Origin: a bacterium
GTDB lineage: Bacteria; Patescibacteriota; Microgenomatia; JAMCZE01
DNA length: 64,000 bases
Direction of reading: 5' to 3'
Assembly: GCA_021836035.1 (NCBI GenBank)
Contig: JAKBJL010000003.1
Span: forward strand, 132,135-196,134
In this document: one piece after another, positions 1-64,000 of the stretch
Layout of the letters: each line of letters starts with the position of its first letter
Position numbering within the stretch: position 1 is the first letter of the stretch
Notes under the pieces: model-generated
Databases searched by the model: none
The model's input: the letters and a program-made list of their open reading frames with translations, nothing else
What the model was told of the DNA's origin: nothing
Made by a program: the position numbers and the translations under genes

Positions 1-1432
1 ACAGGAAAATGGTGCCAAACCGATGGTCGGCAGATTGGGACAGATTTACTATCCCCTAAAGGACTCGCCACCAGAGCGAGCCATTCTGGTATTGGAAAAA
101 ATTCCAGACCGGGAATCTCAGCGACTGTCTCCAGCCGTAACATATATGACTGGAATTAATCTGGCCGAAGCGAATTTTATGTTCCGCCCTGACAGGGCGG
201 CAATTTTAAATGAACATTTGGCTGGAGATCCAAAGTTGCAAGGGCTACATAAACAGTTTATCGATGAGGTGTCAGCACAAGTGCAAACAAACCCTGACGA
301 CAAGCAAGCTTTAACAGATATTGCTATTAAATACTCTCTAATTTATGACAGATACACTCGGGAAAATAGATATTATGCTTTGGGATTTTCTGTTAAAAAT
401 AATTTCTCTGACAATGACTATCCCAGCCTGGAAGCAATTGCTAATAATCCCGACAAGGGCTACTACTGCCAGATTGCATCCCAAGCGTATCGTGAGTTTA
501 TGACATCTGGAGGGTTTATGGCGGTAGACCAACCAGGCATTACGTTTAAAGATTATAAGGAGCAATTATGGGGACAGGTTGGTCATCAGAATAATGCGGT
601 AATACTTCCCAATGGGGATGTTTTGTACGTAGATATAACTCCAGGTATCACAGACCGTACACCAAAAGAGGACATTGATGCCCTAACACCTAAGCAACCT
701 AAGCCAGAAGAGGTGCAAACACAACAGGACCAGGAATCTATCTTTAATATGGCCCTCAAGTACGGTGTTGGAACAGGAGTTGTTGGGACGGCACTATACG
801 GTTCTTATGAGCTATATGGAAGGATCAGACACCGAGCGGCTCTTGGTTATGTTGAGAAGTTTCTGTCAGAAACTCGTGGATTATCAGAGATTGAAAAGGA
901 AGTTTTACTATCGACAGTAAACGACTTAGCATATAGACCGTATACAGCCGAATTTTATAGCGAGGCAGCTAGAGTATTAGATAATTTGAACCTTTTTTCT
1001 GCTGAAAAACACGGCTCAACGGTGCAGTGGTTGCTCAATAATCACGTAGGGTTGCTTCATGGTGCTACGCCGCAAACAGCTTATGATAAATTGGTAGAAC
1101 AATATCAACAGGAGCCAGATATTTTAAGAACATACCTTGGGAGAACACAATCTGAGAAATCACCGGATTTTGATGTGGCATTTGAGACGGCAAAACTCCT
1201 GGACAAAAATAGGGTTGATATTTTGAAACGGCGACTTTACCAAAGACTTGATATGGAAAGCGGCGATAAGCAAGCTGGCGAACAAGCGAGTTATAAAGCG
1301 GCCGATATTTTAGAAATGGTAAGGGAACGCTTATATGATGACGCATTTCGCCGGCAACACATGGTTAGGGAGGAAAGTGCTCCTTACTACCAAGCTCTGT
1401 ACGACACACTACAAAGTCTAGGTACGGCTTAG
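1..1432 (+). CDS. hypothetical protein, 5-prime partial (the reading frame stays open upstream of the first ATG at 23 to the window edge)
   Basis: Long ORF 23..1432 (469 aa); the in-frame codons at 2..22 have no stop; no motif recognised. Confidence 0.5.
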   Translation, partial: QENGAKPMVGRLGQIYYPLKDSPPERAILVLEKIPDRESQRLSPAVTYMTGINLAEANFMFRPDRAAILNEHLAGDPKLQGLHKQFIDEVSAQVQTNPDDKQALTDIAIKYSLIYDRYTRENRYYALGFSVKNNFSDNDYPSLEAIANNPDKGYYCQIASQAYREFMTSGGFMAVDQPGITFKDYKEQLWGQVGHQNNAVILPNGDVLYVDITPGITDRTPKEDIDALTPKQPKPEEVQTQQDQESIFNMALKYGVGTGVVGTALYGSYELYGRIRHRAALGYVEKFLSETRGLSEIEKEVLLSTVNDLAYRPYTAEFYSEAARVLDNLNLFSAEKHGSTVQWLLNNHVGLLHGATPQTAYDKLVEQYQQEPDILRTYLGRTQSEKSPDFDVAFETAKLLDKNRVDILKRRLYQRLDMESGDKQAGEQASYKAADILEMVRERLYDDAFRRQHMVREESAPYYQALYDTLQSLGTA

Positions 1433-1475
1433 TTCCGCTCTCTATAAATGTTTGTCGAAGAGATAGAGCGTGGTT

Positions 1476-1802
1476 CTAGCGATTTCCTTTTGCTCGGTTG
1501 TGTGTTTTACACAACATTTGACAATTCTTGGCTGAAGTTGTGCCTCCTTTACTCCAAGCTGTTAGATGGTCAGCGTCCATCTCGTCAAAACTCCAAATCT
1601 TACTCTTGTTGGCATCATGTCCAACAGCACAATACGGACAGTTAGACCTTCCCTTATTTTTAGCTTCAGTGGTTTGTGTTGTGTAAATTGCTTTCTTGGT
1701 TGCTTCATCAAAAACTCGAATCTCGAGTAATTTTGTGTCGATTGAACCACCTAAGAAAGAAAATGACTGGATAGTAAACAATCGGATTATTTTCTTAATC
1801 AT
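1476..1802 (-). CDS. HNH endonuclease
   Basis: 108 aa with CPYC...HDANKSKIWSFDEMDADHLTAWSKGG...NCQMLCKTHNRAKGN: the two Cys pairs plus the HD/DH/HN residues of the HNH ββα-metal nuclease fold. Confidence 0.65.
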   Translation of the reverse strand: MIKKIIRLFTIQSFSFLGGSIDTKLLEIRVFDEATKKAIYTTQTTEAKNKGRSNCPYCAVGHDANKSKIWSFDEMDADHLTAWSKGGTTSAKNCQMLCKTHNRAKGNR

Positions 1803-2062
1803 ATTAACACCAGTTATTAGTGACGACGGACTGTACGAGAAGGTAAGAAAGGTTTTAGAGAATAACCAGAAGTATGCCCATGCCCTTAAGAAACGAAGTT
1901 TAACTATCTTTTAAGTGGTACGGTCTATTGTGGCTGCGGTAGCAGGCGTGTGGGGGATGGTACAAGCAAATATGGTCAAACTTCTATTACCGTTGTGTTG
2001 ACCGGATCCGTAAACCCACAGGAATAGTCGGTGGGTGTAAAGCTCAAGGGGCAAATGCTGCA

Positions 2063-2632
2063 GTGCTTGATGGGCTGTTTTGGAGAGAGCTTAAGAAGTA
2101 TTTAACAGATAAAGATTATCTACGTCAGCAAGCGCAAGAGTGGTTAACCTCAGAAATGAATCAAAATCAAACAAATGCTTTGGAAAAGGAAAGGCTGAAG
2201 GAACAAATAACCAAAGCCAGAGAAGAACAGGAGCGTTACGCAAAGGCTTACGGAGTGGAAACACTGGACTTTGAGCAATTCAAAGATTTAATGAGGGAGT
2301 CTAAAAGGAAAGTTGAGGAATTGGAAAAACGACTAGATGAACTTTCAATAGCAATCAGTGGCCATGTTATTAATCCCGAACAGCTGGATACTTTGTGCAA
2401 AGAAGCAGTAAAAGTCATAAAAAACCTTAACTTCGATGACAAAAAGAGGCTAATTGGCGATATAATCGATAAAGTTACCGTTCACGTAGATGGACGGGTA
2501 GAAGCCTTGGGGCATTTACCTTTATTCGCCCAAAGTTGGGACAGTAAACCAAATGTAACCCAAGAGTTGGGATTGTATGCTACAGGTAGGAATTATAGGG
2601 CTCCCGAATGTTGGAAAGTCCACGCTATTTAA
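2063..2632 (+). pseudogene. C-terminal fragment of a large-serine-recombinase-like protein (coiled coil + KRLIGDIIDKVTVHVDGRVEA tail); paralog of the island remnants at 35532 and 42709; its 3-prime end overlaps ychF start by 56 nt
   Basis: 189-aa ORF with no N-terminal catalytic domain; a heptad-rich coiled coil then a DUF4368-like tail (…l.rlIdkI.V..dg.i.i.f); the C-terminus aligns with ORFs 35532..35951 and 42709..43068. Confidence 0.35.
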
Positions 2633-3671
2633 TGCCTTACTTGAAAAGCAACAAGCGCTGGTAGCTAATTATCCGTTTGCCACAATTGAACCGAATGTGG
2701 GGATAGTAGCGGTACCGGACGAACGGCTCGGGGAACTGCAAAAGATAGTACAAGCACAGGAACAAGTACAAATAGAAGAAATACCGATTGTGCCGGCGAC
2801 GGTAAAGTTCGTGGATATTGCCGGATTGGTGAAGGGAGCGGCAGAAGGGGCGGGACTGGGGAATAAATTTTTAGCCCATATCCGGGAAGTGGATTTAATC
2901 TGCCATGTCGTCCGCGATTTTAAGGATGAGAATATTATCCGGGAGGGGAGTACAAATCCGGAATCGGATATAGAAGTGATTAACGCGGAATTAATACTGG
3001 CGGATTTACAGACAATTGCGAAAGCGGATAGCGGGAAGCGTAAAGCGGATAGTACGGAATTAAAGAATCGGTTGGGGGGATTGAAGAAACTTACAGGGGA
3101 ACTGAATAAAGGAAAGCTGGCCAGAGATGTGGAGCTGACCGAGGAAGAAGCGGAAGCGATAAAAGAGCTACAGTTGTTAACGATGAAACCGGTGTTGTAC
3201 GTAAGAAACGTGACATACGAAAACAGCTTAAAGCAAATAGCTAATGGCATAAATAACAAAATGGGAACAAATGAAAAAATTGAGATTGACGCGAAGCTGG
3301 AAGCGGAACTGGCCTCTCTAAGCGAAGAAGAGCAGAAGGAGTACCTGCAAAGCTTAGGAATTTCGGAACCGGGGTTAAACAGGTTGATTCAGAAAGCGTA
3401 CTCAATGCTAGGCCTAATTTCCTTTCTGACAGCAGGGGTAAAAGAGGTGCGGGCGTGGACGATTAAGCGCGGGACTAAGGCACCGCAAGCGGCCGGGGTA
3501 ATCCATACCGATTTTGAAAAAGGATTTATTAAAGCGGAAATAATAGATTTTAATGATTTTGTTAAATTGGGAGGGTGGAAGAAGGCCAGGGAAGAGGGGA
3601 AAGTCAGATTTGAAGGAAAAGAATATGTTATAAATGACGGTGACGTAGTAGAGTTCAAGGTTAACGCGTAG
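2577..3671 (+). CDS. ychF: ribosome-binding ATPase YchF (Obg-family GTPase)
   Basis: GIIGLPNVGKSTLFNAL P-loop, NYPFATIEPN, DIAGLVKGA, C-terminal TGS-like EFKVNA tail; 364 aa. Confidence 0.9.
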   Translation: MLQVGIIGLPNVGKSTLFNALLEKQQALVANYPFATIEPNVGIVAVPDERLGELQKIVQAQEQVQIEEIPIVPATVKFVDIAGLVKGAAEGAGLGNKFLAHIREVDLICHVVRDFKDENIIREGSTNPESDIEVINAELILADLQTIAKADSGKRKADSTELKNRLGGLKKLTGELNKGKLARDVELTEEEAEAIKELQLLTMKPVLYVRNVTYENSLKQIANGINNKMGTNEKIEIDAKLEAELASLSEEEQKEYLQSLGISEPGLNRLIQKAYSMLGLISFLTAGVKEVRAWTIKRGTKAPQAAGVIHTDFEKGFIKAEIIDFNDFVKLGGWKKAREEGKVRFEGKEYVINDGDVVEFKVNA

Positions 3672-3680
3672 TCGTTTTAA

Positions 3681-3850
3681 TTCAAGGATCCCGCCAGCCA
3701 CCCATCCCCGAAAAGCTAGCTTCGCCATCATGACGATTTTTTACAAATGTTTTTCTTTTTTTATTTTCTTTATTCTGTTTATTTAAAAAGGGGGGCTATG
3801 CCTATGCTTTTGGGGTCCCCGGTGGCTGTCACCCTTTTAAAATAAACGAG
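3681..3850 (+). repeat. intergenic inverted-repeat element, copy C (AAGGATCCCGCCAGCCACCCATCCCC … GGGGTCCCCGGTGGCTGTCACCCTTTTAAAA)
   Basis: Same architecture and arm sequences as the elements at 5241, 7169, 20151 and 51285. Confidence 0.4.
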
Positions 3851-4035
3851 TAATAACAAAACGAATAAAAAATATCCGCCAAAGGCGTTATCTAGAGACT
3901 GACCAGCCGCGGGCTGAGATCAGCCTTGGGTTGAAAAAACAAAAAATGAAAAACAAAAAATAATCTTGGAGTATTGTCTTTAGCAGGTAGAAATGGTAAA
4001 ATTTGCATCAATTATGGCTTTTATTAAGGCAAAAC

Positions 4036-4320
4036 ATGAGAGATTATGAGTTGACGATTTTGGTTCCGGCGAGTTTATCAGAAGCGGATTTGGAAAAGGA
4101 ACAATCAAAGATTGCCCAACTCCTTAAAAAATCCTCTGTCAAGGTAACCAGAGAAGCCAAAGCAACCAAAAAACCATTAGCGTACGAAATCGGTAAAATC
4201 CGGGAGGGATACTATTTATATTATGAGCTGGAAATGGGTCCGGAAACAGTTGCAGAATTGGACAAACTGATTAAAATGGAAGAGAATGTGATGAGACACT
4301 TGATCGTAAAAAGAGCGTAA
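4036..4320 (+). CDS. rpsF: 30S ribosomal protein S6
   Basis: MRDYELTILV…; likely true start is the internal Met at 4036; conserved rpsF-ssb-rpsR order. Confidence 0.85.
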   Translation: MRDYELTILVPASLSEADLEKEQSKIAQLLKKSSVKVTREAKATKKPLAYEIGKIREGYYLYYELEMGPETVAELDKLIKMEENVMRHLIVKRA

Positions 4321-4355
4321 AGCGTAAAGAGGTCTCTCTCTATACGCTAAATAAA

Positions 4356-4904
4356 ATGTCGAGCAGATCGCTGAATAAAGTAATGTTAATCGGGAACCTG
4401 ACCCGGGATCCGGAACTACGGTATACGCCGCAGGGAACAGCCGTGGCTACTTTCGGCCTGGCGACTAACCGTGGCTGGACGACCGATACCGGGGAGAAAA
4501 AGGAAGAGGTAGAATTTCACCGGCTGGTCTCTTGGAATAAACTGGCAGAGCTTTGCAGCCAGCTTTTATACAAGGGGGTTAAAGTCTATATTGAAGGAAG
4601 ACTGCAGACCCGAACTTTTACCGGTTCGGATAACGCTCAGCATTCAGTTACGGAGATTGTTGTTTCCGATATGGTTATCCTTTCCCCAAAGAGGGGAATT
4701 GAAGAAAGCGTGGGTTCAAGTACGAGTGTAAGTACAAGCGGACCCGGGGAAACGGAAAATGCTCCGGCGACTCCGGCACCGGCGGTTGAGGAAACAAAAA
4801 AGGGTAAAACCGCTCCCAAAGGAAAAACGGCAAAAAAGGAAGGCACAGAGACAGAGGAGGCTGTTGCGGAGGAAAAAGTGGATGTAGACGAAATACCCTT
4901 CTGA
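4356..4904 (+). CDS. ssb: single-stranded DNA-binding protein
   Basis: OB-fold LIGNLTRDPELRYTPQG…FHR, Gly/Pro/Glu-rich linker, acidic tail ending DEIPF; stop codon TGA. Confidence 0.9.
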   Translation: MSSRSLNKVMLIGNLTRDPELRYTPQGTAVATFGLATNRGWTTDTGEKKEEVEFHRLVSWNKLAELCSQLLYKGVKVYIEGRLQTRTFTGSDNAQHSVTEIVVSDMVILSPKRGIEESVGSSTSVSTSGPGETENAPATPAPAVEETKKGKTAPKGKTAKKEGTETEEAVAEEKVDVDEIPF

Positions 4905-4996
4905 TGACTAACCCCTCGACTGCGCTCGGGGTGGGCAGCAAACCTCGATTAATTCGGGGTAAATAGCTTAAAGCGCAAAGCACAAAAATAATTTTT

Positions 4997-5230
4997 ATGT
5001 ATCGAAAATATATCAAGCCAAAGCCGGTCAGAAAAAATTGCGAATTTTGTCATAACGATGCGGAGCCGGATTATAAAAACCCGGACGCTCTGCGGCGTTA
5101 TATTACGGAGCGCGGCAAAATCCAGGGCAAGGACAGAAGCGGAGTTTGTACTAAACATCAGAAAAGACTGGCGGTCCAGATTAAAAGAGCAAGACACCTT
5201 GCCTATCTTCCTTTTGTCGCCGGACTTTAA
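4997..5230 (+). CDS. rpsR: 30S ribosomal protein S18
   Basis: CEFCHNDAEPDYKNPDALRRYITERGKI…TKHQKRLAVQIKRAR. Confidence 0.9.
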   Translation: MYRKYIKPKPVRKNCEFCHNDAEPDYKNPDALRRYITERGKIQGKDRSGVCTKHQKRLAVQIKRARHLAYLPFVAGL

Positions 5231-5240
5231 TATTATAATT

Positions 5241-5402
5241 TAAGGGTCCTGGCAACCCGCAGCCCCAAAACACTATTTCGCCCATACGTCTGATTTGTAT
5301 CTTGTTTCTTGTATCTTGGTAATTTAATTCTGGTCGGGCGAAAGAAGAGGGGGCTCATTCGTGTTTGGGGCTCCCCGCGGGTTACCGCCCTTACTAAAAA
5401 CC
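5241..5402 (+). repeat. intergenic inverted-repeat element, copy A (TAAGGGTCCTGGCAACCCGCAGCCCC … GGGGCTCCCCGCGGGTTACCGCCCTTACTAAAAACC)
   Basis: ~25-bp imperfect inverted repeats flanking ~110 nt; near-identical ends in copy B at 51285..51442; the internal GCGAAAGAAGAGGGGG block is shared. Confidence 0.55.
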
Positions 5403-5488
5403 GTGTAATAATGCATTAATCTAATTCTTGTGCTTTTTCCTTCCATAAGGTAACTTGGTAGAGTAAAATATATAAACTGAGGAAAAGC

Positions 5489-6154
5489 ATGGAATTGAAA
5501 TTCGAATCTGTTGCCCGTTGGTTACCGTTTAATCCCGATCCGCTGATGGTGGAGAATTGGATCGGCAATCGTACTCTCTATCCCGAGCTGTTGCCCCAAA
5601 CGGAAGAAGAACTTTATCTCGAACAGGCGGCGATGCGGGAAGAATTACGGGAACAGGTGCTGACCGGTGCTTCTCAGATAAAGGGAAAACCAGCGGAAAA
5701 TCCTGCCCCCAATTGGGAAAGGTTAATCCCGAAACTACGGCGTATAGCCAGAAGTGATAACGAGGTTTTAGGAATAATTCTGGATGGATTGGAACCAAAG
5801 GATATTTTTTCGGTACCGGGCTTAGCTTTAGTTATTGCTCCGGTAGGAATGATCCCTCCCGGTACGGCAGTTGCTGCTGAAGTGATTGTTGATCTTGGAT
5901 TAACGGAAAAACAGAAAATGTTGATCCCCCCCGATGACATTCTCCTTTTGCCATTGCCTCGTAACCAGAAAGCGAAATTAAAAATCAAACTGAACCGGGA
6001 TTTGCGCCTAAATAAAAAAGGCGGTCTGACTTTGGAATTAGAGAGCGAAGGGTGCGGAGTTTTATTAGATTTAAGAGGTAGACCGATCAATTTACCGCTG
6101 GCCGACGGTTACAGCCGGGAAAGGGTGAAGAAATGGCGCGGGGTATTAAACTAG
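5489..6154 (+). CDS. hypothetical protein
   Basis: 221-aa ORF upstream of, and co-directional with, the ctpA/htrA protease genes; no motif recognised. Confidence 0.5.
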   Translation: MELKFESVARWLPFNPDPLMVENWIGNRTLYPELLPQTEEELYLEQAAMREELREQVLTGASQIKGKPAENPAPNWERLIPKLRRIARSDNEVLGIILDGLEPKDIFSVPGLALVIAPVGMIPPGTAVAAEVIVDLGLTEKQKMLIPPDDILLLPLPRNQKAKLKIKLNRDLRLNKKGGLTLELESEGCGVLLDLRGRPINLPLADGYSRERVKKWRGVLN

Positions 6155-6155
6155 A

Positions 6156-7157
6156 ATGTCCTCTCTTACTATTCCGGTAATCAAAAAAATAAAAGAAAAG
6201 GAAAAAATGGTTCTTACCCGTCAGATTACGGGTGAATCAATGGTGAGCGTTGGGGAAGAAGTGGCCGCCGAAACAATCCTAGGTACTAAACGGTTTTCCC
6301 GGGAAGTAAAGTATCGATTGCCCGGGGCTAAATTAACTGTTTCTCCCGGTGAGAAAATCGTTCGGGGACAACTAATCGGCAGCCGCAAAGTAATGTTAGG
6401 CTTGCGGAGCAGCAAAATTTTGGCGCCGGTTGACGGGGAAGTAAAAAGTATCGGTAATAACGGGGAAGTCGTTTTCCAGGAATACGGGCAGGCTGAAAAA
6501 ATTGCCGCCGGCTGCTGGGGGAAGATTGCGGCGATTGAGGACGGTACGGTCAGTATTGAGACGATGGTTAAGCGGATTTTCGGTGCTACCGGCATCGGCG
6601 GATCCTGTAGCGGTTTTATTAAAAACCTGGCCAAAAGCGACGAGATCGTTACCCCGCAGTTGCTGAGTAGTTCGGTAGCCGGAATGATTGTCTGCGGCGG
6701 CAGCTTGCTTTTACGGGAAACGGTAGAAAAAGCGCAGGCATTAGGTGCTTGCGGCATCATCGCCGGAGGTATCAATTACCGGGAATTTGCCGCTTTCAAA
6801 AAAGAAAACCACCCTTTCACCATTGTAATTACCGATGGATTCGGAGCCGTACCTATGGGAATAAATATTCCTGAAGTTTATGCGATGGTTGACGGATCCG
6901 AAGCAATGGTTACAATCCCTGTAAATATAAAAACTGTGTCTAAAAGTGAGGAAAAGGAGGTTGAACGAGTGCCTTTAAATATCGGCACAGTAGTACGGAT
7001 TTTAGCGGCGGAGAAAATGGGGCGCTACGGGAAAATTACCGCCATTTCGGAAAAAGAGGAAGTATTACCCAGCGGGTTAAAAGATTTTGTCGCGGAAGTA
7101 AAAGTTGGGGAGGAGATGTCAGCGGTGGCGGTGAGTAACTTACAGGCAGTAATATAA
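6156..7157 (+). CDS. hypothetical protein with repeated lipoyl/hybrid-barrel-like segments
   Basis: 333 aa; repeated …VSPGEKIVRGQLIG…ILAPVDGEV… beta-barrel-type motifs; tightly coupled to the upstream ORF. Confidence 0.5.
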   Translation: MSSLTIPVIKKIKEKEKMVLTRQITGESMVSVGEEVAAETILGTKRFSREVKYRLPGAKLTVSPGEKIVRGQLIGSRKVMLGLRSSKILAPVDGEVKSIGNNGEVVFQEYGQAEKIAAGCWGKIAAIEDGTVSIETMVKRIFGATGIGGSCSGFIKNLAKSDEIVTPQLLSSSVAGMIVCGGSLLLRETVEKAQALGACGIIAGGINYREFAAFKKENHPFTIVITDGFGAVPMGINIPEVYAMVDGSEAMVTIPVNIKTVSKSEEKEVERVPLNIGTVVRILAAEKMGRYGKITAISEKEEVLPSGLKDFVAEVKVGEEMSAVAVSNLQAVI

Positions 7158-7168
7158 TGGGGAAATAT

Positions 7169-7320
7169 TTAAAGGATTTGGGATCCCGACAGCTGTTTTC
7201 CCCGGAAATGCATCTTGCCATAAGGCGGTTTTAAAACGGATCATTCTTGTTTCTAATTTTATGAAAAGAAGATGGCAAGCTGCGCTTTCCCGGGGACCCT
7301 GCTAGCTGCCACTCCTTAAC
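7169..7320 (+). repeat. intergenic inverted-repeat element, copy E
   Basis: GGGATCCCGACAGCTGTTTTCCCCGG … GGCAAGCTGCGCTTTCCCGGGGACCCTGCTAGCTGCCACTCCTTAA; shares the GGCAAGCTGCGC block with copy D. Confidence 0.35.
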
Positions 7321-7379
7321 AATTTTGTAGGTATTTTTGTATATTGGGAATTAATATATAAATCGGATATAATTTTCCC

Positions 7380-8621
7380 GTGATAATTAAACTGAGAACA
7401 ATAAGAAACCTAGCGGTTATCCTTGCTCTTCTGGTTCTTGCCGGTGGAGTAGGCTATAACTTGGGGCAGAGGGATGTCAAAGTCCGTTGGAAAAATTTAC
7501 CCCAGGTAGAGATAACCAATAAGTTGCCGCCTTCTAACCGGGATGTTGACTTTTCGCTTTTTTGGGATGTCTGGAGCAGGGTGGAAAGCAGTTATGTGGA
7601 CAAGTCTAAACTGCAGCCGCAAACCATGGTTTACGGGGCAATTTCCGGGATGGTTTCTTCTCTGGGCGATCCCTATACGGTTTTTCTCCCGCCGCAGGAA
7701 AATAAAGAGAGCAAAGAGGAACTGAACGGCAGTTTTGAGGGAATTGGCGCCCAACTGGGAATTAAGGAGAACAAGATTGTAGTAGTAGCCCCGGTTTCCG
7801 GGATGCCGGCAGAGGCAGCGGGGATTAAAGCCGGTGATTGGATCGTTAAAGTTGACGGTAAAGAAACCGCCAACTGGACTTTACCCGAAGCGGTAAACAA
7901 CATCCGTGGAACGAAGGGAACCGAAGTTACTCTGACTATTCTGCATCCCGGCCAGACAAAAACGACCGATGTCAAAGTGGTCAGAAATACCATTGTTATC
8001 AAATCAATTGAATGGCAAGTCAAGGAAGCCTCCGGTTCAGCTAAGGAGATAGTCTATCTGCGCCTGAGCCGTTTCGGCGATACTACTAATACGGAGTTTG
8101 ATACCGCAGTCACGGAGATTACCGAGAAGATGCAATCTGACAGCAATATCCGGGGACTGGTTTTGGATTTGCGTAACAATCCGGGCGGTTATCTTAATGG
8201 CGCGGTCTATGTTGCCAGCGAATTTCTCAAAGACGGGGAGGTGGTCAAGCAAGCAAACGGCGACGGAACTTCCCAGACTTTTACGGTTAACCGGCAAGGC
8301 AAGCTAACTCAGGTACCCATGGTGGTGTTGATCAACCAGGGCAGCGCTAGTGCTTCCGAGATTGTCGCTGGAGCTCTACAAGCGCGGGGAAGAGCAAAAC
8401 TAATTGGTACGCAAAGTTTCGGCAAAGGGAGTGTCCAGGAAGCCCAGGATTTACCCGGTGGAGCGGGACTGCACGTGACGATTTCCAAATGGTTGCTACC
8501 TGACGGGCGCTGGATTAATGGCAGTGGCTTGACACCAGATGATAAAATAGAACAGGACGAAAACGATCCGACGCGGGATTTACAGCTGGAAAAAGCGATC
8601 GAAATTCTAACCGCCGGATAA
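7380..8621 (+). CDS. ctpA: carboxyl-terminal processing protease (peptidase S41) with PDZ domain
   Basis: N-terminal TM segment, PDZ (GIKAGDWIVKVDG), S41 catalytic region (GLVLDLRNNPGGYL…GSASASEIVAGALQ). Confidence 0.85.
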   Translation: MIIKLRTIRNLAVILALLVLAGGVGYNLGQRDVKVRWKNLPQVEITNKLPPSNRDVDFSLFWDVWSRVESSYVDKSKLQPQTMVYGAISGMVSSLGDPYTVFLPPQENKESKEELNGSFEGIGAQLGIKENKIVVVAPVSGMPAEAAGIKAGDWIVKVDGKETANWTLPEAVNNIRGTKGTEVTLTILHPGQTKTTDVKVVRNTIVIKSIEWQVKEASGSAKEIVYLRLSRFGDTTNTEFDTAVTEITEKMQSDSNIRGLVLDLRNNPGGYLNGAVYVASEFLKDGEVVKQANGDGTSQTFTVNRQGKLTQVPMVVLINQGSASASEIVAGALQARGRAKLIGTQSFGKGSVQEAQDLPGGAGLHVTISKWLLPDGRWINGSGLTPDDKIEQDENDPTRDLQLEKAIEILTAG

Positions 8622-8627
8622 TTTATT

Positions 8628-9818
8628 ATGGGCAAAAAATTTTTAACAGCCATCGGTATTCTGGTAATTTTGATTTTACTCGGCATTGGCTCCGGGACCT
8701 TAGGAGTCAAGACCGACAAACTTAATTTTACTCTTCCGCAGATTGCCAATACCCTCCGTATTACCGGACCGAATACCGGACCTGTTCCGGCGGGTCAATC
8801 AACCACGAAAGTAGTTTCGGAAGAATCGGTGACTATTGATGTGGTTAAAAAAGTCTCGCCGGCGGTAGTTACCGTCGGAATTACGACTGCGCAATCTAAT
8901 CTCGGCAACCAGAATTTCGGTTTCGGCCCATTCGGCTTTTTCCAATCACCGGCTCCCCAAAACCAACAGCCGGTTAGCCAGAATATCGGCTCCGGTTTTA
9001 TTATTAAAAGCGACGGGCTGATCATTACCAACAAACATGTTGTATCAGATACTACGGCTAAATACCGGATAGTAACCGCCGATAATAAAACTTATGATGT
9101 CCAAAAAATTTATCGTGATCCAAACAATGATCTGGCAATTTTAAAAATTAACGCCACCGGCTTACCCTCGGTAGAGCTGGGCGATAGCAGTAGTCTACAG
9201 GTAGGGCAATTTGCTATAGCAATCGGGACAGCTTTGGGAGAGTTTCGTAGTACTGTTACTACCGGAGTTATTTCGGGAATAGGCAGGAGTATTACGGCCG
9301 GAGCCCCTTTCCAGGGAAGTGAGCAGTTAAATAACATTATCCAAACTTCGGCGGCGATTAATCCGGGGAATTCCGGGGGACCTTTACTTAACAGCTCGGG
9401 GCAGGTTATCGGGGTGAATGTGGCGACCGCATCGGACGCCCAGAATATCGGTTTTGCTTTACCGATCAATACCGTTAAGGATTCAATTAATATTTTCGAA
9501 ACCACCGGGTCTTTTCCTCAGAAGGCGTATCTCGGAGTTCAATACAGCATGGTCAGCCGGAATTTAGCGGTTATTAACGATATTCCCGAAGGAGCTTATA
9601 TCCAGAATGTCGTTACCGACAGCCCAGCGGATAAAGCAGGAGTCCATGACGGAGATATCATTACCAAAATTGACGGGCAAAATATCCGTGATACCAACGG
9701 GGGATTATCAGCGGTAATCAACAAGAAAAAGCCCGGGGATTCGGTAGAATTAACCATTTACCGGGATACTAATGAAACCATCACGATTAAAGTAACCCTC
9801 TCTGAATCGCCCTCTTAG
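8628..9818 (+). CDS. htrA: HtrA/DegP-family trypsin-like serine protease with C-terminal PDZ
   Basis: GSGFIIKSDGLIITNKHVV (His), NDLAILK (Asp), NPGNSGGPLLNSSGQVIGVN (Ser), PDZ at C-terminus. Confidence 0.85.
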   Translation: MGKKFLTAIGILVILILLGIGSGTLGVKTDKLNFTLPQIANTLRITGPNTGPVPAGQSTTKVVSEESVTIDVVKKVSPAVVTVGITTAQSNLGNQNFGFGPFGFFQSPAPQNQQPVSQNIGSGFIIKSDGLIITNKHVVSDTTAKYRIVTADNKTYDVQKIYRDPNNDLAILKINATGLPSVELGDSSSLQVGQFAIAIGTALGEFRSTVTTGVISGIGRSITAGAPFQGSEQLNNIIQTSAAINPGNSGGPLLNSSGQVIGVNVATASDAQNIGFALPINTVKDSINIFETTGSFPQKAYLGVQYSMVSRNLAVINDIPEGAYIQNVVTDSPADKAGVHDGDIITKIDGQNIRDTNGGLSAVINKKKPGDSVELTIYRDTNETITIKVTLSESPS

Positions 9819-9846
9819 AAAATTATAATTGGATAAATAGGATGTT

Positions 9847-9897
9847 GGAGCGGGGAATAGAGTAACTCTTTTTCTTTCCCTTTCTCCTTCCCGCTCC
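9847..9897. terminator. candidate bidirectional terminator between the convergent htrA and prfA genes
   Basis: Outer stem GGAGCGGGGAA/TTCCCGCTCC with an inner hairpin AGAGTAACTCT followed by TTTTTCTTTCC. Confidence 0.35.
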
Positions 9898-9924
9898 CGC
9901 TAACCATTACTTTTCTCAAATTAA

Positions 9925-10830
9925 TTAGGCGTCAGAATACCTACTTTGGAGTTCGGAAATAATCTCGTCCAAATTACCCTCCATAATTTTATCAATGTTA
10001 TGAAAGTTTTTGTCTAATCGGTGATCTGTAACTCTGTCCTGTAAAAAATTGTAGGTGCGGATTTTTTCGTTGCGCATACCTGTACCGATCTGCGCCCGGC
10101 GTTCCGCGGACATTTCGCTTAAGATCCTTTCCTGCTCCTGTTCCCAGAGAATTTGCCTGAGCTTGCCCATCGCTTTATCCCGGTTTTTGGATTGATCCCG
10201 TTCATCCTGGCAGGTAACGACGATGCCTGTCGGTTTATGGGTAAGTCTTACGGCGCTGCTGACTTTATTTACATTTTGGCCGCCGTGTCCGCCGGAACGA
10301 TAAAAAGACTCTTCGACATCACCCGGGTCGATATGGATATCAAAGTCTTCCAATTCGGGCAGAATAGCAACGGTAGCTGTGGAAGTATGTACCCGGCCCG
10401 AGGACTCCGTTACGGGTACCCGCTGGACCCGATGCACTCCTGATTCAAATTTTAATTTGCCGTACGCCCCTTTGCCGGAAATTTTAACGGATAGAGGGCT
10501 TTCCGGAAGAACCCGCCAGCCTTGCATTTGCGCGTAGCGGGTATACATGCGCAATAAATCTTCTCCCCAGAGTTTGGCTTCCTCGCCTCCTGCCGCTCCG
10601 CGGATTTCCAGAACGATGTTGCGGTGGCCAAAATCATCGGAGGATCCGGGGGATAGGGAGGAAGGGCGAGTGGTTTGTGATTCAATCAGCAATTTTTTCT
10701 CTGCCTCGAGTTTTGTAATTTCCTCGCCGGCCATTTCGGCTATAGTAGGATCAGCCGCAAGCACTTTGGCTTCAGCAATACGTTGGTCAATCAGGTCAAC
10801 TTGGGATTTAAGATAGCCGGGAATATCCAT
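9925..10830 (-). CDS. prfA: peptide chain release factor 1 with a short N-terminal domain
   Basis: [17 protein letters not shown] (the P-x-T motif of RF1, not the SPF of RF2), GGQ motif [11 protein letters not shown]; 301 aa versus ~360 typical. Confidence 0.85.
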
Positions 10831-10895
10831 ACCGAAGCGAGTAACGTTAAACGGTTAGCATATAGACCGTATAAACGCTTTACGCTTTTTGCTAT

Positions 10896-11198
10896 TTACT
10901 GTTTCAGTGCTTGTAGCATCTCGCGGAGTGTCTTGGGGCGGTATTCTTCCTGCTCTTTTTCCTGTTTTTTCTGGACTCTGACGGCTTTTATGGCCGCGGC
11001 GTTCTTTTGTTTCGCCTGGAATTTTTCAATTTTTCCGACCGTATCGACAAATTTTTGTACACCAGTATAAAACGGATGGCATTGGCTGCACAATTCCACA
11101 TGAATGACGGGTTTTGTTGAGCCCACACTAAAGGTATTGCCGCAGGCGCAAATCACCTTAGCATCAGGATAATATTGAGGATGGATTCCCGGCTTCAT
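10896..11198 (-). CDS. rpmE: 50S ribosomal protein L31 with a C-terminal extension
   Basis: [10 protein letters not shown]…ICACGNTF…[10 protein letters not shown]. Confidence 0.85.
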
Positions 11199-11367
11199 AT
11201 TGTGCCTATTATACTATATTAGTGAGCTAAAATCACTAATAAATTTAAATTTAATATTTTTAATGAGTATCCGCCTACGACAGGATCTGAAATAACAAAT
11301 AGTTTTTCAGAAAGAGGCAAAATGCCCCTTCATTTCAAATCCGATCTGAGCGGATTAAAATTAAAAA

Positions 11368-12276
11368 TTACAAATTAAATATTTTGTGTAGCGGGTGCCA
11401 GGGAATGCGGCGCTCCGCGATTAGAATGCCAAAGAAAACCAGAGCACTGCCGGTTAGGAAGGGAACGGTTAGTTGTTCCCCCAGTAGGGGTATGGCGATA
11501 GCAACTGCGGTAATAGGATCAAGGTAGGTAAAGACGCCGGTTTTATAAGCAGGAAGTTTGGAGAGAGCCCAATCATAAGCGGCATAAGCGATGGCGCTGG
11601 AAAAGACGCTGCCGAAAATAATACCGGTCCAGCCGCGGTAGTCTAAAGCGGCGATCCATCCAGGAGAGGACTCAAATTCCCAAATCATAAACGGCAAAAA
11701 GGTGAGGGTGCCAATGAGAAACGACCAGAAAGTCGAGCCCAGGGTATTTTCATTGGTCAGGAATTTACGCCCGGCAATGGTGCTTACGACATAACCTAAA
11801 GTAGCAATAATCAGAAAAAAGTTGCCGATAATTTCTCCCTGAGGACCGTTTTGCAGAATTGGCTGGAAAACAATAATAAAAATCCCGGTAAATGAGAGCA
11901 AAGTTCCCGCTAGGGCGGATTTTTTAATCCTTTCCCGCAGGAAAAGCGCGGAGCCGATAAGGAGTATAACCGGGCCGGCAGAAGCAATAATCGGGGAATT
12001 AATCGAAGCCGTTCTTTCCAGCCCCAGGAAGAAAAAAGTGATGTTTATAGTAATTCCGGAAAAAGCGAAAAGCCAAAGCCAGCGGTTTTTCAATTGGCCG
12101 TAGGTTAACTCTTTATGGACAATGGGGTAAAGGAGGCAGGAGGCGATAAGGAAGCGGATGAAGGCGAGCGAAAAAGGGGGGATGTTACCTAGAGCGAATT
12201 TAAAGATCGGGCTGGCTGCTCCCCAGATCAAATTGGCGATTATCAGAGCAAGGATGGGCAGATTGAGCTTTTTCAT
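11368..12276 (-). CDS. EamA/DMT-family transporter
   Basis: ~10 TM segments with two EamA-like repeats; 302 aa. Confidence 0.7.
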   Translation of the reverse strand: MKKLNLPILALIIANLIWGAASPIFKFALGNIPPFSLAFIRFLIASCLLYPIVHKELTYGQLKNRWLWLFAFSGITINITFFFLGLERTASINSPIIASAGPVILLIGSALFLRERIKKSALAGTLLSFTGIFIIVFQPILQNGPQGEIIGNFFLIIATLGYVVSTIAGRKFLTNENTLGSTFWSFLIGTLTFLPFMIWEFESSPGWIAALDYRGWTGIIFGSVFSSAIAYAAYDWALSKLPAYKTGVFTYLDPITAVAIAIPLLGEQLTVPFLTGSALVFFGILIAERRIPWHPLHKIFNL

Positions 12277-13523
12277 CCGATGATTAATTTTATGGCTTCC
12301 GGAAGGGCCAGGGTTTGTTGCGATTTAGTAGCCAGGTCTTTTAGGGTAACGAGATTTTTTTCTGCTTCCTCTGGACCGATAATTACGGCAAACGGAATAC
12401 CTTTAGCATCGGCATACTTCAATTGCTTATCCAATTTTACTCCCGGATCAGGATAAATTTCCGTATTCAGGTCGTTGATACGCAGGGCGGAAGCGGTTTC
12501 CAGCGATTTATCAAGCAGCGACGGGGAAAAAACGGTAACCAGGATACGGGTCGGCATTTTAGGAATATTTGGCCAGAGATTAAGTTCCTGAATGACGTCT
12601 ACAATACGGTCCAAGCCAAAACTATAACCTACCGCCGGTAAATCCATTTCGGTAAATTGGCCAATTAGCTGATCATAACGACCGCCGCCGCCAAGCGAAC
12701 CGATTTTAGGCTCCGTCACGCTGGTCTCAAAGATAACACCGGTATAGTAATTTAAACCGCGGGAAAGGATTGGGTCAAAGCGCAGGTATTCAGGCGGTAC
12801 ACCCATTTTTTCCGCCAAGTTTAAAATTTCCTCCAGGTTCTTATCCGGTTTATTGTTGTAAAGATTTTTCAGCAGGAGATCGACTTTTTCCTTGTCGATC
12901 ATTTTGGAGGTTAATTCTTTGCGGATTTCCGCGAAGGGTTTTTTGTCCAGCTTATCTAGGGACTGGATTACCGGCAGGTATTTTTCCTCGGGGATATTGC
13001 AACTGTGCATATAAGCAAATAATACTGTGCGGCTGTTCACGCGGATAATAAAGTTAGCAAAACCAAGAGATTTAAGGCATTCGAAGATAATGGCCAGGAT
13101 TTCCGCGTCAGCCAGGGGAGAATTGGTCCCGAAAGTGTCAATGTCGCACTGGGTAAACTCCCGATAGCGGCCTTTTTGCGGCTTTTCCGCACGGTAAGCC
13201 GTCTGAATTTGATAGCGCTTAAAAGGCTTAGGAAGGGCGGGGTATTGGGCAACTACCCGGGCTGCGGGGATAGTTAAGTCATAACGCAAGCCGACATCCC
13301 TTTGTCCCTGATCACGGAAAAGATACATCAACTGTTCCGCTTCCGGTCCGTATTTTCCCAAAAGAATATCCTGATATTCCAGAGCGGGGGTTTCCAGAGG
13401 GGAGAAACCGTATTTTTCAAATATCCGGGCGAAAGTGGTGATCACTTTTTGCCGGATGAGGAGAGTCTCCGGCAGAAAATCCCGAAATCCGGGTAAGGTC
13501 CGCGGCTCAATTTTTCCTACCAT
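12273..13523 (-). CDS. hisS: histidyl-tRNA synthetase
   Basis: Class II motifs: GFRDFLP, YQIQTAYRAEKPQKGRYREFTQCD, GGGGRYDQL; anticodon-binding C-terminus. Confidence 0.9.
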   Translation of the reverse strand: MVGKIEPRTLPGFRDFLPETLLIRQKVITTFARIFEKYGFSPLETPALEYQDILLGKYGPEAEQLMYLFRDQGQRDVGLRYDLTIPAARVVAQYPALPKPFKRYQIQTAYRAEKPQKGRYREFTQCDIDTFGTNSPLADAEILAIIFECLKSLGFANFIIRVNSRTVLFAYMHSCNIPEEKYLPVIQSLDKLDKKPFAEIRKELTSKMIDKEKVDLLLKNLYNNKPDKNLEEILNLAEKMGVPPEYLRFDPILSRGLNYYTGVIFETSVTEPKIGSLGGGGRYDQLIGQFTEMDLPAVGYSFGLDRIVDVIQELNLWPNIPKMPTRILVTVFSPSLLDKSLETASALRINDLNTEIYPDPGVKLDKQLKYADAKGIPFAVIIGPEEAEKNLVTLKDLATKSQQTLALPEAIKLIIG

Positions 13524-13679
13524 GAATCAATAATAGCACGGGATTAAGAAATTTGTATGGGTCCGATAGTTCGCACGTGCGGATTATTGATACTATTTTT
13601 GGGGATTGTTATACCTATCTGGTGGTTTCAACCCTTCGATGCTTCGATTCCTCGGTAAACTCGGCACTCAGGATTTCGG

Positions 13680-14879
13680 CTATTCATAACGGATAGCCTC
13701 AATCGGGGATAACTGGGAAGCTTGGCGAGCGGGGAATACACCGAAGACGACGCCAATCAGGGAGGAGACGCCGAGGGAGAGAACAACTGACTGCCAATTG
13801 ATGTATGCCGGGAAGATACTTTGGAGGGCAAGAACGACGATGAAAGACAGGGTTAATCCCAGGAAACCTCCGATTAGGGAAAGGAGAACGGCTTCCGCTA
13901 AAAATTGCCAGAGAATATCATATTTAGTGGCTCCGATCGCACGGCGGATACCGATTTCCCGTATCCTTTCGATCACGGAAACATACATGATGTTCATAAT
14001 TCCGACGCCGCCGACAATAAGGGAAATGGCGGCGATAGCTACCAGAATACTGTTAAGAATATTAAAAATGGAACCAACGATAGAAAGGATTTCTGTTTGG
14101 TCGGCAACGGAGAATTTATCGGCGTCATATTCCTTGACTAATTCTTTCTTAATTTCTTCTTTTACCGTAGCCAGATTATTCTGTTCCGCCACCGAGACAT
14201 AAATAGCGTAGAATTTTTTATCCTCCTGATAGGCGGCCAAGGCGGAGTAGGGGAGATAAAGATGGGCATCGATCGACGGTCCGCCGATCCCGCCGCCGCC
14301 TTTTTTCTTGACGATGCCAATGACTCGGTAAGTTAATCCATCAAGGCGGAGGTTTTTCCCTAAAGCGTCATCTGCGCTGGCGAAAATTTCCGTGGCTACC
14401 TGGGAACCGATAACTACCACCTTGGATTTTTTATTCACGTCGGCTTTCGTAAACGGTTTTCCGCTGCCGATATCTAAGTTCATAGCTTGAAAGATATCGG
14501 CTGTAGATCCGACGACCTCGTAGGTTTTGGTATCGGTTTCGCCCTGGATCCGGGACATTTGGACGGACATGGGCATGGAGGCCGTAATGCCGGGGATGCG
14601 GCCCAGCTTTTGCGCGTCTTTTAAAGTAAATTTAATACCGCCGATTCCGGATGCGGCAGCCAAATTTCCCTGAAGATTTCCTGGCATAACAAAGAGCAGA
14701 TTGCTGCCGATGCTTTCAAATTGCTGGGCGATATATTTTTTCAGCCCTAATCCCAAAGCTACAAGCAAAACAACGGAAGCTACTCCGATAAGAATTCCCA
14801 GAGAAGTAAGAAAAGTCCGGATTTTATTCCTCCGGAAATCTTCAAAAGAAGATTTAAGGATAAAGAGAAAATAATTCAT
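13680..14879 (-). CDS. ABC transporter permease, FtsX/MacB type
   Basis: N-terminal TM, large periplasmic domain, C-terminal FtsX 3-TM bundle (GIMNIMYVSVIERIREIGIRRAIGA). Confidence 0.8.
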   Translation of the reverse strand: MNYFLFILKSSFEDFRRNKIRTFLTSLGILIGVASVVLLVALGLGLKKYIAQQFESIGSNLLFVMPGNLQGNLAAASGIGGIKFTLKDAQKLGRIPGITASMPMSVQMSRIQGETDTKTYEVVGSTADIFQAMNLDIGSGKPFTKADVNKKSKVVVIGSQVATEIFASADDALGKNLRLDGLTYRVIGIVKKKGGGGIGGPSIDAHLYLPYSALAAYQEDKKFYAIYVSVAEQNNLATVKEEIKKELVKEYDADKFSVADQTEILSIVGSIFNILNSILVAIAAISLIVGGVGIMNIMYVSVIERIREIGIRRAIGATKYDILWQFLAEAVLLSLIGGFLGLTLSFIVVLALQSIFPAYINWQSVVLSLGVSSLIGVVFGVFPARQASQLSPIEAIRYE

Positions 14880-15040
14880 TTTAGTTTAGTGCGCTGCTTC
14901 GCAGATCCAAAAAACCTCGCTGGCCGTGGTTCATGCTCGACTTTTTGTCCGCTCGCATCGCTTTAATATATGTCGCGTAACTACGCCCAGTGGGTTGCCA
15001 CCTTTCTAAAATATTTGTAAATACTAATAGAAATTAGGAA

Positions 15041-15712
15041 TTAGTTGTTAGTAATTTTCCCATCCTGTATTTTGATTTTTCTTTTCGTTTTTGCCGCAAT
15101 ACTAGGGTCATGTGTAACAATGACTACCGTAATATTTTCTTCCCGGTTTAACTCCTGAAGTAATTTGATAATTTCCTCGCCGGTTTTGGTGTCTAAATTG
15201 CCGGTGGGTTCATCGGCCAGAATCAGCTTCGGTTTCATAATCAAGGCCCGGGCGATAGCGACACGCTGCTGCTGGCCGCCGGAAATTTTATTAGGATAAG
15301 AATCAATACGGTCCTGAAGACCAAAACGCAGCAAAAGACTGCGGGCCCGCTCGTCGGGAATATAATCAAGCTTTTTGCGGCTGTAGATTGCCGGCAGGAG
15401 AATATTTTCCCTGACCGTTAATTTATTAATGAGGTTAAATTGCTGAAAGACGAAGCCGACGTATTCATTACGGAGTTTAGAAAGGGAGACATCAGAAAGA
15501 TGCGCGATGTTTTTTCCGTCAACAAGGATATCCCCGCCAGTTGGTTGATCCAGCAAACCGACAAGATGCATAAGGGTGGATTTACCCGATCCTGAGGGGC
15601 CGACAATCGAGGCGAACTCTCCGTCATTTATTTCCAAGTAGATATTATCAAGGGCAAAAAATTTTTCACCGCCGACATCGTAACTTTTACTGACTCCGCT
15701 AAGCTTAATCAT
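15041..15712 (-). CDS. ABC transporter ATP-binding protein (MacB/LolD-like)
   Basis: Walker [10 protein letters not shown], signature [15 protein letters not shown], Walker [12 protein letters not shown]. Confidence 0.9.
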
Positions 15713-16715
15713 AAACCAGGTCGCCCTCTGTCAGTCCGGAAGTTATTTCGGCGAGGCTATCGGTTTCTAACCCCACCGCAACGTTGACCTTTTTCTTTTT
15801 GCCATCTTTCCGGACGTAAACGTATCTTTGGTCTCCGCTGGTTTTTAAAGCTTTCAAGGGAACGGCTAAAACGGCTTTTTTGTCAGAGGTCACAAAATCC
15901 GCGTCGCCGCCCATATCCAGGCGAAGGTTTAATGTGCCGCTGTCAGAAGCGCTTATTTTAACCTCATAAACCGTTTCGGATTCCCCGGGTTTAGGGGTAA
16001 AAGAGATCCGTTTTATAATTCCCGGAATAGTTTTTTCCGGGTAAGAATCGAGAACTATTTCGCCGCGCATTCCTTCCTGTAGTTTTACCACATCAGTTTG
16101 GTCGGCAAGGGCGGAAAAATAAATCGTCGCCGGATTGACAATTTCAAATTCAGCCTGGGTGGGAATGATATTGACACCGGGCAGGGGAGTCTCAACACGG
16201 GTAACAATGCCGTCAATTGGGGTCCAGAGGTTGGAAAACTGAATAGCCAGGTTTTTAATTTCCACATCCAGGACGGCATTGTTGAGATCAAACTGAGATT
16301 GGTCTATTGTCCTTTTAATCGTATCGGTAATTACCTGATCCTTATAGGTTGTCTGGCTTAATTGGTCAAAGTCCCAGCGGGCATTGCGGTAATCATTCAG
16401 ATATTTTTGAAAAGTTTTTTGGAGTTCCTGCTGGTCCAGGCCGGCAATAACCTGGTTGGCTTTAACCCTATCACCCTCCTTGACACCGACCCAGGCCAGA
16501 TAACCGGAAGTCTGGAATCGCAGTGTAGCTTTTTCTTCAGCGGCGATTTTTCCGGATAAAGAGAGGGTTTCCTGCAATTCCTGGCGCTTAACCCGGTAAG
16601 TGCTTTCCGCCTTCGTGCCGGCAAATTGTGTTTGGTAATAAAAGATTCCGCTCCCCGCGAGGAGCGTAATAATAAAACCCAACAAAAACTTACGGTTCCG
16701 CAAAATATTTCTCAT
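15705..16715 (-). CDS. HlyD/MacA-family periplasmic adaptor subunit
   Basis: N-terminal TM anchor, coiled-coil hairpin, lipoyl and beta-barrel segments; overlaps the ABC ATPase gene by 8 nt (translational coupling). Confidence 0.7.
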   Translation of the reverse strand: MRNILRNRKFLLGFIITLLAGSGIFYYQTQFAGTKAESTYRVKRQELQETLSLSGKIAAEEKATLRFQTSGYLAWVGVKEGDRVKANQVIAGLDQQELQKTFQKYLNDYRNARWDFDQLSQTTYKDQVITDTIKRTIDQSQFDLNNAVLDVEIKNLAIQFSNLWTPIDGIVTRVETPLPGVNIIPTQAEFEIVNPATIYFSALADQTDVVKLQEGMRGEIVLDSYPEKTIPGIIKRISFTPKPGESETVYEVKISASDSGTLNLRLDMGGDADFVTSDKKAVLAVPLKALKTSGDQRYVYVRKDGKKKKVNVAVGLETDSLAEITSGLTEGDLVYD

Positions 16716-16810
16716 ACCGTTAAGACATTATAGCGAATTGGAAGTACTAGGTTCCAGTGGCTGGGTTCCGGAAACAACAGGGTAAATAAACAATTATTAA
16801 AAGTCCTAAT

Positions 16811-17494
16811 CTACTTGCTAGTATAGACAAGGGCCTTGAGAGAAGAAAGGGTTTGGGATTTAGTGTCGGAAGAATAGGCAATAACGAATACTACCGAACC
16901 TTCCTTAAAGTCAGCCAGCTTAGCCGTGAGAAACTTCCCGGAAATGTCGAGTTTTTTTAAAGTCAAAGCGTCCGCCAGATCGACGGTGGTTTCTGTCCCG
17001 CCATTTTGTTTAAGCGTATAAACCGTTTTATTGACGGCGGTGACTACACCGACAATATTTAATCTCTCGATTTTGGCAATAACCTGACGGGCGGTCATTT
17101 CGGAAGTTGTGGGATCAATCGTCCCGGTGGCGACCACATCTTCACCGGCTTTGAGGTTTTTTAAGGCGATTTCCGTCCGGTTACCGGCGCGGATCCGGTA
17201 ATAGACCGTGGCGTCGTTAACCGCAACCGTACGTTGGCCGTCGGGAGTGGTCAGGATAAAGGAGGAAGTACCGACGGATTTTACAGTACCCCGATAGCTC
17301 CTTTTCATTTTTGCAGCTAGCTCGGCGACCTTGGTAGCTACGCGGTCCAGGAGATCCTGGGCTTTCTTATTGTCCGACGGGGGCGTAGCTGACGGAGTAG
17401 CCGTAATCGCTACAGCTCTGGAATAAGAAGAAACGAAAAATAAGAGATAAGAAATGACTAAAAAATTAAAAATAATAAATAATAACCGTTTCAT
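16811..17494 (-). CDS. hypothetical secreted protein
   Basis: Signal peptide MKRLLFIIFNFLVISYLLFFVSS; 227 aa. Confidence 0.5.
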   Translation of the reverse strand: MKRLLFIIFNFLVISYLLFFVSSYSRAVAITATPSATPPSDNKKAQDLLDRVATKVAELAAKMKRSYRGTVKSVGTSSFILTTPDGQRTVAVNDATVYYRIRAGNRTEIALKNLKAGEDVVATGTIDPTTSEMTARQVIAKIERLNIVGVVTAVNKTVYTLKQNGGTETTVDLADALTLKKLDISGKFLTAKLADFKEGSVVFVIAYSSDTKSQTLSSLKALVYTSK

Positions 17495-17495
17495 G

Positions 17496-17942
17496 TTATT
17501 GTTGCGGGATTTCTAAAGTGACGCTACGGGTAACGGTAATATTTTTATTACTGGCGTCGATAACCGTTGCCGATATTTCATTTTCACCGTCTTCCAGTTT
17601 CAGGCTAGCGGAAAAATTGCCGATAGCATCAGCCGTCGCTACTTTCTCATCAGCGGGTCCGAAAAGGATGATGCTAGTGCCGGGTTTGGTTTTGCCCGAG
17701 ACAGCAACCGCCCCATCAGAAACAAAGGAATTATCCTCCGGGCTGTCAAGGACCAGAGTTAACGGTTGGCTTTGGGAATTATTTTCCGTATTATTCGGAG
17801 TGGGCAAGGGGGCGGTAATAGAAGAGGCTTTCGGCAAAGTGTTTTGTAATTTCCGGAAAAGCCCAGGCCCGAAGAGTACTCCCAAGGCTAAGACTACTCC
17901 TACCAAAAGGCCGATAAAAATCGTGACGAATTTTTCACTCAT
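17496..17942 (-). CDS. hypothetical membrane-anchored protein
   Basis: N-terminal TM (FVTIFIGLLVGVVLALGVLFG); 148 aa; adjacent to, and co-oriented with, 16811..17494. Confidence 0.5.
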   Translation of the reverse strand: MSEKFVTIFIGLLVGVVLALGVLFGPGLFRKLQNTLPKASSITAPLPTPNNTENNSQSQPLTLVLDSPEDNSFVSDGAVAVSGKTKPGTSIILFGPADEKVATADAIGNFSASLKLEDGENEISATVIDASNKNITVTRSVTLEIPQQ

Positions 17943-18022
17943 CCCGGGCTCATGATAAGAGACTTTTGATATATTGTCAAGAAATGGTATAAATATTAGA
18001 CTACGGCAAAAATAGCAAGACT

Positions 18023-18679
18023 ATGGATATTACCTATTTGGGACACGCCAGTTTCAAAATTAAAGGAAAAAGTGCCAGCGTAGTCACGGACCCGTTTGAT
18101 CCCAAAGTTGTTGGCTTTACTCCTCCCGCACCGGAGAATGTGGACCTGGTTACCGTCAGCCATGACCATGCAGATCATAATTTTGTTTCCCGGGTTAAAG
18201 AAAAGAATCCGGACGCTTTTGTTATTAGCGGTCCGGGTGAGTATGAGGCTAGGGGAGTGACGGTTTTCGGTTACGGAGCGTTCCATGATAAAAGTAATGG
18301 GGCAGAAAGAGGTAAAAATACTATTTTCCGGATTGTCCTTGATGATATTAATGTTTGTCACCTGGGGGATCTGGGGCATAAATTAAGCGATGCCTTAGTG
18401 GAAAAAATCGATAATGTAGATATTTTAATGGTTCCTGTTGGCGGCGGGTTTTCTTTGGAACCGGAGGTCGCAGCGGAAGTTGTTGCCCAGCTGGCCCCCA
18501 GTATTGTTATCCCCATGCATTATAAAACACCCAAACATAATCCTGAAGTATTTGCCAAATTGGCCGGGGTAGCAGAATTTTTAAAGGCCATGGGTAAAGA
18601 AAATATATCACCGATACCAAAATTGAGCGTTTCTAAGGATAAATTACCAGAAGAGTTGCAAGTAGTAGTCTTAGAATAA
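18023..18679 (+). CDS. MBL-fold metal-dependent hydrolase (UPF0173-like)
   Basis: VSHDHADHNF metal-binding motif; 218 aa. Confidence 0.75.
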   Translation: MDITYLGHASFKIKGKSASVVTDPFDPKVVGFTPPAPENVDLVTVSHDHADHNFVSRVKEKNPDAFVISGPGEYEARGVTVFGYGAFHDKSNGAERGKNTIFRIVLDDINVCHLGDLGHKLSDALVEKIDNVDILMVPVGGGFSLEPEVAAEVVAQLAPSIVIPMHYKTPKHNPEVFAKLAGVAEFLKAMGKENISPIPKLSVSKDKLPEELQVVVLE

Positions 18680-18800
18680 CTTGGGATCCCACCGCCGCTC
18701 GTGTTCATTCCGTGTACTACGTGCACGCTAATGAGCGCTCGCTTTGCTGGGCAAGCCTGCCACACCAGCCTTATTAGCGTGACCCTGATAAAATAAAATT

Positions 18801-20135
18801 ATGAGCCAGACAAAGGTTCCTCCCCATTCCGACGATGCCGAGCAATCCGTTCTTGGGGCAATTATGATCGACCGGGACGCGATTGTAGAAGTGGCCGGCT
18901 TTTTACGCCCTGAACATTTTTATAATGACCCCAACGGAAATATATTTTCCGCGATGTTATCACTTTTTGAAGAACGCCACCCCATAGATTTGGTAACCCT
19001 GAAGGAAAAGCTACGGGAGCAGAAATGTCTAAAGGAGGTCGGAGGAGCGGGGTATCTTTCGGATTTGGTTAACAAAGTGCCGACAAGCGCTCATGTGGAA
19101 CAATATGGCCGGATTATCAAAGAACATTATGCTAAAAGGCAGCTGATCAAAACTGCGGCCGACGTAACGGAGGATTCTTTCGACGAGGGGAAGCCCCTCC
19201 GCGATCTTTTGGATAAGGCGGAGCAACGGATTTTTGCCATTTCGCAGGAAAGCTTGCAACGCAATTTCGTGCCTCTCAAAGACGCGCTGGCGGAAAGTTT
19301 TGACCGCTTGGATGAGTTGCAGAAAAAAGGCAGCAGCGGTTTGCGTGGTGTACCTACGGGTTTTCGGGAGTTGGACAATATCTTAGCTGGCATGCAAGAT
19401 AGCAATTTATTAATTTTGGCTGCCCGCCCGGGAATCGGGAAAACAGCGATTGTTTTAAATATCGCTGCTCACGCCGCGGTCCGGGATAAACTGCCGGTGG
19501 GAATGTTCTCTCTGGAGATGAGCCAGGAAGAATTAGTGGATCGCCTGCTGGTAGCCCAGGCGGATATTGACGCTTGGAAACTGAAGACCGGCCATTTGGA
19601 GGATGAGGATTTTGACAAATTGCAGGAAGCGATGGGGCAGCTTGCCGAAGCGCCGATTTTTATTGATGATACTCCGGGTATCAATATTATGGAAATGCGG
19701 ACCAAAGCGCGGCGGTTACAGGCCGAACACGGACTAAAACTACTGGTGGTTGATTATCTTCAACTTATCGATTCCGGAAGGCATTTTGATAACCGAGTAC
19801 AGGAAGTTAGCATTATTTCCCAGGCTTTAAAAAATATGGCCCGGGAATTAAAAATTCCCGTACTGGCAGTTTCCCAACTATCCCGTGCGGTCGAAGCTCG
19901 GGGAACAAAAGTACCGCAGTTGGCGGACCTGCGTGAGAGCGGAAGTATTGAACAGGACGCGGATGTAGTGATGTTCCTTTACCGTGCCGACGATGAAATC
20001 AAAGACATGAATAAAATTAATACTAAACTGTTGCTGGCTAAACACCGCAACGGCGCCCTGGGAGAATTTGAGATGATGTTTGTCGGCCCCAAACTCCGCT
20101 TCCACCCCCTGGAAAGCAAAAGAGAGAAAGAGTAA
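18801..20135 (+). CDS. dnaB: replicative DNA helicase DnaB
   Basis: DnaB N-terminal domain (QSVLGAIM…), Walker A ARPGIGKTA, RecA-like C-domain (VVDYLQLI, SQLSR). Confidence 0.9.
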   Translation: MSQTKVPPHSDDAEQSVLGAIMIDRDAIVEVAGFLRPEHFYNDPNGNIFSAMLSLFEERHPIDLVTLKEKLREQKCLKEVGGAGYLSDLVNKVPTSAHVEQYGRIIKEHYAKRQLIKTAADVTEDSFDEGKPLRDLLDKAEQRIFAISQESLQRNFVPLKDALAESFDRLDELQKKGSSGLRGVPTGFRELDNILAGMQDSNLLILAARPGIGKTAIVLNIAAHAAVRDKLPVGMFSLEMSQEELVDRLLVAQADIDAWKLKTGHLEDEDFDKLQEAMGQLAEAPIFIDDTPGINIMEMRTKARRLQAEHGLKLLVVDYLQLIDSGRHFDNRVQEVSIISQALKNMARELKIPVLAVSQLSRAVEARGTKVPQLADLRESGSIEQDADVVMFLYRADDEIKDMNKINTKLLLAKHRNGALGEFEMMFVGPKLRFHPLESKREKE

Positions 20136-20150
20136 TTTGGTTTATCTTAA

Positions 20151-20300
20151 TTTAGGGTTCTGGTAACCGCTTTTCCCGGAAAGACATCCTGCCGCGCGGC
20201 AGTTTTAAAGGTTTCTATATTTTTTACTTTTTCCTGATTTTATAAAAAGAGGGGGGCAAGCTGCGCCTATCCGGGTCCTCTGCGATTGCCACACAATTAA
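20151..20300 (+). repeat. intergenic inverted-repeat element, copy D
   Basis: TAGGGTTCTGGTAACCGC … AAAAAGAGGGGGGCAAGCTGCGCCTATCCGGGTCCTCTGCGATTGCCAC. Confidence 0.35.
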
Positions 20301-20380
20301 AGTATTTGTAAATATTTGTATATTACGAATTTGTATATTATTCAAATAAATTTTCCCCTGAACCTGATAAAATACTGTTA

Positions 20381-22213
20381 ATGACCAAGAAAGCAATTAC
20401 TGAGGAACTGCGGGAAATGATTTTCGCGGCGGTCAGAAAAGAATTCCCCGAGGCGGAAATAAAACCGGAGGATATTTTGCTGGAACATCCGGCATCCGAA
20501 GAGCACGGTGATTATGCGACAAATATTGCTTTAAAGCTTAAAGCAAATAGCAAATGGCTACTGGCTCAAAGTCCTTTGGAGGTTGCGGAACGGTTGGTTA
20601 ACAGAATAGCAGAACAGAAGGATAGCAGGATAAAAAAGATTGAAACCGCAGGACCGGGGTTTATTAATTTTAAACTTTCTCCGGAATGGCAATGGGAACA
20701 GGTGAAAGAAATAATACTGGCGGAAGAAAATTACGGAAAATCACCCGACAAACAGAAAAAAATTGTCATTGAGTTGGTCAGCCCGAATATTAATAAGCCG
20801 CTGCATGTTGGACATCTCAGAAACGCAGCGCTGGGAATGAGTTTAGCCGCGTTATATCAAGCAAGTGGTTGGAAAGTTGTCAGGGATGAAATTAACAACG
20901 ATCGGGGACTGCATATCATGAAAGCCGCATATGGTTATTTGCTTTACGGCCGGAAAAATCCGGCAAAACAAAACGGCTGGCGGGATCTGCTGGGAGCCTG
21001 GGTTGCTCAGCCGGGACTGTGGAAAACACCGGTCGATGAAGGCCTGAAACCGGATTATTTTGTCGGTAATTATTATGTCTTAGGCGAAAAGTTTCTTAAC
21101 GAGAATATAAAGTTTGCCGGAGAGCAGCTAGCGGAAATGCTCCAGGCTTGGGAAGCCGAGGACAAAGAAATACGGCGGTTGTGGAAAGTACTAGGAGATT
21201 GGGTACACGAGGGTATCGATCAAACCTATAAACGCCTGGGGGTTAGGCATGAAAAAAGATGGTATGAGAGTTTACTTTACCAGGAAGGCAAAAAGGTTAT
21301 TCTTGAGGGATTAGAAAATGGCGTCTTCGAAAAATTGCCCGACGGGGCAATCCGGGCAAATCTGGAAAAATACGGCCTGCCGAATAAGATCCTTATCCGC
21401 AGCGACGGAACAGCAATCTATATGACCTTTGATATTGCCCTTACCAAACATAAGGTAGAGGAATATATCGCCGATAAATATGTTTGGGTTGTGGGCAGCG
21501 ACCAAATAGACCACTTTAAAAGATTATTTGTGATTTTTGAAATGTTGGGTTTAGGAAAAAGGGAAAATTTTTTCCATCTGGCATACGGCATGGTCCGGGT
21601 TCCGGGAGGAAAAATGAGCAGCCGGCTGGGAAATGTTGTCCTGGCAGATGATCTATTGGATAAGGTAAAAGAGATGACTATAAAATTAATGGCCGAGAGG
21701 AAAATCGGGGGTGAACTTTCGGAAGAAGAAAAAGAGAAAGCAGCGGAAGCCGTTAGCATCGGAGCGGTTAAATATACCATATTAAAGGTTGATCCGCTGC
21801 TAAATCTGGTTTTTGATTTGGAAAAGAGCATCTCGTTGGAGGGGGACTCGGGACCATATCTACAATATGCGTATACCAGGGCTAAGAGTGTATTGAGAAA
21901 ATCCCAAATACCAAATACCAATTCCCAAATCCCAAGGGGAGATATTTCTAACGAAGAACAATCTATCCTGCGTTATCTATACCGTTATCCGGAGGTTGTG
22001 GAAGTAGCAGCAAAAAACTATAATCCCAGCATAATCTGCAATTATCTCTTTAGTCTTGCCCAGCGGTTTAATAGTTTTTATAATAATCAGCCGATATTGA
22101 ACCCGGGAAATGAGAGTTTGTCAGACCGGAGGTTGCAGCTGACGGAAGCTACAGCGATAATTTTAAAATCGGGACTGAATATGCTAGGAATTGAAGCTAT
22201 GGAGAAAATGTAA
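20381..22213 (+). CDS. argS: arginyl-tRNA synthetase
   Basis: Class I HIGH (PLHVGHLRNAALG), ArgRS N-domain, DALR anticodon-binding C-terminus ending …IEAMEKM; low-complexity insert (SQIPNTNSQIP). Confidence 0.9.
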   Translation: MTKKAITEELREMIFAAVRKEFPEAEIKPEDILLEHPASEEHGDYATNIALKLKANSKWLLAQSPLEVAERLVNRIAEQKDSRIKKIETAGPGFINFKLSPEWQWEQVKEIILAEENYGKSPDKQKKIVIELVSPNINKPLHVGHLRNAALGMSLAALYQASGWKVVRDEINNDRGLHIMKAAYGYLLYGRKNPAKQNGWRDLLGAWVAQPGLWKTPVDEGLKPDYFVGNYYVLGEKFLNENIKFAGEQLAEMLQAWEAEDKEIRRLWKVLGDWVHEGIDQTYKRLGVRHEKRWYESLLYQEGKKVILEGLENGVFEKLPDGAIRANLEKYGLPNKILIRSDGTAIYMTFDIALTKHKVEEYIADKYVWVVGSDQIDHFKRLFVIFEMLGLGKRENFFHLAYGMVRVPGGKMSSRLGNVVLADDLLDKVKEMTIKLMAERKIGGELSEEEKEKAAEAVSIGAVKYTILKVDPLLNLVFDLEKSISLEGDSGPYLQYAYTRAKSVLRKSQIPNTNSQIPRGDISNEEQSILRYLYRYPEVVEVAAKNYNPSIICNYLFSLAQRFNSFYNNQPILNPGNESLSDRRLQLTEATAIILKSGLNMLGIEAMEKM

Positions 22214-22216
22214 AAT

Positions 22217-22411
22217 ATGACGGAAGGACCGCTCACTAAGCGCATCAAGGAGCGAAAAATCCGGCAGGAGGAGCAGCGGGCTGCCGAAGAAGGGAAAATA
22301 ACGGAGTTACAGAGGCTTGCCAATCAGAAGATGGCGGAGGAAATAAGCCGCAAGATGAAAGAGGCCGAATCTAAGACCGGGAAAACAACGGGTCCGGAAA
22401 GCGGTAGTTAA
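22217..22411 (+). CDS. small charged coiled-coil hypothetical protein
   Basis: 64-aa ORF immediately after argS; low complexity. Confidence 0.3.
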   Translation: MTEGPLTKRIKERKIRQEEQRAAEEGKITELQRLANQKMAEEISRKMKEAESKTGKTTGPESGS

Positions 22412-22445
22412 AAAAAATAAATTTTGTTAAAATAATTCTCGTCTT

Positions 22446-23027
22446 ATGGAAAGAACAGTAGTTTTGCTGAAACCAGACGGTGTTAAAAGGGGACTGGTCG
22501 GGGAAATTATCTCCCGCTTTGAGAAAGTGGGGTTGAAAATTGTAGCCATGAAAATGGTTTGGGTTGATGAAGAAATGGTAAGGAAACACTATCCTATTAC
22601 CCGAGAAGAATGGGTGAAAAAAATCGGAGAGAAAACCCTGGAAAGCTATAAACAATATGGCCAGGATCCCGGTGAAAAAATCGGCACTACCGATCCCAAA
22701 GAAATCGGCTTAAAGGTATGTAATTGGCTGGTGGATTATTTAACATCAGGTCCTGTTATAGCGGTAGTTTTAGAAGGGCCGCATGCCATTGCCGTTGTGC
22801 GAAAAATGACTGGTCACACTTATCCTGAAGTTGCGCTACCCGGAACAATACGCGGTGATTATTCGGTTGATTCCACGGAGATTGCTAATGAAAAGAAACG
22901 CTCTACCCGGAATTTAGTGCACGCTTCCGGTAACGCAGAGGAAGCAAAATTTGAGGAGGAGCTCTGGTTTCATAAAAAGGAAATCCACGATTACCACAGG
23001 GTTGACGAGGATATTATCTACGGATAA
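22446..23027 (+). CDS. ndk: nucleoside diphosphate kinase with a ~40-aa internal insertion
   Basis: TVVLLKPDGVKRGLVGEIISRFE, catalytic His region NLVHASGN; 193 aa versus ~140 typical. Confidence 0.85.
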   Translation: MERTVVLLKPDGVKRGLVGEIISRFEKVGLKIVAMKMVWVDEEMVRKHYPITREEWVKKIGEKTLESYKQYGQDPGEKIGTTDPKEIGLKVCNWLVDYLTSGPVIAVVLEGPHAIAVVRKMTGHTYPEVALPGTIRGDYSVDSTEIANEKKRSTRNLVHASGNAEEAKFEEELWFHKKEIHDYHRVDEDIIYG

Positions 23028-23346
23028 CTCTTCTATTTTTTCAACGGATCGGAAAATTAATCAAGTATGAGGGAGAAAAGAAGGAAGTAGGGAAGGTTCG
23101 TGGAGCAAATCTTCCGGAGGACTGCGCGAAAAGATATGCCCGTTATCTATGGGGATATGTCTTTTGGCAGCCACAGCCAGATGGGTGTGGAGCGACCTTC
23201 CCGCTTTCCGGCAAGGGGATCCAAAACATAATTGATTCTTGGGAATTTGGGTGAATTGGCTAGGCGGGCCGCTAGCGGAAGTATTTTCCCGGCCCCGGAC
23301 GGTTATAGATAACTGAGAACCGGCGGCTGTCGATGGTAAAGAAGAG
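23028..23346 (+). ncRNA. rnpB: candidate RNase P RNA (reduced bacterial type)
   Basis: Fills the ~500-nt gap with no credible ORF. CR-IV-like GGGUGAAUUGG (23248) then a GCUAGGCGG/CCGCUAGC hairpin; CR-V-like GAGAACCGGCGGCU (23315). CR-I-like GGAAGGUUCGUGGAGC…UCCGGAGGAC near the 5-prime end. P1: 5-prime CUCUUCU (23028-34) pairs with AGAAGAG (23340-46). Confidence 0.45.
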
Positions 23347-23525
23347 CTTCGCAGATAAAACTTTAGGTCATTATTCGGCATGACTACACAATAGAGGGAA
23401 AATATTTATTTGCCACTAGAATCGGGTAAGGATACAGCAAGAAATAAACCAAGTCAGACTTGGCTCAGTCGAAGGATCTTGTCCCGAGCAGTTAGACTTC
23501 GCTCACCGTAAGCATTGTTGAAGGG

Positions 23526-23555
23526 TTGACAAAATTAATACCCAATTCCTATCTT
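23526..23555 (+). promoter_or_regulatory. candidate sigma70-type promoter (TTGACA-N18-TATCTT) for the 23586 ORF
   Basis: TTGACA at 23526-31 and TATCTT at 23550-55. Confidence 0.25.
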
Positions 23556-23585
23556 CCTAAAATCTTCGGAATCTACTATAGCTGC

Positions 23586-23912
23586 ATGGCTCAGACGAAA
23601 GTAACTACCAACCACGGAGAAATTATCCGCTGGGTTCAGAAACATAAGGGCAAACCGCAAATAGCCGTCGATCCCCAAGCCGGGTCGGATTTGCCGATAA
23701 TTAGGATTGATTTTCCCGGAGCGGGAGTTGATAACTTTTTGGGTTCTGACGAGATTACCAGAAATCTTTCCTGGGAAGAGTTTTTCCGTTTTTTTGATGA
23801 AGAACGCCTGGCTTTTATATATGAAGACCGCGACAAACTGGCAGATCCCAGTTTGGCTTATCGTTTTATCAAACGCGGTTTGGTAGATGCTGAAAGTGGA
23901 AGCCAGCTCTAG
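23586..23912 (+). CDS. hypothetical protein
   Basis: Protein-like composition (…DEITRNLSWEEFFRFFDEERLAFIYEDRDKLADPS…); probable start MAQTK at 23586 (the ORF track starts at 23526). Confidence 0.4.
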   Translation: MAQTKVTTNHGEIIRWVQKHKGKPQIAVDPQAGSDLPIIRIDFPGAGVDNFLGSDEITRNLSWEEFFRFFDEERLAFIYEDRDKLADPSLAYRFIKRGLVDAESGSQL

Positions 23913-23969
23913 TGGTTCATACAAGTTACATAAAAATTTCCCACACAAATTTAAACCAAAAAGTATAAA

Positions 23970-24311
23970 TTGACCGATATGAATATTGTCGTCTTTTTCC
24001 AGGAGTTGATCACAAACCCGACCAATCTCGTGAGTTGGATTCTCTTCGGACTGATTGTCGGGACACTTGTGCACCTTATTGATCCCGGGGATGTCCGCGG
24101 GGGCATAATCGGAACGGTTATTTTAGGGGTGTTCGGAGCTTTACTTGGGGGTCTTGCTACCGCCTGGCTTTTGGGAATAGCTTTGGTGGGCTTTAGTCTC
24201 CAGGGATTAATTGTCGCCGTTATCGGCGCCTTAATTTTAGCTTTAATTTCCCGCCTGGTATTTCGCAGGACGGGGGTCTTTACCACCACGACCAGAACCG
24301 AGCAAAGATGA
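23970..24311 (+). CDS. GlsB/YeaQ/YmgE-family (transglycosylase-associated) small membrane protein
   Basis: Gly-rich TM helices …GGIIGTVILGVFGALLGGLATAWLLG…VAVIGALILALISRLV. Confidence 0.7.
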   Translation: MTDMNIVVFFQELITNPTNLVSWILFGLIVGTLVHLIDPGDVRGGIIGTVILGVFGALLGGLATAWLLGIALVGFSLQGLIVAVIGALILALISRLVFRRTGVFTTTTRTEQR

Positions 24312-24330
24312 TCTATAACAAATGCTTCTT

Positions 24331-24735
24331 TTAATGCGCGCGCATGGTGGACGGCGGAGTAAAAAGCGGGTAGTGATCAAGGGTGCGAAGAAAAATACGG
24401 GGGAAATGGTGTTTAAAAGGATAGGAATGCGGGCAATGCTCTATCGTGAAGCTTTCCTGATGGGGTCTAATTAAATCTGCCGTCAGGGTCAAGTCAAAAA
24501 CTTCAGCATTTAAATGGCGGTAAGCAAATTTTTTCCACTCCCGCGGGCCGATTTTAACCGCATCGCCCTGATCGGTAGACTGGCAGCAGAGATTGATGTG
24601 ACAGCGGTTGGGACTTTGACCGCGCTCCTGTAGATTGTGGTGGAGATGAACCAAAATTTCAGAGATGTTACGGCAAGAAGCGCATTCCGGAAAGTTTTGC
24701 GGGCGGGAGATTTGCTGCTTTTCTTTTGTTGCCAT
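24331..24735 (-). CDS. hypothetical Cys/His-rich protein
   Basis: 134 aa with CASC…HLHH…CHINLCC; no family assigned. Confidence 0.3.
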   Translation of the reverse strand: MATKEKQQISRPQNFPECASCRNISEILVHLHHNLQERGQSPNRCHINLCCQSTDQGDAVKIGPREWKKFAYRHLNAEVFDLTLTADLIRPHQESFTIEHCPHSYPFKHHFPRIFLRTLDHYPLFTPPSTMRAH

Positions 24736-24794
24736 TTAAGAGGGCAGCGGCCTTATCTTAGCATAATTACCGTGGGCGTCAAGAGAATTGGGGT

Positions 24795-25610
24795 TTGTTT
24801 TTATTATTCAGGCGGGATAAAATGCCCTCAATGAAAATTGGCGATTGTGAAACACCGTCCGGGGCGGGAGCGCTGGAAATGACTGCCTTAGAAAAAAGGC
24901 AGATCCTTTATCCCGAGAGTCGGGCAATGTTACGAACGAAAATTACCCAAGTCCAGGGAAAAGTGGAACAACGTTGGGGAGAGCATATACCCGGCGATAC
25001 CAAGAGGAAAAACCTTACATTAGCGGAGCGGGTTTATGTCCTGGGTGCTAAAGATTACGATGCAGAATTGGGAGGGTTTGACCACAAGGTTGATTCGGCA
25101 AATCCTTTAGCGATGTTTACGGAATGCGGGGCATTTTATTATGCGCGTATAGTAGGTCAGGATTTAGGTTGGGGAGAGGTCGTGGCGGGAAACGGACGGG
25201 AGGAAAAGTTAGCGGCATTTTTCGCCGCACAATTAGCGGTTTTTGGCAGCCGGGTGCATGATTTTTACTTTAACGGGAAAGACAGAATTACGGAGTCTGC
25301 TGATATTTTAAAACAGCAAAATACCGCGGAAATCCGGGAATCGTTTTACCCGCCAGTAGGCACCGGCCAGCAATACCAAATTCCCATTACTTCCGGGTAC
25401 CAATCCCTAGGCTGCAGCTTAACGCAATTGGGAATAATTATTTTACGTTATTCTAGCGATCTGGAATCTTTTGCTAGCATCGAGAGACTGGAGGAATGGC
25501 GGAATTTATTTGGTAGAAATGAGCAAAAAATGCGCCGCGTCGTGGCCGGAACTATTTTAGATTGCACCCTTGCCCACGAGATAGTCCATCTCTACGGACC
25601 GCAGATTTAA
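24795..25610 (+). CDS. hypothetical protein
   Basis: 271-aa ORF with coding-like composition; no motif recognised. Confidence 0.5.
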   Translation: MFLLFRRDKMPSMKIGDCETPSGAGALEMTALEKRQILYPESRAMLRTKITQVQGKVEQRWGEHIPGDTKRKNLTLAERVYVLGAKDYDAELGGFDHKVDSANPLAMFTECGAFYYARIVGQDLGWGEVVAGNGREEKLAAFFAAQLAVFGSRVHDFYFNGKDRITESADILKQQNTAEIRESFYPPVGTGQQYQIPITSGYQSLGCSLTQLGIIILRYSSDLESFASIERLEEWRNLFGRNEQKMRRVVAGTILDCTLAHEIVHLYGPQI

Positions 25611-25941
25611 TCCCGTTGTTTTGATACCCATGTTGGGAAACGGCTGTTAAATTGATTTTTTGATAAGCCGGGTTTATAGGTGTCGGTACGCAGATAAATA
25701 TAATCGCTGCAGAGCCTGCTATTTATTTCAATGGCTCGAAGTCATAAGCGGGATTGTGAATAAGAATCGGGCAGCGGGGTTTAAATACGTATTCGACCGC
25801 CTTGCCGACAAACTCGTAACCGACAATTCCGACTTTAGGAATTGGGCAAAGAGGCAAATATAATGAAAGAGAAAGAAAGTAATGCAAGTCCAATTGGTAA
25901 ATAAACCCATGAGACAATAAAACCGTTTATCCAGGCGGTAG

Positions 25942-25950
25942 TGGTATAAT
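25942..25950 (+). promoter_or_regulatory. extended -10 element TGGTATAAT 10 nt upstream of the 25960 start (near-leaderless)
   Basis: TGgTATAAT at 25942-25950. Confidence 0.3.
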
Positions 25951-25959
25951 TTATGTGGT

Positions 25960-26313
25960 ATGGACGATTCAGTCGTCGAAAAAGATCCACAAAAACCTAG
26001 CGGCTTTAATGTTCCGCCGGACTCGACGCTAACTTTCCAGGAGGCTATAAAAAGAGGGGAATATGATCCAAAATTTCTGGAAGGGTTCGCCATTTGGCAC
26101 ACTTTGAGCCGCGATGTTCAATTTGAATATATTCGCGAAGCCTTAAAAAATCGTGAGAAGCAATATGTTGTCCAGTTTGCAGAAATCAATAATGTTCTGG
26201 ATTTTAGTAAGAAACCGCAGTTACAACAAGTCCTTAACAATATTCAACAAAAAATTCAAAAACTTCGGGAAGAAAAGGAAAGATTGTATATTGAATACAC
26301 TAAACCGGAATAA
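25960..26313 (+). CDS. hypothetical protein
   Basis: 117 aa, charged and helical (…LREEKERLYIEYTKPE). Confidence 0.45.
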   Translation: MDDSVVEKDPQKPSGFNVPPDSTLTFQEAIKRGEYDPKFLEGFAIWHTLSRDVQFEYIREALKNREKQYVVQFAEINNVLDFSKKPQLQQVLNNIQQKIQKLREEKERLYIEYTKPE

Positions 26314-26340
26314 ATATAATGATGAAATTATCGCCCCGAT

Positions 26341-27301
26341 TTAAATTCCCCGTTTTTCTCTTGTAATGACATCCAGCAAATGGTTAGGTTCGTATAATGA
26401 TCTTGCGTTGTAAAGGCATTTATTTACCAATGGTTTAGACATGTGACATTCAAGTTGAGAAATTACCCTGGTAATACCTTCCAGCTGCTTAACGTATGCT
26501 CCTGGCGACCCAAACGCTTCCTGGTATTTACCATAGAGATCACCTGATAGAGTATGTTTGATGTTGTCAAGCTTATCGTAGATTGTGTTTGTGCTGGTTT
26601 CTTCGCGGGTAATTTTCCCTGATCCGTCCCTCTGGACTGTTTTGGTGGTATAAATATTTGGTACGTAAGTGTCACGGTAATAGGCAGCAAATTCTTCGAG
26701 AACCGCTTCTTTTGGACCACGGTTGTCTCGATTGGGGTCAAGAGTATGGCCGACTTCATGGAGCATGTCCGCATCCAGATTACCCGTAAATATCAAAGTC
26801 AAATCTTTTGTCAGGGGATCTTTATCCAACACGTCACCACTTATCGTAACCCCATTTGATCCGCTGTGGCCGGCCAGTTTCTTATAGAGTTTTTTGGTAA
26901 TCAGCTAAGTCCATACTAAAATAAGGTCGGGCGAAAGAATAGCCATATTGATCGGCCAAAGCCTTTACATCCGGTGAGTTAGACACAACCTTTAATCCAT
27001 CCAGGCCATCTTGGGCTATCTCTTCACCTGGCTGTTCACGTAGATTATTGAATAATTTTACCGGCCATGGTTTAAGAGGGTCTTCTTTTTGCATATTTTC
27101 CAGCTCTTGTTGAAAACGATGATAATGCTCCTCTTTTTCCTGATTAATAACCAAGGGTCCCCTAAAGCGGTCGACGACGGGATCAGAGATCTTTAGTTCG
27201 CTATTTGTTGGCTTTAGGGCATGGGAGAGATCTAGTGATCCGTCAGGGCTTACTTTTGCCCCGATAATTAATCCCAAATCAGCATTCCCGTCTGCTGGCA
27301 T
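26341..27301 (-). pseudogene. HExxH zinc-metallopeptidase-like gene split into two frames (26882..27301 then 26341..26832)
   Basis: Downstream part carries DADMLHEVGHTLDP; the two ORFs are 49 nt apart, same strand, offset by one frame. Confidence 0.35.
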
Positions 27302-27423
27302 ATGTTAACCAAAACACCTTTTATCCTGGGCCGGAGCCATCTGAGCCTACAGACGTCGTCTGGCGAAGCTGAATAAAAACCTATCTCAAGGCTCTATCCC
27401 AAATTTGTGCCTGATTTCTTGAA

Positions 27424-27460
27424 GCTCTGGATGGAAGGTACCGAACCTTTTACGCACAAA
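27424..27460 (+). repeat. recombinase-like 3-prime-end remnant repeat R1 (degenerate: GC--TCTGGATGGAAGGTACCGAACCTTTTACGCACAAA)
   Basis: Aligns to R2-R5. Confidence 0.6.
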
Positions 27461-28147
27461 TTATTCCAGGCAACTATTTTTTGTTGGTCCCCGGCGAAAA
27501 CGATCCAGGAAAATTGTCTGTGAAATATCAATTGAATCTCGATAAAGACCCATTTTAAAATAAACTAAATTTTGTGTGTAATCAAAACCAAGTGGACCAT
27601 GATAACTGGCTAATATTTCGTTGTTGATCCAGACATCAACAAACCCGTCTAATGATTCGTTGAGTTGGTAATTAACCAAGACATCATGCCAAATACCGCG
27701 TGGATCTTTTGTCCAAAAGTATTTTTTCATTAATTGCTTCCTGCCCATTATGCAAAATTGCAACTGTCCGTTAATATAGCGAAATGAAAGAAAAGGTGAT
27801 TGTTTTTCTTCCTGGTAAAATTGTTTCCATTGTGCGAAAAGTAAACGATTATCAACGATAGGGAAATTGGTGGGGAAGTAAAACGAAAAAGCATACCAAA
27901 TGCCAGAATTTAAAGGTACTAAAATATCTTGTTTTTCCGAAAATTCTGCCCTTTCGGTGGGTTTATTATCTCGACCAATATCTGGTTTATCTCCGGTGCG
28001 AAGAGTTATTTTTAAGCTAGACTTTCCGTTCCGGGCTTGTTCTTCTGAAATTTCCCAAGAATGTTGTTCAACCCTTTTGAGCCACCAAATATTCCCATCT
28101 ATCTTACCTTCAAAATCGTCTTTTAATATTAAATCTTGGGCCGCCAC
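27461..28147 (-). CDS. ConA-like lectin/glucanase-fold protein, possibly a polysaccharide lyase (PF14099-like)
   Basis: 228 aa, W/F/Y-rich beta-sandwich-like sequence (…GIWYAFSFYFPTNFP…LLFAQWKQ…). Confidence 0.3.
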   Translation of the reverse strand: MAAQDLILKDDFEGKIDGNIWWLKRVEQHSWEISEEQARNGKSSLKITLRTGDKPDIGRDNKPTERAEFSEKQDILVPLNSGIWYAFSFYFPTNFPIVDNRLLFAQWKQFYQEEKQSPFLSFRYINGQLQFCIMGRKQLMKKYFWTKDPRGIWHDVLVNYQLNESLDGFVDVWINNEILASYHGPLGFDYTQNLVYFKMGLYRDSIDISQTIFLDRFRRGPTKNSCLE

Positions 28148-28230
28148 AAATTTATTGTAACAGAAGGTTCTTCCATTCAGCCATGAGATACTTTGGTATA
28201 GAAGCTAGGTAAGAATTTCTTCAGAAGAGT

Positions 28231-28295
28231 TTAGTGAACTATGTTTGCAACTACTACCGGGAAAATTATTCCAAGTACTAATGGTTACTATTGCG
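28231..28295 (+). repeat. second-type remnant repeat (≈80 % identical to 42997..43062, the 3-prime end of ORF 42709..43068)
   Basis: …TTTAGTGAACTATGTTTGCAACTACTACCGGGAAAATTATTCCAAGTACTAATGGTTACT… versus …CTTGGTGAACTACGTCAGCAACTTCTACCGGGAAAACTGTTCCAGTTACCAATGGTTACT…; the local copy carries a stop. Confidence 0.55.
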
Positions 28296-28362
28296 GGAGA
28301 ATAGTTAAAAAGCTGTCAAAATCATAAACTATGTTAGCTATGTTAGAATTGATTAAGATTCA

Positions 28363-28987
28363 ATGGCCAAGCTAGTTTCAACTAATCCCTCCAAAAATTT
28401 CGAAAAAATTGGTGAAGTCGATATTTCTTCTGAAAATGAGATTGCCGGAAAGGTTAAGAAGGCAAGGGAAGTCCAGAAGAGCTGGGGAAGTTTATCCGTA
28501 AAAGAACGGGTAATATACCTGCAAAAGGTATATGACCTTTTTGAAAAGCACCGGGAGGAACTTGGAAAGCTTGTTGGTGACGAAATTGGGATGCCATTGT
28601 CTGTGAGGGATTCTATGGAAATCGGAGCCGGTCAAGATTACTTCAAATGGTATTTGGAGAATGCGGAAAAATCTCTGTCACCGGAAATAACTCATGAAGA
28701 CGAAACCTCGCAAAGTAAGGTTTACTATGAACCTACTGGTGTCGCTGCTGTAATATCCCCCTGGAATTTTCCTTGGATTGGGAGGCTATCTTTTTACAGA
28801 GGATAAAATGTCAGCCAGGAGAGAAGCCTCAAAGATAAAGACGGGGATGATCGGGATTAATAACACAACTTACCTTCATCCGGCTAATCCATGGGGAGGA
28901 TATAAGAAATCAGGGCTGGGAAGGGGGAATGGAAAGTTTGGTCTTCGAGGGGTATCACAAATAAAGGTTGTTACTCTTGAAAAATAA
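28363..28987 (+). pseudogene. aldehyde dehydrogenase remnant: N-terminal ~147 aa joined out of frame to C-terminal ~60 aa; catalytic core (~270 codons) deleted
   Basis: N-fragment ends with the ALDH motif VYYEPTGVAAVISPWNFPW; C-fragment has GINNTTYLHPANPWGGYKKSGLGRGNG (the PFGG-K-SG-GRE region); the Cys/Glu catalytic region is absent. Confidence 0.75.
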
Positions 28988-29133
28988 TAAGCAAGGTGGG
29001 AGGAAAACACCTTCGGTTAGCTCCGCCAAGGCGAAGTCGAACAAACGCGAGTTGATAAATCAGCTCGCTTCGTTCGTCCTGTGAACTCGCTTGAAACAAA
29101 ATATCCCGAGACAAATGCCCGGGAATTTTGTTT

Positions 29134-29174
29134 GCAGCCCTGGATGGAAGACATTCGAACCTTTTACGCACAAA
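29134..29174 (+). repeat. recombinase-like 3-prime-end remnant repeat R2 (GCAGCCCTGGATGGAAGACATTCGAACCTTTTACGCACAAA)
   Basis: Encodes …REFCLQPWMEDIRTFYAQN… in an otherwise unannotated open frame (29021..29209). Confidence 0.65.
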
Positions 29175-29183
29175 ATGCTCTTT

Positions 29184-30356
29184 TTATTTGGAAAGGCTGG
29201 GTTGGTTAAGAAGGTAATACATTACACTGTAAACTTGGGTTATTCCTTCTGACCGCCAAGTGTTTAGTTTGCTTTTTGTCGTAGTATTTGTTCTTCGTTC
29301 TGCCAGAAAAACTAGTGTTTTTCCTATAAAAGTCTCAGCTTTTACCGGAACTCTCAAACCATAATAATTCTCAGTTTTTCCTTGGCCGCTAAGAAAATCA
29401 CCCACTCTTGCGTTGTTCATAGCAAAAATATTTCCAATTCTAGAATAGACTCGAGGGCCAAGACCCATAAAATCTACACCGTTGTTCATAAGTTTTCTTT
29501 GTGGTGCGTCCTTTTCTCTGCTAAAACCATAGGTACCTGTTTGGTTATATCCACATGTAACTAAATAATTTCTGGCCATGTCGTACATTTGATGCCGTTC
29601 ATGTAATCCCGGCCGACGCATCACTCCTTGGTTTATGAGATTCCTGCTTCTGGCGCCATAAGCATTGACATATTGAAACAAGGTAATTTCAGGCGGGTTT
29701 ACTTCTTCGACAACTCTAATTAAAGTATTTTCTAAACTTTGTTGTGTTTGATTCGGGGTACCAAACATGAGATCAATGTTGTAGGGTACACCGATTTGAT
29801 TTAAATTTTGAAGAATCTGAACTTCCTGTTGTGCCGAGGTAATATTCCGATCAAGACCCTGCCTTTCTTGATCTGATAAATTTTGAACTCCCAGGCTTAA
29901 TCTGCTTACCCCTAAGGCTAAAAGTCCCAATACATGATTTTCGGTAGCGTTTTTGGGGTGTAGTTCGAAAGTTATTCGGGCACCGTTGGTTTCCACATTT
30001 TGGCGAACATTAGCTAGAAGTTGATCGGCTTGACCTAGGGTTAAAAGTCCGGATGTCCCGCCTCCAAAGTAAACCGAAGTTATTTTTCCCCGGCCGACTT
30101 GTGGTAGGACAGTATCAAGGTGTTTTGAAAACGGTCCGATGTACCCTTCAATTTTTTCGGGACTGGCGGTTGTTCGGTGGAAGGCACAAAAAGAACAAAC
30201 TTGTTCACAAAACGGAATGTGGACATATAAAGCCAATCCTTTGCCAGCAGAGCGTCCAACCTCTCTTTGTTGGTTCATTTCTGCCAATCTAATTGGTTTT
30301 AGCCTGCCTTTAATAGTTTCACCTGCTAGCATGTGTAGCGCGTATTCACAATCCAT
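29184..30356 (-). CDS. radical SAM protein, HemW/HemN family (oxygen-independent coproporphyrinogen-III-oxidase-like)
   Basis: CEQVCSFCAF (CxxxCxxC), VYFGGGTSG (the GGGTP motif of HemN), 390 aa. Confidence 0.75.
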   Translation of the reverse strand: MDCEYALHMLAGETIKGRLKPIRLAEMNQQREVGRSAGKGLALYVHIPFCEQVCSFCAFHRTTASPEKIEGYIGPFSKHLDTVLPQVGRGKITSVYFGGGTSGLLTLGQADQLLANVRQNVETNGARITFELHPKNATENHVLGLLALGVSRLSLGVQNLSDQERQGLDRNITSAQQEVQILQNLNQIGVPYNIDLMFGTPNQTQQSLENTLIRVVEEVNPPEITLFQYVNAYGARSRNLINQGVMRRPGLHERHQMYDMARNYLVTCGYNQTGTYGFSREKDAPQRKLMNNGVDFMGLGPRVYSRIGNIFAMNNARVGDFLSGQGKTENYYGLRVPVKAETFIGKTLVFLAERRTNTTTKSKLNTWRSEGITQVYSVMYYLLNQPSLSK

Positions 30357-30392
30357 AAGTGCTTTATATACAAATAATGCTAAAATTGATAT

Positions 30393-31172
30393 ATGGGTGC
30401 TTTGACAGTAGCTTCACTAAACACTTTTGGAGGAGTGGTTGATATTTACAATTTGGCCCTTCGTTATAAAGCCATTGCTGATTACTTTAACTCTTCTACG
30501 GTGGATGTTATTCAGTTCCAAGAGGTTTTTACCTATTTGCATTTAGCATTATTTAAATATTTTTTGTCGGGGTATCAATATTGTCAGTTTCAAGCATCAT
30601 ATATGGGGCCGAAGGGTGGGCTAGTAACATTTTCTCGACACCAATTGATAAAACACCGTCATATTAACTACTCCCGTCACTTTGTCCCTTATTTAGGAAA
30701 GTCCATAATTGAGCTTTTTACCCAACGAGGGTTGTTGATAACTGAAATTAAGGGTTTTAGTGTGGCCTTAATTAACACCCATTTGACGGCGGTTCTTAAC
30801 GCCGATTGGAGCCAAAAAAGTAAATATTACAAAGAGCTAAGTTCTGAAATTAACGAATTTCACCAGTTGGTTAACGATGAGTCACTTAATAAAATCGGAA
30901 TTGCGACCGGGGACTTTAATACTGCCAAGGGTAGTGATTTATTTTGGCAGTTGATAAGTTGTCCAAGGCTAAATGATCCGTTCGAAAAAGATGAGCTTCC
31001 TACCCGGCATCAATGTTTTGCTGCCCTTGGTCGTAAAACCAATTGTGTTGATTATATTTTTGTTTTTGGTGATAAATCGCTGTACAAAGTTAAAGAAAAT
31101 AAGCGTATTTTTACGGAAAGGCCTTATGCTTCTGACCACATTGGACTTCAAATTTCTTTAACTCTTTCCTGA
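30393..31172 (+). CDS. endonuclease/exonuclease/phosphatase (EEP) family protein
   Basis: ASLNTFGG…VIQFQEV, TGDFNT, SDHIGL: the catalytic E, GDFN and SDH motifs of the EEP superfamily. Confidence 0.7.
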   Translation: MGALTVASLNTFGGVVDIYNLALRYKAIADYFNSSTVDVIQFQEVFTYLHLALFKYFLSGYQYCQFQASYMGPKGGLVTFSRHQLIKHRHINYSRHFVPYLGKSIIELFTQRGLLITEIKGFSVALINTHLTAVLNADWSQKSKYYKELSSEINEFHQLVNDESLNKIGIATGDFNTAKGSDLFWQLISCPRLNDPFEKDELPTRHQCFAALGRKTNCVDYIFVFGDKSLYKVKENKRIFTERPYASDHIGLQISLTLS

Positions 31173-31948
31173 GCTTGTTCGTATAACAAATAATCTTTTT
31201 CGTGAAACTGTTGAAACCGTCGTAGGAAATCGTGTTCATATGTTGGGGAAGATTGACGAAATTGTGGGGTGCGGTTTAGCCACTTAACTTGGTGTCGACC
31301 CATCTCTTTTCTCGAAACAAAACCGCTATTTTGCAGACAGCGGATCAATTTTTGAGCAAAGGCGTCGAGTTCGTTTGTGACTCCAACCACAGCAAAAGCA
31401 TGGAGGTCTTTTCCGCCTAATGCTTGGGTTTGATAATTTTGAAGTTGGGGCAATAAAGCGTAATCTTCAAAAGTTAATGCCGAATCGAACGGTATTCTTA
31501 CCCGCCATTCAGTGATACCTTTTGTTCTTTGCCAATGAGTATATTGCGATTCCATTCTTTCTAAAGGGTCACGGATGACAACGGCAGAGATAGGGTTGGT
31601 AATCAGTTGGTCAAAGCGATTTGCAGCAAAATGGCCGTGAATTGCGGCGAAATTGTCGGGTAAATTTGTGACCTGGATAACTTTAGGTTTTAGTACCCCA
31701 TCGATAAGTACTTGGTAAGCTTTATTTATAAGGGGAGCAAGGGGGGTGTTAGCAATTCTTAACCGGAGAGCATCGTGCACCCGATTTGTTCGTTGAACTT
31801 TAAGATCGGCGGACCTAGTTAATGTATCCCGAATAGGGTCGTATATGAGTACTCTGTTTTTTCCTAAAACCGACTCTAACAAATCTTGGATTGATGTCCC
31901 GGCAGTTTTTTCAATATGGACGCTTAATACGCGACTTTCAACTGGCAT
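31148..31948 (-). CDS. sulfotransferase-family protein
   Basis: VHIEKTAGTSI (5-prime-PSB H-x-P-K-T-G-G-T-like) and VVIRDPLERMES (RDP motif). Confidence 0.6.
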   Translation of the reverse strand: MPVESRVLSVHIEKTAGTSIQDLLESVLGKNRVLIYDPIRDTLTRSADLKVQRTNRVHDALRLRIANTPLAPLINKAYQVLIDGVLKPKVIQVTNLPDNFAAIHGHFAANRFDQLITNPISAVVIRDPLERMESQYTHWQRTKGITEWRVRIPFDSALTFEDYALLPQLQNYQTQALGGKDLHAFAVVGVTNELDAFAQKLIRCLQNSGFVSRKEMGRHQVKWLNRTPQFRQSSPTYEHDFLRRFQQFHEKDYLLYEQAQERVKEI

Positions 31949-31981
31949 ATAAATATCCTATAATATGAATTATATATCAAT

Positions 31982-32650
31982 ATGCCTGAGAATCAAAATG
32001 ATAAGTACCTTTGTTTACCACGAAGAAGCCCTCAAGAATGGCTAAGGGGAAAATTCCATGTAGATACAGAAAATATTCCCCGGCTTGTTTATCCTTTGGC
32101 TAAATTTATCCACGAAGAAAAACCGGATTATGTTTTAGCCATCGACTCCGGTGCACGAATTACTGGTCTTGCGTTATTTGCTTTTTACCACGAACTATAT
32201 GGAGAGTTACCTACAAAAGACCACCGGATTCACTTTCGTAAGATTTCCCATAGTTTTCCGGCGGAGGTGGTAAGGCGTCAACTGAAACCAGATATTTGCG
32301 AAGTAATGTCTTCAAGTGAATCACCGTTGTTATTTGTTGTTGATGATTGCGTCAATACAGGAACAACAACGCTGATGTTGCGATTATTAGTTTCTGAATT
32401 ATCTGAGGGAAAAGTCCGGCTTAAAATTGGAGTAATGCGAGAGTTTTTGGCCGGAGTAACAGATGTAAGGGGTGATACTTTTAGTCTTGCCAGAGCCACA
32501 TGGCGAAACAACTCGCAATTGATTGGAGTGGAATATACTGACAAGATTATCCCGCATGTTATGCGAACAGCCGAGGCCGCCAATTTAAGAAGAGAAATAT
32601 TTACCAATGTCAGAGGCTTTGCGTCCAAAATAAAAAGCAGGCAAATATGA
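31982..32650 (+). CDS. phosphoribosyltransferase-domain protein (type I PRTase)
   Basis: PRPP-binding loop LLFVVDDCVNTGTT. Confidence 0.6.
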   Translation: MPENQNDKYLCLPRRSPQEWLRGKFHVDTENIPRLVYPLAKFIHEEKPDYVLAIDSGARITGLALFAFYHELYGELPTKDHRIHFRKISHSFPAEVVRRQLKPDICEVMSSSESPLLFVVDDCVNTGTTTLMLRLLVSELSEGKVRLKIGVMREFLAGVTDVRGDTFSLARATWRNNSQLIGVEYTDKIIPHVMRTAEAANLRREIFTNVRGFASKIKSRQI

Positions 32651-34743
32651 AGAATGAAATTATAAATTATCGGGGATGTATCCACCCACTTGTGCCGGAT
32701 GTACTTAATGTTTGTCATGAGCAATTAACTGAAGCCCGGCTAAGAAACGGAGTTATTTTTGGTAAGGATCAAGGAATAGAATTACCAGTAAACGCTTTAA
32801 TTAGTGAAATAATAAAATTGCAGGAAGCCTATGATAGTCGATTAGCGTTAGCCATTATAGATCGGAGACTGCCAGCTGAATCAGTACCGCTTTTAAGACA
32901 AACTGCTAAAGTCTTAGAAAATAATAAAGCAGTAGTTGTTAACAAGTTTGCGTCTGGATGGCTAGAGAACGGCTGTGGTGATCAAGCCACACAATTAACA
33001 GCACACAGGCTACTTCACCTACTTTCTTTATCCGATACTCCACATTTGTTGGACAAATATAGTCTGGAAGTATCACCCACTCAGGGAATCTTTATTGTAC
33101 CGTCTGAAACTGATGGAATCTTGAAAGAAACATTGGCCCTTTTGCCGTTTGCAAAAAATGTTGTTGGTTTTCAAGTTAGACAAAACGGATCTGACAGGAT
33201 AGTAACTTTATTTGTAAACGCCGATGGTAAAAATTTAACTAGGACTGAAATTAAGGTCGATGGAAAAGACAAAGCGGCCATGGCTAAAAATAAAAAAACC
33301 AAAAGAATATTGATAGCTGTGGAGGGTGATATTGCCGGACATGCCGTGAGGGCATTAGAAACAGCTAGGGGTTTAAGAAGACTGGACTATGAACCGACAA
33401 TCGTTGGTAGCGGTTATTATGCCCGACCGTTTGTTGAAGAAGGTTTCAATTGTCTGCCACCGTTTAATACCGAGCAAACAGCTGAACGGGATCGTATTAT
33501 TACCCAGGCTAGAGGAGAAGGTAAAGGATTATTTTTCTGGGATTTTGATACTGTCAAAAAGCGCGTAGAAGGTTTCAAAACATCACTAAGGGGTTATGTT
33601 CAATCCGGTGTAGATCTTTTTCTTTGTGATATGAACCCAATTGTGGACATAGCCGTTAGTCATCTTCAAAAAGAAACAGGTAGAACTTTTCCAAAATTAA
33701 CCGAAACGCACAATATTCTTTTGTCAGCAACCAGAAGTTTACGAGCACTTAAAGTTGGCGGGATCTCGATGGGAGAATATCTTTACAAAGTCAATGGTTC
33801 AAGGGTATTAAAATTAATGGATCCAAAGGGTTTTCGTTTTGCGGCTACCCATTTTATTTTTAATGAAATTGCCGATGTGGTTATGGGTTTACCGCTTTCG
33901 GTCTATGAACGGCTTCACGGAGGCAGCGGATCGAGAATAAAATTTACTGATTACATGTACGGAAGAGACGGCACCCTACAGTTTTGTTTTAAACCAGACA
34001 GTAGGAACACAAAATCTTATCCGGTCGGCCTTCAGGCTGATAGGGGAAAAACCGATGGTTCTGATCGAGATCATTGGGAAGCAGAAATCCCAGCAGACAA
34101 AGCCTTTGTCTTAAACTCTCAAGGAAGTACATATCATAAGAAAGCTTGGGATACCGTAGTCGACGGATTAGCAGAAACTCCGACTTTATTTTCTGTTCAT
34201 GTCACAGGAATTAAAGAAGATCAGCCGTCTCCATTGGGCGGTTCAGAAGTGACCGGTTATAAAGTTGGTTATGTGGCTGGTTATAGAATGGCACAAAGAG
34301 CCGATGTTGTAATTAACCACGGCGGGTTTGGAACAATTTCTCAGTGGCTAATGGCTACAGCGGATAGAATTTGTGAAGAACGACAAATACTGGACCGGAT
34401 AGTTCAAGCTGGGTCTCCAGATGAAGTCCCCGCCTTTTTAATGTCCTGCCGCGGAATTTCCCGTTCACTTTCACTTTGCAATACTTTTGAGCAGGAAAAT
34501 AATTCCCGTTCGTTAAACGAAGTTGGTGGAGACCATGTTTGTACGGTCACAACGGCTGATGCTCTGTTGCAAACTACTGATCCAAAGGCAGAAATAAGAG
34601 AAAAAGTTGAGATGTTACTAACTGATCCGGTAGATAATCAAGAACGGGAGTTTTGGCTTGATCTGGTGAAATATGAAGCTACCATGAACGCACCGATACA
34701 CGCTGCCCTTATTTTGGAGAGGATTATGATGACAGGTAAATAA
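32647..34743 (+). CDS. large GT-B glycosyltransferase (GT1/GT28-like) with a ~220-aa N-terminal extension
   Basis: N-lobe RILIAVEGDIAGHAVRALETARGLRRLDYEPTIVG (the G-x-x-GH of MurG/UGT) and C-lobe ADVVINHGGFGTISQWL (the HGG-G-T nucleotide-sugar motif). Confidence 0.5.
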   Translation: MKNEIINYRGCIHPLVPDVLNVCHEQLTEARLRNGVIFGKDQGIELPVNALISEIIKLQEAYDSRLALAIIDRRLPAESVPLLRQTAKVLENNKAVVVNKFASGWLENGCGDQATQLTAHRLLHLLSLSDTPHLLDKYSLEVSPTQGIFIVPSETDGILKETLALLPFAKNVVGFQVRQNGSDRIVTLFVNADGKNLTRTEIKVDGKDKAAMAKNKKTKRILIAVEGDIAGHAVRALETARGLRRLDYEPTIVGSGYYARPFVEEGFNCLPPFNTEQTAERDRIITQARGEGKGLFFWDFDTVKKRVEGFKTSLRGYVQSGVDLFLCDMNPIVDIAVSHLQKETGRTFPKLTETHNILLSATRSLRALKVGGISMGEYLYKVNGSRVLKLMDPKGFRFAATHFIFNEIADVVMGLPLSVYERLHGGSGSRIKFTDYMYGRDGTLQFCFKPDSRNTKSYPVGLQADRGKTDGSDRDHWEAEIPADKAFVLNSQGSTYHKKAWDTVVDGLAETPTLFSVHVTGIKEDQPSPLGGSEVTGYKVGYVAGYRMAQRADVVINHGGFGTISQWLMATADRICEERQILDRIVQAGSPDEVPAFLMSCRGISRSLSLCNTFEQENNSRSLNEVGGDHVCTVTTADALLQTTDPKAEIREKVEMLLTDPVDNQEREFWLDLVKYEATMNAPIHAALILERIMMTGK

Positions 34744-34746
34744 AAT

Positions 34747-35583
34747 ATGAAACAAGCAGAAAATCTTTTCAAGCAGGTACCATATACGGGCATTCCCATG
34801 TTAGCCAGATTAGGAATGTCTTTGTTAGAGGCTCCGGGCGGAGCTATTACTTTTGGCGACCGGATACGAAATAGGGGTATCTTGTCCACTAGTGAAGCAC
34901 AGTCAATTTTATTTGAAGCAGTAGATCGGTTAGACGGAGCTCTAGCTGACAATTTAAAAAGCTCTCCCAGAATTGGGAAATATCTGGGACGGGGTTTCGA
35001 AGCCACTGTGTTTGCTTTAGACACGAAAGACGGCAAATGGGTTATGAAGATTGGTTTGCCAAAAAGTTGCGTTCCTGGGATTTATTCGCCGTCAACTGAT
35101 AAATATGCTGCTATGATGAAGTGGAATTATACTGTTCTTCAAAAAACGTTTTCCAGAGGACTACCACATATGCTACCGAACCCATACTTTGTTGTTACCC
35201 CAAGCGAATTGGGTCGAGCTACGACGGTTCAATTTCTCCCATATGTAGAAAAGATCGCAGACATGGATGTTTTAACAGCGGTTCAAAAATTGCATTTAAT
35301 TGAAGAAAGGCAAAAATTTTACGATACTTCGAAGTTGCTAATTGCAAAAAATAGAGTCATGCCGGATTTGGTCGGACCTAGAAATCTTATTTTAGGCATG
35401 GTGGAAAATGACCCGCATTATCATTTGATAGATCTTGGATTATTTCATCTCCGTGCTCCAACGCCGATACTTAATTTGCTGGTTTATTCATTCCAAAGAG
35501 CATCATTAATAAAAGATGTCAGTACATTGAAGTGTCAAGCACCCCTTTTGTTGCACACACTTTCTCTAAACAAAACGGCTTGA
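34747..35583 (+). CDS. atypical protein-kinase-like fold protein (Kdo/LPS-kinase/RIO-like)
   Basis: YLGRGFEATVFAL…KWVMKIG (Gly-loop and VAIK-like Lys), PDLVGPRNLIL (catalytic loop D…N), HLIDLGLF (DFG-like). Confidence 0.45.
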   Translation: MKQAENLFKQVPYTGIPMLARLGMSLLEAPGGAITFGDRIRNRGILSTSEAQSILFEAVDRLDGALADNLKSSPRIGKYLGRGFEATVFALDTKDGKWVMKIGLPKSCVPGIYSPSTDKYAAMMKWNYTVLQKTFSRGLPHMLPNPYFVVTPSELGRATTVQFLPYVEKIADMDVLTAVQKLHLIEERQKFYDTSKLLIAKNRVMPDLVGPRNLILGMVENDPHYHLIDLGLFHLRAPTPILNLLVYSFQRASLIKDVSTLKCQAPLLLHTLSLNKTA

Positions 35584-35951
35584 GAGTGGGAGCGACAGGT
35601 AAACGGATAGAAAATTGGATTGATAATTCGGATAAGGCTCTCCAGTTTGCGGTTCAAACCCGCTACACATTCGCTAATGGCAGTATTGCAGATAAACGGG
35701 ACATATTGGCCACCATTGGATCGAACCTAATTTTGGAAGATGGAAAGTTGCATTGCAAAGCCCAAGGTCCATATTGCTTCCTGGAAGAGATTGTAAAAGT
35801 GGAGCCGACAGCTTCAGCAGAGTTCGAACCTGAGAAGCAGGGTATATCAACAGCCCAATTGGAGACTTTGTGGATTCAAAATCCATCTGTGCAGCCCTGG
35901 ATGGAAAACCTTCGAACTTTTTGTGCCCAAAACTATCTTTTTGTCGAATGA
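35532..35951 (+). pseudogene. C-terminal remnant of a large-serine-recombinase-like gene (…SNLILEDGKLHC…QPWMENLRTFCAQNY); contains repeat R3
   Basis: Aligns with the tails of 42709..43068 and 2063..2632; 5-prime end overlaps the preceding gene. Confidence 0.4.
35891..35932 (+). repeat. recombinase-like 3-prime-end remnant repeat R3
   Basis: GCAGCCCTGGATGGAAAACCTTCGAACTTTTTGTGCCCAAAA. Confidence 0.65.
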
Positions 35952-35963
35952 TATACTTATAGC

Positions 35964-37622
35964 GTGGCTGAAGGTAATCAGGAAACTTCGATACCAGAAC
36001 AACCAAAACACCAATTATCAACTCGCCGACAGTTTCTTAAACGAGCAGGCTTAGGGGTAGCAGCATTGACAGCTGTATCTGTAGGTGTAGGCGAGGCAAG
36101 GAAAGATTATTTTTCTGAAGGTGCCGATCCTGAAATCCAATCGGCATTAGAAAAACAAGGCGTTAAAGATGTCCACTTAAGAATGTACTTCGGAGATCAT
36201 TACTTCACTCAAGAAACAGCTAATAAGATGGAAGCGCAAGGCGTTACTGTCATCACTGGTGAGCTAGGTTTTACACCCGGAACTGGACGAATTGGTGGTA
36301 ACGAAACAAAAAGTGTTGCTGAAGAATTCTTTGTAAATCTTAAAAAGTTACCGAATGGGGTGACTGGTTCTGATCAAATGCGACTTCAATCACAACGAAG
36401 CGCAGAATTATTAGAACGGTTTTCTAGGGGTCGAGCAATTTTAGCTTCTGATAACGGGATTGGTGGCACGGCATTGCAGGAAGCAGCCAACGAAGTATGG
36501 GTCGGGTGGGGTTTGTTTGGTTCTCTATTGTATTTTGCGGGATTGGCTTGGAAGACAGGAATGTTAACTGATTCAAAAAACCCTATCTCTCGACGGGGTT
36601 TTCTAAAAGGAGCGGCGATTGGTGGTGGTGCCGCAATAAGCAGTTTAATTGGTGGAGCTTTATATCAAACGGCAGAAAACCGTGGCTGGATCGAACCAAC
36701 TGCCAATACCGAGGTTTCTTATATTTACTCAAGATTGTTTAATTTGGTGGCAGTTGATGTTTCGACTAAAGCTTTGGAAATTGCAGGTGATAAGCGCCTT
36801 TTACAAGCGTTCCAATCTCTAATTAACGTCAGAAATAAAGTCATGGCCTTGAATAATTGGTATTTGATCGAATCGCTAGAGAGGAGCAAAGGTTTACGGC
36901 AGGGTCTTACTGGACCAAATGAATATGTCGAAATGGGATTTTTTGCCGGAGCGGGACACTCGGCAGCTAAAGATGAATTCTGTAAGGGGCCGTCTCAACT
37001 TGGAACGGAATTAAAAGCAGAGGTTAGCAGTTGGCTTGATCAGTATGAAAAAGACATGGCAACGGCACCAGAAGATAAAAAAGAACACGTGCTCGATTAT
37101 TACCAGGGTTTAATGACGACTTTTGGACGTCCTTATTTGATCAGCCATTCGCCTATTAACCAAGAGGGAACTGGGTTAGACAACCATATTCCAAAGGTTG
37201 ATGCTCCAGCAGCCATCATGTATCGAACTTTGGTTGAAAGGATTACAGAAAGGAGATCGTCTGGACAAAACGCAGATAATTATGAGCAGTTAGTCGCGGG
37301 GCTAGTTAAAGACCAGCATTTCCCAGACGGAACTTATATTAATGTTAGCGGTAAAAATGTTTTAATCGAAGGGAAATATCACGGGGAAATGACAGCTAAA
37401 GACCCAGGAGCCCTAAGGGAAAGGTTTGTCGAATGCAATTTTATATCTCCCGATGATTTGCGGTCGATTCAAGGCGAATTATACCCGGGACTTTACACTT
37501 ACGACTATGGTGGGCCAGTGGTAGATAAAAAGGTGTCAGTTGGGATTGCTATCATCAGGGGTATGCCCGCGACGTTTTTCCAAAAAGAAGATACATCGTT
37601 TATTATAAGTAAAGCTCCCTAA
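35964..37622 (+). CDS. hypothetical Tat-signal protein with a second internal twin-arginine motif
   Basis: N-terminus STRRQFLKRAGLGVAALTAVSVG (S/T-R-R-x-F-L-K); a second SRRGFLKGAAIGGGAAISS at ~residue 205; 552 aa. Confidence 0.55.
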   Translation: MAEGNQETSIPEQPKHQLSTRRQFLKRAGLGVAALTAVSVGVGEARKDYFSEGADPEIQSALEKQGVKDVHLRMYFGDHYFTQETANKMEAQGVTVITGELGFTPGTGRIGGNETKSVAEEFFVNLKKLPNGVTGSDQMRLQSQRSAELLERFSRGRAILASDNGIGGTALQEAANEVWVGWGLFGSLLYFAGLAWKTGMLTDSKNPISRRGFLKGAAIGGGAAISSLIGGALYQTAENRGWIEPTANTEVSYIYSRLFNLVAVDVSTKALEIAGDKRLLQAFQSLINVRNKVMALNNWYLIESLERSKGLRQGLTGPNEYVEMGFFAGAGHSAAKDEFCKGPSQLGTELKAEVSSWLDQYEKDMATAPEDKKEHVLDYYQGLMTTFGRPYLISHSPINQEGTGLDNHIPKVDAPAAIMYRTLVERITERRSSGQNADNYEQLVAGLVKDQHFPDGTYINVSGKNVLIEGKYHGEMTAKDPGALRERFVECNFISPDDLRSIQGELYPGLYTYDYGGPVVDKKVSVGIAIIRGMPATFFQKEDTSFIISKAP

Positions 37623-38100
37623 AACAACTTTTTATTAACCTCTTCACTTGAATAATAGGTTGTTGTTTCGCTTAGCTCTCCGATTGAGACTTAAGACAAA
37701 AGAGAAACGGAGCGTCTTGTATTGGAAGGAGATATGCAATCCCGGATGCGTGAACATTTGGCAGGTAGTGGACAACAATATGTCCGTGAGGAACTGGGGA
37801 GGATCTTCCCTGAACTCGATCCTACTTCTGACTAAGCAGAATGGAGCTCCGAACAAAAAGAGGCAATGGAATGGGCACTTGATCATGCCCAAGCGATGCT
37901 GGTTAGCGCGATTCTGAAAAGAACAGAAGGGTACAAAGCCGGTCTGGAAGCACAATTCAAAGGAAACAACGAACTCGCAGGAATGAAAGACCTAGGCTTA
38001 AACCAGAGACGAGACTTGCTTGCAGTCGATAATTTAACCCCCCTTCTTAAAACTTTTCAACCAAACCAATCCAAGTAAGCAGATTATTCAAGGAGTTCAC

Positions 38101-38868
38101 TTATGTTTTCGGGTCAGTAGCAATTAATTTACAATAACTTTCCTCCATATAAGATTGCTCTTTAATTTTCCATCCCGTTTCTTCTAGAATCTTTTTGGCC
38201 TCCGGAGGGATAGCCGGAGAGGAGGCAAACTGGCCTTCTTTTTGAAATTCAGTCGTAATCAATGCCGCCCCAGGTGTTGCTAGCCGTCTCATTTCTGTCC
38301 AAAATTTGCGAAGGACTTGTTCCGATGCCATTCCTTGATTCAAGCTGGGATTATAAGCGGCCATTGCTTGACCATCAAAAACTTCAAAGCCGTTTACTAC
38401 TAACGTGTTAATTGCTCCACTGGCAAAAGGATTTTCGTAGAAGCTTGCCACGACCTTTTCAGCTTTCTGTGTACCTTTTAACTGAGTTATATATTTATTG
38501 AAATAATCCGGATCTAACGAAGTCATTATCGTGTTTTCTTGGCCAAAAACGCTGCCTGGTAATCCGTCAAAACCCGAGGCTATATATAAAACTTTTGGGG
38601 TAACCTTTTGCTTGTCCAATTCTTGTTTTTCGCGGAGGTAGTGCTGAGCACGGAAATACTCATCCAGGAGTTCTGCGCTCTTCGAATCTAACTTTCCAAG
38701 TCGTCTTTTTTCTGCAAGTTTATGGGCTTCATCAAGAGGAATCGGTTTGGCGTGGTAATATTCAGTAAATAATTTTCCGTCACGGACAAAGTCCACAAAC
38801 TGCCTAAATTTGAATCCCCAATCTTGTCCTGTTCTTACCTCTGTCTCTGAAAGTGAACTATCAATCAT
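38101..38868 (-). CDS. hypothetical protein
   Basis: 255-aa ORF adjacent to the MFS transporter. Confidence 0.5.
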   Translation of the reverse strand: MIDSSLSETEVRTGQDWGFKFRQFVDFVRDGKLFTEYYHAKPIPLDEAHKLAEKRRLGKLDSKSAELLDEYFRAQHYLREKQELDKQKVTPKVLYIASGFDGLPGSVFGQENTIMTSLDPDYFNKYITQLKGTQKAEKVVASFYENPFASGAINTLVVNGFEVFDGQAMAAYNPSLNQGMASEQVLRKFWTEMRRLATPGAALITTEFQKEGQFASSPAIPPEAKKILEETGWKIKEQSYMEESYCKLIATDPKT

Positions 38869-38870
38869 TT

Positions 38871-40136
38871 TTAAATAACTCCAACGATTTTTGGTTCCGG
38901 TTGGCCGGCTAGTGGTTCGGTTTTTGGTAGATGCTCTTTAAGTTTCAATGAATACGGAAGTAGAAAAAATGCTATTAAGGGTAGAAATCCAATTAATAGA
39001 AAAGTTAATCTCAAAGAGTGATCGGCCGCAAAACCAACCATCGGATTGGCGATGGCAAAGACTAGGGTTTTCAGAGTAGAAGTCGCGGACAGAATCGTAG
39101 CTCTTTGTTCCGCGGGAATAAATTCATTCATCGTGGTATTCATAAAAGATGATCTTGTTGAGGCTAATCCACCAACCAAAATTATGGCTATAACTACCGT
39201 AACTACCGATGGATAAATTGCAATAAAAATAAGTGTGGCCGAGACAATGATTGCTGTCAGATTAACAAAGTTTTTTTCGGAACCAAAGATTCTTTCTGTA
39301 ATGTGGATATTAAAAGTTGCCGCAGTTGCGGCTAAGGAAAAGGCAGACCTAATAAATCCAAAGTAAATAATGGCTAAACCAACTTTAACTAGCATTGGTT
39401 GGTAAAGCCAAATAAGAAAATAAGCACCGATCCAGACGAGGATATCGCTAGCAATTAAATAAAGAACTGTCTTATTCTTCAGAAGTATTGAGATTCCCAT
39501 TTTGCTGGTATTTATTAAGTCGTGACGAGAAAAGACTTTTTGCGTTTTCGGTTCGTCAACCGTCAAAATGACAATTGCGGCTATAAATAAGGGAATAGCT
39601 GAGATAATCATTGGCGCGCGAAGTCCAAACTGGGCCGCAATAAGGCTACCAACCGGTGCGGCGACAATGGTTCCCAGGTTACTAAATGATGAGGATCGAG
39701 CTAATACTTTTTTGCTTTCATTATCTCGACCCGACCTTTTCAGGTAATCGTAAACTAGGGCACTACTGGCACCTACCACAAACGAAGTTCCCAGGGCCGC
39801 CAAGAATTCAGCAAAAAGGAACAGATAAAAATTGGGGATTAGGACATAAACCACACTCGAAATTGCCAGGATAAAACCCCCAAGACTAACTGAGACTTTC
39901 CTTCCCAAGTGATCGGCAAGAGCTCCTGTTGGGATATTAAGGACAAACATCCAGATCATGAGCCATGATTGAAGAAATTGCACTTGGGTCAAATTCAAGT
40001 GGCCCCATTCGGTATAAAAGGGAACTAGAACTGAGACGTAAAACATTAAGCCACTAAAAAAGGTGGCTAAATAGTAACGAAAGACGAACCCTGAGGGGTT
40101 TAATTTCTGCCAAATGTCATGCACTTTACTTCTCAT
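38871..40136 (-). CDS. MFS transporter
   Basis: 12 predicted TM helices, 421 aa, MFS-like loop motif (GALADHLGRK). Confidence 0.75.
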   Translation of the reverse strand: MRSKVHDIWQKLNPSGFVFRYYLATFFSGLMFYVSVLVPFYTEWGHLNLTQVQFLQSWLMIWMFVLNIPTGALADHLGRKVSVSLGGFILAISSVVYVLIPNFYLFLFAEFLAALGTSFVVGASSALVYDYLKRSGRDNESKKVLARSSSFSNLGTIVAAPVGSLIAAQFGLRAPMIISAIPLFIAAIVILTVDEPKTQKVFSRHDLINTSKMGISILLKNKTVLYLIASDILVWIGAYFLIWLYQPMLVKVGLAIIYFGFIRSAFSLAATAATFNIHITERIFGSEKNFVNLTAIIVSATLIFIAIYPSVVTVVIAIILVGGLASTRSSFMNTTMNEFIPAEQRATILSATSTLKTLVFAIANPMVGFAADHSLRLTFLLIGFLPLIAFFLLPYSLKLKEHLPKTEPLAGQPEPKIVGVI

Positions 40137-40647
40137 TGGCTAAGTCTCGACTTATCTTATCGACGCACTCTTTAAGCGATAAACGTTCAGTGTCGAGGAT
40201 TATAGCCCCAGGGTAATCTGTCTTCTCAAGATGTTCGAAAATATCCTTGATCTTCTCATCGCCCATTGGTTTACGACACCCTTCTTTAATTCCGGGTCTA
40301 GTTCTGTCTCTCTCCTGAAGCGTCGATAGAGAGCATTTGATTTGATAGACAAGGACTTTTATACCTCTTGTCTTAGCTGATTCAACGGCCATAGGAATAA
40401 TGAATGGATCGTAGAAGATTTTTTCCATAACAACCGAAAAGTTATGATCCAGTAGGTAATTAAGTGTTGCCAAAGCGCTTTCGTCGACAAACTTCTGTTC
40501 CTCCGGAGTGACATCGGTGGAAAAGAAGTCCTTGAAATTATCAACCTTGAGCCAGACTACCCTTTTTTCAAAATTTCGTAATTCTCTGGAGATAGTTGTT
40601 TTCCCGCTTGCTGGGGCACCCCGAATAATTACTAAGAATTGTTCCAC
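40126..40647 (-). CDS. P-loop kinase (AAA_33/chloramphenicol-phosphotransferase-like fold)
   Basis: Walker A IIRGAPASGKTT at the N-terminus; 173 aa. Confidence 0.55.
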   Translation of the reverse strand: MEQFLVIIRGAPASGKTTISRELRNFEKRVVWLKVDNFKDFFSTDVTPEEQKFVDESALATLNYLLDHNFSVVMEKIFYDPFIIPMAVESAKTRGIKVLVYQIKCSLSTLQERDRTRPGIKEGCRKPMGDEKIKDIFEHLEKTDYPGAIILDTERLSLKECVDKISRDLANEK

Positions 40648-40693
40648 AGAATCAGTTTATCATCCGTCATCTTTCTGGTCTATAATTTAAGCT

Positions 40694-41257
40694 ATGTCGA
40701 GTAATTTTGAAAACCATAGCACGATTATCCATAAGCGCCAAATTTACGGGCAGGTGTTAGAATACACGAACATGCAAAACGGATCGTTCGTTGTTCTTTT
40801 TAAAGACAGTGCCCGCCAAGAAGTATTTTTAGTTTTTCGTTCTGATTATCCTATATGGGGTATTACTGGTGGGGGGATTGAAAATGGAGAAACTTCAGAA
40901 CAAGCGGCGGTGAGGGAAGCCTTTGAGGAAACCGGGTTCGAGGTTAAAATTCTTAGAAAAGTCGGGGTTTATGAAAACGGGCTTGCCAAAACACATCTCT
41001 TTGAGGGCAGAGTTATTAAAGGTGACTTCAAGCCAGAGTTCCCGGGATGTAGAGGGGCCTGGTTTAAAGTTGATAATTTACCGAAGGATATGACGCATCG
41101 GGCTAAAGAAAAAGTCCAAGACGTCTCTAGTTGTTTTGATAAAACGCCTTTTGTCAAAAAAATACAAGGAGAATTGATTAGCGATAACTTAATTTTGGTA
41201 CTACGGCACCCATGTTATTTATTGAAATACCTAACGAATCAAATCGTTACCCACTAA
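40694..41257 (+). CDS. NUDIX hydrolase
   Basis: Nudix box GGGIENGETSEQAAVREAFEETGF (G-x5-E-x7-REUxEExGU). Confidence 0.75.
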   Translation: MSSNFENHSTIIHKRQIYGQVLEYTNMQNGSFVVLFKDSARQEVFLVFRSDYPIWGITGGGIENGETSEQAAVREAFEETGFEVKILRKVGVYENGLAKTHLFEGRVIKGDFKPEFPGCRGAWFKVDNLPKDMTHRAKEKVQDVSSCFDKTPFVKKIQGELISDNLILVLRHPCYLLKYLTNQIVTH

Positions 41258-41409
41258 TACATCAAAATCTTTGCCCACATGGCGGACACAAACAGCCCCG
41301 TACTTATTCAGACAGAGAGAGTAGGTTTTCTACTAAAATATCCTGATAAGTTTGATTCCAGTTGGGCGTTGATTTATTTTGATATAGAAACTAGGCACGA
41401 ATTTTGTTG

Positions 41410-41447
41410 GCAGCCCTGGATGGAACACATTCGAACTTTTTACGATC
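41410..41447 (+). repeat. recombinase-like 3-prime-end remnant repeat R4 (inside small ORF 41279..41473, …RHEFCWQPWMEHIRTFYDQ…)
   Basis: GCAGCCCTGGATGGAACACATTCGAACTTTTTACGATCA. Confidence 0.65.
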
Positions 41448-41456
41448 AGGTGAAGA

Positions 41457-42299
41457 TTATTTCCTTACAATAACTCTTTCATTTATGGGGGGTGTTACTT
41501 CCTCTGATGGGTCGGGCAGTTCAAAAGTCTCGGGATTATAATCGTCGTCCTGTTTTGGTATCTTTCCGAAGATAGCATATTTTTCCCCATTATAATCGAT
41601 TGTCTCAGACAATCTTTGCCAATAATCGTGAGTCTGGTTCTCTCCGATAGGATCTTCATCTATATTAGAAAGGACATAAAATCTTCCACTTTTTTTATTA
41701 ATCCAATGAGCCTCAAAATATACGGCATTTTCCGTCTCTTTTAAATCACCGGGAAGATTTAACTGGGTAACAGGTACAAACCTCTCATTGCCACCACCGA
41801 CATCAGAGCCTTCATAGAGATGGATTACTAAAGAATCCAAACTTCCTTGAAGTTTATCTGCATTTTCGAGGGGGATCAGATGCAAAACTAAGACGTAGTG
41901 TGCTTCGAAGAATTGATCTTCGGCTTCTTGAGCCAAGGATTCTTCTCGTAACTCCTTCGGTGTATCCTTATGGGTGGGATTAAGTAGTTTAAACATGGGG
42001 GAACGGGCTATTGGTATGTATATTTGCAGGTAATAGCCTGGACTTCTTAATCTACCGATTGTAGCTTCTGTGTCGCCAAATGAAATTTCTTTTGATTGCG
42101 GATCGTGGAAATGAACCGTGCTGTTCAAATCCCCAGAGCTATAATGTCTGGCCAATTCTGCTTGTACACTACTGTAAGAAAGCTCCCTATATGTCTGAGG
42201 TGATTGAGAAAGACTCAAGAAGATAGGAGTCAACCCTACCAGATCATCAGGCGGGGGATATTCAGGAATATGTGGTCGAGGGAATTTTTCTTTGGGCAT
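41457..42299 (-). CDS. hypothetical protein
   Basis: 280-aa ORF; no motif recognised. Confidence 0.5.
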   Translation of the reverse strand: MPKEKFPRPHIPEYPPPDDLVGLTPIFLSLSQSPQTYRELSYSSVQAELARHYSSGDLNSTVHFHDPQSKEISFGDTEATIGRLRSPGYYLQIYIPIARSPMFKLLNPTHKDTPKELREESLAQEAEDQFFEAHYVLVLHLIPLENADKLQGSLDSLVIHLYEGSDVGGGNERFVPVTQLNLPGDLKETENAVYFEAHWINKKSGRFYVLSNIDEDPIGENQTHDYWQRLSETIDYNGEKYAIFGKIPKQDDDYNPETFELPDPSEEVTPPINERVIVRK

Positions 42300-42347
42300 T
42301 TAGGAACATTATAGTGTTTCTGGTTCCTTTAATCAACCTATAGTATC

Positions 42348-42388
42348 TGCAGCCCTGGATAGAAAGTATTCGAACCTACTGCGCTCAA
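42348..42388 (+). repeat. recombinase-like 3-prime-end remnant repeat R5
   Basis: GCAGCCCTGGATAGAAAGTATTCGAACCTACTGCGCTCAAA. Confidence 0.6.
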
Positions 42389-42427
42389 ATTCAGGTATTT
42401 GCTACTATTGTTTGACCTAAAATTATT

Positions 42428-42670
42428 TTATGTGGTTAAAAAGCGAACAACTTCTCGAACAACCTCTGCCTTTGGTCTGAGAATAAAGTCTCCATGCCCT
42501 CCGGGGTAGAAAAGCGACTTCCCATCGCTGAATCTGCGACGTAGCAATTCTGCCCGTCTTCTAAACATTTTTGTTTCATCTTTTGAATTAACTATTAAAA
42601 TGTCTTTACCTTCCAAAATATCAAGTTCGTTATACCAATCAGTATGAAAAAGATTGTAAAAGCCCTCCAT
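42428..42670 (-). pseudogene. possible C-terminal fragment of an alpha/beta hydrolase
   Basis: 80 aa ending …LFYPGGHGDFILRPKAEVVREVVRFL (His-containing C-terminal segment); no N-terminal nucleophile elbow. Confidence 0.25.
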
Positions 42671-42708
42671 TATTAGATGCGTGGCTAAACGGAAAGGTTA
42701 AGGAGGAT

Positions 42709-43068
42709 TTGTATAATACTAAATCGGTCGAAATCGAGAGAGAGAAAGATGAAGTTATCGCCGAGATAGCAAAACACAAAACTACGGATCGTGCGTATCA
42801 AGCGGATATTGGGGGATTTTTAACTTTTTGTAACGAAGCTCCAACTTTATTCAAAAGTTCGAGACCTGCTCTAAAACGGGAGCTTTTGAGATTTGTCGTT
42901 TCGAACCTTATTTTGAAAGACGGAAAGCTCGATATTACGCTCCGTTTGCCATTCAACATAGTCGCAAAGTATGCCAAAAATGAGAATTGGCAGGGCTTGG
43001 TGAACTACGTCAGCAACTTCTACCGGGAAAACTGTTCCAGTTACCAATGGTTACTTACTCCCAATTAA
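42709..43068 (+). pseudogene. C-terminal remnant of a large-serine-recombinase-like gene (…ALKRELLRFVVSNLILKDGKLDITLRLPF…NWQGLVNYVSNFYREN…)
   Basis: 119 aa with no catalytic N-terminus; the tail aligns with 35532..35951 and 2063..2632; 3-prime end ≈80 % identical to 28231..28295. Confidence 0.4.
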
Positions 43069-43542
43069 TTCCTTAAATTTTGCCGCTCTTTGTTCTCTTG
43101 TCAAGGACAAAGCCCAATCCCAAGCGTCTTTATACAACGGCTGCCTTTCTGACTCAACTTTTACCTGCTTTTTCGCAAAGTCTTCACCCCATAAATCAAT
43201 CCAGACGTCATAAAGGATAAGATCTAATAGCTTATGGATTTCGTCCTCTTTACCGGGTATTAACCGGTGGAATAATTCATGGACTAAGGTAGCCTTTTTC
43301 GTCTCAATTGGGTAACTGGCTCTAAGACTAAGGGGATGGGATCGGCTTACGCCTTCAATAACAACGGCATTAATAGTATTTTCTGTAAATTTTAATCCGG
43401 TTAATCTTTCGATTGTTTCAATTATTCTTGCCGATTCTTTGATCCAAATCTCCTGATATTCCTCTGCAGATTTAATTAATTCTAAATCATCATGGTCTGG
43501 GTAAAAATTTATTTTCATAATTTCACTTTTAGTTCTTCCCAC
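43051..43542 (-). CDS. putative zinc-dependent peptidase (HExxH; SprT/DUF45-like)
   Basis: ATLVHELFHRL. Confidence 0.4.
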   Translation of the reverse strand: MGRTKSEIMKINFYPDHDDLELIKSAEEYQEIWIKESARIIETIERLTGLKFTENTINAVVIEGVSRSHPLSLRASYPIETKKATLVHELFHRLIPGKEDEIHKLLDLILYDVWIDLWGEDFAKKQVKVESERQPLYKDAWDWALSLTREQRAAKFKELIGSK

Positions 43543-44114
43543 GTAATAACATCAGCCCAATTGGGGATTGGAGTTTCTAAAACCTTATCCCGGTCATCAA
43601 TTTTTCCGGAGGCGTGATCTACGGCTTCCTTAATTACCAAAGGATAGTAACCCCGCCAATTTAATTCCTGTATAGTTGAAAGGACGCAACAATCGATCGT
43701 AAGTCCGAAGAGCACAGGAATAACTTCTTCAGGTGAACCAATGTTTTTACCAAGCCATTCACCGAATTTTTTCGGATCGGGATAGGGGAGACCGGGTTCT
43801 TGATTGGGATCGCCGATTCCGTCTCTAATCCATACCGGCGAGTTCATGCACTTAACCCATTGAGATGAGACAAGCTCTTTAGGAACTATTGATTCATAGC
43901 CCCATTCGCCTGGGTGAGCCCCATCACCCCGGTCACCTGGTCTGGGTTGGCGATAATCGGAAACAATTTCGCAGATTTTTATTCTTTTTTCTTCGAGAAT
44001 TGGGAAAACATTTTCTTTAAGAAATTTTACTGATGGTTTAGGGGAATAAAACTTGCCGCCAACAGACGCAAATTCGTTTTGGATATCAACAGCGATAAAT
44101 CTATATTTTTCCAT
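43515..44114 (-). CDS. isochorismatase-family cysteine hydrolase
   Basis: FIAVDIQNEF (catalytic Asp), GLTIDCCVLSTIQEL…YPLVIKEAVD (catalytic Cys region). Confidence 0.65.
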   Translation of the reverse strand: MEKYRFIAVDIQNEFASVGGKFYSPKPSVKFLKENVFPILEEKRIKICEIVSDYRQPRPGDRGDGAHPGEWGYESIVPKELVSSQWVKCMNSPVWIRDGIGDPNQEPGLPYPDPKKFGEWLGKNIGSPEEVIPVLFGLTIDCCVLSTIQELNWRGYYPLVIKEAVDHASGKIDDRDKVLETPIPNWADVITWEELKVKL

Positions 44115-44155
44115 GGTGAAACCGCTAAGACGTATGATAAGAGTATAATAAAACT

Positions 44156-44746
44156 ATGTCCATACCCGAAAACGTTGAGCGGAAGCTCTCGCCAGAGGAA
44201 GAAGCCAGAAAAGAAAAGTGGCTAAAAGACCTGTCGACTTTTATTGTCGAAGCCAATACCCATACTTGGGCAGCCGAAGGGGCAGAAGTTAAAGTTCCAC
44301 AAAGACCAAAATATAAAGAATTGCAATGGCCGCTGCCTGATCCAAATACCGGGAAGATCGAAGGAGGGTGGGAATTAAGAGATAGCTATACAGGATATTT
44401 CCGAGCTCCCTGGATGACGACAATTTACTATAAAGGGGAACCAGCCTGGACTATGGCTTACGGGAGAACCGGAATGATGGAAGATAAGTACGATATAACC
44501 AAAGCTACCTTTGATTTTCTTAAAAAAGCCCTAATGCTTGTGACAACAGAAATGCCGTATCGGGGATTGCCTTTGGAGGAGGGAAACCGTCGTTATGAAA
44601 TTCAAGCGAATGGTAATCTGGAAGACTTTGACGGCCAGGAGAAAACTTTTGAGGACAACGAATTAACTTTTACCCAGTATTTCTTCGGAGGAATTGTCAT
44701 CGACAAGGACGCGAAACGTCAGCCGGTTTATCCCTGGAATAGATGA
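44156..44746 (+). CDS. hypothetical protein
   Basis: 196-aa ORF. Confidence 0.5.
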   Translation: MSIPENVERKLSPEEEARKEKWLKDLSTFIVEANTHTWAAEGAEVKVPQRPKYKELQWPLPDPNTGKIEGGWELRDSYTGYFRAPWMTTIYYKGEPAWTMAYGRTGMMEDKYDITKATFDFLKKALMLVTTEMPYRGLPLEEGNRRYEIQANGNLEDFDGQEKTFEDNELTFTQYFFGGIVIDKDAKRQPVYPWNR

Positions 44747-44747
44747 T

Positions 44748-45188
44748 ATGGGCAAAGAGAGAGAAGTTTCAGAAGCCGAGTTCCGGGCGTTGATGCAAAA
44801 GTATCAATTGGAATTTGTGGGAAACGGGCACACAGAACCGGAATATCAAAAAGGGGGATTGAATAATCTTTTTAAAGCCAGAGGTGGAGAGCGTCCTAAA
44901 GATGATACGGAGGCAAGGGAATTAACTCAAATTGCAGAATATGCGGCAACCGCTTTAGTCTCACCACGGGTTTTAAGAGAATGGCAGGACAGCGTAATCA
45001 GTTGGATGATAAAAAGCGGCGAAGAAAAAGTCCCGGTTTATTGCTGGCGTTATCAAGAACCGATGTATCGTAGCCATCCTCGTTGGGAAGAAGCCAAACA
45101 ATATGTTACCTTTTGGGAAGATAAAAAAAGCTGGGAAGATGTCCGCTATGGAAAATTAAATGAATGGGATAAACAAAAGCAGAAATAA
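44748..45188 (+). CDS. hypothetical protein (start overlaps the previous stop; likely co-transcribed)
   Basis: MGKEREVSEAEFRAL…; ORF track 44694..45188. Confidence 0.45.
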   Translation: MGKEREVSEAEFRALMQKYQLEFVGNGHTEPEYQKGGLNNLFKARGGERPKDDTEARELTQIAEYAATALVSPRVLREWQDSVISWMIKSGEEKVPVYCWRYQEPMYRSHPRWEEAKQYVTFWEDKKSWEDVRYGKLNEWDKQKQK

Positions 45189-45196
45189 TTGTTAAC

Positions 45197-45985
45197 TTAA
45201 CGACGAACTGACTTAACTATAAAACTTGGTTTTGGAACTTCTACCACAAAAATCTCCCCCGGAGACCCTGATGGACCGGTTAAGGTTGTGCCAATAATTC
45301 TCTCGGCCAGTTGGGTAGTAGAAAGTTGCTGTAGAGTACTTGCCAAGGGATCAACCATAAGCCAGTTAATATCCCGGTCAGACAATTTGTTTAAGCCGTA
45401 TATTGCCACCCAATGGGAATAACTGTTTAGAAGAAAAAGATTACCTTCGGAAATAATATTTACCGCTGCCCATCCCATTTCCTCTGGCTCTCGAGGATCT
45501 AAATGGTTAATATGAATTCCTAAGTTTCTTTCCAGAAAATGCTGGACGGCATCGCGGCTGGCGGTTCTTTCGGTATGCATTCCCGCTCCGGATAGTAAAC
45601 CTTGCGCTCTTGCTTGCCCAGCTAAATAAGCCTCGTTAAAAGCCGCAAGGCGACCCTGGTGACGGGCAAGTCCTTCACCAATGGAAATCGAAGCCGCAAG
45701 AAGACAGGAGTTGTCATGTTTCTGAAGATGCGGCTGAAGCGGCAAAGAAATTCTTTCTCCTAACGGCAAGTCTCTCGCCTGATCAACAATGGCTGCTCTG
45801 GTTCTGGATAAAGCTCTTTCTCTTAAAGCGGGTAGTTCGGAAGAGTTAGGGCGGCGGATACCTTTAGCTTTTATACCGCTTGGTTTTCCTTCTCTTCTGG
45901 CTGTTACCTTGAATTTGCTTTCGTTTTCGCTCTCGGTCATGGGAAAATTATAGCACCCCAAAAAGCAGAATAGAGATATAATCAT
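45197..45985 (-). CDS. papain-like cysteine peptidase, C39-like (Peptidase_C39_2/BtrH-like)
   Basis: QKHDNSCLLAASISIG (Q…C) and SYSHWVAIYG (H) spaced as in C39-like peptidases. Confidence 0.4.
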   Translation of the reverse strand: MIISLFCFLGCYNFPMTESENESKFKVTARREGKPSGIKAKGIRRPNSSELPALRERALSRTRAAIVDQARDLPLGERISLPLQPHLQKHDNSCLLAASISIGEGLARHQGRLAAFNEAYLAGQARAQGLLSGAGMHTERTASRDAVQHFLERNLGIHINHLDPREPEEMGWAAVNIISEGNLFLLNSYSHWVAIYGLNKLSDRDINWLMVDPLASTLQQLSTTQLAERIIGTTLTGPSGSPGEIFVVEVPKPSFIVKSVRR

Positions 45986-45993
45986 AGATAAGC

Positions 45994-46586
45994 ATGGAGC
46001 CTATAGAGATTAAAGAAATATCCAACGACAGAATAGGCGCTGCCAAGATGCATTTTCTGGACCGCGTAACAGAGGCCGGACCAAAATTCGGTTATTTGCT
46101 AATCCATTTAAAGGCTTTAGAAAAATGGGCAGACAAGGAAAGTTCAAAGCGCCCGGAGTTAAATAAGGAAGTGTTTTTCTTGTCTATTTGGTTACACGAT
46201 ATTGGGCAGGTTATTGGTGATAAAACTGATCACGCCGTTAATTCCGAAACAGAAGTAAGAAGGTATCTTCCAGAAATTGGGGTGGGTTCGGAAACCGTTG
46301 AGGAAGTGGCTCACTGTGTTCGGTCCCACCGGTGCAAAGATGTCCAGCCGGAAACTCTGAAGCTAAAGTCTTAGCCGCATGTGATTCTGCCAGCCACATG
46401 ATAGATATTGTTTATGCCGATAAGGCTAGCGAGGGGAGGGCAGGGGAAGCATTAGGAAAATTGGAAAGGGATCTCCGGGACACGGGAATATTTCCGGAAA
46501 TTCAAGAAGAGGTTAAACCATACTATCTAGCGTGGAAAAATTTGTTGGAGTTTTTAAGTCGAAACAGCAGTAATAACTTCGTTTAA
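45994..46586 (+). pseudogene. HD-domain phosphohydrolase interrupted by a frameshift near 46330-46375
   Basis: WLHDIGQ (H-D) in frame 1 (45994..46374); LAACDSASHMID (the downstream D of the HD motif) in another frame from 46332. Confidence 0.5.
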
Positions 46587-48203
46587 TCTTTGCTGCTTAA
46601 TAGTTTTAACTTGTTCACCTTTTTCTTCAATTTCTGCGTTTCGGTGGATTCGGCGTCCTAAGGGTTCAACAAATTCGTCCTTATAAAGAATCTCTGAATC
46701 CAGATAGAGTTTAACGTGGTCCATGAATGCCTTGCTTCCCAAATATTCAGCCACCTTTTGTCTCGCTTGCTGTTGAACTTTAGGATCTATGTCTGCCGCT
46801 TTCAGCTGGACAGCTTTTCTTAAAAGGGAAAAATAATAAACGCTAACCGGAATTTCAAAACCCCCGCCATCGTTATATATGGCTTCGGGTTTGGTTAATT
46901 CCGGCTGGGTTTTATAAAGATAGTCAAAGTAGGCAACCGAAGGGAAAAAGTTTTGGACCAAACAGTTTTCCAGAAAACCTACATAGCGACCATAATTTTC
47001 GTGTTGATAAAGCAATCTTACATATGGCTCAATTTCCGGATCTAAAGCCAGTTCACAATGAAAAACCGGGTGGCTAATTTTAAGCTGGTCGATCATCATA
47101 TACTCCTGCTCGTTTGTATGGGAAAGAATATTTTTTATAGCTTGCCGCATTTCTTCCAGGGTAAATTTCTCCTCAATGGCTTGCCCTGATGATTTAAAAT
47201 CGAAGGGGTCAACACCAAAGTGAAAGCCAAGATCGGCAGCAGTATTTCTAAAATCTTTCCCGACCTCCATTTGATCGGATAAATTTCTTAAATCATCAGC
47301 CGCAATTATGGTGTCCTTGGTCGGTGAAACTATTTTTGGTAAAAACTCTGAAGATAGGGGAGCAAAGTTTTCAAAGATAAATCTGTCCATCGCGGGCAAA
47401 TTTCTGTCTATTGCCGCCAATGAGGAGTTGTCGTGGGTACCGGCAATGGCGCGAATATTAGCATGCAAAATCTCGGTTCGTTTCTCTTGAGGAACATTAA
47501 ACCAGGTCTGTAGGGCTTTGAGATATTCATTATTATCTGTCAATTCCATGCATTCTTTAACAGTGGAGGTTGCTAGTTTATCTTGTGCTTCGGTTTTGGA
47601 GATTCTTCTCATTAAAATATTTAGACCTCTATGCGTATCAAAAGTTGCGTTTTCCGCAGGAGCCGGTTTCCACTCGTTCTTTTCGCTACTAAGTATTTCA
47701 AAGTCGTTTCCATATATCTGTTGGACATCTTCAAGGTCTCTGTACATCATGCTGCCAGAATTGTCTTTATAAGCGGGGTGTTCTTTGGAAAAGCCAAAAT
47801 ATAAGAGGTATCCGCCTTGTTTTACAATTCTTGCCTGTTCTTCTTCTGCTTTGATTTGGCCCTCTTTGGTTAGCATATGGGAACAACCGGAGTCTATGGC
47901 AACATCATAGCTGGAATCGTCCAGGGGCAATTTTGTTGCATTTGCCTCAATGAAACTTGTACTTAATTTATTTTTTTGGGCATTTGCTCTAGCAACATCA
48001 AGTTCTTCTTTGTTTATATTGATACCGATAACTTTAGCTCCTTGAGATTCCAGATAATTAGAATTACGACCAAATCCGCATCCGATATCAACAACAGTTT
48101 GGCCTGGTTTTATCAAACCTTTTTCAAGGCTAGTCTTAATAAATGGTGTTGGGCTATCTGCTTTCCAGGCGATGTTTTCGGAAACTTCTCCTACTTCGCT
48201 CAT
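46554..48203 (-). CDS. class I SAM-dependent methyltransferase domain fused to a ~370-aa C-terminal domain of unknown function
   Basis: VVDIGCGFGRNSNYL (motif I), KVIGININ, YDVAIDSG; the ORF track extends to 48335, but a start at MSEVGE (48203) avoids overlap. Confidence 0.55.
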   Translation of the reverse strand: MSEVGEVSENIAWKADSPTPFIKTSLEKGLIKPGQTVVDIGCGFGRNSNYLESQGAKVIGININKEELDVARANAQKNKLSTSFIEANATKLPLDDSSYDVAIDSGCSHMLTKEGQIKAEEEQARIVKQGGYLLYFGFSKEHPAYKDNSGSMMYRDLEDVQQIYGNDFEILSSEKNEWKPAPAENATFDTHRGLNILMRRISKTEAQDKLATSTVKECMELTDNNEYLKALQTWFNVPQEKRTEILHANIRAIAGTHDNSSLAAIDRNLPAMDRFIFENFAPLSSEFLPKIVSPTKDTIIAADDLRNLSDQMEVGKDFRNTAADLGFHFGVDPFDFKSSGQAIEEKFTLEEMRQAIKNILSHTNEQEYMMIDQLKISHPVFHCELALDPEIEPYVRLLYQHENYGRYVGFLENCLVQNFFPSVAYFDYLYKTQPELTKPEAIYNDGGGFEIPVSVYYFSLLRKAVQLKAADIDPKVQQQARQKVAEYLGSKAFMDHVKLYLDSEILYKDEFVEPLGRRIHRNAEIEEKGEQVKTIKQQRLNEVITAVST

Positions 48204-48205
48204 AA

Positions 48206-48940
48206 TTATATTGTACCTATCCGCTCGGCTTTTGATAAGTCTTTCATAGAACCCCGGAATAAGGCTAAGTTGTAGTACTTGGTAAATTGAGTAAGTTTTT
48301 GGATTTGTTCTTCCTGCGGTTCTGTAGGAAACCATTTATTGGTGTTAATTGTTTTTGAGATTTCCGATTCCTGGGTCCGGACTAATATCCAGAAATCTTC
48401 AGTATCAACGCAAGCCATTAAGGGGGGATTTTCTGGCCGGGGATGATAGACAGAACCAAAAGCGTCTGAATAGCTTGGAGGTCTTGGGGAAACATGGGAA
48501 TGGATGGAAAGACCAGCCCGGTTTTTGGCGTTAAGTTTCGAACTGTCAAAATACGCAGAATCCGGTAAGCCTTGTAACGGTAGTGTCACGCCCAAGTTAC
48601 CTGCTTCATCGGAAGTGACAAGAACGCCCCACTCCGTATTAATCATTTTTCCAAGCTGTTCTTGCTCGTCAAGATAACCAAGAATTTGTTGGTAGTACGG
48701 ACTGGCTTTATCCACCTTGCCTTCGAGATTTTCCCGGACCTGCTGGGGGGAAAGCGGCTTTTCCCCAGTTAACTTAAGGATATCTCTAACCTGGTTTTGG
48801 ACAATAATTGGAATTACAAACTCTGATGGTAATTCAGACAGGCTGGGTTTACCTTCAAATGCGGCTTTGGTTATCCAAACACCTAGATCATTGTTCTTAG
48901 GAGTAAGTTCTCTCGATTCCTGTGCCCCCGGTTCAGCCAT
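48206..48940 (-). CDS. hypothetical protein
   Basis: 244-aa ORF. Confidence 0.45.
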   Translation of the reverse strand: MAEPGAQESRELTPKNNDLGVWITKAAFEGKPSLSELPSEFVIPIIVQNQVRDILKLTGEKPLSPQQVRENLEGKVDKASPYYQQILGYLDEQEQLGKMINTEWGVLVTSDEAGNLGVTLPLQGLPDSAYFDSSKLNAKNRAGLSIHSHVSPRPPSYSDAFGSVYHPRPENPPLMACVDTEDFWILVRTQESEISKTINTNKWFPTEPQEEQIQKLTQFTKYYNLALFRGSMKDLSKAERIGTI

Positions 48941-49124
48941 ATATTCCTATTTTACCAGAGAAGAACTGTCAGAGAGTTTTTAACCAGGAGACAACCTTGG
49001 TGAACGAGGTTTTTCCGGAAGCGATTTGGGCTCCGATAACTGCCAACAGGCCGCCGATAATAAAGGGCACAGTTATTCTTTCACCAAGAAGAAGGACTGC
49101 CAGAATGATCGTGGCTACGGGTTG

Positions 49125-49195
49125 CAGGGATGCCAGGATTCGAACCTGGAAAAGCAGTTTTGGAGACTGCTGTGATACCATTTCACCACATCCCT
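49125..49195 (-). tRNA. tRNA-Trp (anticodon CCA)
   Basis: Cloverleaf folded by hand: acceptor AGGGATG/CATCCCT, D-stem GTGA/TCAC, anticodon stem GCAGT/ACTGC, loop CTCCAAA, T-arm CCAGG-TTCGAAT-CCTGG, discriminator G; CCA not encoded. Confidence 0.8.
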
Positions 49196-49245
49196 AACCA
49201 ACGTATTTTATCATTTTTAACGTTTTTTGGATTACCACCTCGGGA

Positions 49246-49476
49246 TTATTTAATTTTCCTTAAATCGATTAATTGTGCCGGGTCAGTAGATGCTTCGCGG
49301 ACAGATGCGGAAAGAAAGTTAAGTACTTTTCCCATTCTTTGCCGAAGTCCCCGGTTTGATTTATTTTCAGAAACATCACCACAATGGTCACAAATATATT
49401 CAGGCGGGAGATTTCCGCCGTGTTCTGCTTTACAACCCTCGCAATTGTTAATTATTCTTACTGCCATTGATATCAC
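49246..49476 (-). CDS. small zinc-ribbon protein (two CxxC pairs); weak resemblance to ribosomal protein L33
   Basis: MAVRIINNCEGCK…YICDHCGD. Confidence 0.3.
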   Translation of the reverse strand: MISMAVRIINNCEGCKAEHGGNLPPEYICDHCGDVSENKSNRGLRQRMGKVLNFLSASVREASTDPAQLIDLRKIK

Positions 49477-49501
49477 CTCCGCTCTTTTCTTATAACGATT
49501 A

Positions 49502-49783
49502 TTAATCGTTTAAAACGATTGGCTCACCGCCGGGAAAAGGAAAGACACCAACTCCTTCTTTTAACGTTTCTTCAGGCGGCAAAGAGACCCCTTCTAAAGA
49601 TAATGAACCAAGCCTTTTGGATTCCTTCAGTTTACAACCGGTTCTAAATTTTCTTTCCGCCCTAACTTTATTTGGCTGGCGGTCTCCGTGAACATCAGCC
49701 CGAACAACTTTATTCCTATTTATACCCATACCCTGATGGGCCGGTAATTTCTCAACTTCAGAAAACGATTCCATATTTACCAT
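49502..49783 (-). CDS. small basic hypothetical protein
   Basis: 93-aa ORF co-oriented with tRNA-Trp. Confidence 0.3.
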   Translation of the reverse strand: MVNMESFSEVEKLPAHQGMGINRNKVVRADVHGDRQPNKVRAERKFRTGCKLKESKRLGSLSLEGVSLPPEETLKEGVGVFPFPGGEPIVLND

Positions 49784-50159
49784 AGTATATTCACCTCCTT
49801 AACGACCCTTGTCATTAAAAAACCTGATTCCCCTGCTTCTTTGCTGCAGCGTTTCTAAGGCCGGTTGACGGGTTAGGACGGCGGAGGAGACAGAAGTGCT
49901 GCGCACGGATAACCGAATTTTCCGCGACCCCGTACAGTTGGCTGGACCGGTTGATTTTATAATGAATTTCGTTTAAGTTCATTGGCCTAATAACCTTTAA
50001 AAATAAAAATACCGCAACTCACCCACTCGGATAGACTGGGGAATTGCGGGACAGTCTGTAATTCCTTGCCCTTTCCTTTTATTTATATGATTTTAGAAGC
50101 TGAGTTTAGAGCTTGTCAAGGGTGAAAATGGGCTAGGGATCTGTTAAAATTAAAATATT

Positions 50160-50244
50160 GCCGCAGTGGTGAAATGGTATACACGAAGGTCTCAAAAACC
50201 TTTGGGTGTAAAAACCCGTGTCGGTTCGACTCCGACCTGCGGCA
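50160..50244 (+). tRNA. tRNA-Leu (anticodon CAA), type II long variable arm
   Basis: Acceptor GCCGCAG/CTGCGGC, anticodon stem AAGGT/ACCTT, loop CTCAAAA, variable arm TGGGTGTAAAAACCCGTG, T-arm GTCGG-TTCGACT-CCGAC, discriminator A. Confidence 0.8.
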
Positions 50245-50297
50245 CAAATTATTTTTTGCTTTTTGTTTTTATATTGATTTAAGTACTTTCATTTTAA

Positions 50298-51272
50298 TTG
50301 TTCATGCTTACACTACGACAAATTTACGAACTGGCGATTAAAAAGGGGATAGAAGCAGATCCGCGGGGGAAGGCTGGGGTGGCAAAATATCTCGCGCGCC
50401 AACTGCGGGAATATCAAGAACTCCCGGAAAAACAGCAAAAGGATTTTGATAAGGAATCGTTAAAAAATCCCTATGCCGATTCCCGGATATTGTTAGGCAA
50501 ACCGGATTTAAAAGTGGATAAGATTATGGCCGGGATTGATATTACATCCGCGGAAGTGACCCTGGCATACCTTTTAAACGAAAAGTCCCCGCGGAAAACT
50601 ATTGATCTTCTGCTTTCTCACCATCCTGTCGGCGGCGGTTATGCCGGGCTCCATGAAGTAATGGACCTACAGGTAGATATGCTGGCAAATTACGGTGTCC
50701 CGATAAATGTCGCGGAACAAATTCTCCATGAACGGGTTGAGGAAGTCCAGCGGAGTATTTCGCCGCGCAACCATAACCAGACGGTCGACGCCGCCCGGCT
50801 TTTAAATTTTGCCCTGATGTGTACCCATACGATTACCGACAATTTAGTTTATAAGTTCCTGGTTAAACTTTTCACCCAACATGAAGTGGATACGGTCCGG
50901 GAAGTAATGGATTTACTTTTAACAGTTCCGGAATACCGGGAGGCCAAGTTAGGTAAAGCCGGACCATTGATCTTTGCAGGCAGTGAGAAGAACAGGGCGG
51001 GAAAAGTTGCTCCTCTGGAAATCACCGGCGGGACGGAAGGTTCCCCGCAAATTTACGAAAAAATGGCAGCCGCCGGAATCGGGACGATTGTCGGGATGCA
51101 TGCTTCGGAAGAACACCGCAAAGAATGCGCCAAATACCATATGAATATGGTCGTTGCCGGGCATATGTCCTCTGATAGTTTAGGGATGAATTTATTGCTA
51201 GATGAATTGGAGAAAAAGGGGATAGAGATTGTAGTTTGTTCCGGGTTAATCCGGATTTCGCGAAATAAATAG
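50298..51272 (+). CDS. Nif3-family (YqfO/YbgI-like) dinuclear-metal-centre protein
   Basis: DLLLSHHPV and a C-terminal VVAGHMSSD reminiscent of the HHP…GHY(A/E)(S/T)E motifs. Confidence 0.45.
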   Translation: MFMLTLRQIYELAIKKGIEADPRGKAGVAKYLARQLREYQELPEKQQKDFDKESLKNPYADSRILLGKPDLKVDKIMAGIDITSAEVTLAYLLNEKSPRKTIDLLLSHHPVGGGYAGLHEVMDLQVDMLANYGVPINVAEQILHERVEEVQRSISPRNHNQTVDAARLLNFALMCTHTITDNLVYKFLVKLFTQHEVDTVREVMDLLLTVPEYREAKLGKAGPLIFAGSEKNRAGKVAPLEITGGTEGSPQIYEKMAAAGIGTIVGMHASEEHRKECAKYHMNMVVAGHMSSDSLGMNLLLDELEKKGIEIVVCSGLIRISRNK

Positions 51273-51284
51273 ATTATTTTAACT

Positions 51285-51442
51285 TAAGGGTCCTAGCAAC
51301 CAGCAGCCCCATTCAAGCTATTTTGTTCATACGAACAGCTTGGTCACTTTCTTTTTAGATGAAGGCCTTCTCTTCTTGCGAAAGAAGGGGGGTTCATCCG
51401 CTTAACGGGGCTCCCCGCCTGTTGCCACCCTTTCTAAAACCA
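51285..51442 (+). repeat. intergenic inverted-repeat element, copy B, immediately upstream of efp
   Basis: TAAGGGTCCTAGCAACCAGCAGCCCC … GCGAAAGAAGGGGGG … GGGGCTCCCCGCCTGTTGCCACCCTTTCTAAAACC; closest match to copy A. Confidence 0.55.
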
Positions 51443-51465
51443 AAGTAATCAGATAAAATCGGATT

Positions 51466-52026
51466 ATGGTTGAAGTAACACAACTGCGAGCTGGGACGGT
51501 TTTTGAATTTGAGGGTGCCCCCTATGCGGTCCTGAGGTACGAACATGTCAAAATGGGCCGGGGAACGGCGACGATTAAGGTAAAAATCAGAAACCTTAAA
51601 AGCGGAGCAACGATTGAGAAAGCTTTTATTAACGGCGCCCGGGTTCAGGACATATTTTTAGAAAAGCGCAAAGCAACGTACCTATACAAACAGGGCGACA
51701 GACAGATATTCATGGATACAGATACCTATGAACAATTTGAGGTTCCGCAGGATTTAATCGGAGAACAGGCGAAATTCCTCAAGGAGGGAATGGAAGTTAC
51801 CGTTCAGCTTTATGAAAACCACGCCCTATCGGTACTTTTGCCGCTGAAAGTAATCTTTCGGATAGAGGAAACGGAACCGGGCTTCCGCGGGAATTCAGTC
51901 GCTAATATTTATAAAGAGGCAACTATTGAAACCGGTGCAAGAATCAAGGTTCCCATGTTCATAAATATTGGAGAGCGGGTGTTAGTTAACACTGACACCG
52001 GTGAATATGTGGAAAGAGCAAAGTAG
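51466..52026 (+). CDS. efp: elongation factor P
   Basis: 186 aa with the EF-P N-terminal KOW-like domain (…GRGTATIKVKIRNLKSG…) and two OB domains. Confidence 0.9.
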   Translation: MVEVTQLRAGTVFEFEGAPYAVLRYEHVKMGRGTATIKVKIRNLKSGATIEKAFINGARVQDIFLEKRKATYLYKQGDRQIFMDTDTYEQFEVPQDLIGEQAKFLKEGMEVTVQLYENHALSVLLPLKVIFRIEETEPGFRGNSVANIYKEATIETGARIKVPMFINIGERVLVNTDTGEYVERAK

Positions 52027-52077
52027 ATTATTAGAATTTAGGTTACCTGCGGTTGACACCCTCGTAAAACTAAGGAA

Positions 52078-52536
52078 TTATTTCAATAACCAAAAGAGAA
52101 AAATGGCCAGAACTATCAGCTGGGTTATTACACCCCAGGGGGCTTGCGCCCGGGAATCATAGAAAAGATCATGCGCCCAATGTTGACTTCGGTATACCCA
52201 GGTGAAGGGAGGGAAATGCCACTTAAAGAACATATGCGGGATTTCCAGCCAATCTGGAGATTGAGCTACCAGCGAACCTAGCATAACGTTCAGCGGACTT
52301 TGTTTACCCCAATAGACAAAGAAAAAATAAGCGATAAATAAGCCCAGGAGTGCGTCTATGCCTGCCTCCGTCATGAGACGGAACCGGGACTTGTTTTTAT
52401 AGTTGACCATGGGATCCCAATGGGGAAGTTTATCGCCCAGATAATGGCTAAGCAAAGCTAAGGGTAAGGCGATCCGGAGGTCGGGAATTTTAGTAGCAAT
52501 TACTGCTCCTACGATTGAGTGTGCGGTTGCTGTCAC
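52078..52536 (-). CDS. membrane-bound metal-dependent hydrolase-like protein (YdjM/DUF457-like)
   Basis: Multi-TM with His/Asp-rich loops (SHYLGDKLPHWD…HWAHD). Confidence 0.35.
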   Translation of the reverse strand: MTATAHSIVGAVIATKIPDLRIALPLALLSHYLGDKLPHWDPMVNYKNKSRFRLMTEAGIDALLGLFIAYFFFVYWGKQSPLNVMLGSLVAQSPDWLEIPHMFFKWHFPPFTWVYRSQHWAHDLFYDSRAQAPWGVITQLIVLAIFLFWLLK

Positions 52537-52631
52537 AAAGTCTATGCTATACTAAATTTCAGTCGCTAATTTTTAAGTATAAACCCGGAAAGCAAGGGGG
52601 TCAACCCACTGGGCTTGCCGGGGGTTTCTGC

Positions 52632-53894
52632 GGCATGGAGATAATTAGACGTGTAGCTATTATTGACGTTCTGAGAAATGCCCGTTTCCGTTTTCTCTGG
52701 TTTGCTCAGGCCAGTTCCCAAATCGGTATCAATATTTTGACCTTTGCCCTGGCTCTTCGGATTTACGAACTAACCCACAAAAATACTGCCGTTTCGATAT
52801 TGGCTTTAACCGTTGCCATTCCGGCTTTACTTTTCGGAGCTGTCGCGGGAACTTTAGTGGATCGCTATGACAAAAAAATGGTTCTGTTTTTCTGCAACCT
52901 TTCCCGGGCAGTGGCGGTTTTGGGTTTTCTTTTAACCCGCGAATCTATATTTTTTATTTATCTTTTGTTAATCGCCATTTCTGTTATCACTCAGTTTTTT
53001 GTCCCGGCGGAAGCGCCGACAATCCCGCTTTTGGTGGAGAAAGAAGATTTGCTTTCCGCTAACGGTACCTTTACTTTAACAATTTTTGCGACCATGCTTG
53101 CCGGGGGATTGCTGGCCGGTCCGCTACTTGATCTTATCGGTATCGACCGAACCTTTCTTTTTATCGCGCTACTTTTTGGGTTAGCATCTTATTTCATTTC
53201 CCGGTTACCGGGACAAACCGCCCTTTCTTTTTTGCAAAGAAGGAGCCGCAATTTTCATCCGGAGGACATTTTTGTAGCTTTAGAAAACGGCTGGATGTCC
53301 CGGTTGAAACAGGAATTTTATGAGGGTATCGATTTCTTACGTTCGCACAGGAAAGTGCGTACGGCGTTACTCATCCTCGTCGGGTCGCAAACGGTAGTCG
53401 CTTCTATTTCCAGCTTATTACCGGGTTTCGCCGACCAGGTGGTTAAAATTCCCATTAATGACGCCTCAGTATTTTTATTGGGTCCGGCAATTTTAGGCAT
53501 TATTTCCGGAGCTCTTTTTGTTTCCCAATTCGGCCATTTCCTTTCCCGCGATAAAATAATCAATAGCGGTATTTTTTGTGTCGGCTTGTTTCTCCTGCTT
53601 TTAGGGTGGGGTAGGACAGTCGGCTTGGCTCAATTTTTTCTTTTTGCTCTCGGTTTTTCCAATGCCTTAATTGATGTTACTTCCAACACCGCCCTTCAGG
53701 AAGGAACGACAGAGGCGGTCCGGAGCCGGGTTTACGGCGTTTTAACTTCGCTGGGCGGTGCTTTTTTTATTCTGCCGATTATATTTTCCGGTATTCTCTC
53801 AGATATTTTAGGTGTCGGGGAGGTATTGATGATCTTCGGAGGGTTGATAATCGTTGTTTGGCTGGTTAAAATCGGGAAAGTCCGGCTTTTATGA
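52632..53894 (+). CDS. MFS transporter
   Basis: 12 TM helices; probable start MEIIRR at 52632 (the ORF track starts at 52515). Confidence 0.7.
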   Translation, partial: GMEIIRRVAIIDVLRNARFRFLWFAQASSQIGINILTFALALRIYELTHKNTAVSILALTVAIPALLFGAVAGTLVDRYDKKMVLFFCNLSRAVAVLGFLLTRESIFFIYLLLIAISVITQFFVPAEAPTIPLLVEKEDLLSANGTFTLTIFATMLAGGLLAGPLLDLIGIDRTFLFIALLFGLASYFISRLPGQTALSFLQRRSRNFHPEDIFVALENGWMSRLKQEFYEGIDFLRSHRKVRTALLILVGSQTVVASISSLLPGFADQVVKIPINDASVFLLGPAILGIISGALFVSQFGHFLSRDKIINSGIFCVGLFLLLLGWGRTVGLAQFFLFALGFSNALIDVTSNTALQEGTTEAVRSRVYGVLTSLGGAFFILPIIFSGILSDILGVGEVLMIFGGLIIVVWLVKIGKVRLL

Positions 53895-54952
53895 AACCAC
53901 TAATTGCTTTCGGTGGAACGGTTTTACCCACATTCGGTATAGCTTTAGCCCTGGCATTTGTCGCCGGTTTTTTCCTGCTCTGGAAAACAGCGCGGAAAGA
54001 GGGGTTTAACGAGGAAAAGATTATCGATATGTTGCTTCTGGCCGTTTTTACGGCTCTCGTTGCCGGGAGAGCTTTTTATATTCTCTTTAACCCTTTTGTT
54101 TTTACCGGTGACCCCGGTCGCTGGTTTTTACTGATTAAGTATCCGGGAATTTCCTTTTTCGGCAGCCTGATCACGGGTATTTCCGTTCTCTTTCTTGCGG
54201 CTAAAGCGGAGAAATTAGAAACCGGTAAAATTTTAGATTTATTCGCTCTTCCCATGACTTTCGCGACGGCGATCGGTTTTGTGGGCTGTTTCTTGAATGG
54301 TTGTTTTCTGGAAAACAAGTTAGCAACGCTACCGTTATATCTGGCGTTTCTGTTTCTCTTTCTTTTCACCGTCCAGTATTTTCTATGGAAAAGAGTAACC
54401 TTGACTCCGGATATCCGGGAAATTATAGACAAGCCCGGAGCCCTTGCCATGTTTTATTTAATCTTGATCAGTATAATTAACGTCCTACTTGAAAAAAATA
54501 CAGGAAGCAGGCTATACTTGCTTTGGCTGATATTTCTTAGCGTTTCTTTTTTAGTATTCCTAATCAGCTTTCATAAATTAGTCAGAACTATGGTCAAGTT
54601 CCCGCAAACCGTGTTAGTCCAGATTAAGCAGTATCTTGAAGACCGCCGGGCGCAGACGGAACATCGTTTGGCGGATCTGAAAACGGAAGACCCGTTTGCT
54701 GATCAAAGCCGCCTGACAGATAATGCTGCCGACGATACGGAAGCGCATGAAAAAGCCGGGCATGAAAGAACCCAAGCTTTAATTGCCCAGTTAAATACGG
54801 TTCTTATTCAGACTCGCAAAGCTCTGACTAAAATTAAAATCGGTAAATACGGCACCTGCGAAAGATGCGGCAAAATGATTGATACCGACCGGCTGGCGGC
54901 CATACCGACGGCTACGCTCTGCTTAAGCTGCGAAAAAAAGAAAGAAAAGTAA
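53891..54952 (+). CDS. lgt: Lgt-like prolipoprotein diacylglyceryl transferase membrane domain fused to a C-terminal DksA/TraR-type C4 zinc finger
   Basis: The N-terminal ~270 aa aligns with Lgt (IAFGGTVLPTFG…, GRAFYILFNPF…DPGRWF…SFFGSLITG, …LNGCFLENK); the C-terminal ~90 aa has …ALTKIKIGKYGTCERCGKMIDTDRLAAIPTATLCLSC (C-x2-C-x17-C-x2-C). Confidence 0.55.
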   Translation: MKPLIAFGGTVLPTFGIALALAFVAGFFLLWKTARKEGFNEEKIIDMLLLAVFTALVAGRAFYILFNPFVFTGDPGRWFLLIKYPGISFFGSLITGISVLFLAAKAEKLETGKILDLFALPMTFATAIGFVGCFLNGCFLENKLATLPLYLAFLFLFLFTVQYFLWKRVTLTPDIREIIDKPGALAMFYLILISIINVLLEKNTGSRLYLLWLIFLSVSFLVFLISFHKLVRTMVKFPQTVLVQIKQYLEDRRAQTEHRLADLKTEDPFADQSRLTDNAADDTEAHEKAGHERTQALIAQLNTVLIQTRKALTKIKIGKYGTCERCGKMIDTDRLAAIPTATLCLSCEKKKEK

Positions 54953-55009
54953 ATAAATCAATAATTACAATCCCCAGCCCCTTTACTAATCACCAGTTCC
55001 CAATAGCCA

Positions 55010-55085
55010 ATCTTTAATTTCCGGCTTTAGTTATTGGTTATTGGTAGTATTGGATATTGGTAATTGATAATATTGGTCATTGGGT
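55010..55085 (+). repeat. tandem degenerate heptamer repeats (T)ATTGGT ×6-7 overlapping the rluA-family start region
   Basis: ttattggttattggtagtattggatattggtaattgataatattggtcattgg. Confidence 0.5.
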
Positions 55086-55101
55086 CCCGGATTTATTGTT
55101 T

Positions 55102-55872
55102 ATGGATATTCCGATTATTTACGAGGATGAAGTTATGCTGGTGATTGATAAACCAGCGGGGATGATAGTGAACAGAGCGGAAACAACAGCCGGAGCGGAG
55201 ACGGTACAGGATTGGGCGGAACGAAGACTGGGAATTAAAAAAGAGCTAAAGGTAGTGGGTAATGGGGCAAAAGACATGAAGAGAAAAAGGGGAGATTGGG
55301 ATACGAAAAAAGAATTTGAAGAGAGGACGGGGATAGTGCACCGGCTGGATAAAGATACCTCGGGATTGTTGGTTATTGCCAAAACCACAGAAGGGTTTGC
55401 TGGTTTAAAAGCGCAATTTAAAGAAAGAGCCGCGGTAAAAAAATATCTGGCCCTGGTACACGGGAAAGTGGAACCGGCGGAGGGAGAGATAAAAGCGCCA
55501 ATCGAAAGGAACCCGTTTAATAGAATGCACTTTGGGGTATTTCCCGGGGGAAGGGAAGCGGTAACAGGCTATCATGAAATTGCGAATTATCGAAATGCTA
55601 ATTGCCAATTATCATTGCTGGAGGTGCAACCGCATACCGGGAGGACGCATCAGATTAGAGTACATTTGAAATATATTAATCATCCGGTCGTTTCAGATCC
55701 GATTTATGGAGGCAGAAAAAATTTACAGGAGGACAGAAAATTTTGCCCGCGGCTTTTTTTACATGCGGCATTTCTCCGGATTAAAAATCCGGGAAGCGGA
55801 GAAATGCAGGAATTCCAGTCCGAGCTACCCTTCGAACTTGCTGACGCCTTAGGAAAACTGCAGAAGATTTGA
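55102..55872 (+). CDS. RluA-family 23S rRNA/tRNA pseudouridine synthase
   Basis: VIDKPAGMIV, catalytic HRLDKDTSGLLV; probable start MDIPIIY at 55102. Confidence 0.8.
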   Translation: MDIPIIYEDEVMLVIDKPAGMIVNRAETTAGAETVQDWAERRLGIKKELKVVGNGAKDMKRKRGDWDTKKEFEERTGIVHRLDKDTSGLLVIAKTTEGFAGLKAQFKERAAVKKYLALVHGKVEPAEGEIKAPIERNPFNRMHFGVFPGGREAVTGYHEIANYRNANCQLSLLEVQPHTGRTHQIRVHLKYINHPVVSDPIYGGRKNLQEDRKFCPRLFLHAAFLRIKNPGSGEMQEFQSELPFELADALGKLQKI

Positions 55873-55889
55873 TACACTACTAGTAAAGC

Positions 55890-57608
55890 ATGGAGCTCGC
55901 TACGGAATTGATTATTGTTCTTCTTATTGCCCTGGGCGGAGGCATGGTTGCCAAGAAATTACGGCAACCGATTTTAACCGGCTACTTAATATCCGGAATA
56001 CTGGTAACCGGTTTGTTTGGACGGTTCCTTCATTTTACCAGTGCTCAGGCATTAGCAGACTTGGGCTTAGCATTTCTCATGTTCGTGGTCGGTTTGGATT
56101 TTTCTTTCCGCAGGCTTGCCAGGGTAAAACGCATCGCCGTAGGCGGAGCAATTCTCCAGATGCTTCTGACAGTAATAATTCTAGCGATACTTGGGCTTAC
56201 GGGATTATTCGGCAGCCTTTCTCCGGCGGAAGTTATTGTTGCGGCAGTTGCTTTTTCCCTTTCTTCCACCGCCATCGTGATCAAGCTGCTGTCGGAAAAG
56301 GGAGAGCTGGATACCCTGCCGGCGGAAATATTAGTCGGCTGGCTACTGGTCCAGGACCTAGCGGTAGTACCGATTTTAACGGTGCTACCGGTTTTATCTG
56401 CCGGCGGCCCGATAATATCGGTTTTAGCAGGAATCTTTCTTTCGCTTCTCAAAGCGGCGGTCTTACTTTATTTGGTTCTGTTTCTGGGGAAAAAAGTTGT
56501 CCCCATTTTTTTTACCAAAGTGGCGGAAATTAACAGCCGGGAGATTTTACTTTTAGCGACTGTCAGTTTGGTTCTTATTTCAGCTGCCGTTACCTATGCT
56601 TTAGGGCTTTCTTTTGCCCTGGGTGCATTCCTCGCCGGGCTTTTAGTTGCGGATAATATTGCTCAACACGCCGTTTTTTCCGAGATCCGGCCCCTGAGAG
56701 ACATTTTTGCCGTAATCTTTTTTGTAACTTTAGGTGTCCTCTTGTCGCCGGTTTTTATTTGGCAAAATTGGCTGACAATCCTCATAGTTTCGTTGGCGGT
56801 GATTATGATAAAATTTTTCCTGGTTTTACTTATTACCGTTAACTTTAAGTATCACCTTAAAACTGCCTTGCAGGTCGGGTTATCATTAACCTTAGTTTCA
56901 GAATTTGCTTTTGTTATCGCCCGCCTCGCTTTAAATAACGGAGCTATCGGTCAGAATGCCTATTCCTTAATTTTGGCAGTGACAATGGTTACCATGATGG
57001 TTTCGCCGTGGGAGTTTGGTCTTTCGGTCGGCATTTATGAGAAATTGCGTAATAGTGCGGCCAAGTGGTCGCCGCGTATTTATAAAATGTTTTTCAACAG
57101 TTTTGATCATTACCGCAAGGAACATAAGGAAATTGAGATCGCAAACCATGTGGTGATTTGCGGTCACGGGCGGGTAGGGCGCCATATTGCGAGAATTATG
57201 GCCATGGCTGGCGTTCCTTATGTCGTGGTTGACTATAACCATAATGTAATAAGCGATCTGGAGATGCAGGGAGTAGAAACGGTGTTAGGAGATCCGACAG
57301 ATAAGGAGGTCTTGCAATTCGCCGGTGTCAGTCGTGCCGGGGCAGTAGTAGCGGCCGTTCCGGATCGTTATTCGCAGGAATTGATTATCGAAAACGCGTT
57401 GAGTTTAAAACCGGGAATAACTATTATTTGCCGTTCCCATTTTGAGGAAGACCAGCGGCGGCTTTATGCTTTAGGGGTTTCGGCAGTCGTTTCGCCGGAA
57501 TTTGAAGCAGGCTTATCTATGGGGCACCGCATCTTGGATAGTATGGGCTTCGAACGGAACAAGACGGCGGCCTACCTGAAGATGGCCCGAAGAGAACAAG
57601 GAATATAA
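55890..57608 (+). CDS. monovalent cation:proton antiporter (CPA2, Kef-type) with a C-terminal TrkA-N/RCK domain
   Basis: 12-13 TM helices followed by the Rossmann motif VVICGHGRVGRHIARIM. Confidence 0.8.
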   Translation: MELATELIIVLLIALGGGMVAKKLRQPILTGYLISGILVTGLFGRFLHFTSAQALADLGLAFLMFVVGLDFSFRRLARVKRIAVGGAILQMLLTVIILAILGLTGLFGSLSPAEVIVAAVAFSLSSTAIVIKLLSEKGELDTLPAEILVGWLLVQDLAVVPILTVLPVLSAGGPIISVLAGIFLSLLKAAVLLYLVLFLGKKVVPIFFTKVAEINSREILLLATVSLVLISAAVTYALGLSFALGAFLAGLLVADNIAQHAVFSEIRPLRDIFAVIFFVTLGVLLSPVFIWQNWLTILIVSLAVIMIKFFLVLLITVNFKYHLKTALQVGLSLTLVSEFAFVIARLALNNGAIGQNAYSLILAVTMVTMMVSPWEFGLSVGIYEKLRNSAAKWSPRIYKMFFNSFDHYRKEHKEIEIANHVVICGHGRVGRHIARIMAMAGVPYVVVDYNHNVISDLEMQGVETVLGDPTDKEVLQFAGVSRAGAVVAAVPDRYSQELIIENALSLKPGITIICRSHFEEDQRRLYALGVSAVVSPEFEAGLSMGHRILDSMGFERNKTAAYLKMARREQGI

Positions 57609-57621
57609 TTTCTAATTCCCA

Positions 57622-57936
57622 ATGACCAAGTTCATTGCCAGAAATGAAGGCTTTATCTGCGAACATTGTGGGAAAACGGTGGAAGCTATTAAATACGGCG
57701 GTTCCTACCGTAACCACTGCCCCTTTTGCCTCTGGAGCAAACATGTGGATACGGATATCCCGGGGGATCGGGCGAATAAGTGCTTGGGGCTTATGAGGCC
57801 CATAAGTGCTATCACGCGTAGAACGGGGGAATATGTGTTGACGCATAAATGCGAGAAGTGCGGTTTTGAAAGGTACAACCGGATTGCCGGCGACGACGAT
57901 TTTGAGATGGTCGTCGGCTTGTCCGGAGGCGCTTAG
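57622..57936 (+). CDS. RNHCP-domain protein
   Basis: Literal SYRNHCPFCLWSKHVD with flanking CEHCG and CEKCG zinc-ribbon pairs. Confidence 0.6.
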   Translation: MTKFIARNEGFICEHCGKTVEAIKYGGSYRNHCPFCLWSKHVDTDIPGDRANKCLGLMRPISAITRRTGEYVLTHKCEKCGFERYNRIAGDDDFEMVVGLSGGA

Positions 57937-59238
<1,302 letters not shown>

Positions 59239-59415
59239 CGTATAGAAAAGATAAAATAACGGAATTTTCTTAACGTTTTTAGCTAAAATATATGGGTTCG
59301 TTTGGGGATTTTTATAATAAGAATAAAAAGAAACTTTCCAAAGAAGAACAGGCACGAAAAGCTTCCAAGGTGTCTGTTTCTTCATATGTCCCGCCGCAGC
59401 CTGTGGTAATCTCCC

Positions 59416-60363
59416 GTGGGAAGAAGGAAAAGTAGATCAAAACCATCTTTTTTTAGGGGCCTGACCTTAATTTTTATTCTGCCCGTTCTGGTTTTGGCGG
59501 GTGTTTTAGGTTGGAAGCTTTACGGGGAATACCGGATCTCCCGGTTAACCAATCGCGAACGTTTTAACATCGTCATCGTCGCCGATTCTCCCACGGTCAT
59601 TTCTATTAATCCCCAGGATAAAACCGCGGTGGTAGTGCCGTTACCGGGGGATATTTATTTTCCGGCGGCGGAAGGATACGGTGATTATCGGCTGAAAGCG
59701 GTGTATAAACTGGGAGAACTGGATAGGAAAGGCGGCCGGGTTTTAGCGGAAACAGTGGGTGATATTTTAGGTATCCCCATTGACGGATTTATCCTCATCC
59801 CGGATTTTCCTACCGGGAAAATGCCGCAACTGGATCAATTATTTACCTTCGGATTATTAACCCAATATCTGCAAAACAGGATTAAAACCAACTTGTCCCT
59901 GTTGGATATCGGGCAAATTATTGCTGCCTCGCTCCAGTTGCGCTTTGATAAAATAAAAGTTTTAAATCTTAGGGGGATGGGTATTTTGGATGAGCTGGTT
60001 TTAGCTGACGGCAGCAAGGCTTTATCCGCTGATTTAGGCCGCCTGGATTATCTGGCGGATGATAACTTTGTCGAACCGGGTTTGCGCCGGGAAAATTTAA
60101 AAATAGAAGTACTAAACGCCGGGACTACGGCAGGTTTGGGGTCGGAAGTTAGCCGGGTTCTTTCCCGGATCGGATTGGATATCATTAATGTCGGTAATCA
60201 GGATATTCCGGTTGGGGATTGTGAGGTAAGATCCGAAAATAAATGGCAAAATACTCTGACCGTGCGAAGGATAGCCGGGATATTTTCCTGTCGGATTTTA
60301 CCCAAACAGTCCGGAAGGGCGGATGTTACTGTGATTCTTCGCTCTCTTCGTCCTGGTGAATAG
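59416..60363 (+). CDS. LCP-family (LytR-CpsA-Psr) protein with a LytR_C domain
   Basis: N-terminal TM, LCP core (RFNIVIVADSP…), C-terminal LKIEVLNAGTTAGLGSEVSRVLSRIGLDIINVGN. Confidence 0.6.
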   Translation: MGRRKSRSKPSFFRGLTLIFILPVLVLAGVLGWKLYGEYRISRLTNRERFNIVIVADSPTVISINPQDKTAVVVPLPGDIYFPAAEGYGDYRLKAVYKLGELDRKGGRVLAETVGDILGIPIDGFILIPDFPTGKMPQLDQLFTFGLLTQYLQNRIKTNLSLLDIGQIIAASLQLRFDKIKVLNLRGMGILDELVLADGSKALSADLGRLDYLADDNFVEPGLRRENLKIEVLNAGTTAGLGSEVSRVLSRIGLDIINVGNQDIPVGDCEVRSENKWQNTLTVRRIAGIFSCRILPKQSGRADVTVILRSLRPGE

Positions 60364-61087
60364 CGGAAATAGACGGGGGCAGGGGTTCGTCTTCCTCCTC
60401 ACCGGTTTTAGCGGGTTCGTGTACTTCTTCAGGTGGGGGTTCGAAATGGTCGCAGCTCCCGTTGGAAAAGGAAGGTACTTGGTAGTATTTTTTAGCCCGG
60501 GATACCTCCCGGATAAAAATAACAATGTTATTGGATGCCGATCTAATACAGGCTTCATAGGTATTGCCCGCGTGTACCAGCGTATTTAGCCGCTTACCGA
60601 TATCGTCAGGCAGCGAGCCTAAATAATTACCGTTACTGTCGCTGATATGGATACTATGGTGTTTTGCTTCCAAATAAACGGTTTGCCCGGCGCAAAGGGT
60701 AGTCAGAGTGGTCGGCGAAGCCAGATTAACTAAAGAAACGGTTTTGGTCCGCCCCGGTTCCTCAATAAAACTGCTGGGAAGATTAGCATGCGGTAGAGTT
60801 AAGTCTTTTTCGGCGGGCATGGACTTTTTTTTATAACAGGCAGACTTTAATTTGGCCTGGTTTTTAGAAGCAATTTGGTTGTAGGGATCGATATTATGCA
60901 GGATAAGGTTAAAAATTTCCCGGGCTTTATTAAGTTTCCCCAGTTCCATATAAGCCCTTCCCAGTCGATTTAGGGCGTCAACGTCTTTTTTATCTCCCCG
61001 GAGAATTTTTTCATTCAGCTCGACCGCTTTTTCCCAATTACCGTTCAATGCTGCCTGAATTGCTTCGTTAATAAAGTCGGCTGACAT
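60326..61087 (-). CDS. TPR-repeat protein
   Basis: N-terminal TPR-like helices (AIQAALNGNWEKAVELNEKIL…LGRAYMELGKLNKAREIF); acidic tail; probable start MSADF at 61087. Confidence 0.5.
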   Translation of the reverse strand: MSADFINEAIQAALNGNWEKAVELNEKILRGDKKDVDALNRLGRAYMELGKLNKAREIFNLILHNIDPYNQIASKNQAKLKSACYKKKSMPAEKDLTLPHANLPSSFIEEPGRTKTVSLVNLASPTTLTTLCAGQTVYLEAKHHSIHISDSNGNYLGSLPDDIGKRLNTLVHAGNTYEACIRSASNNIVIFIREVSRAKKYYQVPSFSNGSCDHFEPPPEEVHEPAKTGEEEDEPLPPSISAIHQDEESEESQ

Positions 61088-61189
61088 CCAAAAAAGTATA
61101 GGAAATTCGTTGCAAAAGTCAAGGGACGAAGATACAATATAGCGAATAGCAAATGGTAAGCGACTTAAGGCTATTAGCTTGAACCTGTT

Positions 61190-61933
61190 ATGTCCGGACA
61201 CTCAAAGTGGTCTACGATTAAGAGACAAAAGGGGGCTGCTGACGCGCGGCGGGGTCAAGCATTCACCAAGTTGGGTAACGCGATTACCATCGCTGTTCGT
61301 CAGGGCGGGGGCAATACCGACCCCGATTTTAACTTCAAGCTGCGGTTGGCTGTAGAAAAAGCACGGGAAGCTAATATGCCCAAAGAGAATATCCAACGTG
61401 CTATTGAGCGCGGGGGAGGGAAGGGAGACGGAGCGCAACTCAATGAAGCAATCTTTGAAGGATTTCTCCCCGGCGGAGGGGCGGTAATAATTGAAGCTAT
61501 TTCTGATAATATCAATCGTACCTCCGGCGAAATCCGTAATTTGTTAAATAAGGGTGGTGGCAATCTCGGGGGGCAGGGATCGGTCGTTTATCTTTTTCAA
61601 AGAGTTGGAGAAATTATAATTGAAAGGACGGGCCAGGATATGGATACCGTCTTGGAAAAAGCGATCGAAGCCGGAGCGAAGGACCTTGAAGAGACTGAAG
61701 ATTCTTATTCGGTTTATTCCGAAGTGGAAGACTTACACAGGGTTAAGGAAAGATTAGCGGCAGTGGGCTTGAAAATTCTGGACAGCGAATTGGTTTTCCG
61801 GCCGAATAAAGAAACCTTAGTAACTTTACCTAACCGGGAAATCGCCGGCAGAGTGGAGAATCTGCTCGCCAGTATCGAAGAATTGGACGACGTCCAGAGT
61901 GTTTTTAGCAATGTGGATTTTAAAACCGCATGA
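61190..61933 (+). CDS. yebC: YebC/PmpR-family transcriptional regulator
   Basis: MSGHSKWSTIKRQKGAADARRGQAFTKL…. Confidence 0.85.
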   Translation: MSGHSKWSTIKRQKGAADARRGQAFTKLGNAITIAVRQGGGNTDPDFNFKLRLAVEKAREANMPKENIQRAIERGGGKGDGAQLNEAIFEGFLPGGGAVIIEAISDNINRTSGEIRNLLNKGGGNLGGQGSVVYLFQRVGEIIIERTGQDMDTVLEKAIEAGAKDLEETEDSYSVYSEVEDLHRVKERLAAVGLKILDSELVFRPNKETLVTLPNREIAGRVENLLASIEELDDVQSVFSNVDFKTA

Positions 61934-62283
61934 CTGAGGTTTCTAAGGGATCAGTAAAAAGAGAAGCGGCGAAGTCGGGAATGGACAATCGGGATTATCA
62001 GCCGCCCGGGATAAAAGAAGGAGAAACATTCAGCGAGTATGTGAGGCGTAAGCGGTCCGGTTTAGTAATTCCCCCAAAAACAGAAACGCCGATTTCCGAA
62101 AAGAAGGACAACGATAATACTTGTCTACCGGGCGGTTATCCGGGAGAGTCGTGGTCAAGTTATATAAAACGGAACCAACGGAGCGAACCTGGTCAGAGAG
62201 CCGCTTTCGATACCGTAGCGAGAACTGAGGGCATAGCTAGGGCCGAAGAAATTTTTGGAGAAAGAGATAAGCTTCCCGACTAA
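61930..62283 (+). CDS. hypothetical protein
   Basis: 117-aa ORF whose start overlaps the yebC stop. Confidence 0.4.
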   Translation: MTEVSKGSVKREAAKSGMDNRDYQPPGIKEGETFSEYVRRKRSGLVIPPKTETPISEKKDNDNTCLPGGYPGESWSSYIKRNQRSEPGQRAAFDTVARTEGIARAEEIFGERDKLPD

Positions 62284-62309
62284 TTTCTTACTTTTCCCCA
62301 TAGATATTC

Positions 62310-62585
62310 TTGCTCCAGTTTGGCATATTGTTTTTGATGAAAAGTCGGGAAATGAAGGGGATTTTTATGCGGTATGACCAGGAGAAAAACTTGCTTTCCG
62401 TAAGAACGGAACCGGATCTCGATGTTAAGCCGATCGAGGTACTTGAGGAGGAGCTCAGGACCGAAATAGCGAAGAGGGAGAAGGAGCTGAAGGGGAAAAG
62501 GGTTCGTCTAACCATCACCGACCAGACGGAAGGATATTCTGGTTTTGTCCGGCAAAAACTTCTGAAACTTTCTTGTGATGACTGA
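62310..62585 (+). CDS. hypothetical protein
   Basis: 91-aa ORF between yebC and ruvC. Confidence 0.35.
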   Translation: MLQFGILFLMKSREMKGIFMRYDQEKNLLSVRTEPDLDVKPIEVLEEELRTEIAKREKELKGKRVRLTITDQTEGYSGFVRQKLLKLSCDD

Positions 62586-62666
62586 AGTCTAAACTAATAA
62601 ACCTAAGTTGCCCGGGAATTTACTGCTTAATTGATTGATTCATGGTAAATTTGGTATCATTTCCTT

Positions 62667-63155
62667 ATGCTGATTTTAGGTATTGACCCAGGCACTGCCC
62701 GTTTGGGCTACGGTCTGATAGAAACAGGCAAAAAAGAAAAGGGGAACGGCTTAAAATTTGTGGATGCAGGCTGTCTGGAAACGAAAATGGAAACCCCGAT
62801 GCCAAAGCGGCTGCTTTTCCTACAGAGAGAAGTAGGCAAGGTTATCCGTAAATATAAGCCCGACCTTTTAGTTATTGAACAACTTTTTTTCGGAGTTAAT
62901 TCCCGGACTGCCATGGCGGTTGGTCAGGCAAGGGGAGTGGTCTTAGCGGTAGCAGCCCAGCACGGGCTCCCCGTAATTGAATACCAGGGATTAACCGTTA
63001 AGTTTGCCTTGACCGGTTTTGGGCGAAGCGATAAGAAGCAAATGCAGGAAAGTGTCCGGAAACACCTGCATATGCACGAAATTATTAAACCTGATGATGC
63101 TGCTGACGGTTTAGCTATTGCGATCTGCCATCATTTAAAAAGCGGAAAAGCGTAA
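62667..63155 (+). CDS. ruvC: Holliday junction resolvase RuvC
   Basis: MLILGIDPGTARLGYGLIE… with a catalytic Asp/Glu pattern; follows yebC as in many bacteria. Confidence 0.85.
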   Translation: MLILGIDPGTARLGYGLIETGKKEKGNGLKFVDAGCLETKMETPMPKRLLFLQREVGKVIRKYKPDLLVIEQLFFGVNSRTAMAVGQARGVVLAVAAQHGLPVIEYQGLTVKFALTGFGRSDKKQMQESVRKHLHMHEIIKPDDAADGLAIAICHHLKSGKA

Positions 63156-63225
63156 AACAAACAGCGTGTAGTAGACCGGTTGACCAAACCTTTATGATTT
63201 CCGCTTTATACTAAACGCTACAATT

Positions 63226-64000
63226 ATGAGTAAGCGGCAGAAATTTGTCATTGCCACACTAATCTTAACCCTGGGAATTGTGCTAATTCGTTACCCAATG
63301 TTTCAATGGCGTTACAGGGTGCTCGTATATTTAGTTATCGATTGGGCGTTGTCACTTTGGGCTTTACATGATCGCGATTTCGGGGGTGTGGAGTGGGTGA
63401 CGCTTTTAATTCTGCCGACAATGTTCTCCCTGGGAGGAGCGTTGGTATTTCCTTTGCTGCCGCGCTCATTTGATTCTTTCCTGATCTGGAATATCAGCCC
63501 CGATTCCGGCTTGTTGTTGGGCTTAGGAATACGCATGGCCTTTCTGCTGCTCTTTGCAGTAGGGTATTATGCTGTTCTATTGACGCGGAATATCTATAAT
63601 GTAGCCGCAATTAGAACAATACAGTTACTGCGGGCCGCCCATTCAGTCGGATTTATGATGGTTCTCTTAACTGCGCTGTCCCTTTTCCTGGTTACTGCCT
63701 CTTTTCATCTGTCGAGCTTCTGGAATTTTTGTTTTATTTTTATTATTAGTTTACCCCTGGCTTTATCAGCGCTTTGGTCTATAAATCTGGAAGAGGGGAT
63801 TAACCGCCAATTAAGACTGATGACGGTATTTATGGCTTTGGCCGTAGCAGAAGTGGGCTGGATTATGTCCTTCTGGCCGGTTTCCGTCTCGCTTTATGCC
63901 TTGGTTTTAACCACCGTCTTTTATACTTTAGTAGGGATGGGGCAGTACTACCTCAGTGAACGCCTCTTTGGCAATACCAGCCGGGAATTCGTCGCAGTGC
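63226..64000 (+). CDS. polytopic membrane protein, 3-prime partial (runs off the window)
   Basis: My own translation from ATG 63226 gives 258 codons with no stop; multiple hydrophobic helices. Confidence 0.5.
   Translation, partial: MSKRQKFVIATLILTLGIVLIRYPMFQWRYRVLVYLVIDWALSLWALHDRDFGGVEWVTLLILPTMFSLGGALVFPLLPRSFDSFLIWNISPDSGLLLGLGIRMAFLLLFAVGYYAVLLTRNIYNVAAIRTIQLLRAAHSVGFMMVLLTALSLFLVTASFHLSSFWNFCFIFIISLPLALSALWSINLEEGINRQLRLMTVFMALAVAEVGWIMSFWPVSVSLYALVLTTVFYTLVGMGQYYLSERLFGNTSREFVAV

Follow-up and report, generated by a model that had tools for sequence, protein, structure and literature searches.

A family of co-oriented, hairpin-forming intergenic repeats in a Microgenomatia genome

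We analyzed a 64,000-nt stretch of contig JAKBJL010000003.1 (assembly GCA_021836035.1; hereafter the window) from a patescibacterium of the Microgenomatia, in which an original prediction made from the letters alone had pointed to a group of intergenic elements bounded by inverted repeats. Five copies (A to E) form one family, all on the plus strand. The explanation we favor, with a probability of roughly 55%, is that they are copies of a lineage-restricted, non-coding, MITE-like interspersed palindrome, which is probably co-transcribed as a hairpin at transcript ends and has its nearest analogues in ERIC, the Correia elements (CREE), and the small repeats of pneumococci and Bacillus cereus. 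The MITE-like signature lies in the narrow distribution, the existence of filled and empty orthologous sites, the lack of coding capacity, the inverted-repeat ends, and the subfamily-specific tails.

Five intergenic copies form one family

The sequences and positions given in the original prediction were located as described, and the names it had assigned to the flanking genes (ychF, rpsF, rpsR, an S41 peptidase gene (ctpA), dnaB, argS, a NIF3-like gene, and efp) were borne out by Pfam. A direct-repeat search recovered the nearly identical termini claimed for copies A and B, with 89% identity over 37 nt on the left and 79% over 43 nt on the right. In the same search, D and E were alike at 77% over 57 nt, plus a second stretch of 47 nt downstream, and the right end of A was matched by C. 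The more diverged copies that had been placed before rpsF (C), ctpA (D), and argS (E) are true family members, as judged by leave-out nhmmer searches and by a covariance model of the family (R1). A profile built from A and B found C at E = 1.4e-8 and both D and E at E = 0.02; one built from D and E found C at 1.4e-9, B at 2e-3, and A at 8e-3; and C as the sole query retrieved all four other copies at E ≤ 4e-5. Untrained copies were always the best non-training matches and always lay on the plus strand. Since such profiles recover copies on which they were not trained, the assignment to one family is not circular. In an unfiltered run of R1 across the entire window, the five copies scored 120-152 bits (Table 1), and the next-best match, on the reverse strand of A, reached 15 bits.

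The intact copies are 157-172 nt long, or about 207 nt with the tail that is present in D and E. Their pairwise identity is 50-78%, compared with about 47% for shuffled sequence, and by similarity they are grouped as (A, B), C, and (D, E). The tail common to D and E comprises 58 nt beyond the hairpin and ends in AATTTTCCC in their alignment. Every reading frame is broken between copies by indels, and inspection found no frame kept between A and B. A small ORF behind a GAGGGGG motif was also considered and rejected, as the 15-codon frame of A is not conserved in B. No further copies were found in the flanks of the window (+7.4 kb and +9 kb; about 81 kb in all).

The possibility that the family reflects chance similarity or a collapsed-repeat assembly artefact, the latter a worry already voiced in the original prediction, can be given practically no weight. 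It could draw on the observation that short-read Logan contigs are interrupted within A and E (A holds the start of L081 and the ends of L084 and L085). It is opposed by the very strong, cross-validated scores and by the presence of identical elements with unique flanks in independent ENA and Logan assemblies; the elements can be read directly in Logan contigs from two runs, and C and D are identical there to the window. Moreover, the copies differ from one another by 22-50% and therefore cannot be collapsed duplicates. The protein database lists the flanking proteins in an NCBI record too.

Table 1. Intact copies and possible decayed relics of the repeat family in the window (z, folding z-score; U4 and U6, runs of U that follow the internal mini-hairpin)
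Feature	Position	Strand	Detection	Upstream neighbor	Downstream neighbor	Predicted fold or internal hairpin
Copy A	5233..5402	+	R1 151.9 bits	rpsR stop (5230)	221-aa gene start (5489)	-57.8 kcal/mol, z = -2.9
Copy B	51277..51442	+	R1 150.1 bits	NIF3-like gene stop (51272)	efp start (51466)	-52.8 kcal/mol, z = -3.2
Copy C	3675..3846	+	R1 143.8 bits	ychF stop (3671)	rpsF	mini-hairpin then U6 at 3722-3742
Copy D with tail	7170..7379 (hairpin 7170-7326)	+	R1 120.7 bits		ctpA GTG start (7380)	mini-hairpin then U4 at 7214-7232
Copy E with tail	20144..20358 (hairpin 20144-20306)	+	R1 126.2 bits	dnaB stop (20135)	argS start (20381)	mini-hairpin CUGCC-GCGC-GGCAG then U4 at 20189-20206
Relic F (possible, decayed)	14881..15021	+	nhmmer E 0.2-2, ~20-nt right-end match	minus-strand gene	minus-strand gene	z = -1.5
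Relic G (possible, decayed)	18676..18776	+	likeness by eye; weak evidence	metallo-beta-lactamase-fold gene	dnaB	
Relic I (possible, mini)	52030..52082	+	R2 11.3 bits, E = 1.5; nhmmer E ~4; weak evidence	efp stop (52026), 4 nt before		

Each copy folds into one long imperfect hairpin with compensatory changes

The complementarity of the left and right arms that had first drawn attention to the elements was confirmed. The pairing is imperfect and continues through bulges, so that each copy folds into a single long hairpin whose arms pair over about 26-50 bp. Its outermost layer is an A/U-rich extension (UUUUAA.../...UAAAA, with ATTAT/GTAAT in A and B), which in A carries the element from a hairpin core at 5241-5393 out to about 5231-5412. 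Further inward follow P1 (AAGGG/CCCUU), then UCCU or UCCC as a conserved bulge on the 5' side, P2 (GGCAACCCGC/GCGGGUUACC, for instance), CCCC as a conserved bulge on the 3' side, P3 (AGCCCC/GGGGCU with an A-U extension), and a short GCC/GGC helix. Within the apical domain, some 70 nt long, lie a small hairpin (P4), a U-rich stretch, and the purine block GAAAGAAGGGGGG; RNAalifold predicted an internal covarying hairpin. P4 is followed by four to six U residues in C, D, and E; the mini-hairpin is absent from A. Several unpaired motifs are conserved as well, namely UCCU, CCCC, GCC..GGC, and GAAAGAAG.

Compensatory changes between the arms, whose absence would have counted as a refutation according to the original prediction, are present. 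Double changes that keep the pair occur at 11 of the 28 pairs modelled from the five copies, compared with one to four when the partner columns are slid by one to three positions, and none of 500 shuffles reached the observed value. For the arms alone, with a shorter copy from a sister genome (H, described below) added, the count is 11 of 24, against zero to four in the controls. All of these figures come from the same five to six sequences from which the structure was derived, a sample too small for a formal test. There is no strand asymmetry, folding energy and G-U counts being the same on both strands. It should also be considered that double changes of this kind could arise if one arm of a DNA palindrome were repaired from the other.

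A narrowly distributed family with several sites empty in relatives

As had been suspected, the elements do not correspond to a known Rfam family: a gathering scan of the window with Rfam 15 returned two tRNAs only, and E-value scans over C, A, D, E, and B gave nothing credible and no T-box. A T-box had been considered in view of the likeness of the arms to AGGGUGGUACCGCG/GGUACCACCCUUU and of the position of E ahead of argS; it was rejected on the grounds that there is no RF00230 match and no Stem I upstream, and that the arms of C and D differ. No match was obtained by blastn in phage and plasmid collections or, in distant mode, in 5,426 E. coli genomes, the latter search showing no homology to ERIC, REP/BIME, or other interspersed repeats of that species, and exact-pattern scans of JGI metagenomes found none.

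Among protein homologues, the best for ctpA come from Gottesmanbacteria/Microgenomates MAGs, with 44-67% amino acid identity, which puts the source bacterium, a member of the CPR, near Candidatus Gottesmanbacteria. A search of 80 Gottesmanbacteria/Microgenomates loci (1.18 Mb) with nhmmer, R1, and an arms-only/core covariance model (R2) gave no match, and neither did loci L089-L096 or the loci around the closest argS homologues. Nine extra loci of the closest relatives yielded one short copy, H, which is the sole exception in about 1.3 Mb of related genome loci searched in all.

Copy H (L086:8569-8680, 112 nt; R1 27 bits, E = 2.7e-5) belongs to a sister species with 67% ctpA identity, which was partly recovered from a sequencing run that also yielded the genome of the window. 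It has retained the left motif AAUUUAGGGUCCUG, P3 and its extension, a GCCC/GGGC helix, and the right end CGCCCUUUUUAG; the apical domain is missing, and H folds no better than shuffled sequence (z = -0.5). The gene that follows H is the orthologue of the one downstream of A (full-length identity 41%). Since 10 nt separate the end of H from the start codon of this gene, H must be transcribed.

Comparison of gene order showed that, where the closest relatives share the arrangement, they lack the gaps that hold the copies or have only a few bases in their place. At locus L089, neighboring genes in the series ychF/rpsF/ssb/rpsR/227aa/338aa/ctpA overlap or stand a few bases apart, and the sites of C (ychF/rpsF), A (rpsR/227aa), and D (338aa/ctpA) are empty, that of C because ychF and rpsF overlap there. 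The sister species likewise has empty C and D sites, at the ychF and ctpA junctions, and the D site is empty in L001-L007, L086, and L089. Copy E lies at a synteny breakpoint, since argS follows dnaB in the window and comEC in relatives. At locus L096, which has no member of the family, the site after rpsR is occupied by a different hairpin of about 160 nt, closed by GTCATTCTGG/CCAGAATGAC, with similar A/T flanks.

An alternative view sees in the element a cis-acting structured RNA under selection, a 3' UTR motif or an intercistronic element whose multiplication reflects usefulness and not mobility. The multibranched domain at its apex (P4, the U-rich linker, a UUCU/AGAA hairpin, and the purine block) would then bind a protein or control mRNA fate. 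We regard this view as unlikely. The pairing that is kept at such low identity, with compensatory changes in all helices, would fit it, as would the conserved unpaired motifs, the covarying internal hairpin, the shared orientation of the five copies and H with their flanking genes, and the transcription expected of H. However, the covariation comes from too small a sample to be statistically sound, and neither minimum free energy nor G-U counts distinguish the strands. The flanking genes (rpsR, efp, ychF/rpsF, ctpA, dnaB/argS) are functionally unrelated, nearly all relatives lack the element and manage with overlapping genes, and the apical domain is missing from H.

Elements follow stop codons, and putative transcription signals lie around them

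All five copies sit between co-directional genes on the plus strand. By covariance-model coordinates, each element starts 3-13 nt past the upstream stop codon, and when the outer A/T pairing is counted, A, B, and C start 1 nt past it. The original prediction had placed the right arm just upstream of several start codons; the distance from the element to the start is 24-190 nt, so this is true of some copies and not of others. It had also noted that several copies abut a TTAA. TTAA or TTTA does occur beside the arms, but it is part of the A/T-rich outward extension of the palindrome (TTTTAA...TAAAA, ATTAT...GTAAT). By inspection, the flanks contain no consistent direct repeat indicative of target-site duplication; the relatives share ≤67% amino acid identity, too little to align filled with empty sites base by base.

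A TAAAAT or TATAAT box is located 6-7 nt before the start codons of efp, argS, dnaB, and ctpA, and no Shine-Dalgarno sequence is found at these genes. This arrangement suggests that their mRNAs are leaderless and have their own promoters, in which case the upstream transcription units would carry the elements at their 3' ends. In copy D, the tail directly abuts the start codon of ctpA and contains a promoter-like TTGGGA-18-TATAAT.

A related idea, that the right arm itself supplies a -35 box and the family is a mobile promoter module, appears very improbable. According to this idea, TTGCCA in the right arm and an A/T-rich -10 box 16-19 nt downstream would drive the next gene. By reading, TTGCCA, TTGACA, CTGTCA, or CTGCCA is followed at that distance by TAATAA, TAATCA, TAAATA, or AATTAT in A, B, C, E, and the possible relics F and I, and by TAGGTA in D; relic I overlaps TTGACA-17-AATTAT, which scores 10/12. 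Correia elements also create promoters at their ends (PMC2649163). Yet a consensus scan calls no such promoter for A, B, C, or E, because their -10 candidates are without the conserved final T, and promoter-like sequences were seen only in the D tail and at relic I. Better promoters are present further downstream, beside the start codons, and the conserved 5' arm and its pairing would be left unexplained. A promoter module in the form of a -35 element in the right arm is not supported by the scan for these four copies.

A canonical intrinsic (Rho-independent) terminator was rejected: the main hairpin is followed by CUAAAA without a U tract, and no plus-strand terminator was called at any copy. 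The internal mini-hairpins of C, D, and E with their U tracts fall below the criteria of the terminator scanner, although in sequence P4 and the following U4-6 resemble a weak intrinsic terminator. Across the window, terminator-like sites show no enrichment (32 observed versus 27 expected, and 31 versus 26).

Possible relics and the orientation of the family

The original prediction had listed two further copies with partial arms (14885..15025 and 18665..18790). Neither covariance model recovers them, and both were treated as possible decayed relics. In the first of these (relic F), the right end GGGTTGCCACCTTTCTAAAA resembles that of B, and the left end reads TTTTAGTTTAG. The second (relic G) was recovered by none of R1, R2, and nhmmer; its left end TTGGGATCCCACCGCC resembles that of D by eye only, and GGGCAAGC runs straight into CTGCCACAC, a junction suggestive of an internal deletion. 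A third candidate, relic I, reads AATTTAGG and then GCGGTTGACACCCTCGTAAAAC, and looks like the left tip joined to the right arm. R2 with filters off fragmented the long copies and was uninformative save for a weak match on relic I. At best, F, G, and I would be decayed relics.

The plus strand, G-rich (leading) along the entire window, carries all five intact copies and these three putative relics, and relic F keeps this orientation between two minus-strand genes. The strict orientation raises the question of whether the elements act as DNA, with a hairpin or cruciform in single-stranded DNA serving as the substrate of a recombinase or single-strand transposase (REPIN/RAYT-like, IS200/IS605-derived, or attC-like) and replication setting the orientation. 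This would agree with the equally good folding of both strands and with the combination, as in integron attC sites, of a variable sequence with a conserved hairpin and conserved bulged bases. We consider it distinctly unlikely. Among the approximately 50 ORFs of the window, Pfam revealed no transposase, integrase, integron integrase, RAYT, or Y1 transposase, and the only case that discriminates between transcription and replication as the cause of the orientation is the doubtful relic F.

Integron attC sites deserve separate mention. The copies resemble them in following co-directional stop codons directly, in their variable sequence, in the conserved imperfect hairpin with bulged bases, and in their single orientation. 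The R-box consensus of attC sites is RYYYAAC ... GTTRRRY. It is absent here, the arms GGCAACC...GGTTACC or GTTGCCA failing to fit it, and for this reason an attC identity was rejected. In addition, the segments between copies are syntenic housekeeping genes and not cassettes, and the spacing is irregular. REP/REPIN elements, which are mobilized by RAYT, share with the family extragenic hairpins, kept pairing, and orientation effects, whereas the arms here are not short palindromes and, on inspection, have no GTAG head.

Comparison with known small repeats

Among the three candidates put forward originally (a MITE-like repeat, a structured RNA, and a shared promoter/terminator module), the MITE-like repeat is the best supported, by its restricted distribution and empty sites. 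The elements are small (under about 500 bp) and non-coding, with terminal inverted repeats and dispersed copies that are present or absent at orthologous sites. They differ from MITEs in that no trans-acting transposase was found among the approximately 50 ORFs of the window, the window plus about 17 kb of flanks (81 kb) contains neither another sequence with these arms nor a longer element sharing their ends, and similarity between copies is not high. Identity at this level is unlike a recently active MITE burst and speaks against the reading that we favor.

Hallmarks of the Correia elements are a characteristic inverted repeat of 26 bp, a duplication of TA, and a site for IHF. The arms of the present family are rich in G+C and bear no visible relation to the Correia repeat; the resemblance is presumably one of architecture and function only. 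CREE/NEMIS elements of Neisseria are likewise non-coding, about 100-160 bp long, and situated beside genes, with ends formed by inverted repeats of about 26 bp, and the promoter-like boxes at the right end here (the D/E tail and relic I) are a further point in common. In contrast to CREE, the present copies have no demonstrable TA duplication, are more divergent, are few in view, and keep a single orientation.

ERIC/IRU elements of Enterobacteriaceae and Vibrionaceae are imperfect palindromes (about 127 bp or more in ERIC) at transcribed intergenic sites, with lineage-dependent copy number and central insertion or deletion variants, all of which recall the present family. They differ in host phylum and in sequence, as shown by the blastn search of E. 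coli, and ERIC occurs in both orientations. SPRITE, RUP, and BOX of pneumococci and bcr1 of B. cereus are also small interspersed intergenic repeats with a predicted RNA fold, and the terminator-like hairpin of SPRITE finds a counterpart in the internal G+C hairpin and U tract of C, D, and E. Unlike in those repeats, the terminator-like hairpin here is weak and lies inside a larger palindrome; there is no homology to them and no known IS partner.

Known small palindromic repeats are co-transcribed, cut or protected by RNase III or RNase E, alter mRNA stability, and create promoters (PMC2649163, PMC10969869, PMC2229807, PMC3184786, PMC3049150). In particular, CREE are co-transcribed hairpins that are bound or cleaved by RNase III and create promoters at their ends (PMC2649163, PMC10969869), ERIC at the 3' ends of genes influence mRNA stability (PMC10969869), and SPRITE bears a terminator-like hairpin (PMC3049150, PMC10969869).

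A possible course of spread and action

For a MITE-like interspersed palindrome, the following course can be proposed. The family may have originated upstream of the 221-aa gene, or this may at least be its oldest site, and it would then have multiplied in the window lineage by copy-and-paste spread after the split from the sister species that carries the short copy. The element would be transcribed on the end of the upstream mRNA, as is suggested by its position between the stop codon and the next promoter or ribosome-binding site. There the long hairpin may act as a transcript-end structure, that is, as a 3' stabilizer, as a processing site for a double-strand RNase, or as a weak terminator, in which last role the internal G+C hairpin and U4-6 of C, D, and E could assist. 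The 3' tail, at least in D, may supply a promoter for the apparently leaderless downstream gene. With both a hairpin and a promoter tail, an insertion would split a formerly overlapping gene pair into two transcription units.

A bolder version of this course, which we hold to be quite improbable, is a self-spreading "operon splitter", a compact cassette in which the stop-adjacent hairpin, the internal weak terminator, and an outward promoter would act together; inserted between the overlapping genes of a streamlined CPR genome, it would turn operons into separate leaderless units. It would spread without a dedicated transposase, for example by single-strand hairpin capture at the replication fork, and such capture would account for the strict single-strand orientation.

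Significance

The genomes of CPR/Patescibacteria are small and tightly packed, with many overlapping genes, and our literature search found no description of small repeats of this kind in CPR bacteria. The family is a new example of an ordinary small mobile-looking repeat and not a new kind of system. It adds a phylum to the hosts of ERIC/Correia-like elements and leaves current ideas unchanged, and its interest is modest unless genome-wide and transcript data bear out an operon-splitting cassette. In practical terms, the repeats break short-read assemblies of the organism and could serve as strain markers. For the biology of the host, private palindromes that open gaps of 200-330 nt at gene junctions indicate that even such compact genomes gain selfish or semi-domesticated DNA, and their insertion may rewire operons by introducing new transcript ends and new promoters for leaderless genes.

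Gene order and contig breaks at the hairpin copies

The gene preceding argS is dnaB in the window (20135-20381), whereas comEA-comEC occupy this place in five relatives (L091-L095). The dnaB/argS rearrangement junction is the exact location of copy E of the palindromic hairpin family. rpsF, too, has changed place in the sister genome (L086), where it follows rpsR.

In the Logan short-read assemblies of this organism, contigs break inside copy E and inside copy A, which follows rpsR: L081 begins and L084 and L085 terminate within the apical regions, i.e. the inner parts of the hairpins, at about 5306-5334 (A) and about 20249 (E) in window coordinates. At A, the contigs overlap by ~29 nt. These breaks possibly reflect interruptions in coverage induced by the repeat or hairpin, or population heterogeneity of the apical domain.

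In copy C, located between ychF and rpsF, a U-rich apical stretch (3748-3767) shows 90% complementarity, over 20 nt, with an A-rich segment immediately 5' of rpsF (3936-3955). Because both are of low complexity, this complementarity could be due to chance. A separate A/T-rich inverted repeat (11245-11379; 30-nt arms, 73% complementary, 75 nt apart) was observed in the gap between rpmE and the EamA-family gene on the minus strand, and is unrelated to the hairpin family.

Start-codon-proximal boxes

A TAAAAT or TATAAT box lies close to the start codons of efp, argS, dnaB, and ctpA, with 6-7 nt between box end and start codon in all four genes and an upstream TG preceding the box in two of them. 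No Shine-Dalgarno sequence was found before any of the four. The mRNAs look leaderless, and the ctpA start codon would be GTG.

Low-G+C segment and its repeat family

The G+C content of positions 26000-44000 is ~0.40, compared with 0.45-0.47 in the rest of the window. This segment encodes a polysaccharide lyase, radical SAM, sulfotransferase-like and MFS proteins, a zeta-toxin-like kinase, a 147-aa aldehyde-dehydrogenase fragment, and many proteins of unknown family. It appears to be an island, either variable or acquired. A second repeat family, unrelated to the hairpin family, has all four of its window copies here, mostly at or past ORF ends. Its core (GCAGCCCTGGATGGAA.ACATTCGAACC) shows 74-83% identity between copies, and ARAGORN detected no tRNA at any of them. 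They could be fragments left from conserved gene 3' ends, or island recombination sites.

Positions of start-codon-proximal boxes and second-family repeats in the window
Feature	Position	Strand	Description
efp	51452-51468		TAAAAT or TATAAT box and start codon
argS	20364-20383		as for efp
dnaB	18784-18803		as for efp
ctpA	7368-7382		as for efp
Repeat copy 1	29133-29185	+	~45-nt core
Repeat copy 2	35890-35942	+	~45-nt core
Repeat copy 3	41409-41461	+	~45-nt core
Repeat copy 4	42348-42400	+	~45-nt core

Hairpins at the post-rpsR junction

In the relative L096 (67% ctpA identity), the post-rpsR site, where the window carries copy A, holds a different hairpin of ~160 nt (8945-9110), with closing arms GTCATTCTGG/CCAGAATGAC and flanks TTTTAATTT...AAAAAATA. 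It is followed by another strong hairpin at 9110-9150, the second at this junction. This suggests that the post-rpsR junction repeatedly gains or keeps long hairpins.

Follow-up and report, generated by a model that had tools for sequence, protein, structure and literature searches.

Islands at ssrA in Dehalococcoides that lack integration modules have been read as elements mobilisable in cis (PMC3146451). For serine integrases, the ZD motif of attB is modelled as lying 5 bp closer to the centre than that of attP (PMC3783163), and the same source reports that these enzymes do not recombine attP with attR or attL. We analysed a 64-kb stretch of an uncultured Patescibacteria genome (hereafter the window). 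We consider it fairly likely that about eight degraded integrative elements, delivered by large serine recombinases (LSRs) to the 3′ end of a tRNA-Trp gene, are stacked in tandem in its interval from about 25.7 to 49.12 kb. They probably entered in succession, through recombinases whose genes are now short 3′ stubs. An earlier note had described horizontally acquired, since decayed material at this tRNA 3′ end; we retain that core idea, and its single 26-kb island gives way to a stack.

GC3 is 0.368 in the genes of the array and 0.480 in those of the flanks (Mann-Whitney p = 8e-9), a foreign composition. GC drops to 0.36-0.41 from ~25.6 kb rightwards, and GC3 is island-like from 25960. The stretch of foreign composition runs from ~25.7 to 49.12 kb, where the tRNA-Trp gene adjoins it, and measures about 23 kb. 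Its left edge had been set at 23028, but the compositional edge lies near 25.7 kb, as the genes at 23586-25610 have a core-like GC3 (0.44-0.55). The stretch at 23028-25700, which had been counted in, has a GC of 0.45-0.50, a GC3 of 0.44-0.55, ~550 nt of non-coding DNA and three small called genes (23586-23912, 23979-24311 and 24822-25610), the second with a Transgly_assoc-like product whose match falls under the Pfam cut-off. The rnpB gene placed here is not borne out: Rfam gave no match, relaxing the threshold to E ≤ 10 on 23030-23590 brought none up, and folding z-scores were only -0.9 and -0.7. The conserved run does stop at ndk (22446-23027, + strand; Pfam NDK, E 1.3e-39), which lies outside the array and is the last gene with homologues in the sampled relatives (80), homology ceasing at its stop codon (23027). 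Synteny breaks as well: DnaB, tRNA-Leu, NIF3 and EF-P are contiguous in relatives, with ~30 kb between them in the window. Among the relatives and other assemblies we found neither an empty tRNA-Trp site nor a strain without a cassette, and hence no strain-level variation in gene presence to back the accessory status claimed before; those other assemblies represent the same population as the window and are identical in sequence.

The source is a metagenome-assembled genome, and several independent contigs break within the interval, as might be seen if low-GC foreign DNA had been mis-joined in assembly or binning and the frameshifts were sequencing errors. We regard such an artefact as very improbable. 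Three independent assemblies (two sequencing runs and an NCBI MAG) are 100% identical over 20227-29148, 31457-44224 and 49150-62026, that is, across the left edge, within the interval, and rightwards from inside tRNA-Trp. The aldehyde dehydrogenase (ALDH) and HExxH lesions recur in them. Since they are reproduced in identical independent assemblies, the ALDH, peptidase and alpha/beta-hydrolase lesions are not single-assembly errors; this comparison leaves the HD hydrolase region uncovered. In the P0001 homology-search table, the longest contig given for the protein cluster of the remnant at 35532-35951 measures 404,924 bases.

On the right, the interval ends at tRNA-Trp(CCA), confirmed on the minus strand at 49124/49125-49195 with its 3′ end pointing into the interval, which we propose as the B′ half of the attachment site. 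In plus-strand order the gene reads TGCAG, 11 nt, TTCGAACC. Abutting it is a C-terminal fragment of an EamA/DMT transporter gene (48969 to ~49123, minus strand), cut exactly at the tRNA 3′ end; it matches Pfam EamA positions 92-132 of 135 (E 5e-7, 30.5 bits, cut-off 28.2) and shares only 34% identity with the window's own EamA gene. It is a fifth decayed gene, absent from the earlier list. No recombinase stub was found at the tRNA-adjacent junction, and the EamA fragment occupies the place where a stub (P arm) was expected. This junction may have lost its P arm; the exact join of the fragment to the core would then stem from a deletion or be the scar of an excision via an X-core-P′ junction such as J5 (below).

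Two stretches of the interval retain recombinase coding homology. The first, a 139-aa open frame at 35532-35951 (+), lies in a region (35532-35981) matched in tblastn by residues 354-613 of 114 full-length LSRs; P0013 matches best, with 73% identity over residues 464-576 of its 579 (E 6.6e-48). The second, a 119-aa open frame at 42709-43068 (+), falls in a region (42697-42999) matched by residues 434-537 of 15 LSRs (best P0044, E 4.8e-5). Both match LSR C-termini only, over the last ~110-260 residues. The matching full-length LSRs are 560-610 aa long, carry PF00239, PF07508 and PF13408, and belong to a family whose homologues number at least 2,836 at a threshold of E ≤ 1e-20 and whose named records come from Patescibacteria. 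As had been stated, the window holds no intact integrase: full-length LSRs match these two regions only, and neither an LSR N-terminal piece nor an integrase or transposase domain was found in any ORF scanned. Judged by these matches, the recombinase is a large serine recombinase and not the classic tyrosine integrase that the tRNA argument usually implies.

Both frames end in copies of a short repeat unit. Seven such units (J0-J6) lie on one strand (+) between 27419 and 43045, five of D1 type and two of D3 type, and the D1 and D3 models do not cross-detect. The D1 units are J0 (27419-27465), which is decayed and attP-like with a 3-nt core loss, J2 (29120-29187), J3 (35877-35946, ending the 139-aa frame), J4 (41396-41463) and J5 (42335-42402), which has no stub to its left (X-core-P′). 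The D3 units are J1 (28210-28283), whose left-hand stub is interrupted by in-frame stop codons, and J6 (42976-43045), which ends the 119-aa frame. Leave-one-out nhmmer searches recovered each of J2-J5 (E 1e-9 to 3e-14; J2, 3e-14; J4, 1.2e-11; J5, 1e-9), and a model of J1 and J6 gave 7.9e-21 for J1. J0, never included in any model, was found at E 1e-6 to 8e-9, with a best E of 0.07 for the models in 20 shuffled windows. J4 also ends a 64-aa open frame (41279-41473, +), the left part of which showed no recombinase homology and no detectable homologue.

Seven recombinase-like 3′ remnants had been reported here; the seven same-strand units stand, with recombinase coding homology beyond the unit confined to J3 and J6. 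The other five are assigned to a recombinase by the repeat unit itself, which counts against a stack and would suit an ordinary lineage-specific variable region, in which the repeats are some other short element, such as a terminator, a regulatory motif or a small repeat family, and both remnants are incidental. The 3′ ends of convergent genes also fall within or right beside four units, the usual place of a terminator. This reading is already largely refuted, and we give it scarcely any weight: the units show no folding (z between -0.5 and +0.5 in six of the seven), they are all on one strand and confined to the low-GC interval, and in L088 the same sequence comes after P0013, an intact recombinase gene. 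The peptides encoded by the window's D1 and D3 units (PWMEDIRTFY, GLVNYVSNFY) moreover match an alternative tail (LRAMNKVRTWI, GLVDDVRTYF) that is native to 16 full-length LSRs.

The related LSR loci show how intact elements are built. These are 6-10 kb long with cargo at one end; in the two closest (L087 and L088) DUF5659, primase, a helicase-like protein and the LSR form a module opposite the cargo. The LSR gene reads outward across the element's own attP and, after integration, is convergent with the tRNA gene and runs into it. The genes of 42 out of 115 full-length LSRs run into an antisense tRNA, and 30 end exactly there; the intact LSR P0007 of L087 runs into tRNA-Trp, and LSR remnants overlap tRNA-Trp in L002 and L003. 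It counts against the stack that a neighbouring element does not account for every attP-type tail: L108, and possibly also L109, has an LSR with such a tail that chromosomal-looking genes follow, and no tRNA is close by.

The right half of each of the five D1 units is conserved and carries the TGCAG core plus the tRNA T-loop motif TTCGAACC. The gap between the two is 16 nt in J2-J5 against 11 nt in tRNA-Trp, 5 nt further, and in a MAFFT alignment three tRNA-Trp sequences received a gap of 5 columns. Set beside the published model, this reads as the zinc-ribbon-motif offset that separates attP from attB half-sites. The same design appears at tRNA-Pro in L053, where an LSR element is inserted between tRNA-Pro and tRNA-Arg, which are 14 nt apart in L006 and L008; the tRNA arm reads GTCG, 11 nt, ATTGAACC and the far arm GTCG, 16 nt, TGCGAACC. 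The tRNA-Pro loci are an occupied/empty pair with the site design of the window. The design recurs in L109, where two different intact LSRs stand in tandem at tRNA-Asn: the junction between the elements has another copy of the acceptor sequence CTCCCCCT, and its T-loop motif, counted directly, lies 4 nt further out.

Under the stack reading, each element would have been delivered by an LSR using the tRNA-Trp 3′ end as B′, and the far arm of its attP (P′) repeats the TGCAG end and the T-loop motif with 5 extra bases between them. Newer elements would have entered beside the tRNA, displacing older ones outward, and left junctions J0-J6 of the form [older LSR stub and P arm]-core-[newer element's P′ arm]. 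Later deletions would have taken every replication and integration module, together with the catalytic regions of all the recombinases, and would have spared cargo, several cargo genes in broken form, and 3′ stubs 0-139 codons long. The three tRNA-distal junctions have stop codons or a core deletion, and J3, J4 and J6 end open frames, an age gradient that we count for stacking. The D1/D3 split and the left arms, of at least three different types, suggest several independent arrivals. No B-core-P′ junction was identified at the left end of the stack. As attP is reportedly barred from recombining with attR or attL, repeated insertion beside a resident element would require that its P arm be tolerated, heterologous or already deleted, a point against the stack. 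No such forbidden reaction is required if each junction is the intact attP of a single element, and the array grew by Campbell-type homologous recombination of circular elements into a resident's recombinase gene or by multimer integration. Left- and right-arm types do co-vary, J0, J2 and J4 sharing a GAATTT...-type left arm with their D1 right arms and the two D3 left arms being similar. We nevertheless think this route improbable: the stubs are too diverged for much homology (J3 and J6, 34% identity), the duplicated cargo genes expected of a multimer are not present, and the tandem of L109 has a tRNA-mimicking inter-element junction, as successive insertion predicts.

Between the junctions lies cargo in varied states of decay, and the lesions reported earlier in the peptidase, ALDH and HD hydrolase genes hold up. 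Foreign composition begins in C0 (25700-27418, GC3 0.36-0.40), which holds a 117-aa gene (25960-26313, +) and a frameshifted HExxH gene (26341-27301, -) split into two ORFs in different frames; homologues are ~318 aa long. One ORF (26882-27301) corresponds to residues 1-137 of P0129 (54% identity, E 7e-53) and the other (26341-26832) to residues 157-318 (57%, E 3e-67). C1 is a polysaccharide lyase gene (27461-28147, -; Pfam Polysacc_lyase, E 8.9e-28) with its stop codon inside J0. C2 is an ALDH pseudogene (28363-28987, +) with an internal deletion and a frame change: 28363-28806 covers Pfam Aldedh positions 11-140 and 28778-28987, in another frame, positions 398-461 of 461, ~257 profile positions being missing. 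C3 (29184-35583, GC3 0.31-0.35) encodes a radical SAM protein (-), an endonuclease/exonuclease/phosphatase-family protein (+), a weakly sulfotransferase-like protein (-) and 222-, 698- and 278-aa proteins (+) with no function assigned. C4 (35964-41257) encodes a 552-aa protein with TAT-signal motifs (+), a 255-aa protein (-), an MFS transporter (-), a zeta toxin/AAA_33-like P-loop kinase (-) and a NUDIX hydrolase (+), and C5 (41457-42299, -) is one 280-aa gene with no function assigned. C6 is an 80-aa ORF (42428-42670, -) given before as an alpha/beta-hydrolase fragment; its C-terminal-like motif (ILIVNSKDE...GGHGDF) makes that assignment plausible, and it has no Pfam or NCBIfam match. C7 (43051-48940) encodes 163-aa (-), isochorismatase-like (-, under the Pfam cut-off), DUF5680 (+), 164-aa (+) and 262-aa (-) proteins, a 593-aa SAM methyltransferase (-), a 244-aa protein (-) and a frameshifted HD hydrolase (45994-46586, +), in which joining the two frames lifts the match from profile positions 11-90 (25.4 bits) to 11-113 of 116 (32.4 bits).

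The junction cores are 74-83% conserved over 53 nt, far above the surrounding sequence, and uninterrupted frames still end in J3 and J6. One Logan contig from this organism breaks off at 29148, within the J2 core, where no 31-mer is repeated elsewhere in the window, and an NCBI MAG contig ends 70 nt past J5. These features would fit a live platform, in which recombinase-less cassettes are mobilisable in cis at D1 and D3 junctions that still function as sites, and are excised, reshuffled or co-transferred by an LSR that an incoming element or another part of the genome encodes. We hold this to be rather unlikely. Contigs also end at unrelated places (24275 and 44224), J0 and J1 are visibly decayed, the window has no LSR gene, no alternative junction combinations or circular joints were observed, and recent arrival of related elements alone predicts conserved cores.

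A platform of that kind would resemble CIMEs, pseudo-SCC elements and, loosely, integron cassettes. For the stack that we favour, the closest precedents are the Dehalococcoides ssrA islands and SCC composite islands; the kind of genomic island is thus already known, and the lineage is new for it.

The interval between ndk and tRNA-Trp is a real, decayed and horizontally derived region anchored on tRNA-Trp, most aptly seen as elements borne by large serine recombinases (LSRs) that accreted in tandem. The window contains two tRNA genes, tRNA-Trp(CCA) on the minus strand (49124/49125-49195) and tRNA-Leu(CAA) on the plus strand (50160-50245). We verified that the 3′ end of tRNA-Trp points into the interval, as an earlier note had claimed. 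The discriminator base is 49125 and the foreign block stops at 49123/49124, and thus abuts directly on the tRNA 3′ end. On the other side, ndk (22446-23027) is genuine as the left conserved gene, with both DNA and protein similarity in 80 related loci ending at its stop codon. The window resembles a Patescibacteria (CPR) chromosome. The nearest ndk relatives are MAGs, many of which are labelled Woesebacteria, Roizmanbacteria, Saccharibacteria or “Patescibacteria group.”

GC content is 0.40-0.42 at ~26-44 kb versus 0.45-0.48 in the flanks, and GC3 is 0.368 ± 0.038 for 22 interior genes versus 0.480 ± 0.043 for 31 flank genes (Mann-Whitney p = 8e-9). The earlier note had suggested profiling GC and codon usage; the interval stands apart in GC and GC3 but not in synonymous-codon likelihood, which does not differ significantly between interior and flank genes (p = 0.21). 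The left edge had been set at 23028. However, the compositional edge sits ~2.7 kb further right, because GC3 is still core-like (0.44-0.55) in the three small genes at 23586-25610 and the 400-nt GC profile drops near 25.6-25.8 kb. Island-like GC3 begins with the gene at 25960. The placement of rnpB after ndk had to be abandoned: no RNase P RNA was detected there, either in Rfam covariance searches (no match at the gathering threshold in the window, at E ≤ 1 in 22800-26500, or at E ≤ 10 in 23030-23590) or in two folds of 23045-23530. The ~550 nt directly after ndk (23028-23585) are rather GC-rich and lack a convincing ORF; no Rfam family matched them even at E ≤ 10, and they folded no better than shuffles on either strand. 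Between two called genes, a cysteine-rich open frame of 134 aa (24331-24735, minus strand) has no family match and no gene call in the public record.

Seven repeat units (J0-J6) divide the region into cassettes of cargo (C0-C7), in the order core-like DNA, C0, J0, C1, J1, C2, J2, C3, J3, C4, J4, C5, J5, C6, J6, C7 and tRNA-Trp. A repeat search recovered four copies of type D1 (J2-J5, at 29133, 35890, 41409 and 42348) and two of type D3 (J1 and J6, at 28226 and 42992), all on the plus strand, and a profile search added a seventh copy at 27419-27465 (J0, D1 type). With the leave-one-out approach each of J2-J5 was recovered at E values of 1e-9 to 3e-14 and the seventh copy at 1e-6 to 8e-9, compared to a best E value of 0.07 in shuffled-window controls. 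The D1 and D3 profiles did not detect each other. Cassette size, or unit spacing, is 0.6-6.8 kb along the seven units of one orientation (+) and the tRNA, and at four of the seven units the convergent gene of the next cassette has its stop codon within or next to the unit. The D1 core had no match among IMG/VR viral contigs. A short AGCC(C)NGGAT-like inverted repeat between the left (P) and right (P′) arms was seen by eye only and carries no weight. We also considered TGCAG at 25707 as the leftmost junction between an attB arm (B), the core and P′; it is located at the compositional edge, but profile support is absent.

LSR homology, to the C-terminal coiled-coil/tail region, extends to the left of the unit in two of the seven cases. 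The 139-codon frame at 35532-35951 aligns with the final ~110-260 residues of 114 full-length LSRs (tblastn), the best match being residues 464-576 of the 579 residues of P0013 (73% identity, E 6.6e-48), and the frame at 42709-43068 matches 15 LSRs at residues 434-537 (tblastn). Both are gene remnants and not genes, as the active-site resolvase domain is absent, and they share only 34% identity. Residues 1-350 of ~115 LSRs match nowhere in the window, and neither do the catalytic, recombinase and zinc-ribbon regions, in agreement with the earlier claim that it holds no intact integrase. The count of seven recombinase 3′ remnants, also made from the sequence, was correct as a pattern, but five of the seven are recognisable by the repeat unit alone. 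For these (J0, J1, J2, J4 and J5) the peptide similarity to the left of the unit is weak (E 0.18-10), and the putative recombinase assignment derives from the resemblance of the unit itself to LSR tails. The J4 ORF, and with it the parent recombinase of the J4-type stub, had no homologue among 5.8 billion proteins. The “hypothetical proteins” of 123-139 aa and 119 aa in the interval are recombinase stubs.

The closest homologue with genomic context is an LSR gene (locus L001, 3658-5950) that an IS200/IS605-type Y1 transposase gene interrupts. After the LSR stop codon of this locus only a tRNA-Trp 5′ half is recognisable, and ARAGORN calls no tRNA-Trp there. Using the rejoined L001 LSR as a query we retrieved at least 2,836 proteins at E ≤ 1e-20, typically of 560-610 aa and with PF00239, PF07508 and PF13408; the named members are mostly from Patescibacteria. 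In two other loci (L002 and L003) a recombinase remnant overlaps tRNA-Trp. In L087 a block of ~10 kb is closed by an intact LSR, which runs into tRNA-Trp. The block contains a methyltransferase/restriction gene, three small genes and genes for HTH, DUF5659, primase and helicase-like proteins. The module recurs in L088, where the cargo is a reverse transcriptase, and in both loci the replication/integration module lies at the recombinase end and the cargo at the opposite end. The left end of the intact L087 element was not found by profile or regular expression. A literature search on this LSR family found no description of a link to tRNAs.

The 115 full-length LSRs differ in their tails after the conserved W-x-Q-N-P. 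In 42 the tail reads into antisense tRNA (LPRVDSNHEP, QGWRESNPQ), 30 stop right at this point, and 16 continue as LRAMNKVRTWI or GLVDDVRTYF, which is the form of the peptide of the D1 (QPWMEDIRTFY) and D3 (QGLVNYVSNFY) units of the window. We read the antisense-tRNA tail as an integrated junction (P-core-B′, where B′ is the attB arm provided by the tRNA) and the LRAMNKVRTWI-type tail as a gene crossing an attP-type junction (P-core-P′). The LSR frame then spans its own attachment site (11650-11772 of L087 and 11690-11740 of L088), and integration would therefore swap the last 10-30 residues, the native ...LRAMNKVRTWI... giving way to the antisense-tRNA translation ...LPRVDSNHEP.... Another locus, L108 (10001-12000), has an intact LSR with an attP-type tail of TGC + 18 nt + TTCGAACC, directly followed by chromosomal-looking HIT, acyltransferase, ParB, L27, L21 and FtsW genes with no tRNA on that side, an arrangement unexplained by the simple model.

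In a fold test the units did not rise above shuffled controls, which rules out hairpin, attC or terminator identity. A non-mobile repeat or terminator is also contradicted by the strand and location bias of the units and by their identity with LSR tails, and we regard this explanation as very improbable.

The junctions differ from the tRNA by a small offset in the attachment site. Read on the plus strand, tRNA-Trp of the window is TGCAG + 11 nt + TTCGAACC, in which TTCGAA is the T-loop, whereas J2-J5 have TGCAG + 16 nt + TTCGAAC. In L088, the intact P0013 gene is followed by TGCAG + 15 nt + TTCGAACC. When aligned with the units by MAFFT, three tRNA-Trp sequences took a gap of 5 columns. The same was seen at a second target. 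In L006 and L008, 14 nt separate tRNA-Pro from tRNA-Arg; in locus L053 a 5.9-kb LSR element lies between them, and these loci thus form an occupied/empty pair. The tRNA-Pro arm in L053 is GTCG + 11 nt + ATTGAACC and the far arm of the element is GTCG + 16 nt + TGCGAACC. At a third target, tRNA-Asn in L109, two intact LSRs occur in tandem, and a second copy of the acceptor sequence CTCCCCCT is found in the inter-element junction, where the T-loop motif is displaced outward by 4 nt when counted directly (10 vs 6 nt).

In a study of one serine integrase (Rutherford et al., 2013, PMC3783163), attP and attB each contained the zinc-ribbon-domain motif, which in attB was “shifted by 5 bp toward the center.” As the offset agrees with this model, we suggest that the D1 right half is a P′ arm built for a tRNA target. 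Most junctions and the tRNA flank share the TG preceding CAG, and we infer that the crossover is at the extreme 3′ end of the tRNA. Tyrosine-integrase islands leave the tRNA 3′ end behind as a displaced copy; for tRNA-Trp, none was found with ≤3 mismatches. The offset at tRNA-Trp and tRNA-Pro (5 nt) and at tRNA-Asn (~4 nt) may be a natural, multi-target illustration of the attP/attB discrimination model. If true, a simple “+5 bp” rule would turn a tRNA end into an attP arm, with the 3′ half of the target tRNA copied and 5 bases inserted. The offset could help to predict the att sites of the at least 2,836 homologues, and is of interest for recombinase engineering.

The cargo includes at least four pseudogenes. 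The earlier note listed four decayed genes, of which three stood. The ALDH gene is in two pieces in different frames, which cover Pfam positions 11-140 and 398-461 of 461. The HD hydrolase is frameshifted (at about 46330-46375), and joining the frames at ...PETL/EAKVL... gives an HD match of 11-113 of 116, with 32.4 bits in place of 25.4. Homologues of the split HExxH gene have ~318 aa; the 163-aa ORF of the window aligns with their second half (exhaustive HMMER search) and the upstream 139-aa ORF corresponds to residues 1-137 of the closest homologue (54% identity, E 7e-53). The fourth, an 80-aa candidate alpha/beta-hydrolase fragment, has a suggestive C-terminal motif as sole support and no family match. 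We identified a further lesion, a C-terminal fragment of an EamA transporter on the minus strand (48969 to about 49123), truncated precisely at the tRNA end. Scans of the cargo for defence systems and phage families returned a generic methyltransferase match only. In a 552-aa cargo protein (35964-37622), twin-arginine signal motifs occur twice, at residues 19-56 and 208-227, which points to a wrongly set start or to a fusion or duplication of two units.

The repeat search detected no duplicated cargo among the cassettes, and the units fall into two junction families, with three or more types of left arm; separate arrivals are therefore favoured. An array produced by homologous recombination or multimer integration would suit the co-variation of left and right arms, but the stubs are too dissimilar for this, and we consider such an origin rather doubtful. 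Under separate arrivals, the newest element would be adjacent to the tRNA, with older ones displaced outward. J0 has lost 3 nt in the core and the stubs at J1 and J2 contain stop codons, whereas open frames still end at J3, J4 and J6. The tRNA-distal junctions are thus the most damaged, and the order with the newest element next to the tRNA fits. L109 has the same tandem layout as proposed for the window, with recombinases that are still intact. One deletion per element may have left “cargo + 3′ stub,” given that the module lies at the recombinase end, and the stop codons of convergent genes at the units may limit the reach of such deletions. According to PMC3783163, serine integrases do not recombine attP with attR, and stacking therefore needs a resident P arm that is tolerated, heterologous or deleted. 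Loss of the P arm does occur, since J5 and the tRNA junction carry unrelated DNA where this arm is expected. The EamA-core-tRNA junction could equally be an excision scar.

DNA of the window also occurs, at 100% identity, in NCBI assembly GCA_021788435.1 and the Logan assemblies of SRR13170411 and SRR13170412. Independent assemblies reproduce the ALDH, HExxH and alpha/beta regions identically (the HD region lies outside their coverage), and given this agreement an assembly artefact is scarcely credible. Exact-protein look-ups for strain variation found every place identical to the window, and the 593-aa methyltransferase and the protein P0001 were not on record. Contigs break off within J2 and shortly after J5, a hint of heterogeneity that might point to a still-active cassette platform, mobilised in trans by an LSR encoded elsewhere, from which unit-bearing cassettes are excised, re-inserted and shuffled. 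However, other contig ends fall at unrelated places, and we consider a platform of this kind unlikely, if somewhat less so than an origin by homologous recombination. If true, it would be an integron-like, tRNA-anchored cassette system with a serine recombinase in tiny-genome bacteria. The Logan contigs of the two runs both begin exactly at 20227, on one of the intergenic repeats of the window (3812-3854, 5367-5409 and 51407-51449; 7246-7302 and 20227-20283; 14995-15023 and 20286-20314). These families of short repeats, GGGGCTCCCCGC...TTGCCACCC...TAAAA...GTAAT, are found in front of housekeeping genes and resemble promoters.

The comparison of synteny that had been suggested as a check revealed the break relative to relatives, but neither an empty tRNA-Trp site nor a polymorphic cassette. 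The relatives found share ≤86% of ndk and ~50% of NIF3 residues, and are rearranged at the locus. The search for an empty site on the ndk side (80 loci) detected only ArgRS-ndk adjacency as shared. In the nearer ndk relatives (L006, L007, L008 and L053), tRNA-Pro(CGG) and tRNA-Arg(CCT) come right after ndk, and both are absent there in the window. The L053 element is inserted precisely between the two, which makes the ndk neighbourhood of a relative a recombinase target. The search from the NIF3 side met a synteny break, and tRNA-Trp is elsewhere in those relatives. In L093, L095 and L098, DnaB, tRNA-Leu(CAA), NIF3-like, EF-P and MFS genes are contiguous, with tRNA-Leu on the strand opposite NIF3. 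In the window, ~30 kb (ArgRS-ndk, the array and tRNA-Trp) lie between DnaB and tRNA-Leu (18801-20135 and 50160-52026), and tRNA-Leu and NIF3 are on the same strand. From the spacing of DnaB and tRNA-Leu and the strand change, the rearrangement is larger than the island.

The closest precedent is the ssrA islands of Dehalococcoides, where multiple low-GC islands are found in tandem downstream of tmRNA (McMurdie et al., 2011, PMC3146451). A CcrB-like serine recombinase of ~540 aa lies at the island edge by the att site, and many islands have no integration module and were read as fixed or cis-mobilisable, formed by accretion (PMC3146451). The region described here likewise has low-GC blocks stacked behind one RNA gene that is small, essential and tRNA-like, in a small genome and with a serine recombinase. 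It differs in that the target is a true tRNA (Trp), with a crossover probably at the extreme 3′ end and not inside the T-loop, and in that the boundaries have a tRNA-like arm with 5 extra bases and not a 20-bp direct repeat of the RNA gene. The relatives of the window elements have a single LSR without a CcrA/DsiA-like partner and a DUF5659-primase module. Every recombinase in the window has been cut to a 3′ stub, and the phylum and recombinase family are different.

Staphylococcal SCC/SCCmec elements are also serine-recombinase cassettes that pile up one behind the other, at the 3′ end of a single conserved gene (rlmH/orfX), and SCC arrays too include units without a recombinase gene (pseudo-SCC). 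One example is the 40-kb composite of three SCC elements in a preprint (bioRxiv 10.1101/336396). SCC elements (CcrAB/CcrC) differ from those of the window in recombinase subfamily, host phylum and cargo; their target is protein-coding, and no two-recombinase system was seen here. For ICESt1/ICESt3 of Streptococcus thermophilus, the concept is “evolution by deletion and tandem accretion” (Pavlovic et al., 2004, cited in PMC3146451). As in ICE/IME/CIME accretion, deletion derivatives that retain att sites are found in tandem with newer elements at one site. Elements of the ICESt1/ICESt3 type have tyrosine integrases and identical core repeats. In contrast, the recombinase in the window is of the serine type and the junction arms are not simple direct repeats.

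As for the LI integrase of Listeria phage A118 type (PMC3783163), the shared motif is 5 bp nearer the centre in attB, approximately so in L109. The attB sites of the published systems are in ordinary genes, whereas here one attB half appears to be the acceptor/T-arm of a tRNA, which the attP arm would imitate. The array resembles those of integrons in having one-directional, mostly promoter-poor cargo units separated by short recombination sites. An integron was rejected, as there is no IntI/tyrosine recombinase domain and the sites are not hairpin-forming attC palindromes; unlike in integrons, the cassettes hold up to seven genes on both strands and the array is anchored on a tRNA. In combination, the results indicate that in a reduced Patescibacteria genome accessory genes are acquired at a single tRNA hotspot and subsequently decay. 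This happens as in the Dehalococcoides ssrA islands and staphylococcal SCC arrays, but through a different serine-recombinase family. The kind of region is already known, and the lineage, the recombinase family and the putative tRNA-mimicking attP arm are the new details.

What the first reader, a model, noticed from the sequence alone, without database searches (positions are those of the whole stretch)
27424..43068. Island punctuated by at least seven direct-repeat remnants of one gene family's 3-prime end: tandem accretion of integrated elements
Seen directly:
- A ~41-bp sequence with consensus GCAGCCCTGGATGGAAnACATTCGAACcTTTTaCGCaCAAA occurs five times in the same orientation: 27424, 29134, 35891, 41410 and 42348.
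- Each copy sits at a gene-cassette boundary.
- The copies are the conserved coding 3-prime end of paralogous fragments: …(R)HEFC(W/L)QPWME.IRTF(Y/C)(A/D)Q…
- A more divergent second type is at 28231..28295 and 42997..43062 (~80 % identity).
- The longer fragments (35532..35951, 42709..43068, and the distant 2063..2632) share a …KRELLRFVVSNLILKDGKLDITLRLPF… tail.
- That tail follows a coiled coil, which matches my memory of large serine recombinases (DUF4368-like extreme C-terminus).
- No copy retains a catalytic N-terminus.

Inference:
- Successive mobile elements inserted at the same hotspot, inside the 3-prime end of the previous element's recombinase or target gene.
- Each insertion left a short 3-prime remnant as a direct repeat, analogous to SCC/orfX-type tandem islands.

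The repeats also share TGCAG…ATTCGAACC with the complement of the 3-prime end of the flanking tRNA-Trp. That could be an att relationship or coincidence.
Basis: partly seen in the sequence, partly recalled or inferred. Interest (0 to 1): 0.8.

Follow-up and report, generated by a model that had tools for sequence, protein, structure and literature searches.

The report
Serine-integrase element graveyard beside tRNA-Trp
The repeats mark the ends of at least seven decayed mobile elements stacked beside a tRNA-Trp gene, left by a large, apparently undescribed clade of serine integrases that insert at the 3' ends of tRNA genes.

Summary
Five type-1 sites (27421, 29134, 35891, 41410, 42349) and two type-2 sites (28226, 42992) lie in one orientation. 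That is the orientation of the reverse complement of tRNA-Trp (49124-49195, minus strand).

The two long fragments (35583-35909, 42658-42996) are C-terminal relics of large serine recombinases (LSRs). Full-length relatives carry Resolvase, Recombinase and Zn-ribbon domains, and their reading frames run straight into a tRNA gene on the opposite strand.

Three complete elements elsewhere (7-12 kb) show the anatomy:
- a repeat-like site at the far end;
- cargo, then the LSR;
- then tRNA-Trp;
- only 4-10 bp shared between the two ends.

So the 41-bp repeat is the element-side arm (P') of the attachment site. In the free element it encodes the LSR's last 13 codons. It carries the tRNA T-loop motif TTCGAAC 5 bp further from the core than the tRNA does, the offset published for serine-integrase attP versus attB sites.

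The hotspot, however, is the tRNA-Trp 3' end, not the previous recombinase gene.

No intact recombinase remains in the window. The same motif lies upstream of tRNA-Trp in 31 metagenome loci. Whether the cassettes can still move is untested.

The parts
27421..27465 (+). J1: degenerate type-1 site (P' arm) with small deletions; leftmost recognisable boundary
   Evidence: External profile hit 27423-27462, E 3.4e-8. Sequence shown.
27461..28147 (-). Segment S1 cargo: polysaccharide lyase gene
   Evidence: Pfam PF14099, E 8.9e-28.
28219..28295 (+). J2: type-2 site, core decayed to TTCAG. It is preceded by a short recombinase-end relic (..RYFGIEAR*EF).
   Evidence: the repeat finder D4, 81% identity to 42992. 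nhmmer E 7e-20. Translation.
28363..28984 (+). Segment S2 cargo: aldehyde dehydrogenase pseudogene lacking roughly 275 internal residues
   Evidence: 28363-28806 matches Aldedh profile positions 11-140. 28835-28984 matches positions 415-461 in another frame.
29134..29179 (+). J3: type-1 site (P' arm), identical to the consensus over 41 nt. It is preceded by the relic ..KYPETNAREFCLQ.
   Evidence: (E 1.6e-16).
29184..35583 (.). Segment S3 cargo: radical SAM, endonuclease/exonuclease/phosphatase family, and 266-, 222-, 698- and 278-aa proteins without Pfam hits
35583..35909 (+). C-terminal relic (about 109 aa) of an L107-type large serine recombinase, ending ..LWIQNPSVQ at the core
   Evidence: tblastn with the L107 recombinase, residues 464-572: 69% identity, E 1.5e-44. 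Family HMM E 9.3e-16.
35891..35936 (+). J4: type-1 site fused in frame to the relic of the element on its left
   Evidence: (E 8.6e-13).
35964..41257 (.). Segment S4 cargo: TAT-signal protein, 255-aa protein, MFS transporter, zeta/AAA-type kinase, NUDIX
41410..41455 (+). J5: type-1 site with the full TGGCAG core. It is preceded by the relic ..IYFDIETRHEFCWQ (41365-41409).
   Evidence: (E 5.5e-14).
41457..42299 (-). Segment S5 cargo: 280-aa protein with no Pfam hit
42349..42394 (+). J6: type-1 site with no recombinase relic on its left
   Evidence: (E 1.1e-11).
42658..42996 (+). C-terminal relic (113 aa) of an L005/P0006-type large serine recombinase, ending ..AKYAKNENWQ at the core
   Evidence: tblastn: 65% identity to the L005 recombinase residues 389-501, E 1.4e-43. 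Family HMM E 2.7e-33.
42992..43061 (+). J7: type-2 site fused in frame to that relic
   Evidence: (E 2.2e-21).
43051..48940 (.). Segment S7: low-GC cargo between J7 and the tRNA (isochorismatase-like, DUF5680, HD domain, methyltransferase and others). No recombinase.
48974..49121 (-). C-terminal 50 residues of an EamA-type transporter gene, cut off 2 nt from the tRNA-Trp 3' end. This is a rearrangement junction at the integration core.
   Evidence: Translation. Pfam EamA E 3.8e-5, profile positions 100-132 of 135, below the gathering score.
49124..49195 (-). tRNA-Trp (CCA anticodon), the integration target. Its 3' end reads GCAG-N10-ATTCGAACC on the + strand.
   Evidence: ARAGORN. Rfam 67.3 bits. 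Sequence.

Best explanation
The interval from about 27.4 to 49.2 kb is a stack of remnants of small integrative elements. Each remnant once carried a large serine recombinase (LSR) that inserts at the 3' end of tRNA-Trp.

Anatomy of the attachment site (shown by sequence comparison):
- In this LSR clade the crossover core (T)GGCAG or TGCAG lies inside the last codons of the recombinase gene.
- In the free element the frame continues across the core into the P' arm. That arm encodes the last 13 residues, QPWMExIRT[FYW]YAQ[IN], plus the stop codon.
- After integration the frame runs into the reverse complement of the tRNA instead. The P' arm ends up at the far end of the element.
- The window's type-1 and type-2 repeats are such P' arms.
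- Where an older element lies to the left, the last codons of its recombinase are fused to the newcomer's P' arm. This gives the appearance of a repeated gene 3' end.

Site recognition (inferred):
- The recombinase recognises the tRNA T-loop motif TTCGAAC.
- P' carries the same motif 5 bp further from the core, the offset described for the zinc-ribbon-domain motif in attP versus attB of serine integrases.

History of the array (inferred):
- New elements entered at the tRNA-proximal side.
- Older ones were pushed away from the tRNA and could no longer excise.
- They then lost their recombinase genes by deletion, leaving relics of 0 to 113 codons.

Nothing in the window is autonomously mobile today.
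For: The fragments are LSR C-termini:
- A profile of the fragments finds 3203 proteins.
- All ten full-length hits tested (492-546 aa) carry Resolvase and Recombinase domains, and six also carry Zn_ribbon_recom.
- Window relics score E 2.7e-33 and E 9.3e-16 against the family HMM.
- They score E 1.4e-43 and E 1.5e-44 against individual full-length proteins.

The target is a tRNA 3' end:
- LSR frames end inside tRNA-Trp on the opposite strand in L001, L002/L003, L005, L006 and L107.
- One family member ends inside tRNA-Pro in L137.
- Of 152 family proteins, 67 end in a read-through of a reverse-complemented tRNA (W-x5-SN). Another 43 end in the P-type tail (W-x7-RT).

Complete elements exist:
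- L005: P' site at 2852, 508-aa LSR at 8783-10309, tRNA-Trp at 10277.
- L006: P' site at 2478, LSR at 8825-10333, tRNA-Trp at 10280.
- L107: type-1 site at 121, 575-aa LSR at 10584-12311, tRNA-Trp at 12284.
- The two ends share only AATTGGCAGG, TGGCAGGG and GCAG respectively.
- Window segment S3 pairs a type-1 site with an L107-type LSR relic, the same pairing as in L107.

The 5-bp offset:
- TTCGAAC starts 10 nt after GCAG in the tRNA-Trp genes and 15 nt after it in all P' sites.
- Rutherford et al. 2013 place the zinc-ribbon-domain motif at bp 16-24 of attP and bp 11-19 of attB half-sites (PMC3783163).

The pattern is general:
- The type-1 motif occurs in 116 metagenome loci.
- In all 31 loci that hold a tRNA-Trp, the tRNA is on the opposite strand and downstream of the motif.
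- At least ten loci hold 2-3 copies in one orientation.

P' looks like coding sequence:
- Across 90 unique sites, information content dips at third-codon positions of the T, Y and A codons, which lie outside the search pattern.

Order of insertion and decay:
- In L025 plus L107 the intact LSR element is next to the tRNA, and an orphan site lies 295 bp beyond its far end.
- Decay in the window is visible as an aldehyde dehydrogenase pseudogene.
- Low GC (0.40-0.43) runs from about 25.5 kb up to the tRNA.
Against: - No recombination has been observed. No excised circle, empty site or island-free allele of this genome was found.
- The segment next to the tRNA (S7) has no recombinase relic. It ends in a truncated EamA gene, which needs an extra deletion or pseudo-site event.
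- Standard serine-integrase rules forbid attP x attR recombination. Insertion next to a resident element therefore requires tolerance for the left arm, which is untested.
- P and P' arms show no clear dyad symmetry.
- Type-2 sites lack an intact TTCGAAC motif (GTCAGCAAC instead).
- Only 1 of 116 external type-1 loci holds a full recombinase. This is surprising for simple decay, though many contigs are short and the exact-match search biases toward well-preserved sites.
- Relatives at about 70% protein identity have no tRNA-Trp between DnaB and NIF3. The history of this tRNA copy is therefore unclear.
Confidence: 0.75

Rival explanations
1. Living cassette store. The recombinase-less segments are not dead. 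Their conserved P' sites, with the short left arms, are still used by recombinases supplied in trans from other elements. These would capture, excise or reshuffle cargo modules next to tRNA-Trp, a serine-recombinase counterpart of an integron.
For: - P' stays well conserved over about 42 nt in 90 distinct external sites, while only one locus has a recombinase.
- Very small cassettes of 0.3-0.7 kb occur in L057, L025 and L063.
- Many left arms share a short ..GARGCTATTTT ending.
- The window holds seven sites and no recombinase.
Against: - The external sites were selected by an exact 22-base pattern, so their conservation is partly built in.
- The window's own copies are visibly decayed, at 26-40 of 44 matches to the consensus.
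- Left arms are mostly heterogeneous, with 64 of 89 unclassified.
- Cargo pseudogenes are present.
- Internal junctions have two P-type arms, a pairing that serine integrases do not normally recombine (PMC3783163).
Confidence: 0.15
2. Classical tyrosine-integrase tRNA islands. The repeats would be displaced copies of the tRNA-Trp 3' end, left at the far end of each island.
For: - The repeats share TGCAG and ATTCGAACC with the complement of tRNA-Trp and have its orientation.
- tRNA islands are normally attributed to tyrosine integrases (PMC4383910).
Against: - The repeat is not a tRNA fragment. Its profile scores the tRNA at E 1.5.
- The T-loop motif is displaced by 5 nt, and the acceptor and T-stem sequences do not match.
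- attL and attR of complete elements share only 4-10 bp.
- No Phage_integrase hit appears among the island ORFs scanned.
- The gene that abuts the tRNA in complete elements is a serine recombinase.
Confidence: 0.03
3. A structured or regulatory repeat, such as integron attC hairpins, a REP/MITE-like element or a small RNA, that merely resembles a coding end.
For: The sites are short, conserved, intergenic, in one orientation and at gene boundaries.
Against: - The sites have no stable fold, with z-scores from -0.66 to +0.79 against shuffles.
- There is no Rfam family match.
- The motif is tied to tRNA-Trp in 31 of 31 loci that hold one.
- The codon-position pattern of variation points to coding sequence.
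- The sites form in-frame continuations of recombinase ORFs in L046 and at window J4 and J7.
Confidence: 0.02
4. Local duplication and decay of one resident paralogous gene family, with no mobile elements involved.
For: Repeated 3' ends in one orientation could arise from tandem gene duplication followed by decay.
Against: - Segments between the repeats share no similarity with each other. Repeats are confined to the 45-70-nt sites.
- At least three different recombinase subfamilies are represented.
- Identical architecture recurs in unrelated genomes with different cargo.
Confidence: 0.03

Closest known systems
Large serine integrases of phages and integrative elements (A118/LI, Bxb1, phiC31, SPbeta)
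   Same: - Full-length relatives have Resolvase, Recombinase and Zn-ribbon domains plus a coiled-coil C-terminal region.
- The identity between the two ends of an element is very short.
- A shared outer motif sits 5 bp nearer the centre in the host site than in the element site, as in PMC3783163.
   Different: - The target is the 3' end of a tRNA gene. [quoted passage not shown]
- The crossover core lies inside the integrase's own last codons, so the protein's C-terminal 8-22 residues change on integration.
- The C-terminal tail has no Pfam model.
SCCmec and composite SCC islands at rlmH (orfX), mobilised by CcrAB/CcrC
   Same: - Serine recombinases insert at the 3' end of a conserved gene.
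- Successive elements stack head to tail, separated by short direct repeats.
- Recombinase-less pseudo-elements persist in the array.
All three points rest on my own knowledge. Only a faint NCBIfam CcrC hit was seen here, and it was to the unrelated fragment 2063-2632.
   Different: - The target is a tRNA gene, not rlmH.
- The recombinase clade is different.
- Here the repeat is part of the recombinase reading frame.
- The hosts are Patescibacteria (Microgenomates), not staphylococci.
Tandem arrays of integrative genetic elements at tRNA genes (Islander/TIGER work)
   Same: Integration regenerates a usable site, so further elements insert and build arrays of diverse neighbours (PMC7192596).
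   Different: - Those arrays are attributed to tyrosine integrases and are bounded by displaced tRNA fragments.
- Here the boundary repeat is not a tRNA fragment.
- Here the enzyme is a serine recombinase, and every unit in the window has lost it.
Mx8 intP/intX and SSV1-type integrases, where attP lies inside the integrase gene
   Same: Integration into a tRNA gene alters or splits the integrase reading frame, and in archaea leaves captured elements behind (recalled from memory, not checked in the paper library).
   Different: - Those are tyrosine recombinases.
- Here only the last 13 codons are exchanged, and the catalytic protein stays whole in the integrated state, as in L002, L005, L006 and L107.

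Membership tests
Large serine recombinase (integrase) family | N-terminal Resolvase catalytic domain | tested here: not met
   Absent from the whole window. Present in all ten full-length relatives tested. The window therefore holds relics only, not a member gene.
Large serine recombinase (integrase) family | Recombinase domain and zinc-ribbon domain followed by a coiled-coil C-terminal region | tested here: met
   This holds for relatives only. PF07508 is present in 10 of 10 and PF13408 in 6 of 10. The window relics align to residues 377-501 and 464-572, the region after these domains.
Large serine recombinase (integrase) family | Short att sites with minimal identity around a 2-bp crossover | tested here: inconclusive
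   attL and attR of L107, L006 and L005 share only 4, 8 and 10 bp. The crossover dinucleotide itself cannot be determined from sequence.
Large serine recombinase (integrase) family | Zinc-ribbon-domain motif 5 bp closer to the centre in attB than in attP | tested here: met
   TTCGAAC lies 10 nt after GCAG in tRNA-Trp and 15 nt after it in P' sites. The reference is PMC3783163. The match is seen on one arm only, and binding was not tested.
Tandem array of integrative elements | Same-orientation boundary repeats, different cargo in each unit, array abutting the target gene | tested here: met
   Seven sites, all on the + strand. Cargo is unrelated between units. The low-GC block ends at tRNA-Trp.
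Tandem array of integrative elements | An integrase gene in each unit | tested here: not met
   No unit has an intact integrase. Two units have relics of 109-113 codons, three have relics of about 12 codons, and the rest have none.
Tyrosine-integrase tRNA island | Boundary repeat is a copy of the tRNA 3' part, and a tyrosine integrase is on board | tested here: not met
   The repeat profile scores the tRNA at E 1.5. No Phage_integrase hit appears among the island ORFs scanned.
Integron | attC sites that fold as imperfect hairpins, and an IntI integrase | tested here: not met
   Fold z-scores range from -0.66 to +0.79. No IntI-like ORF was found.
SCC-type composite island | Insertion in the rlmH 3' end by Ccr recombinases | tested here: not met
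   The target here is tRNA-Trp. No Ccr model matches the relics.

The most novel reading that the evidence does not exclude
The array is a working gene-cassette store rather than a graveyard. Recombinase-less modules, each bounded by a conserved 42-nt P' site, would be captured, excised and reshuffled next to tRNA-Trp by tRNA-targeting serine integrases supplied in trans. That would give Patescibacteria a serine-recombinase counterpart of the integron.
Probability: 0.13. Interest if true: 0.85.

Novelty: new variant of a known kind. Interest (0 to 1): 0.6.

Why it matters
- A standard reference states that serine-family integrases are not known to target tRNA genes (PMC4383910). I found no later paper in the library describing this. 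That search is not exhaustive.
- Here a clade with thousands of homologues appears to do exactly that (3203 profile hits). It seems to use the near-universal T-loop sequence as part of its host site.
- If confirmed, this gives a sequence-level rule for finding such elements: the recombinase frame runs into a tRNA, and a T-loop mimic sits 5 bp offset at the far end.
- It would explain the clutter of orphan gene fragments beside tRNA-Trp in Microgenomates genomes.
- It would offer integrases whose natural target motif exists in most genomes.
- It also shows an integrase whose C-terminal tail changes between the free and integrated states, a possible directionality or expression switch.

Tried and rejected
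- Pfam and NCBIfam scans of the fragments gave nothing significant.
- The word-indexed protein search found only four short relatives. The exhaustive profile search was needed to reach full-length proteins.
- Viral contig scans with the protein profile and with the DNA motif found nothing, so there is no evidence the elements are phages.
- An island-free allele was sought through the NIF3 flank. Three relatives show DnaB-tRNA-Leu-NIF3 without tRNA-Trp, but they are too distant (about 70% identity) to serve as an empty site.
- No synteny exists between the window and loci carrying complete elements, apart from the recombinase relic.
- Fragment 2063-2632 was rejected as a family member. It is a conserved ychF neighbour.
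- Hairpin or attC structure was rejected.
- The idea that the repeat is a displaced tRNA fragment was rejected.
- A search for dyad symmetry between P and P' arms found only a TTTGAA/TTCGAA symmetry in one subset of left arms. I did not rely on it.
- Pfam scans of cargo in complete elements L005 and L006 showed no phage or conjugation genes. L107 has a primase zinc finger.

Full report
**1. The observation**

The repeats are real.
- The repeat finder returns a four-copy direct family at 29133, 35890, 41409 and 42348 (74-100% identity). It also returns a two-copy family at 28226 and 42992 (81% over 64 nt).
- I built a profile from 90 instances of the motif found only in other metagenomes. It hits the window at five places, all on the + strand: 29134, 41410, 35891, 42349 and 27423, with E from 1.6e-16 to 3.4e-8.
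- The next hit is the T-loop of tRNA-Trp at E 1.5. Twenty shuffled windows never exceed 8.4 bits.
- Only the copies at 35891 and 42992 close a long open frame. The others have stop codons a few codons upstream.
- tRNA-Trp lies at 49124-49195 on the minus strand. All seven sites have the orientation of its reverse complement.

**2. What the long fragments are**

- Pfam and NCBIfam give nothing for the 119-aa and 139-aa fragments.
- A profile of the fragments and four short relatives, searched against 1.84 billion representative proteins, finds 3203 proteins.
- All ten hits of about 500 aa that I scanned carry Resolvase and Recombinase domains. Six also carry the recombinase zinc ribbon. The match always falls in their last 100 or so residues.
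- tblastn of full-length proteins against the window finds 42658-42996 (65% identity to the L005 protein, E 1.4e-43). It finds no catalytic domain.
- A second subfamily, from locus L107, matches 35583-35909 at 69% identity, E 1.5e-44.
- A family HMM run against the six-frame translation gives E 2.7e-33 and E 9.3e-16 for these two. It gives E 0.11 for 2063-2632.
- That distant fragment is a conserved 188-189-aa gene overlapping the start of ychF in a syntenic relative. It does not belong to this story.

**3. The target is the 3' end of a tRNA**

- The closest short relative (P0001) ends ..ENWQARQVSNLRPSVLETDALPAKLRA. The tail is the translation of tRNA-Trp read backwards. On its contig the frame runs straight into tRNA-Trp on the opposite strand.
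- The same holds for full-length recombinases in L002/L003. It also holds in a Candidatus Daviesbacteria genome (L005), a Patescibacteria genome (L006) and L107.
- Another family member reads into tRNA-Pro.
- Among 152 family proteins, 67 end with this tRNA read-through signature (W-x5-SN..). Another 43 end with a different tail, W-x7-RT[FY].
- The window's type-1 repeat (WQPWMEDIRTFYAQ) is of the second kind.

**4. Complete elements give the anatomy**

| Locus | P' site (far end) | Recombinase | tRNA-Trp | Bases shared by both ends |
|---|---|---|---|---|
| L005 | 2852 | 8783-10309 (508 aa) | 10277 | AATTGGCAGG |
| L006 | 2478 | 8825-10333 (502 aa) | 10280 | TGGCAGGG |
| L107 | 121 (type-1) | 10584-12311 (575 aa) | 12284 | GCAG |

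- The L005 site reads GCAGGCATTAGTGCATGACCTTCGAACAATTTGGCACAAAA. It lies 7.4 kb upstream of the tRNA.
- L006 has the same layout over 7.8 kb, and L107 over 12.2 kb.
- So each element is bounded on the far side by a site of the window's repeat type. On the near side it is bounded by the recombinase 3' end fused to the tRNA.
- Joining the near-side left half to the far-side right half reconstructs the free element's site. The recombinase frame then crosses the core and ends 13 codons later.
- The repeat is therefore the element-side arm (P') of the attachment site. After integration it is separated from its recombinase by the whole element.
- Window segment S3 (29134-35891) begins with a type-1 site and ends with an L107-type relic. 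That is the pairing seen in L107.

**5. The five-base offset**

- On the + strand, tRNA-Trp genes read GCAG, 10 nt, then (A)TTCGAAC, the T-loop. All P' sites read GCAG, 15 nt, then [AC]TTCGAAC.
- At protein level the same shift appears across the family: TCGAAC is read as S-N after W+5 codons, or as x-R-T after W+6 codons.
- Rutherford et al. showed the zinc-ribbon-domain motif occupies base pairs 16-24 of attP half-sites and 11-19 of attB half-sites. That is a 5-bp shift found in nearly all systems they examined (PMC3783163).
- If the centre is placed within GCAG, the TTCGAA motif is centred about 20 bp out in P' and about 15 bp out in the tRNA.
- This agrees with the published geometry, but it is an inference. 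No binding was tested, only one arm shows the motif, and type-2 sites have GTCAGCAAC instead.

**6. The pattern is widespread**

- An exact search for CARCCNTGGATGGARNNNNTTCGAAC in metagenome contigs gives 116 loci.
- In all 31 loci that hold a tRNA-Trp, the gene is on the opposite strand and downstream of the motif. The distance is 0.5-3.6 kb, or 12.2 kb in L107.
- At least ten loci hold two or three copies in one orientation. Some also hold type-2-like sites further upstream.
- Upstream of the motif the frame is usually full of stops. About 42 nt of the motif are conserved, through the stop codon.
- Information content dips at the third positions of the T, Y and A codons, which the search pattern did not fix. 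That is what a coding tail would show.
- Left arms are heterogeneous. A few are recombinase ends, at least five are terminator-like hairpins (plausibly the tRNA's native downstream flank), 19 share TTGARGC, and 64 are unclassified.
- Only L107 has a full recombinase.
- L025 overlaps L107 and shows an orphan type-1 site 295 bp beyond the far end of the intact element. The intact unit is thus next to the tRNA and the scar is distal.

**7. Reading the window**

From left to right:

| Boundary | Type | Segment that follows |
|---|---|---|
| J1 (27421) | type-1, degenerate | S1: polysaccharide lyase |
| J2 (28219) | type-2 | S2: aldehyde dehydrogenase pseudogene lacking about 275 residues |
| J3 (29134) | type-1 | S3: six genes, then the L107-type relic |
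| J4 (35891) | type-1 | S4: five genes |
| J5 (41410) | type-1 | S5: one gene |
| J6 (42349) | type-1 | S6: the L005-type relic |
| J7 (42992) | type-2 | S7: 6 kb of low-GC cargo, up to tRNA-Trp |

- J2, J3 and J5 are preceded by about 12-codon relics of a third recombinase-end type (..YF.IE.R.EFC[WL]Q).
- GC content is 0.40-0.43 from about 25.5 kb to the tRNA, against 0.45-0.48 outside.
- S7 does not end in a recombinase relic. The minus strand at 48974-49121 encodes the last 50 residues of an EamA-type transporter, cut 2 nt from the tRNA end. That requires a further deletion or pseudo-site event and remains unexplained.
- Relatives at about 70% identity have DnaB, tRNA-Leu and NIF3 adjacent, with no tRNA-Trp between them. 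No empty site is available for comparison.

**8. Mechanism: what is shown and what is inferred**

Shown by sequence comparison:
- the recombinase family;
- its junction with tRNA genes;
- the two-ended architecture;
- the short shared core;
- the shifted motif;
- the stacking.

Inferred:
- the recombinase makes these insertions;
- new units enter at the tRNA side;
- internal units, now bounded by two P-type arms, cannot be excised under the known rules for serine integrases;
- those units then lose their recombinase genes.

The main difficulty is that attP x attR recombination is normally forbidden. Stacking therefore needs tolerance for whatever lies left of the core. The diversity of left arms is compatible with such tolerance but does not prove it.

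**9. Rivals**

- A displaced tRNA fragment left by a tyrosine integrase is excluded. The motif offset, the 4-10-bp identity and the absence of tyrosine integrase hits all argue against it.
- Hairpin sites or a structured RNA are excluded by fold z-scores near zero and the lack of any Rfam match.
- Local gene duplication is excluded because the segments are unrelated to one another.
- The cassette-store reading, in which the segments are still moved in trans, is not excluded. I give it about 0.13-0.15.

**10. Novelty**

- Tandem arrays of integrative elements and serine-recombinase composite islands are known (PMC7192596).
- Five library searches found no description of this clade or of its site architecture. 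A small serine recombinase using a tRNA gene (phiRSM) is cited in PMC7192596.
- The library is incomplete, so prior description cannot be ruled out.
- I class the finding as a new variant of a known kind, of moderate to high interest.

Noticed in passing
window 3812-3854, 5367-5409, 51407-51449; also 7246-7302, 20227-20314, 14995-15023: A recurring 60-70-nt intergenic element lies upstream of several housekeeping genes (S6, EF-P, a CtpB-like protease, ArgRS). It reads ..AAAGAAGGGGGG..GGGGCTCCCCGC..GTTGCCACCCTT.CTAAAA..GTAAT. It looks like a GC hairpin followed by a promoter-like TTGCCA-N18-TAAATA. Rfam gives no match.
   Followed up: partly
window 5231-5267 and 51275-51311: A 37-nt sequence (TATTATAATTTAAGGGTCCTGGCAACCCGCAGCCCCA) recurs at 89% identity about 100 nt upstream of two copies of the element above. 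Its function is unknown.
   Followed up: no
window 48974-49121 (minus strand): The last 50 residues of an EamA-type transporter gene are cut off 2 nt from the 3' end of tRNA-Trp. An intact EamA gene sits at 11371-12324. This suggests a one-sided, site-specific deletion or pseudo-site event at the integration core.
   Followed up: partly
window 28363-28984: An aldehyde dehydrogenase pseudogene is present. Its N-terminal 130 and C-terminal 47 profile positions survive in different frames, and the middle is deleted.
   Followed up: yes
L107 (my reoriented coordinates) 201-1343, 6416-7069, 7051-8829: The one complete type-1 element integrated at tRNA-Trp carries three notable genes: a class-I Trp/Tyr-type aminoacyl-tRNA synthetase, a CHC2 primase zinc-finger protein and a 587-aa Walker-A protein. 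A Trp/Tyr-type synthetase riding on an element that targets tRNA-Trp is curious.
   Followed up: no
window 1476-1802 and 2063-2632: An HNH endonuclease gene lies next to a conserved 189-aa coiled-coil ORF that overlaps the start of ychF. The ORF is 71% identical, and in the same position, in a syntenic relative (L132). Its resemblance to recombinase coiled coils is not significant.
   Followed up: partly
L133, L134, L135/L136 versus window 20135-50298: The interval between DnaB and NIF3 (with tRNA-Leu-CAA) is a variable spot across relatives. It is 0.2 kb in L134 and 1.6 kb with Trp-repressor-like genes in L133. In L135 it is 5.8 kb, with MazE/PIN, Rad52 and NUDIX genes and an inverted tRNA-Leu. 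In the window it is 30 kb and includes ArgRS and NDK.
   Followed up: partly
L002 3554-4631, L005 7716-8779, L006 7801-8667: A conserved three-gene module lies immediately upstream of the recombinase in complete elements. It comprises a 60-80-aa repressor-like or HTH protein, a protein of about 123 aa and a protein of about 178 aa. These are candidates for regulator, directionality factor or replication functions.
   Followed up: no
window 55764-55805 and 59787-59828: A 42-nt inverted repeat (79% complementary) has arms 4 kb apart. It was not examined.
   Followed up: no
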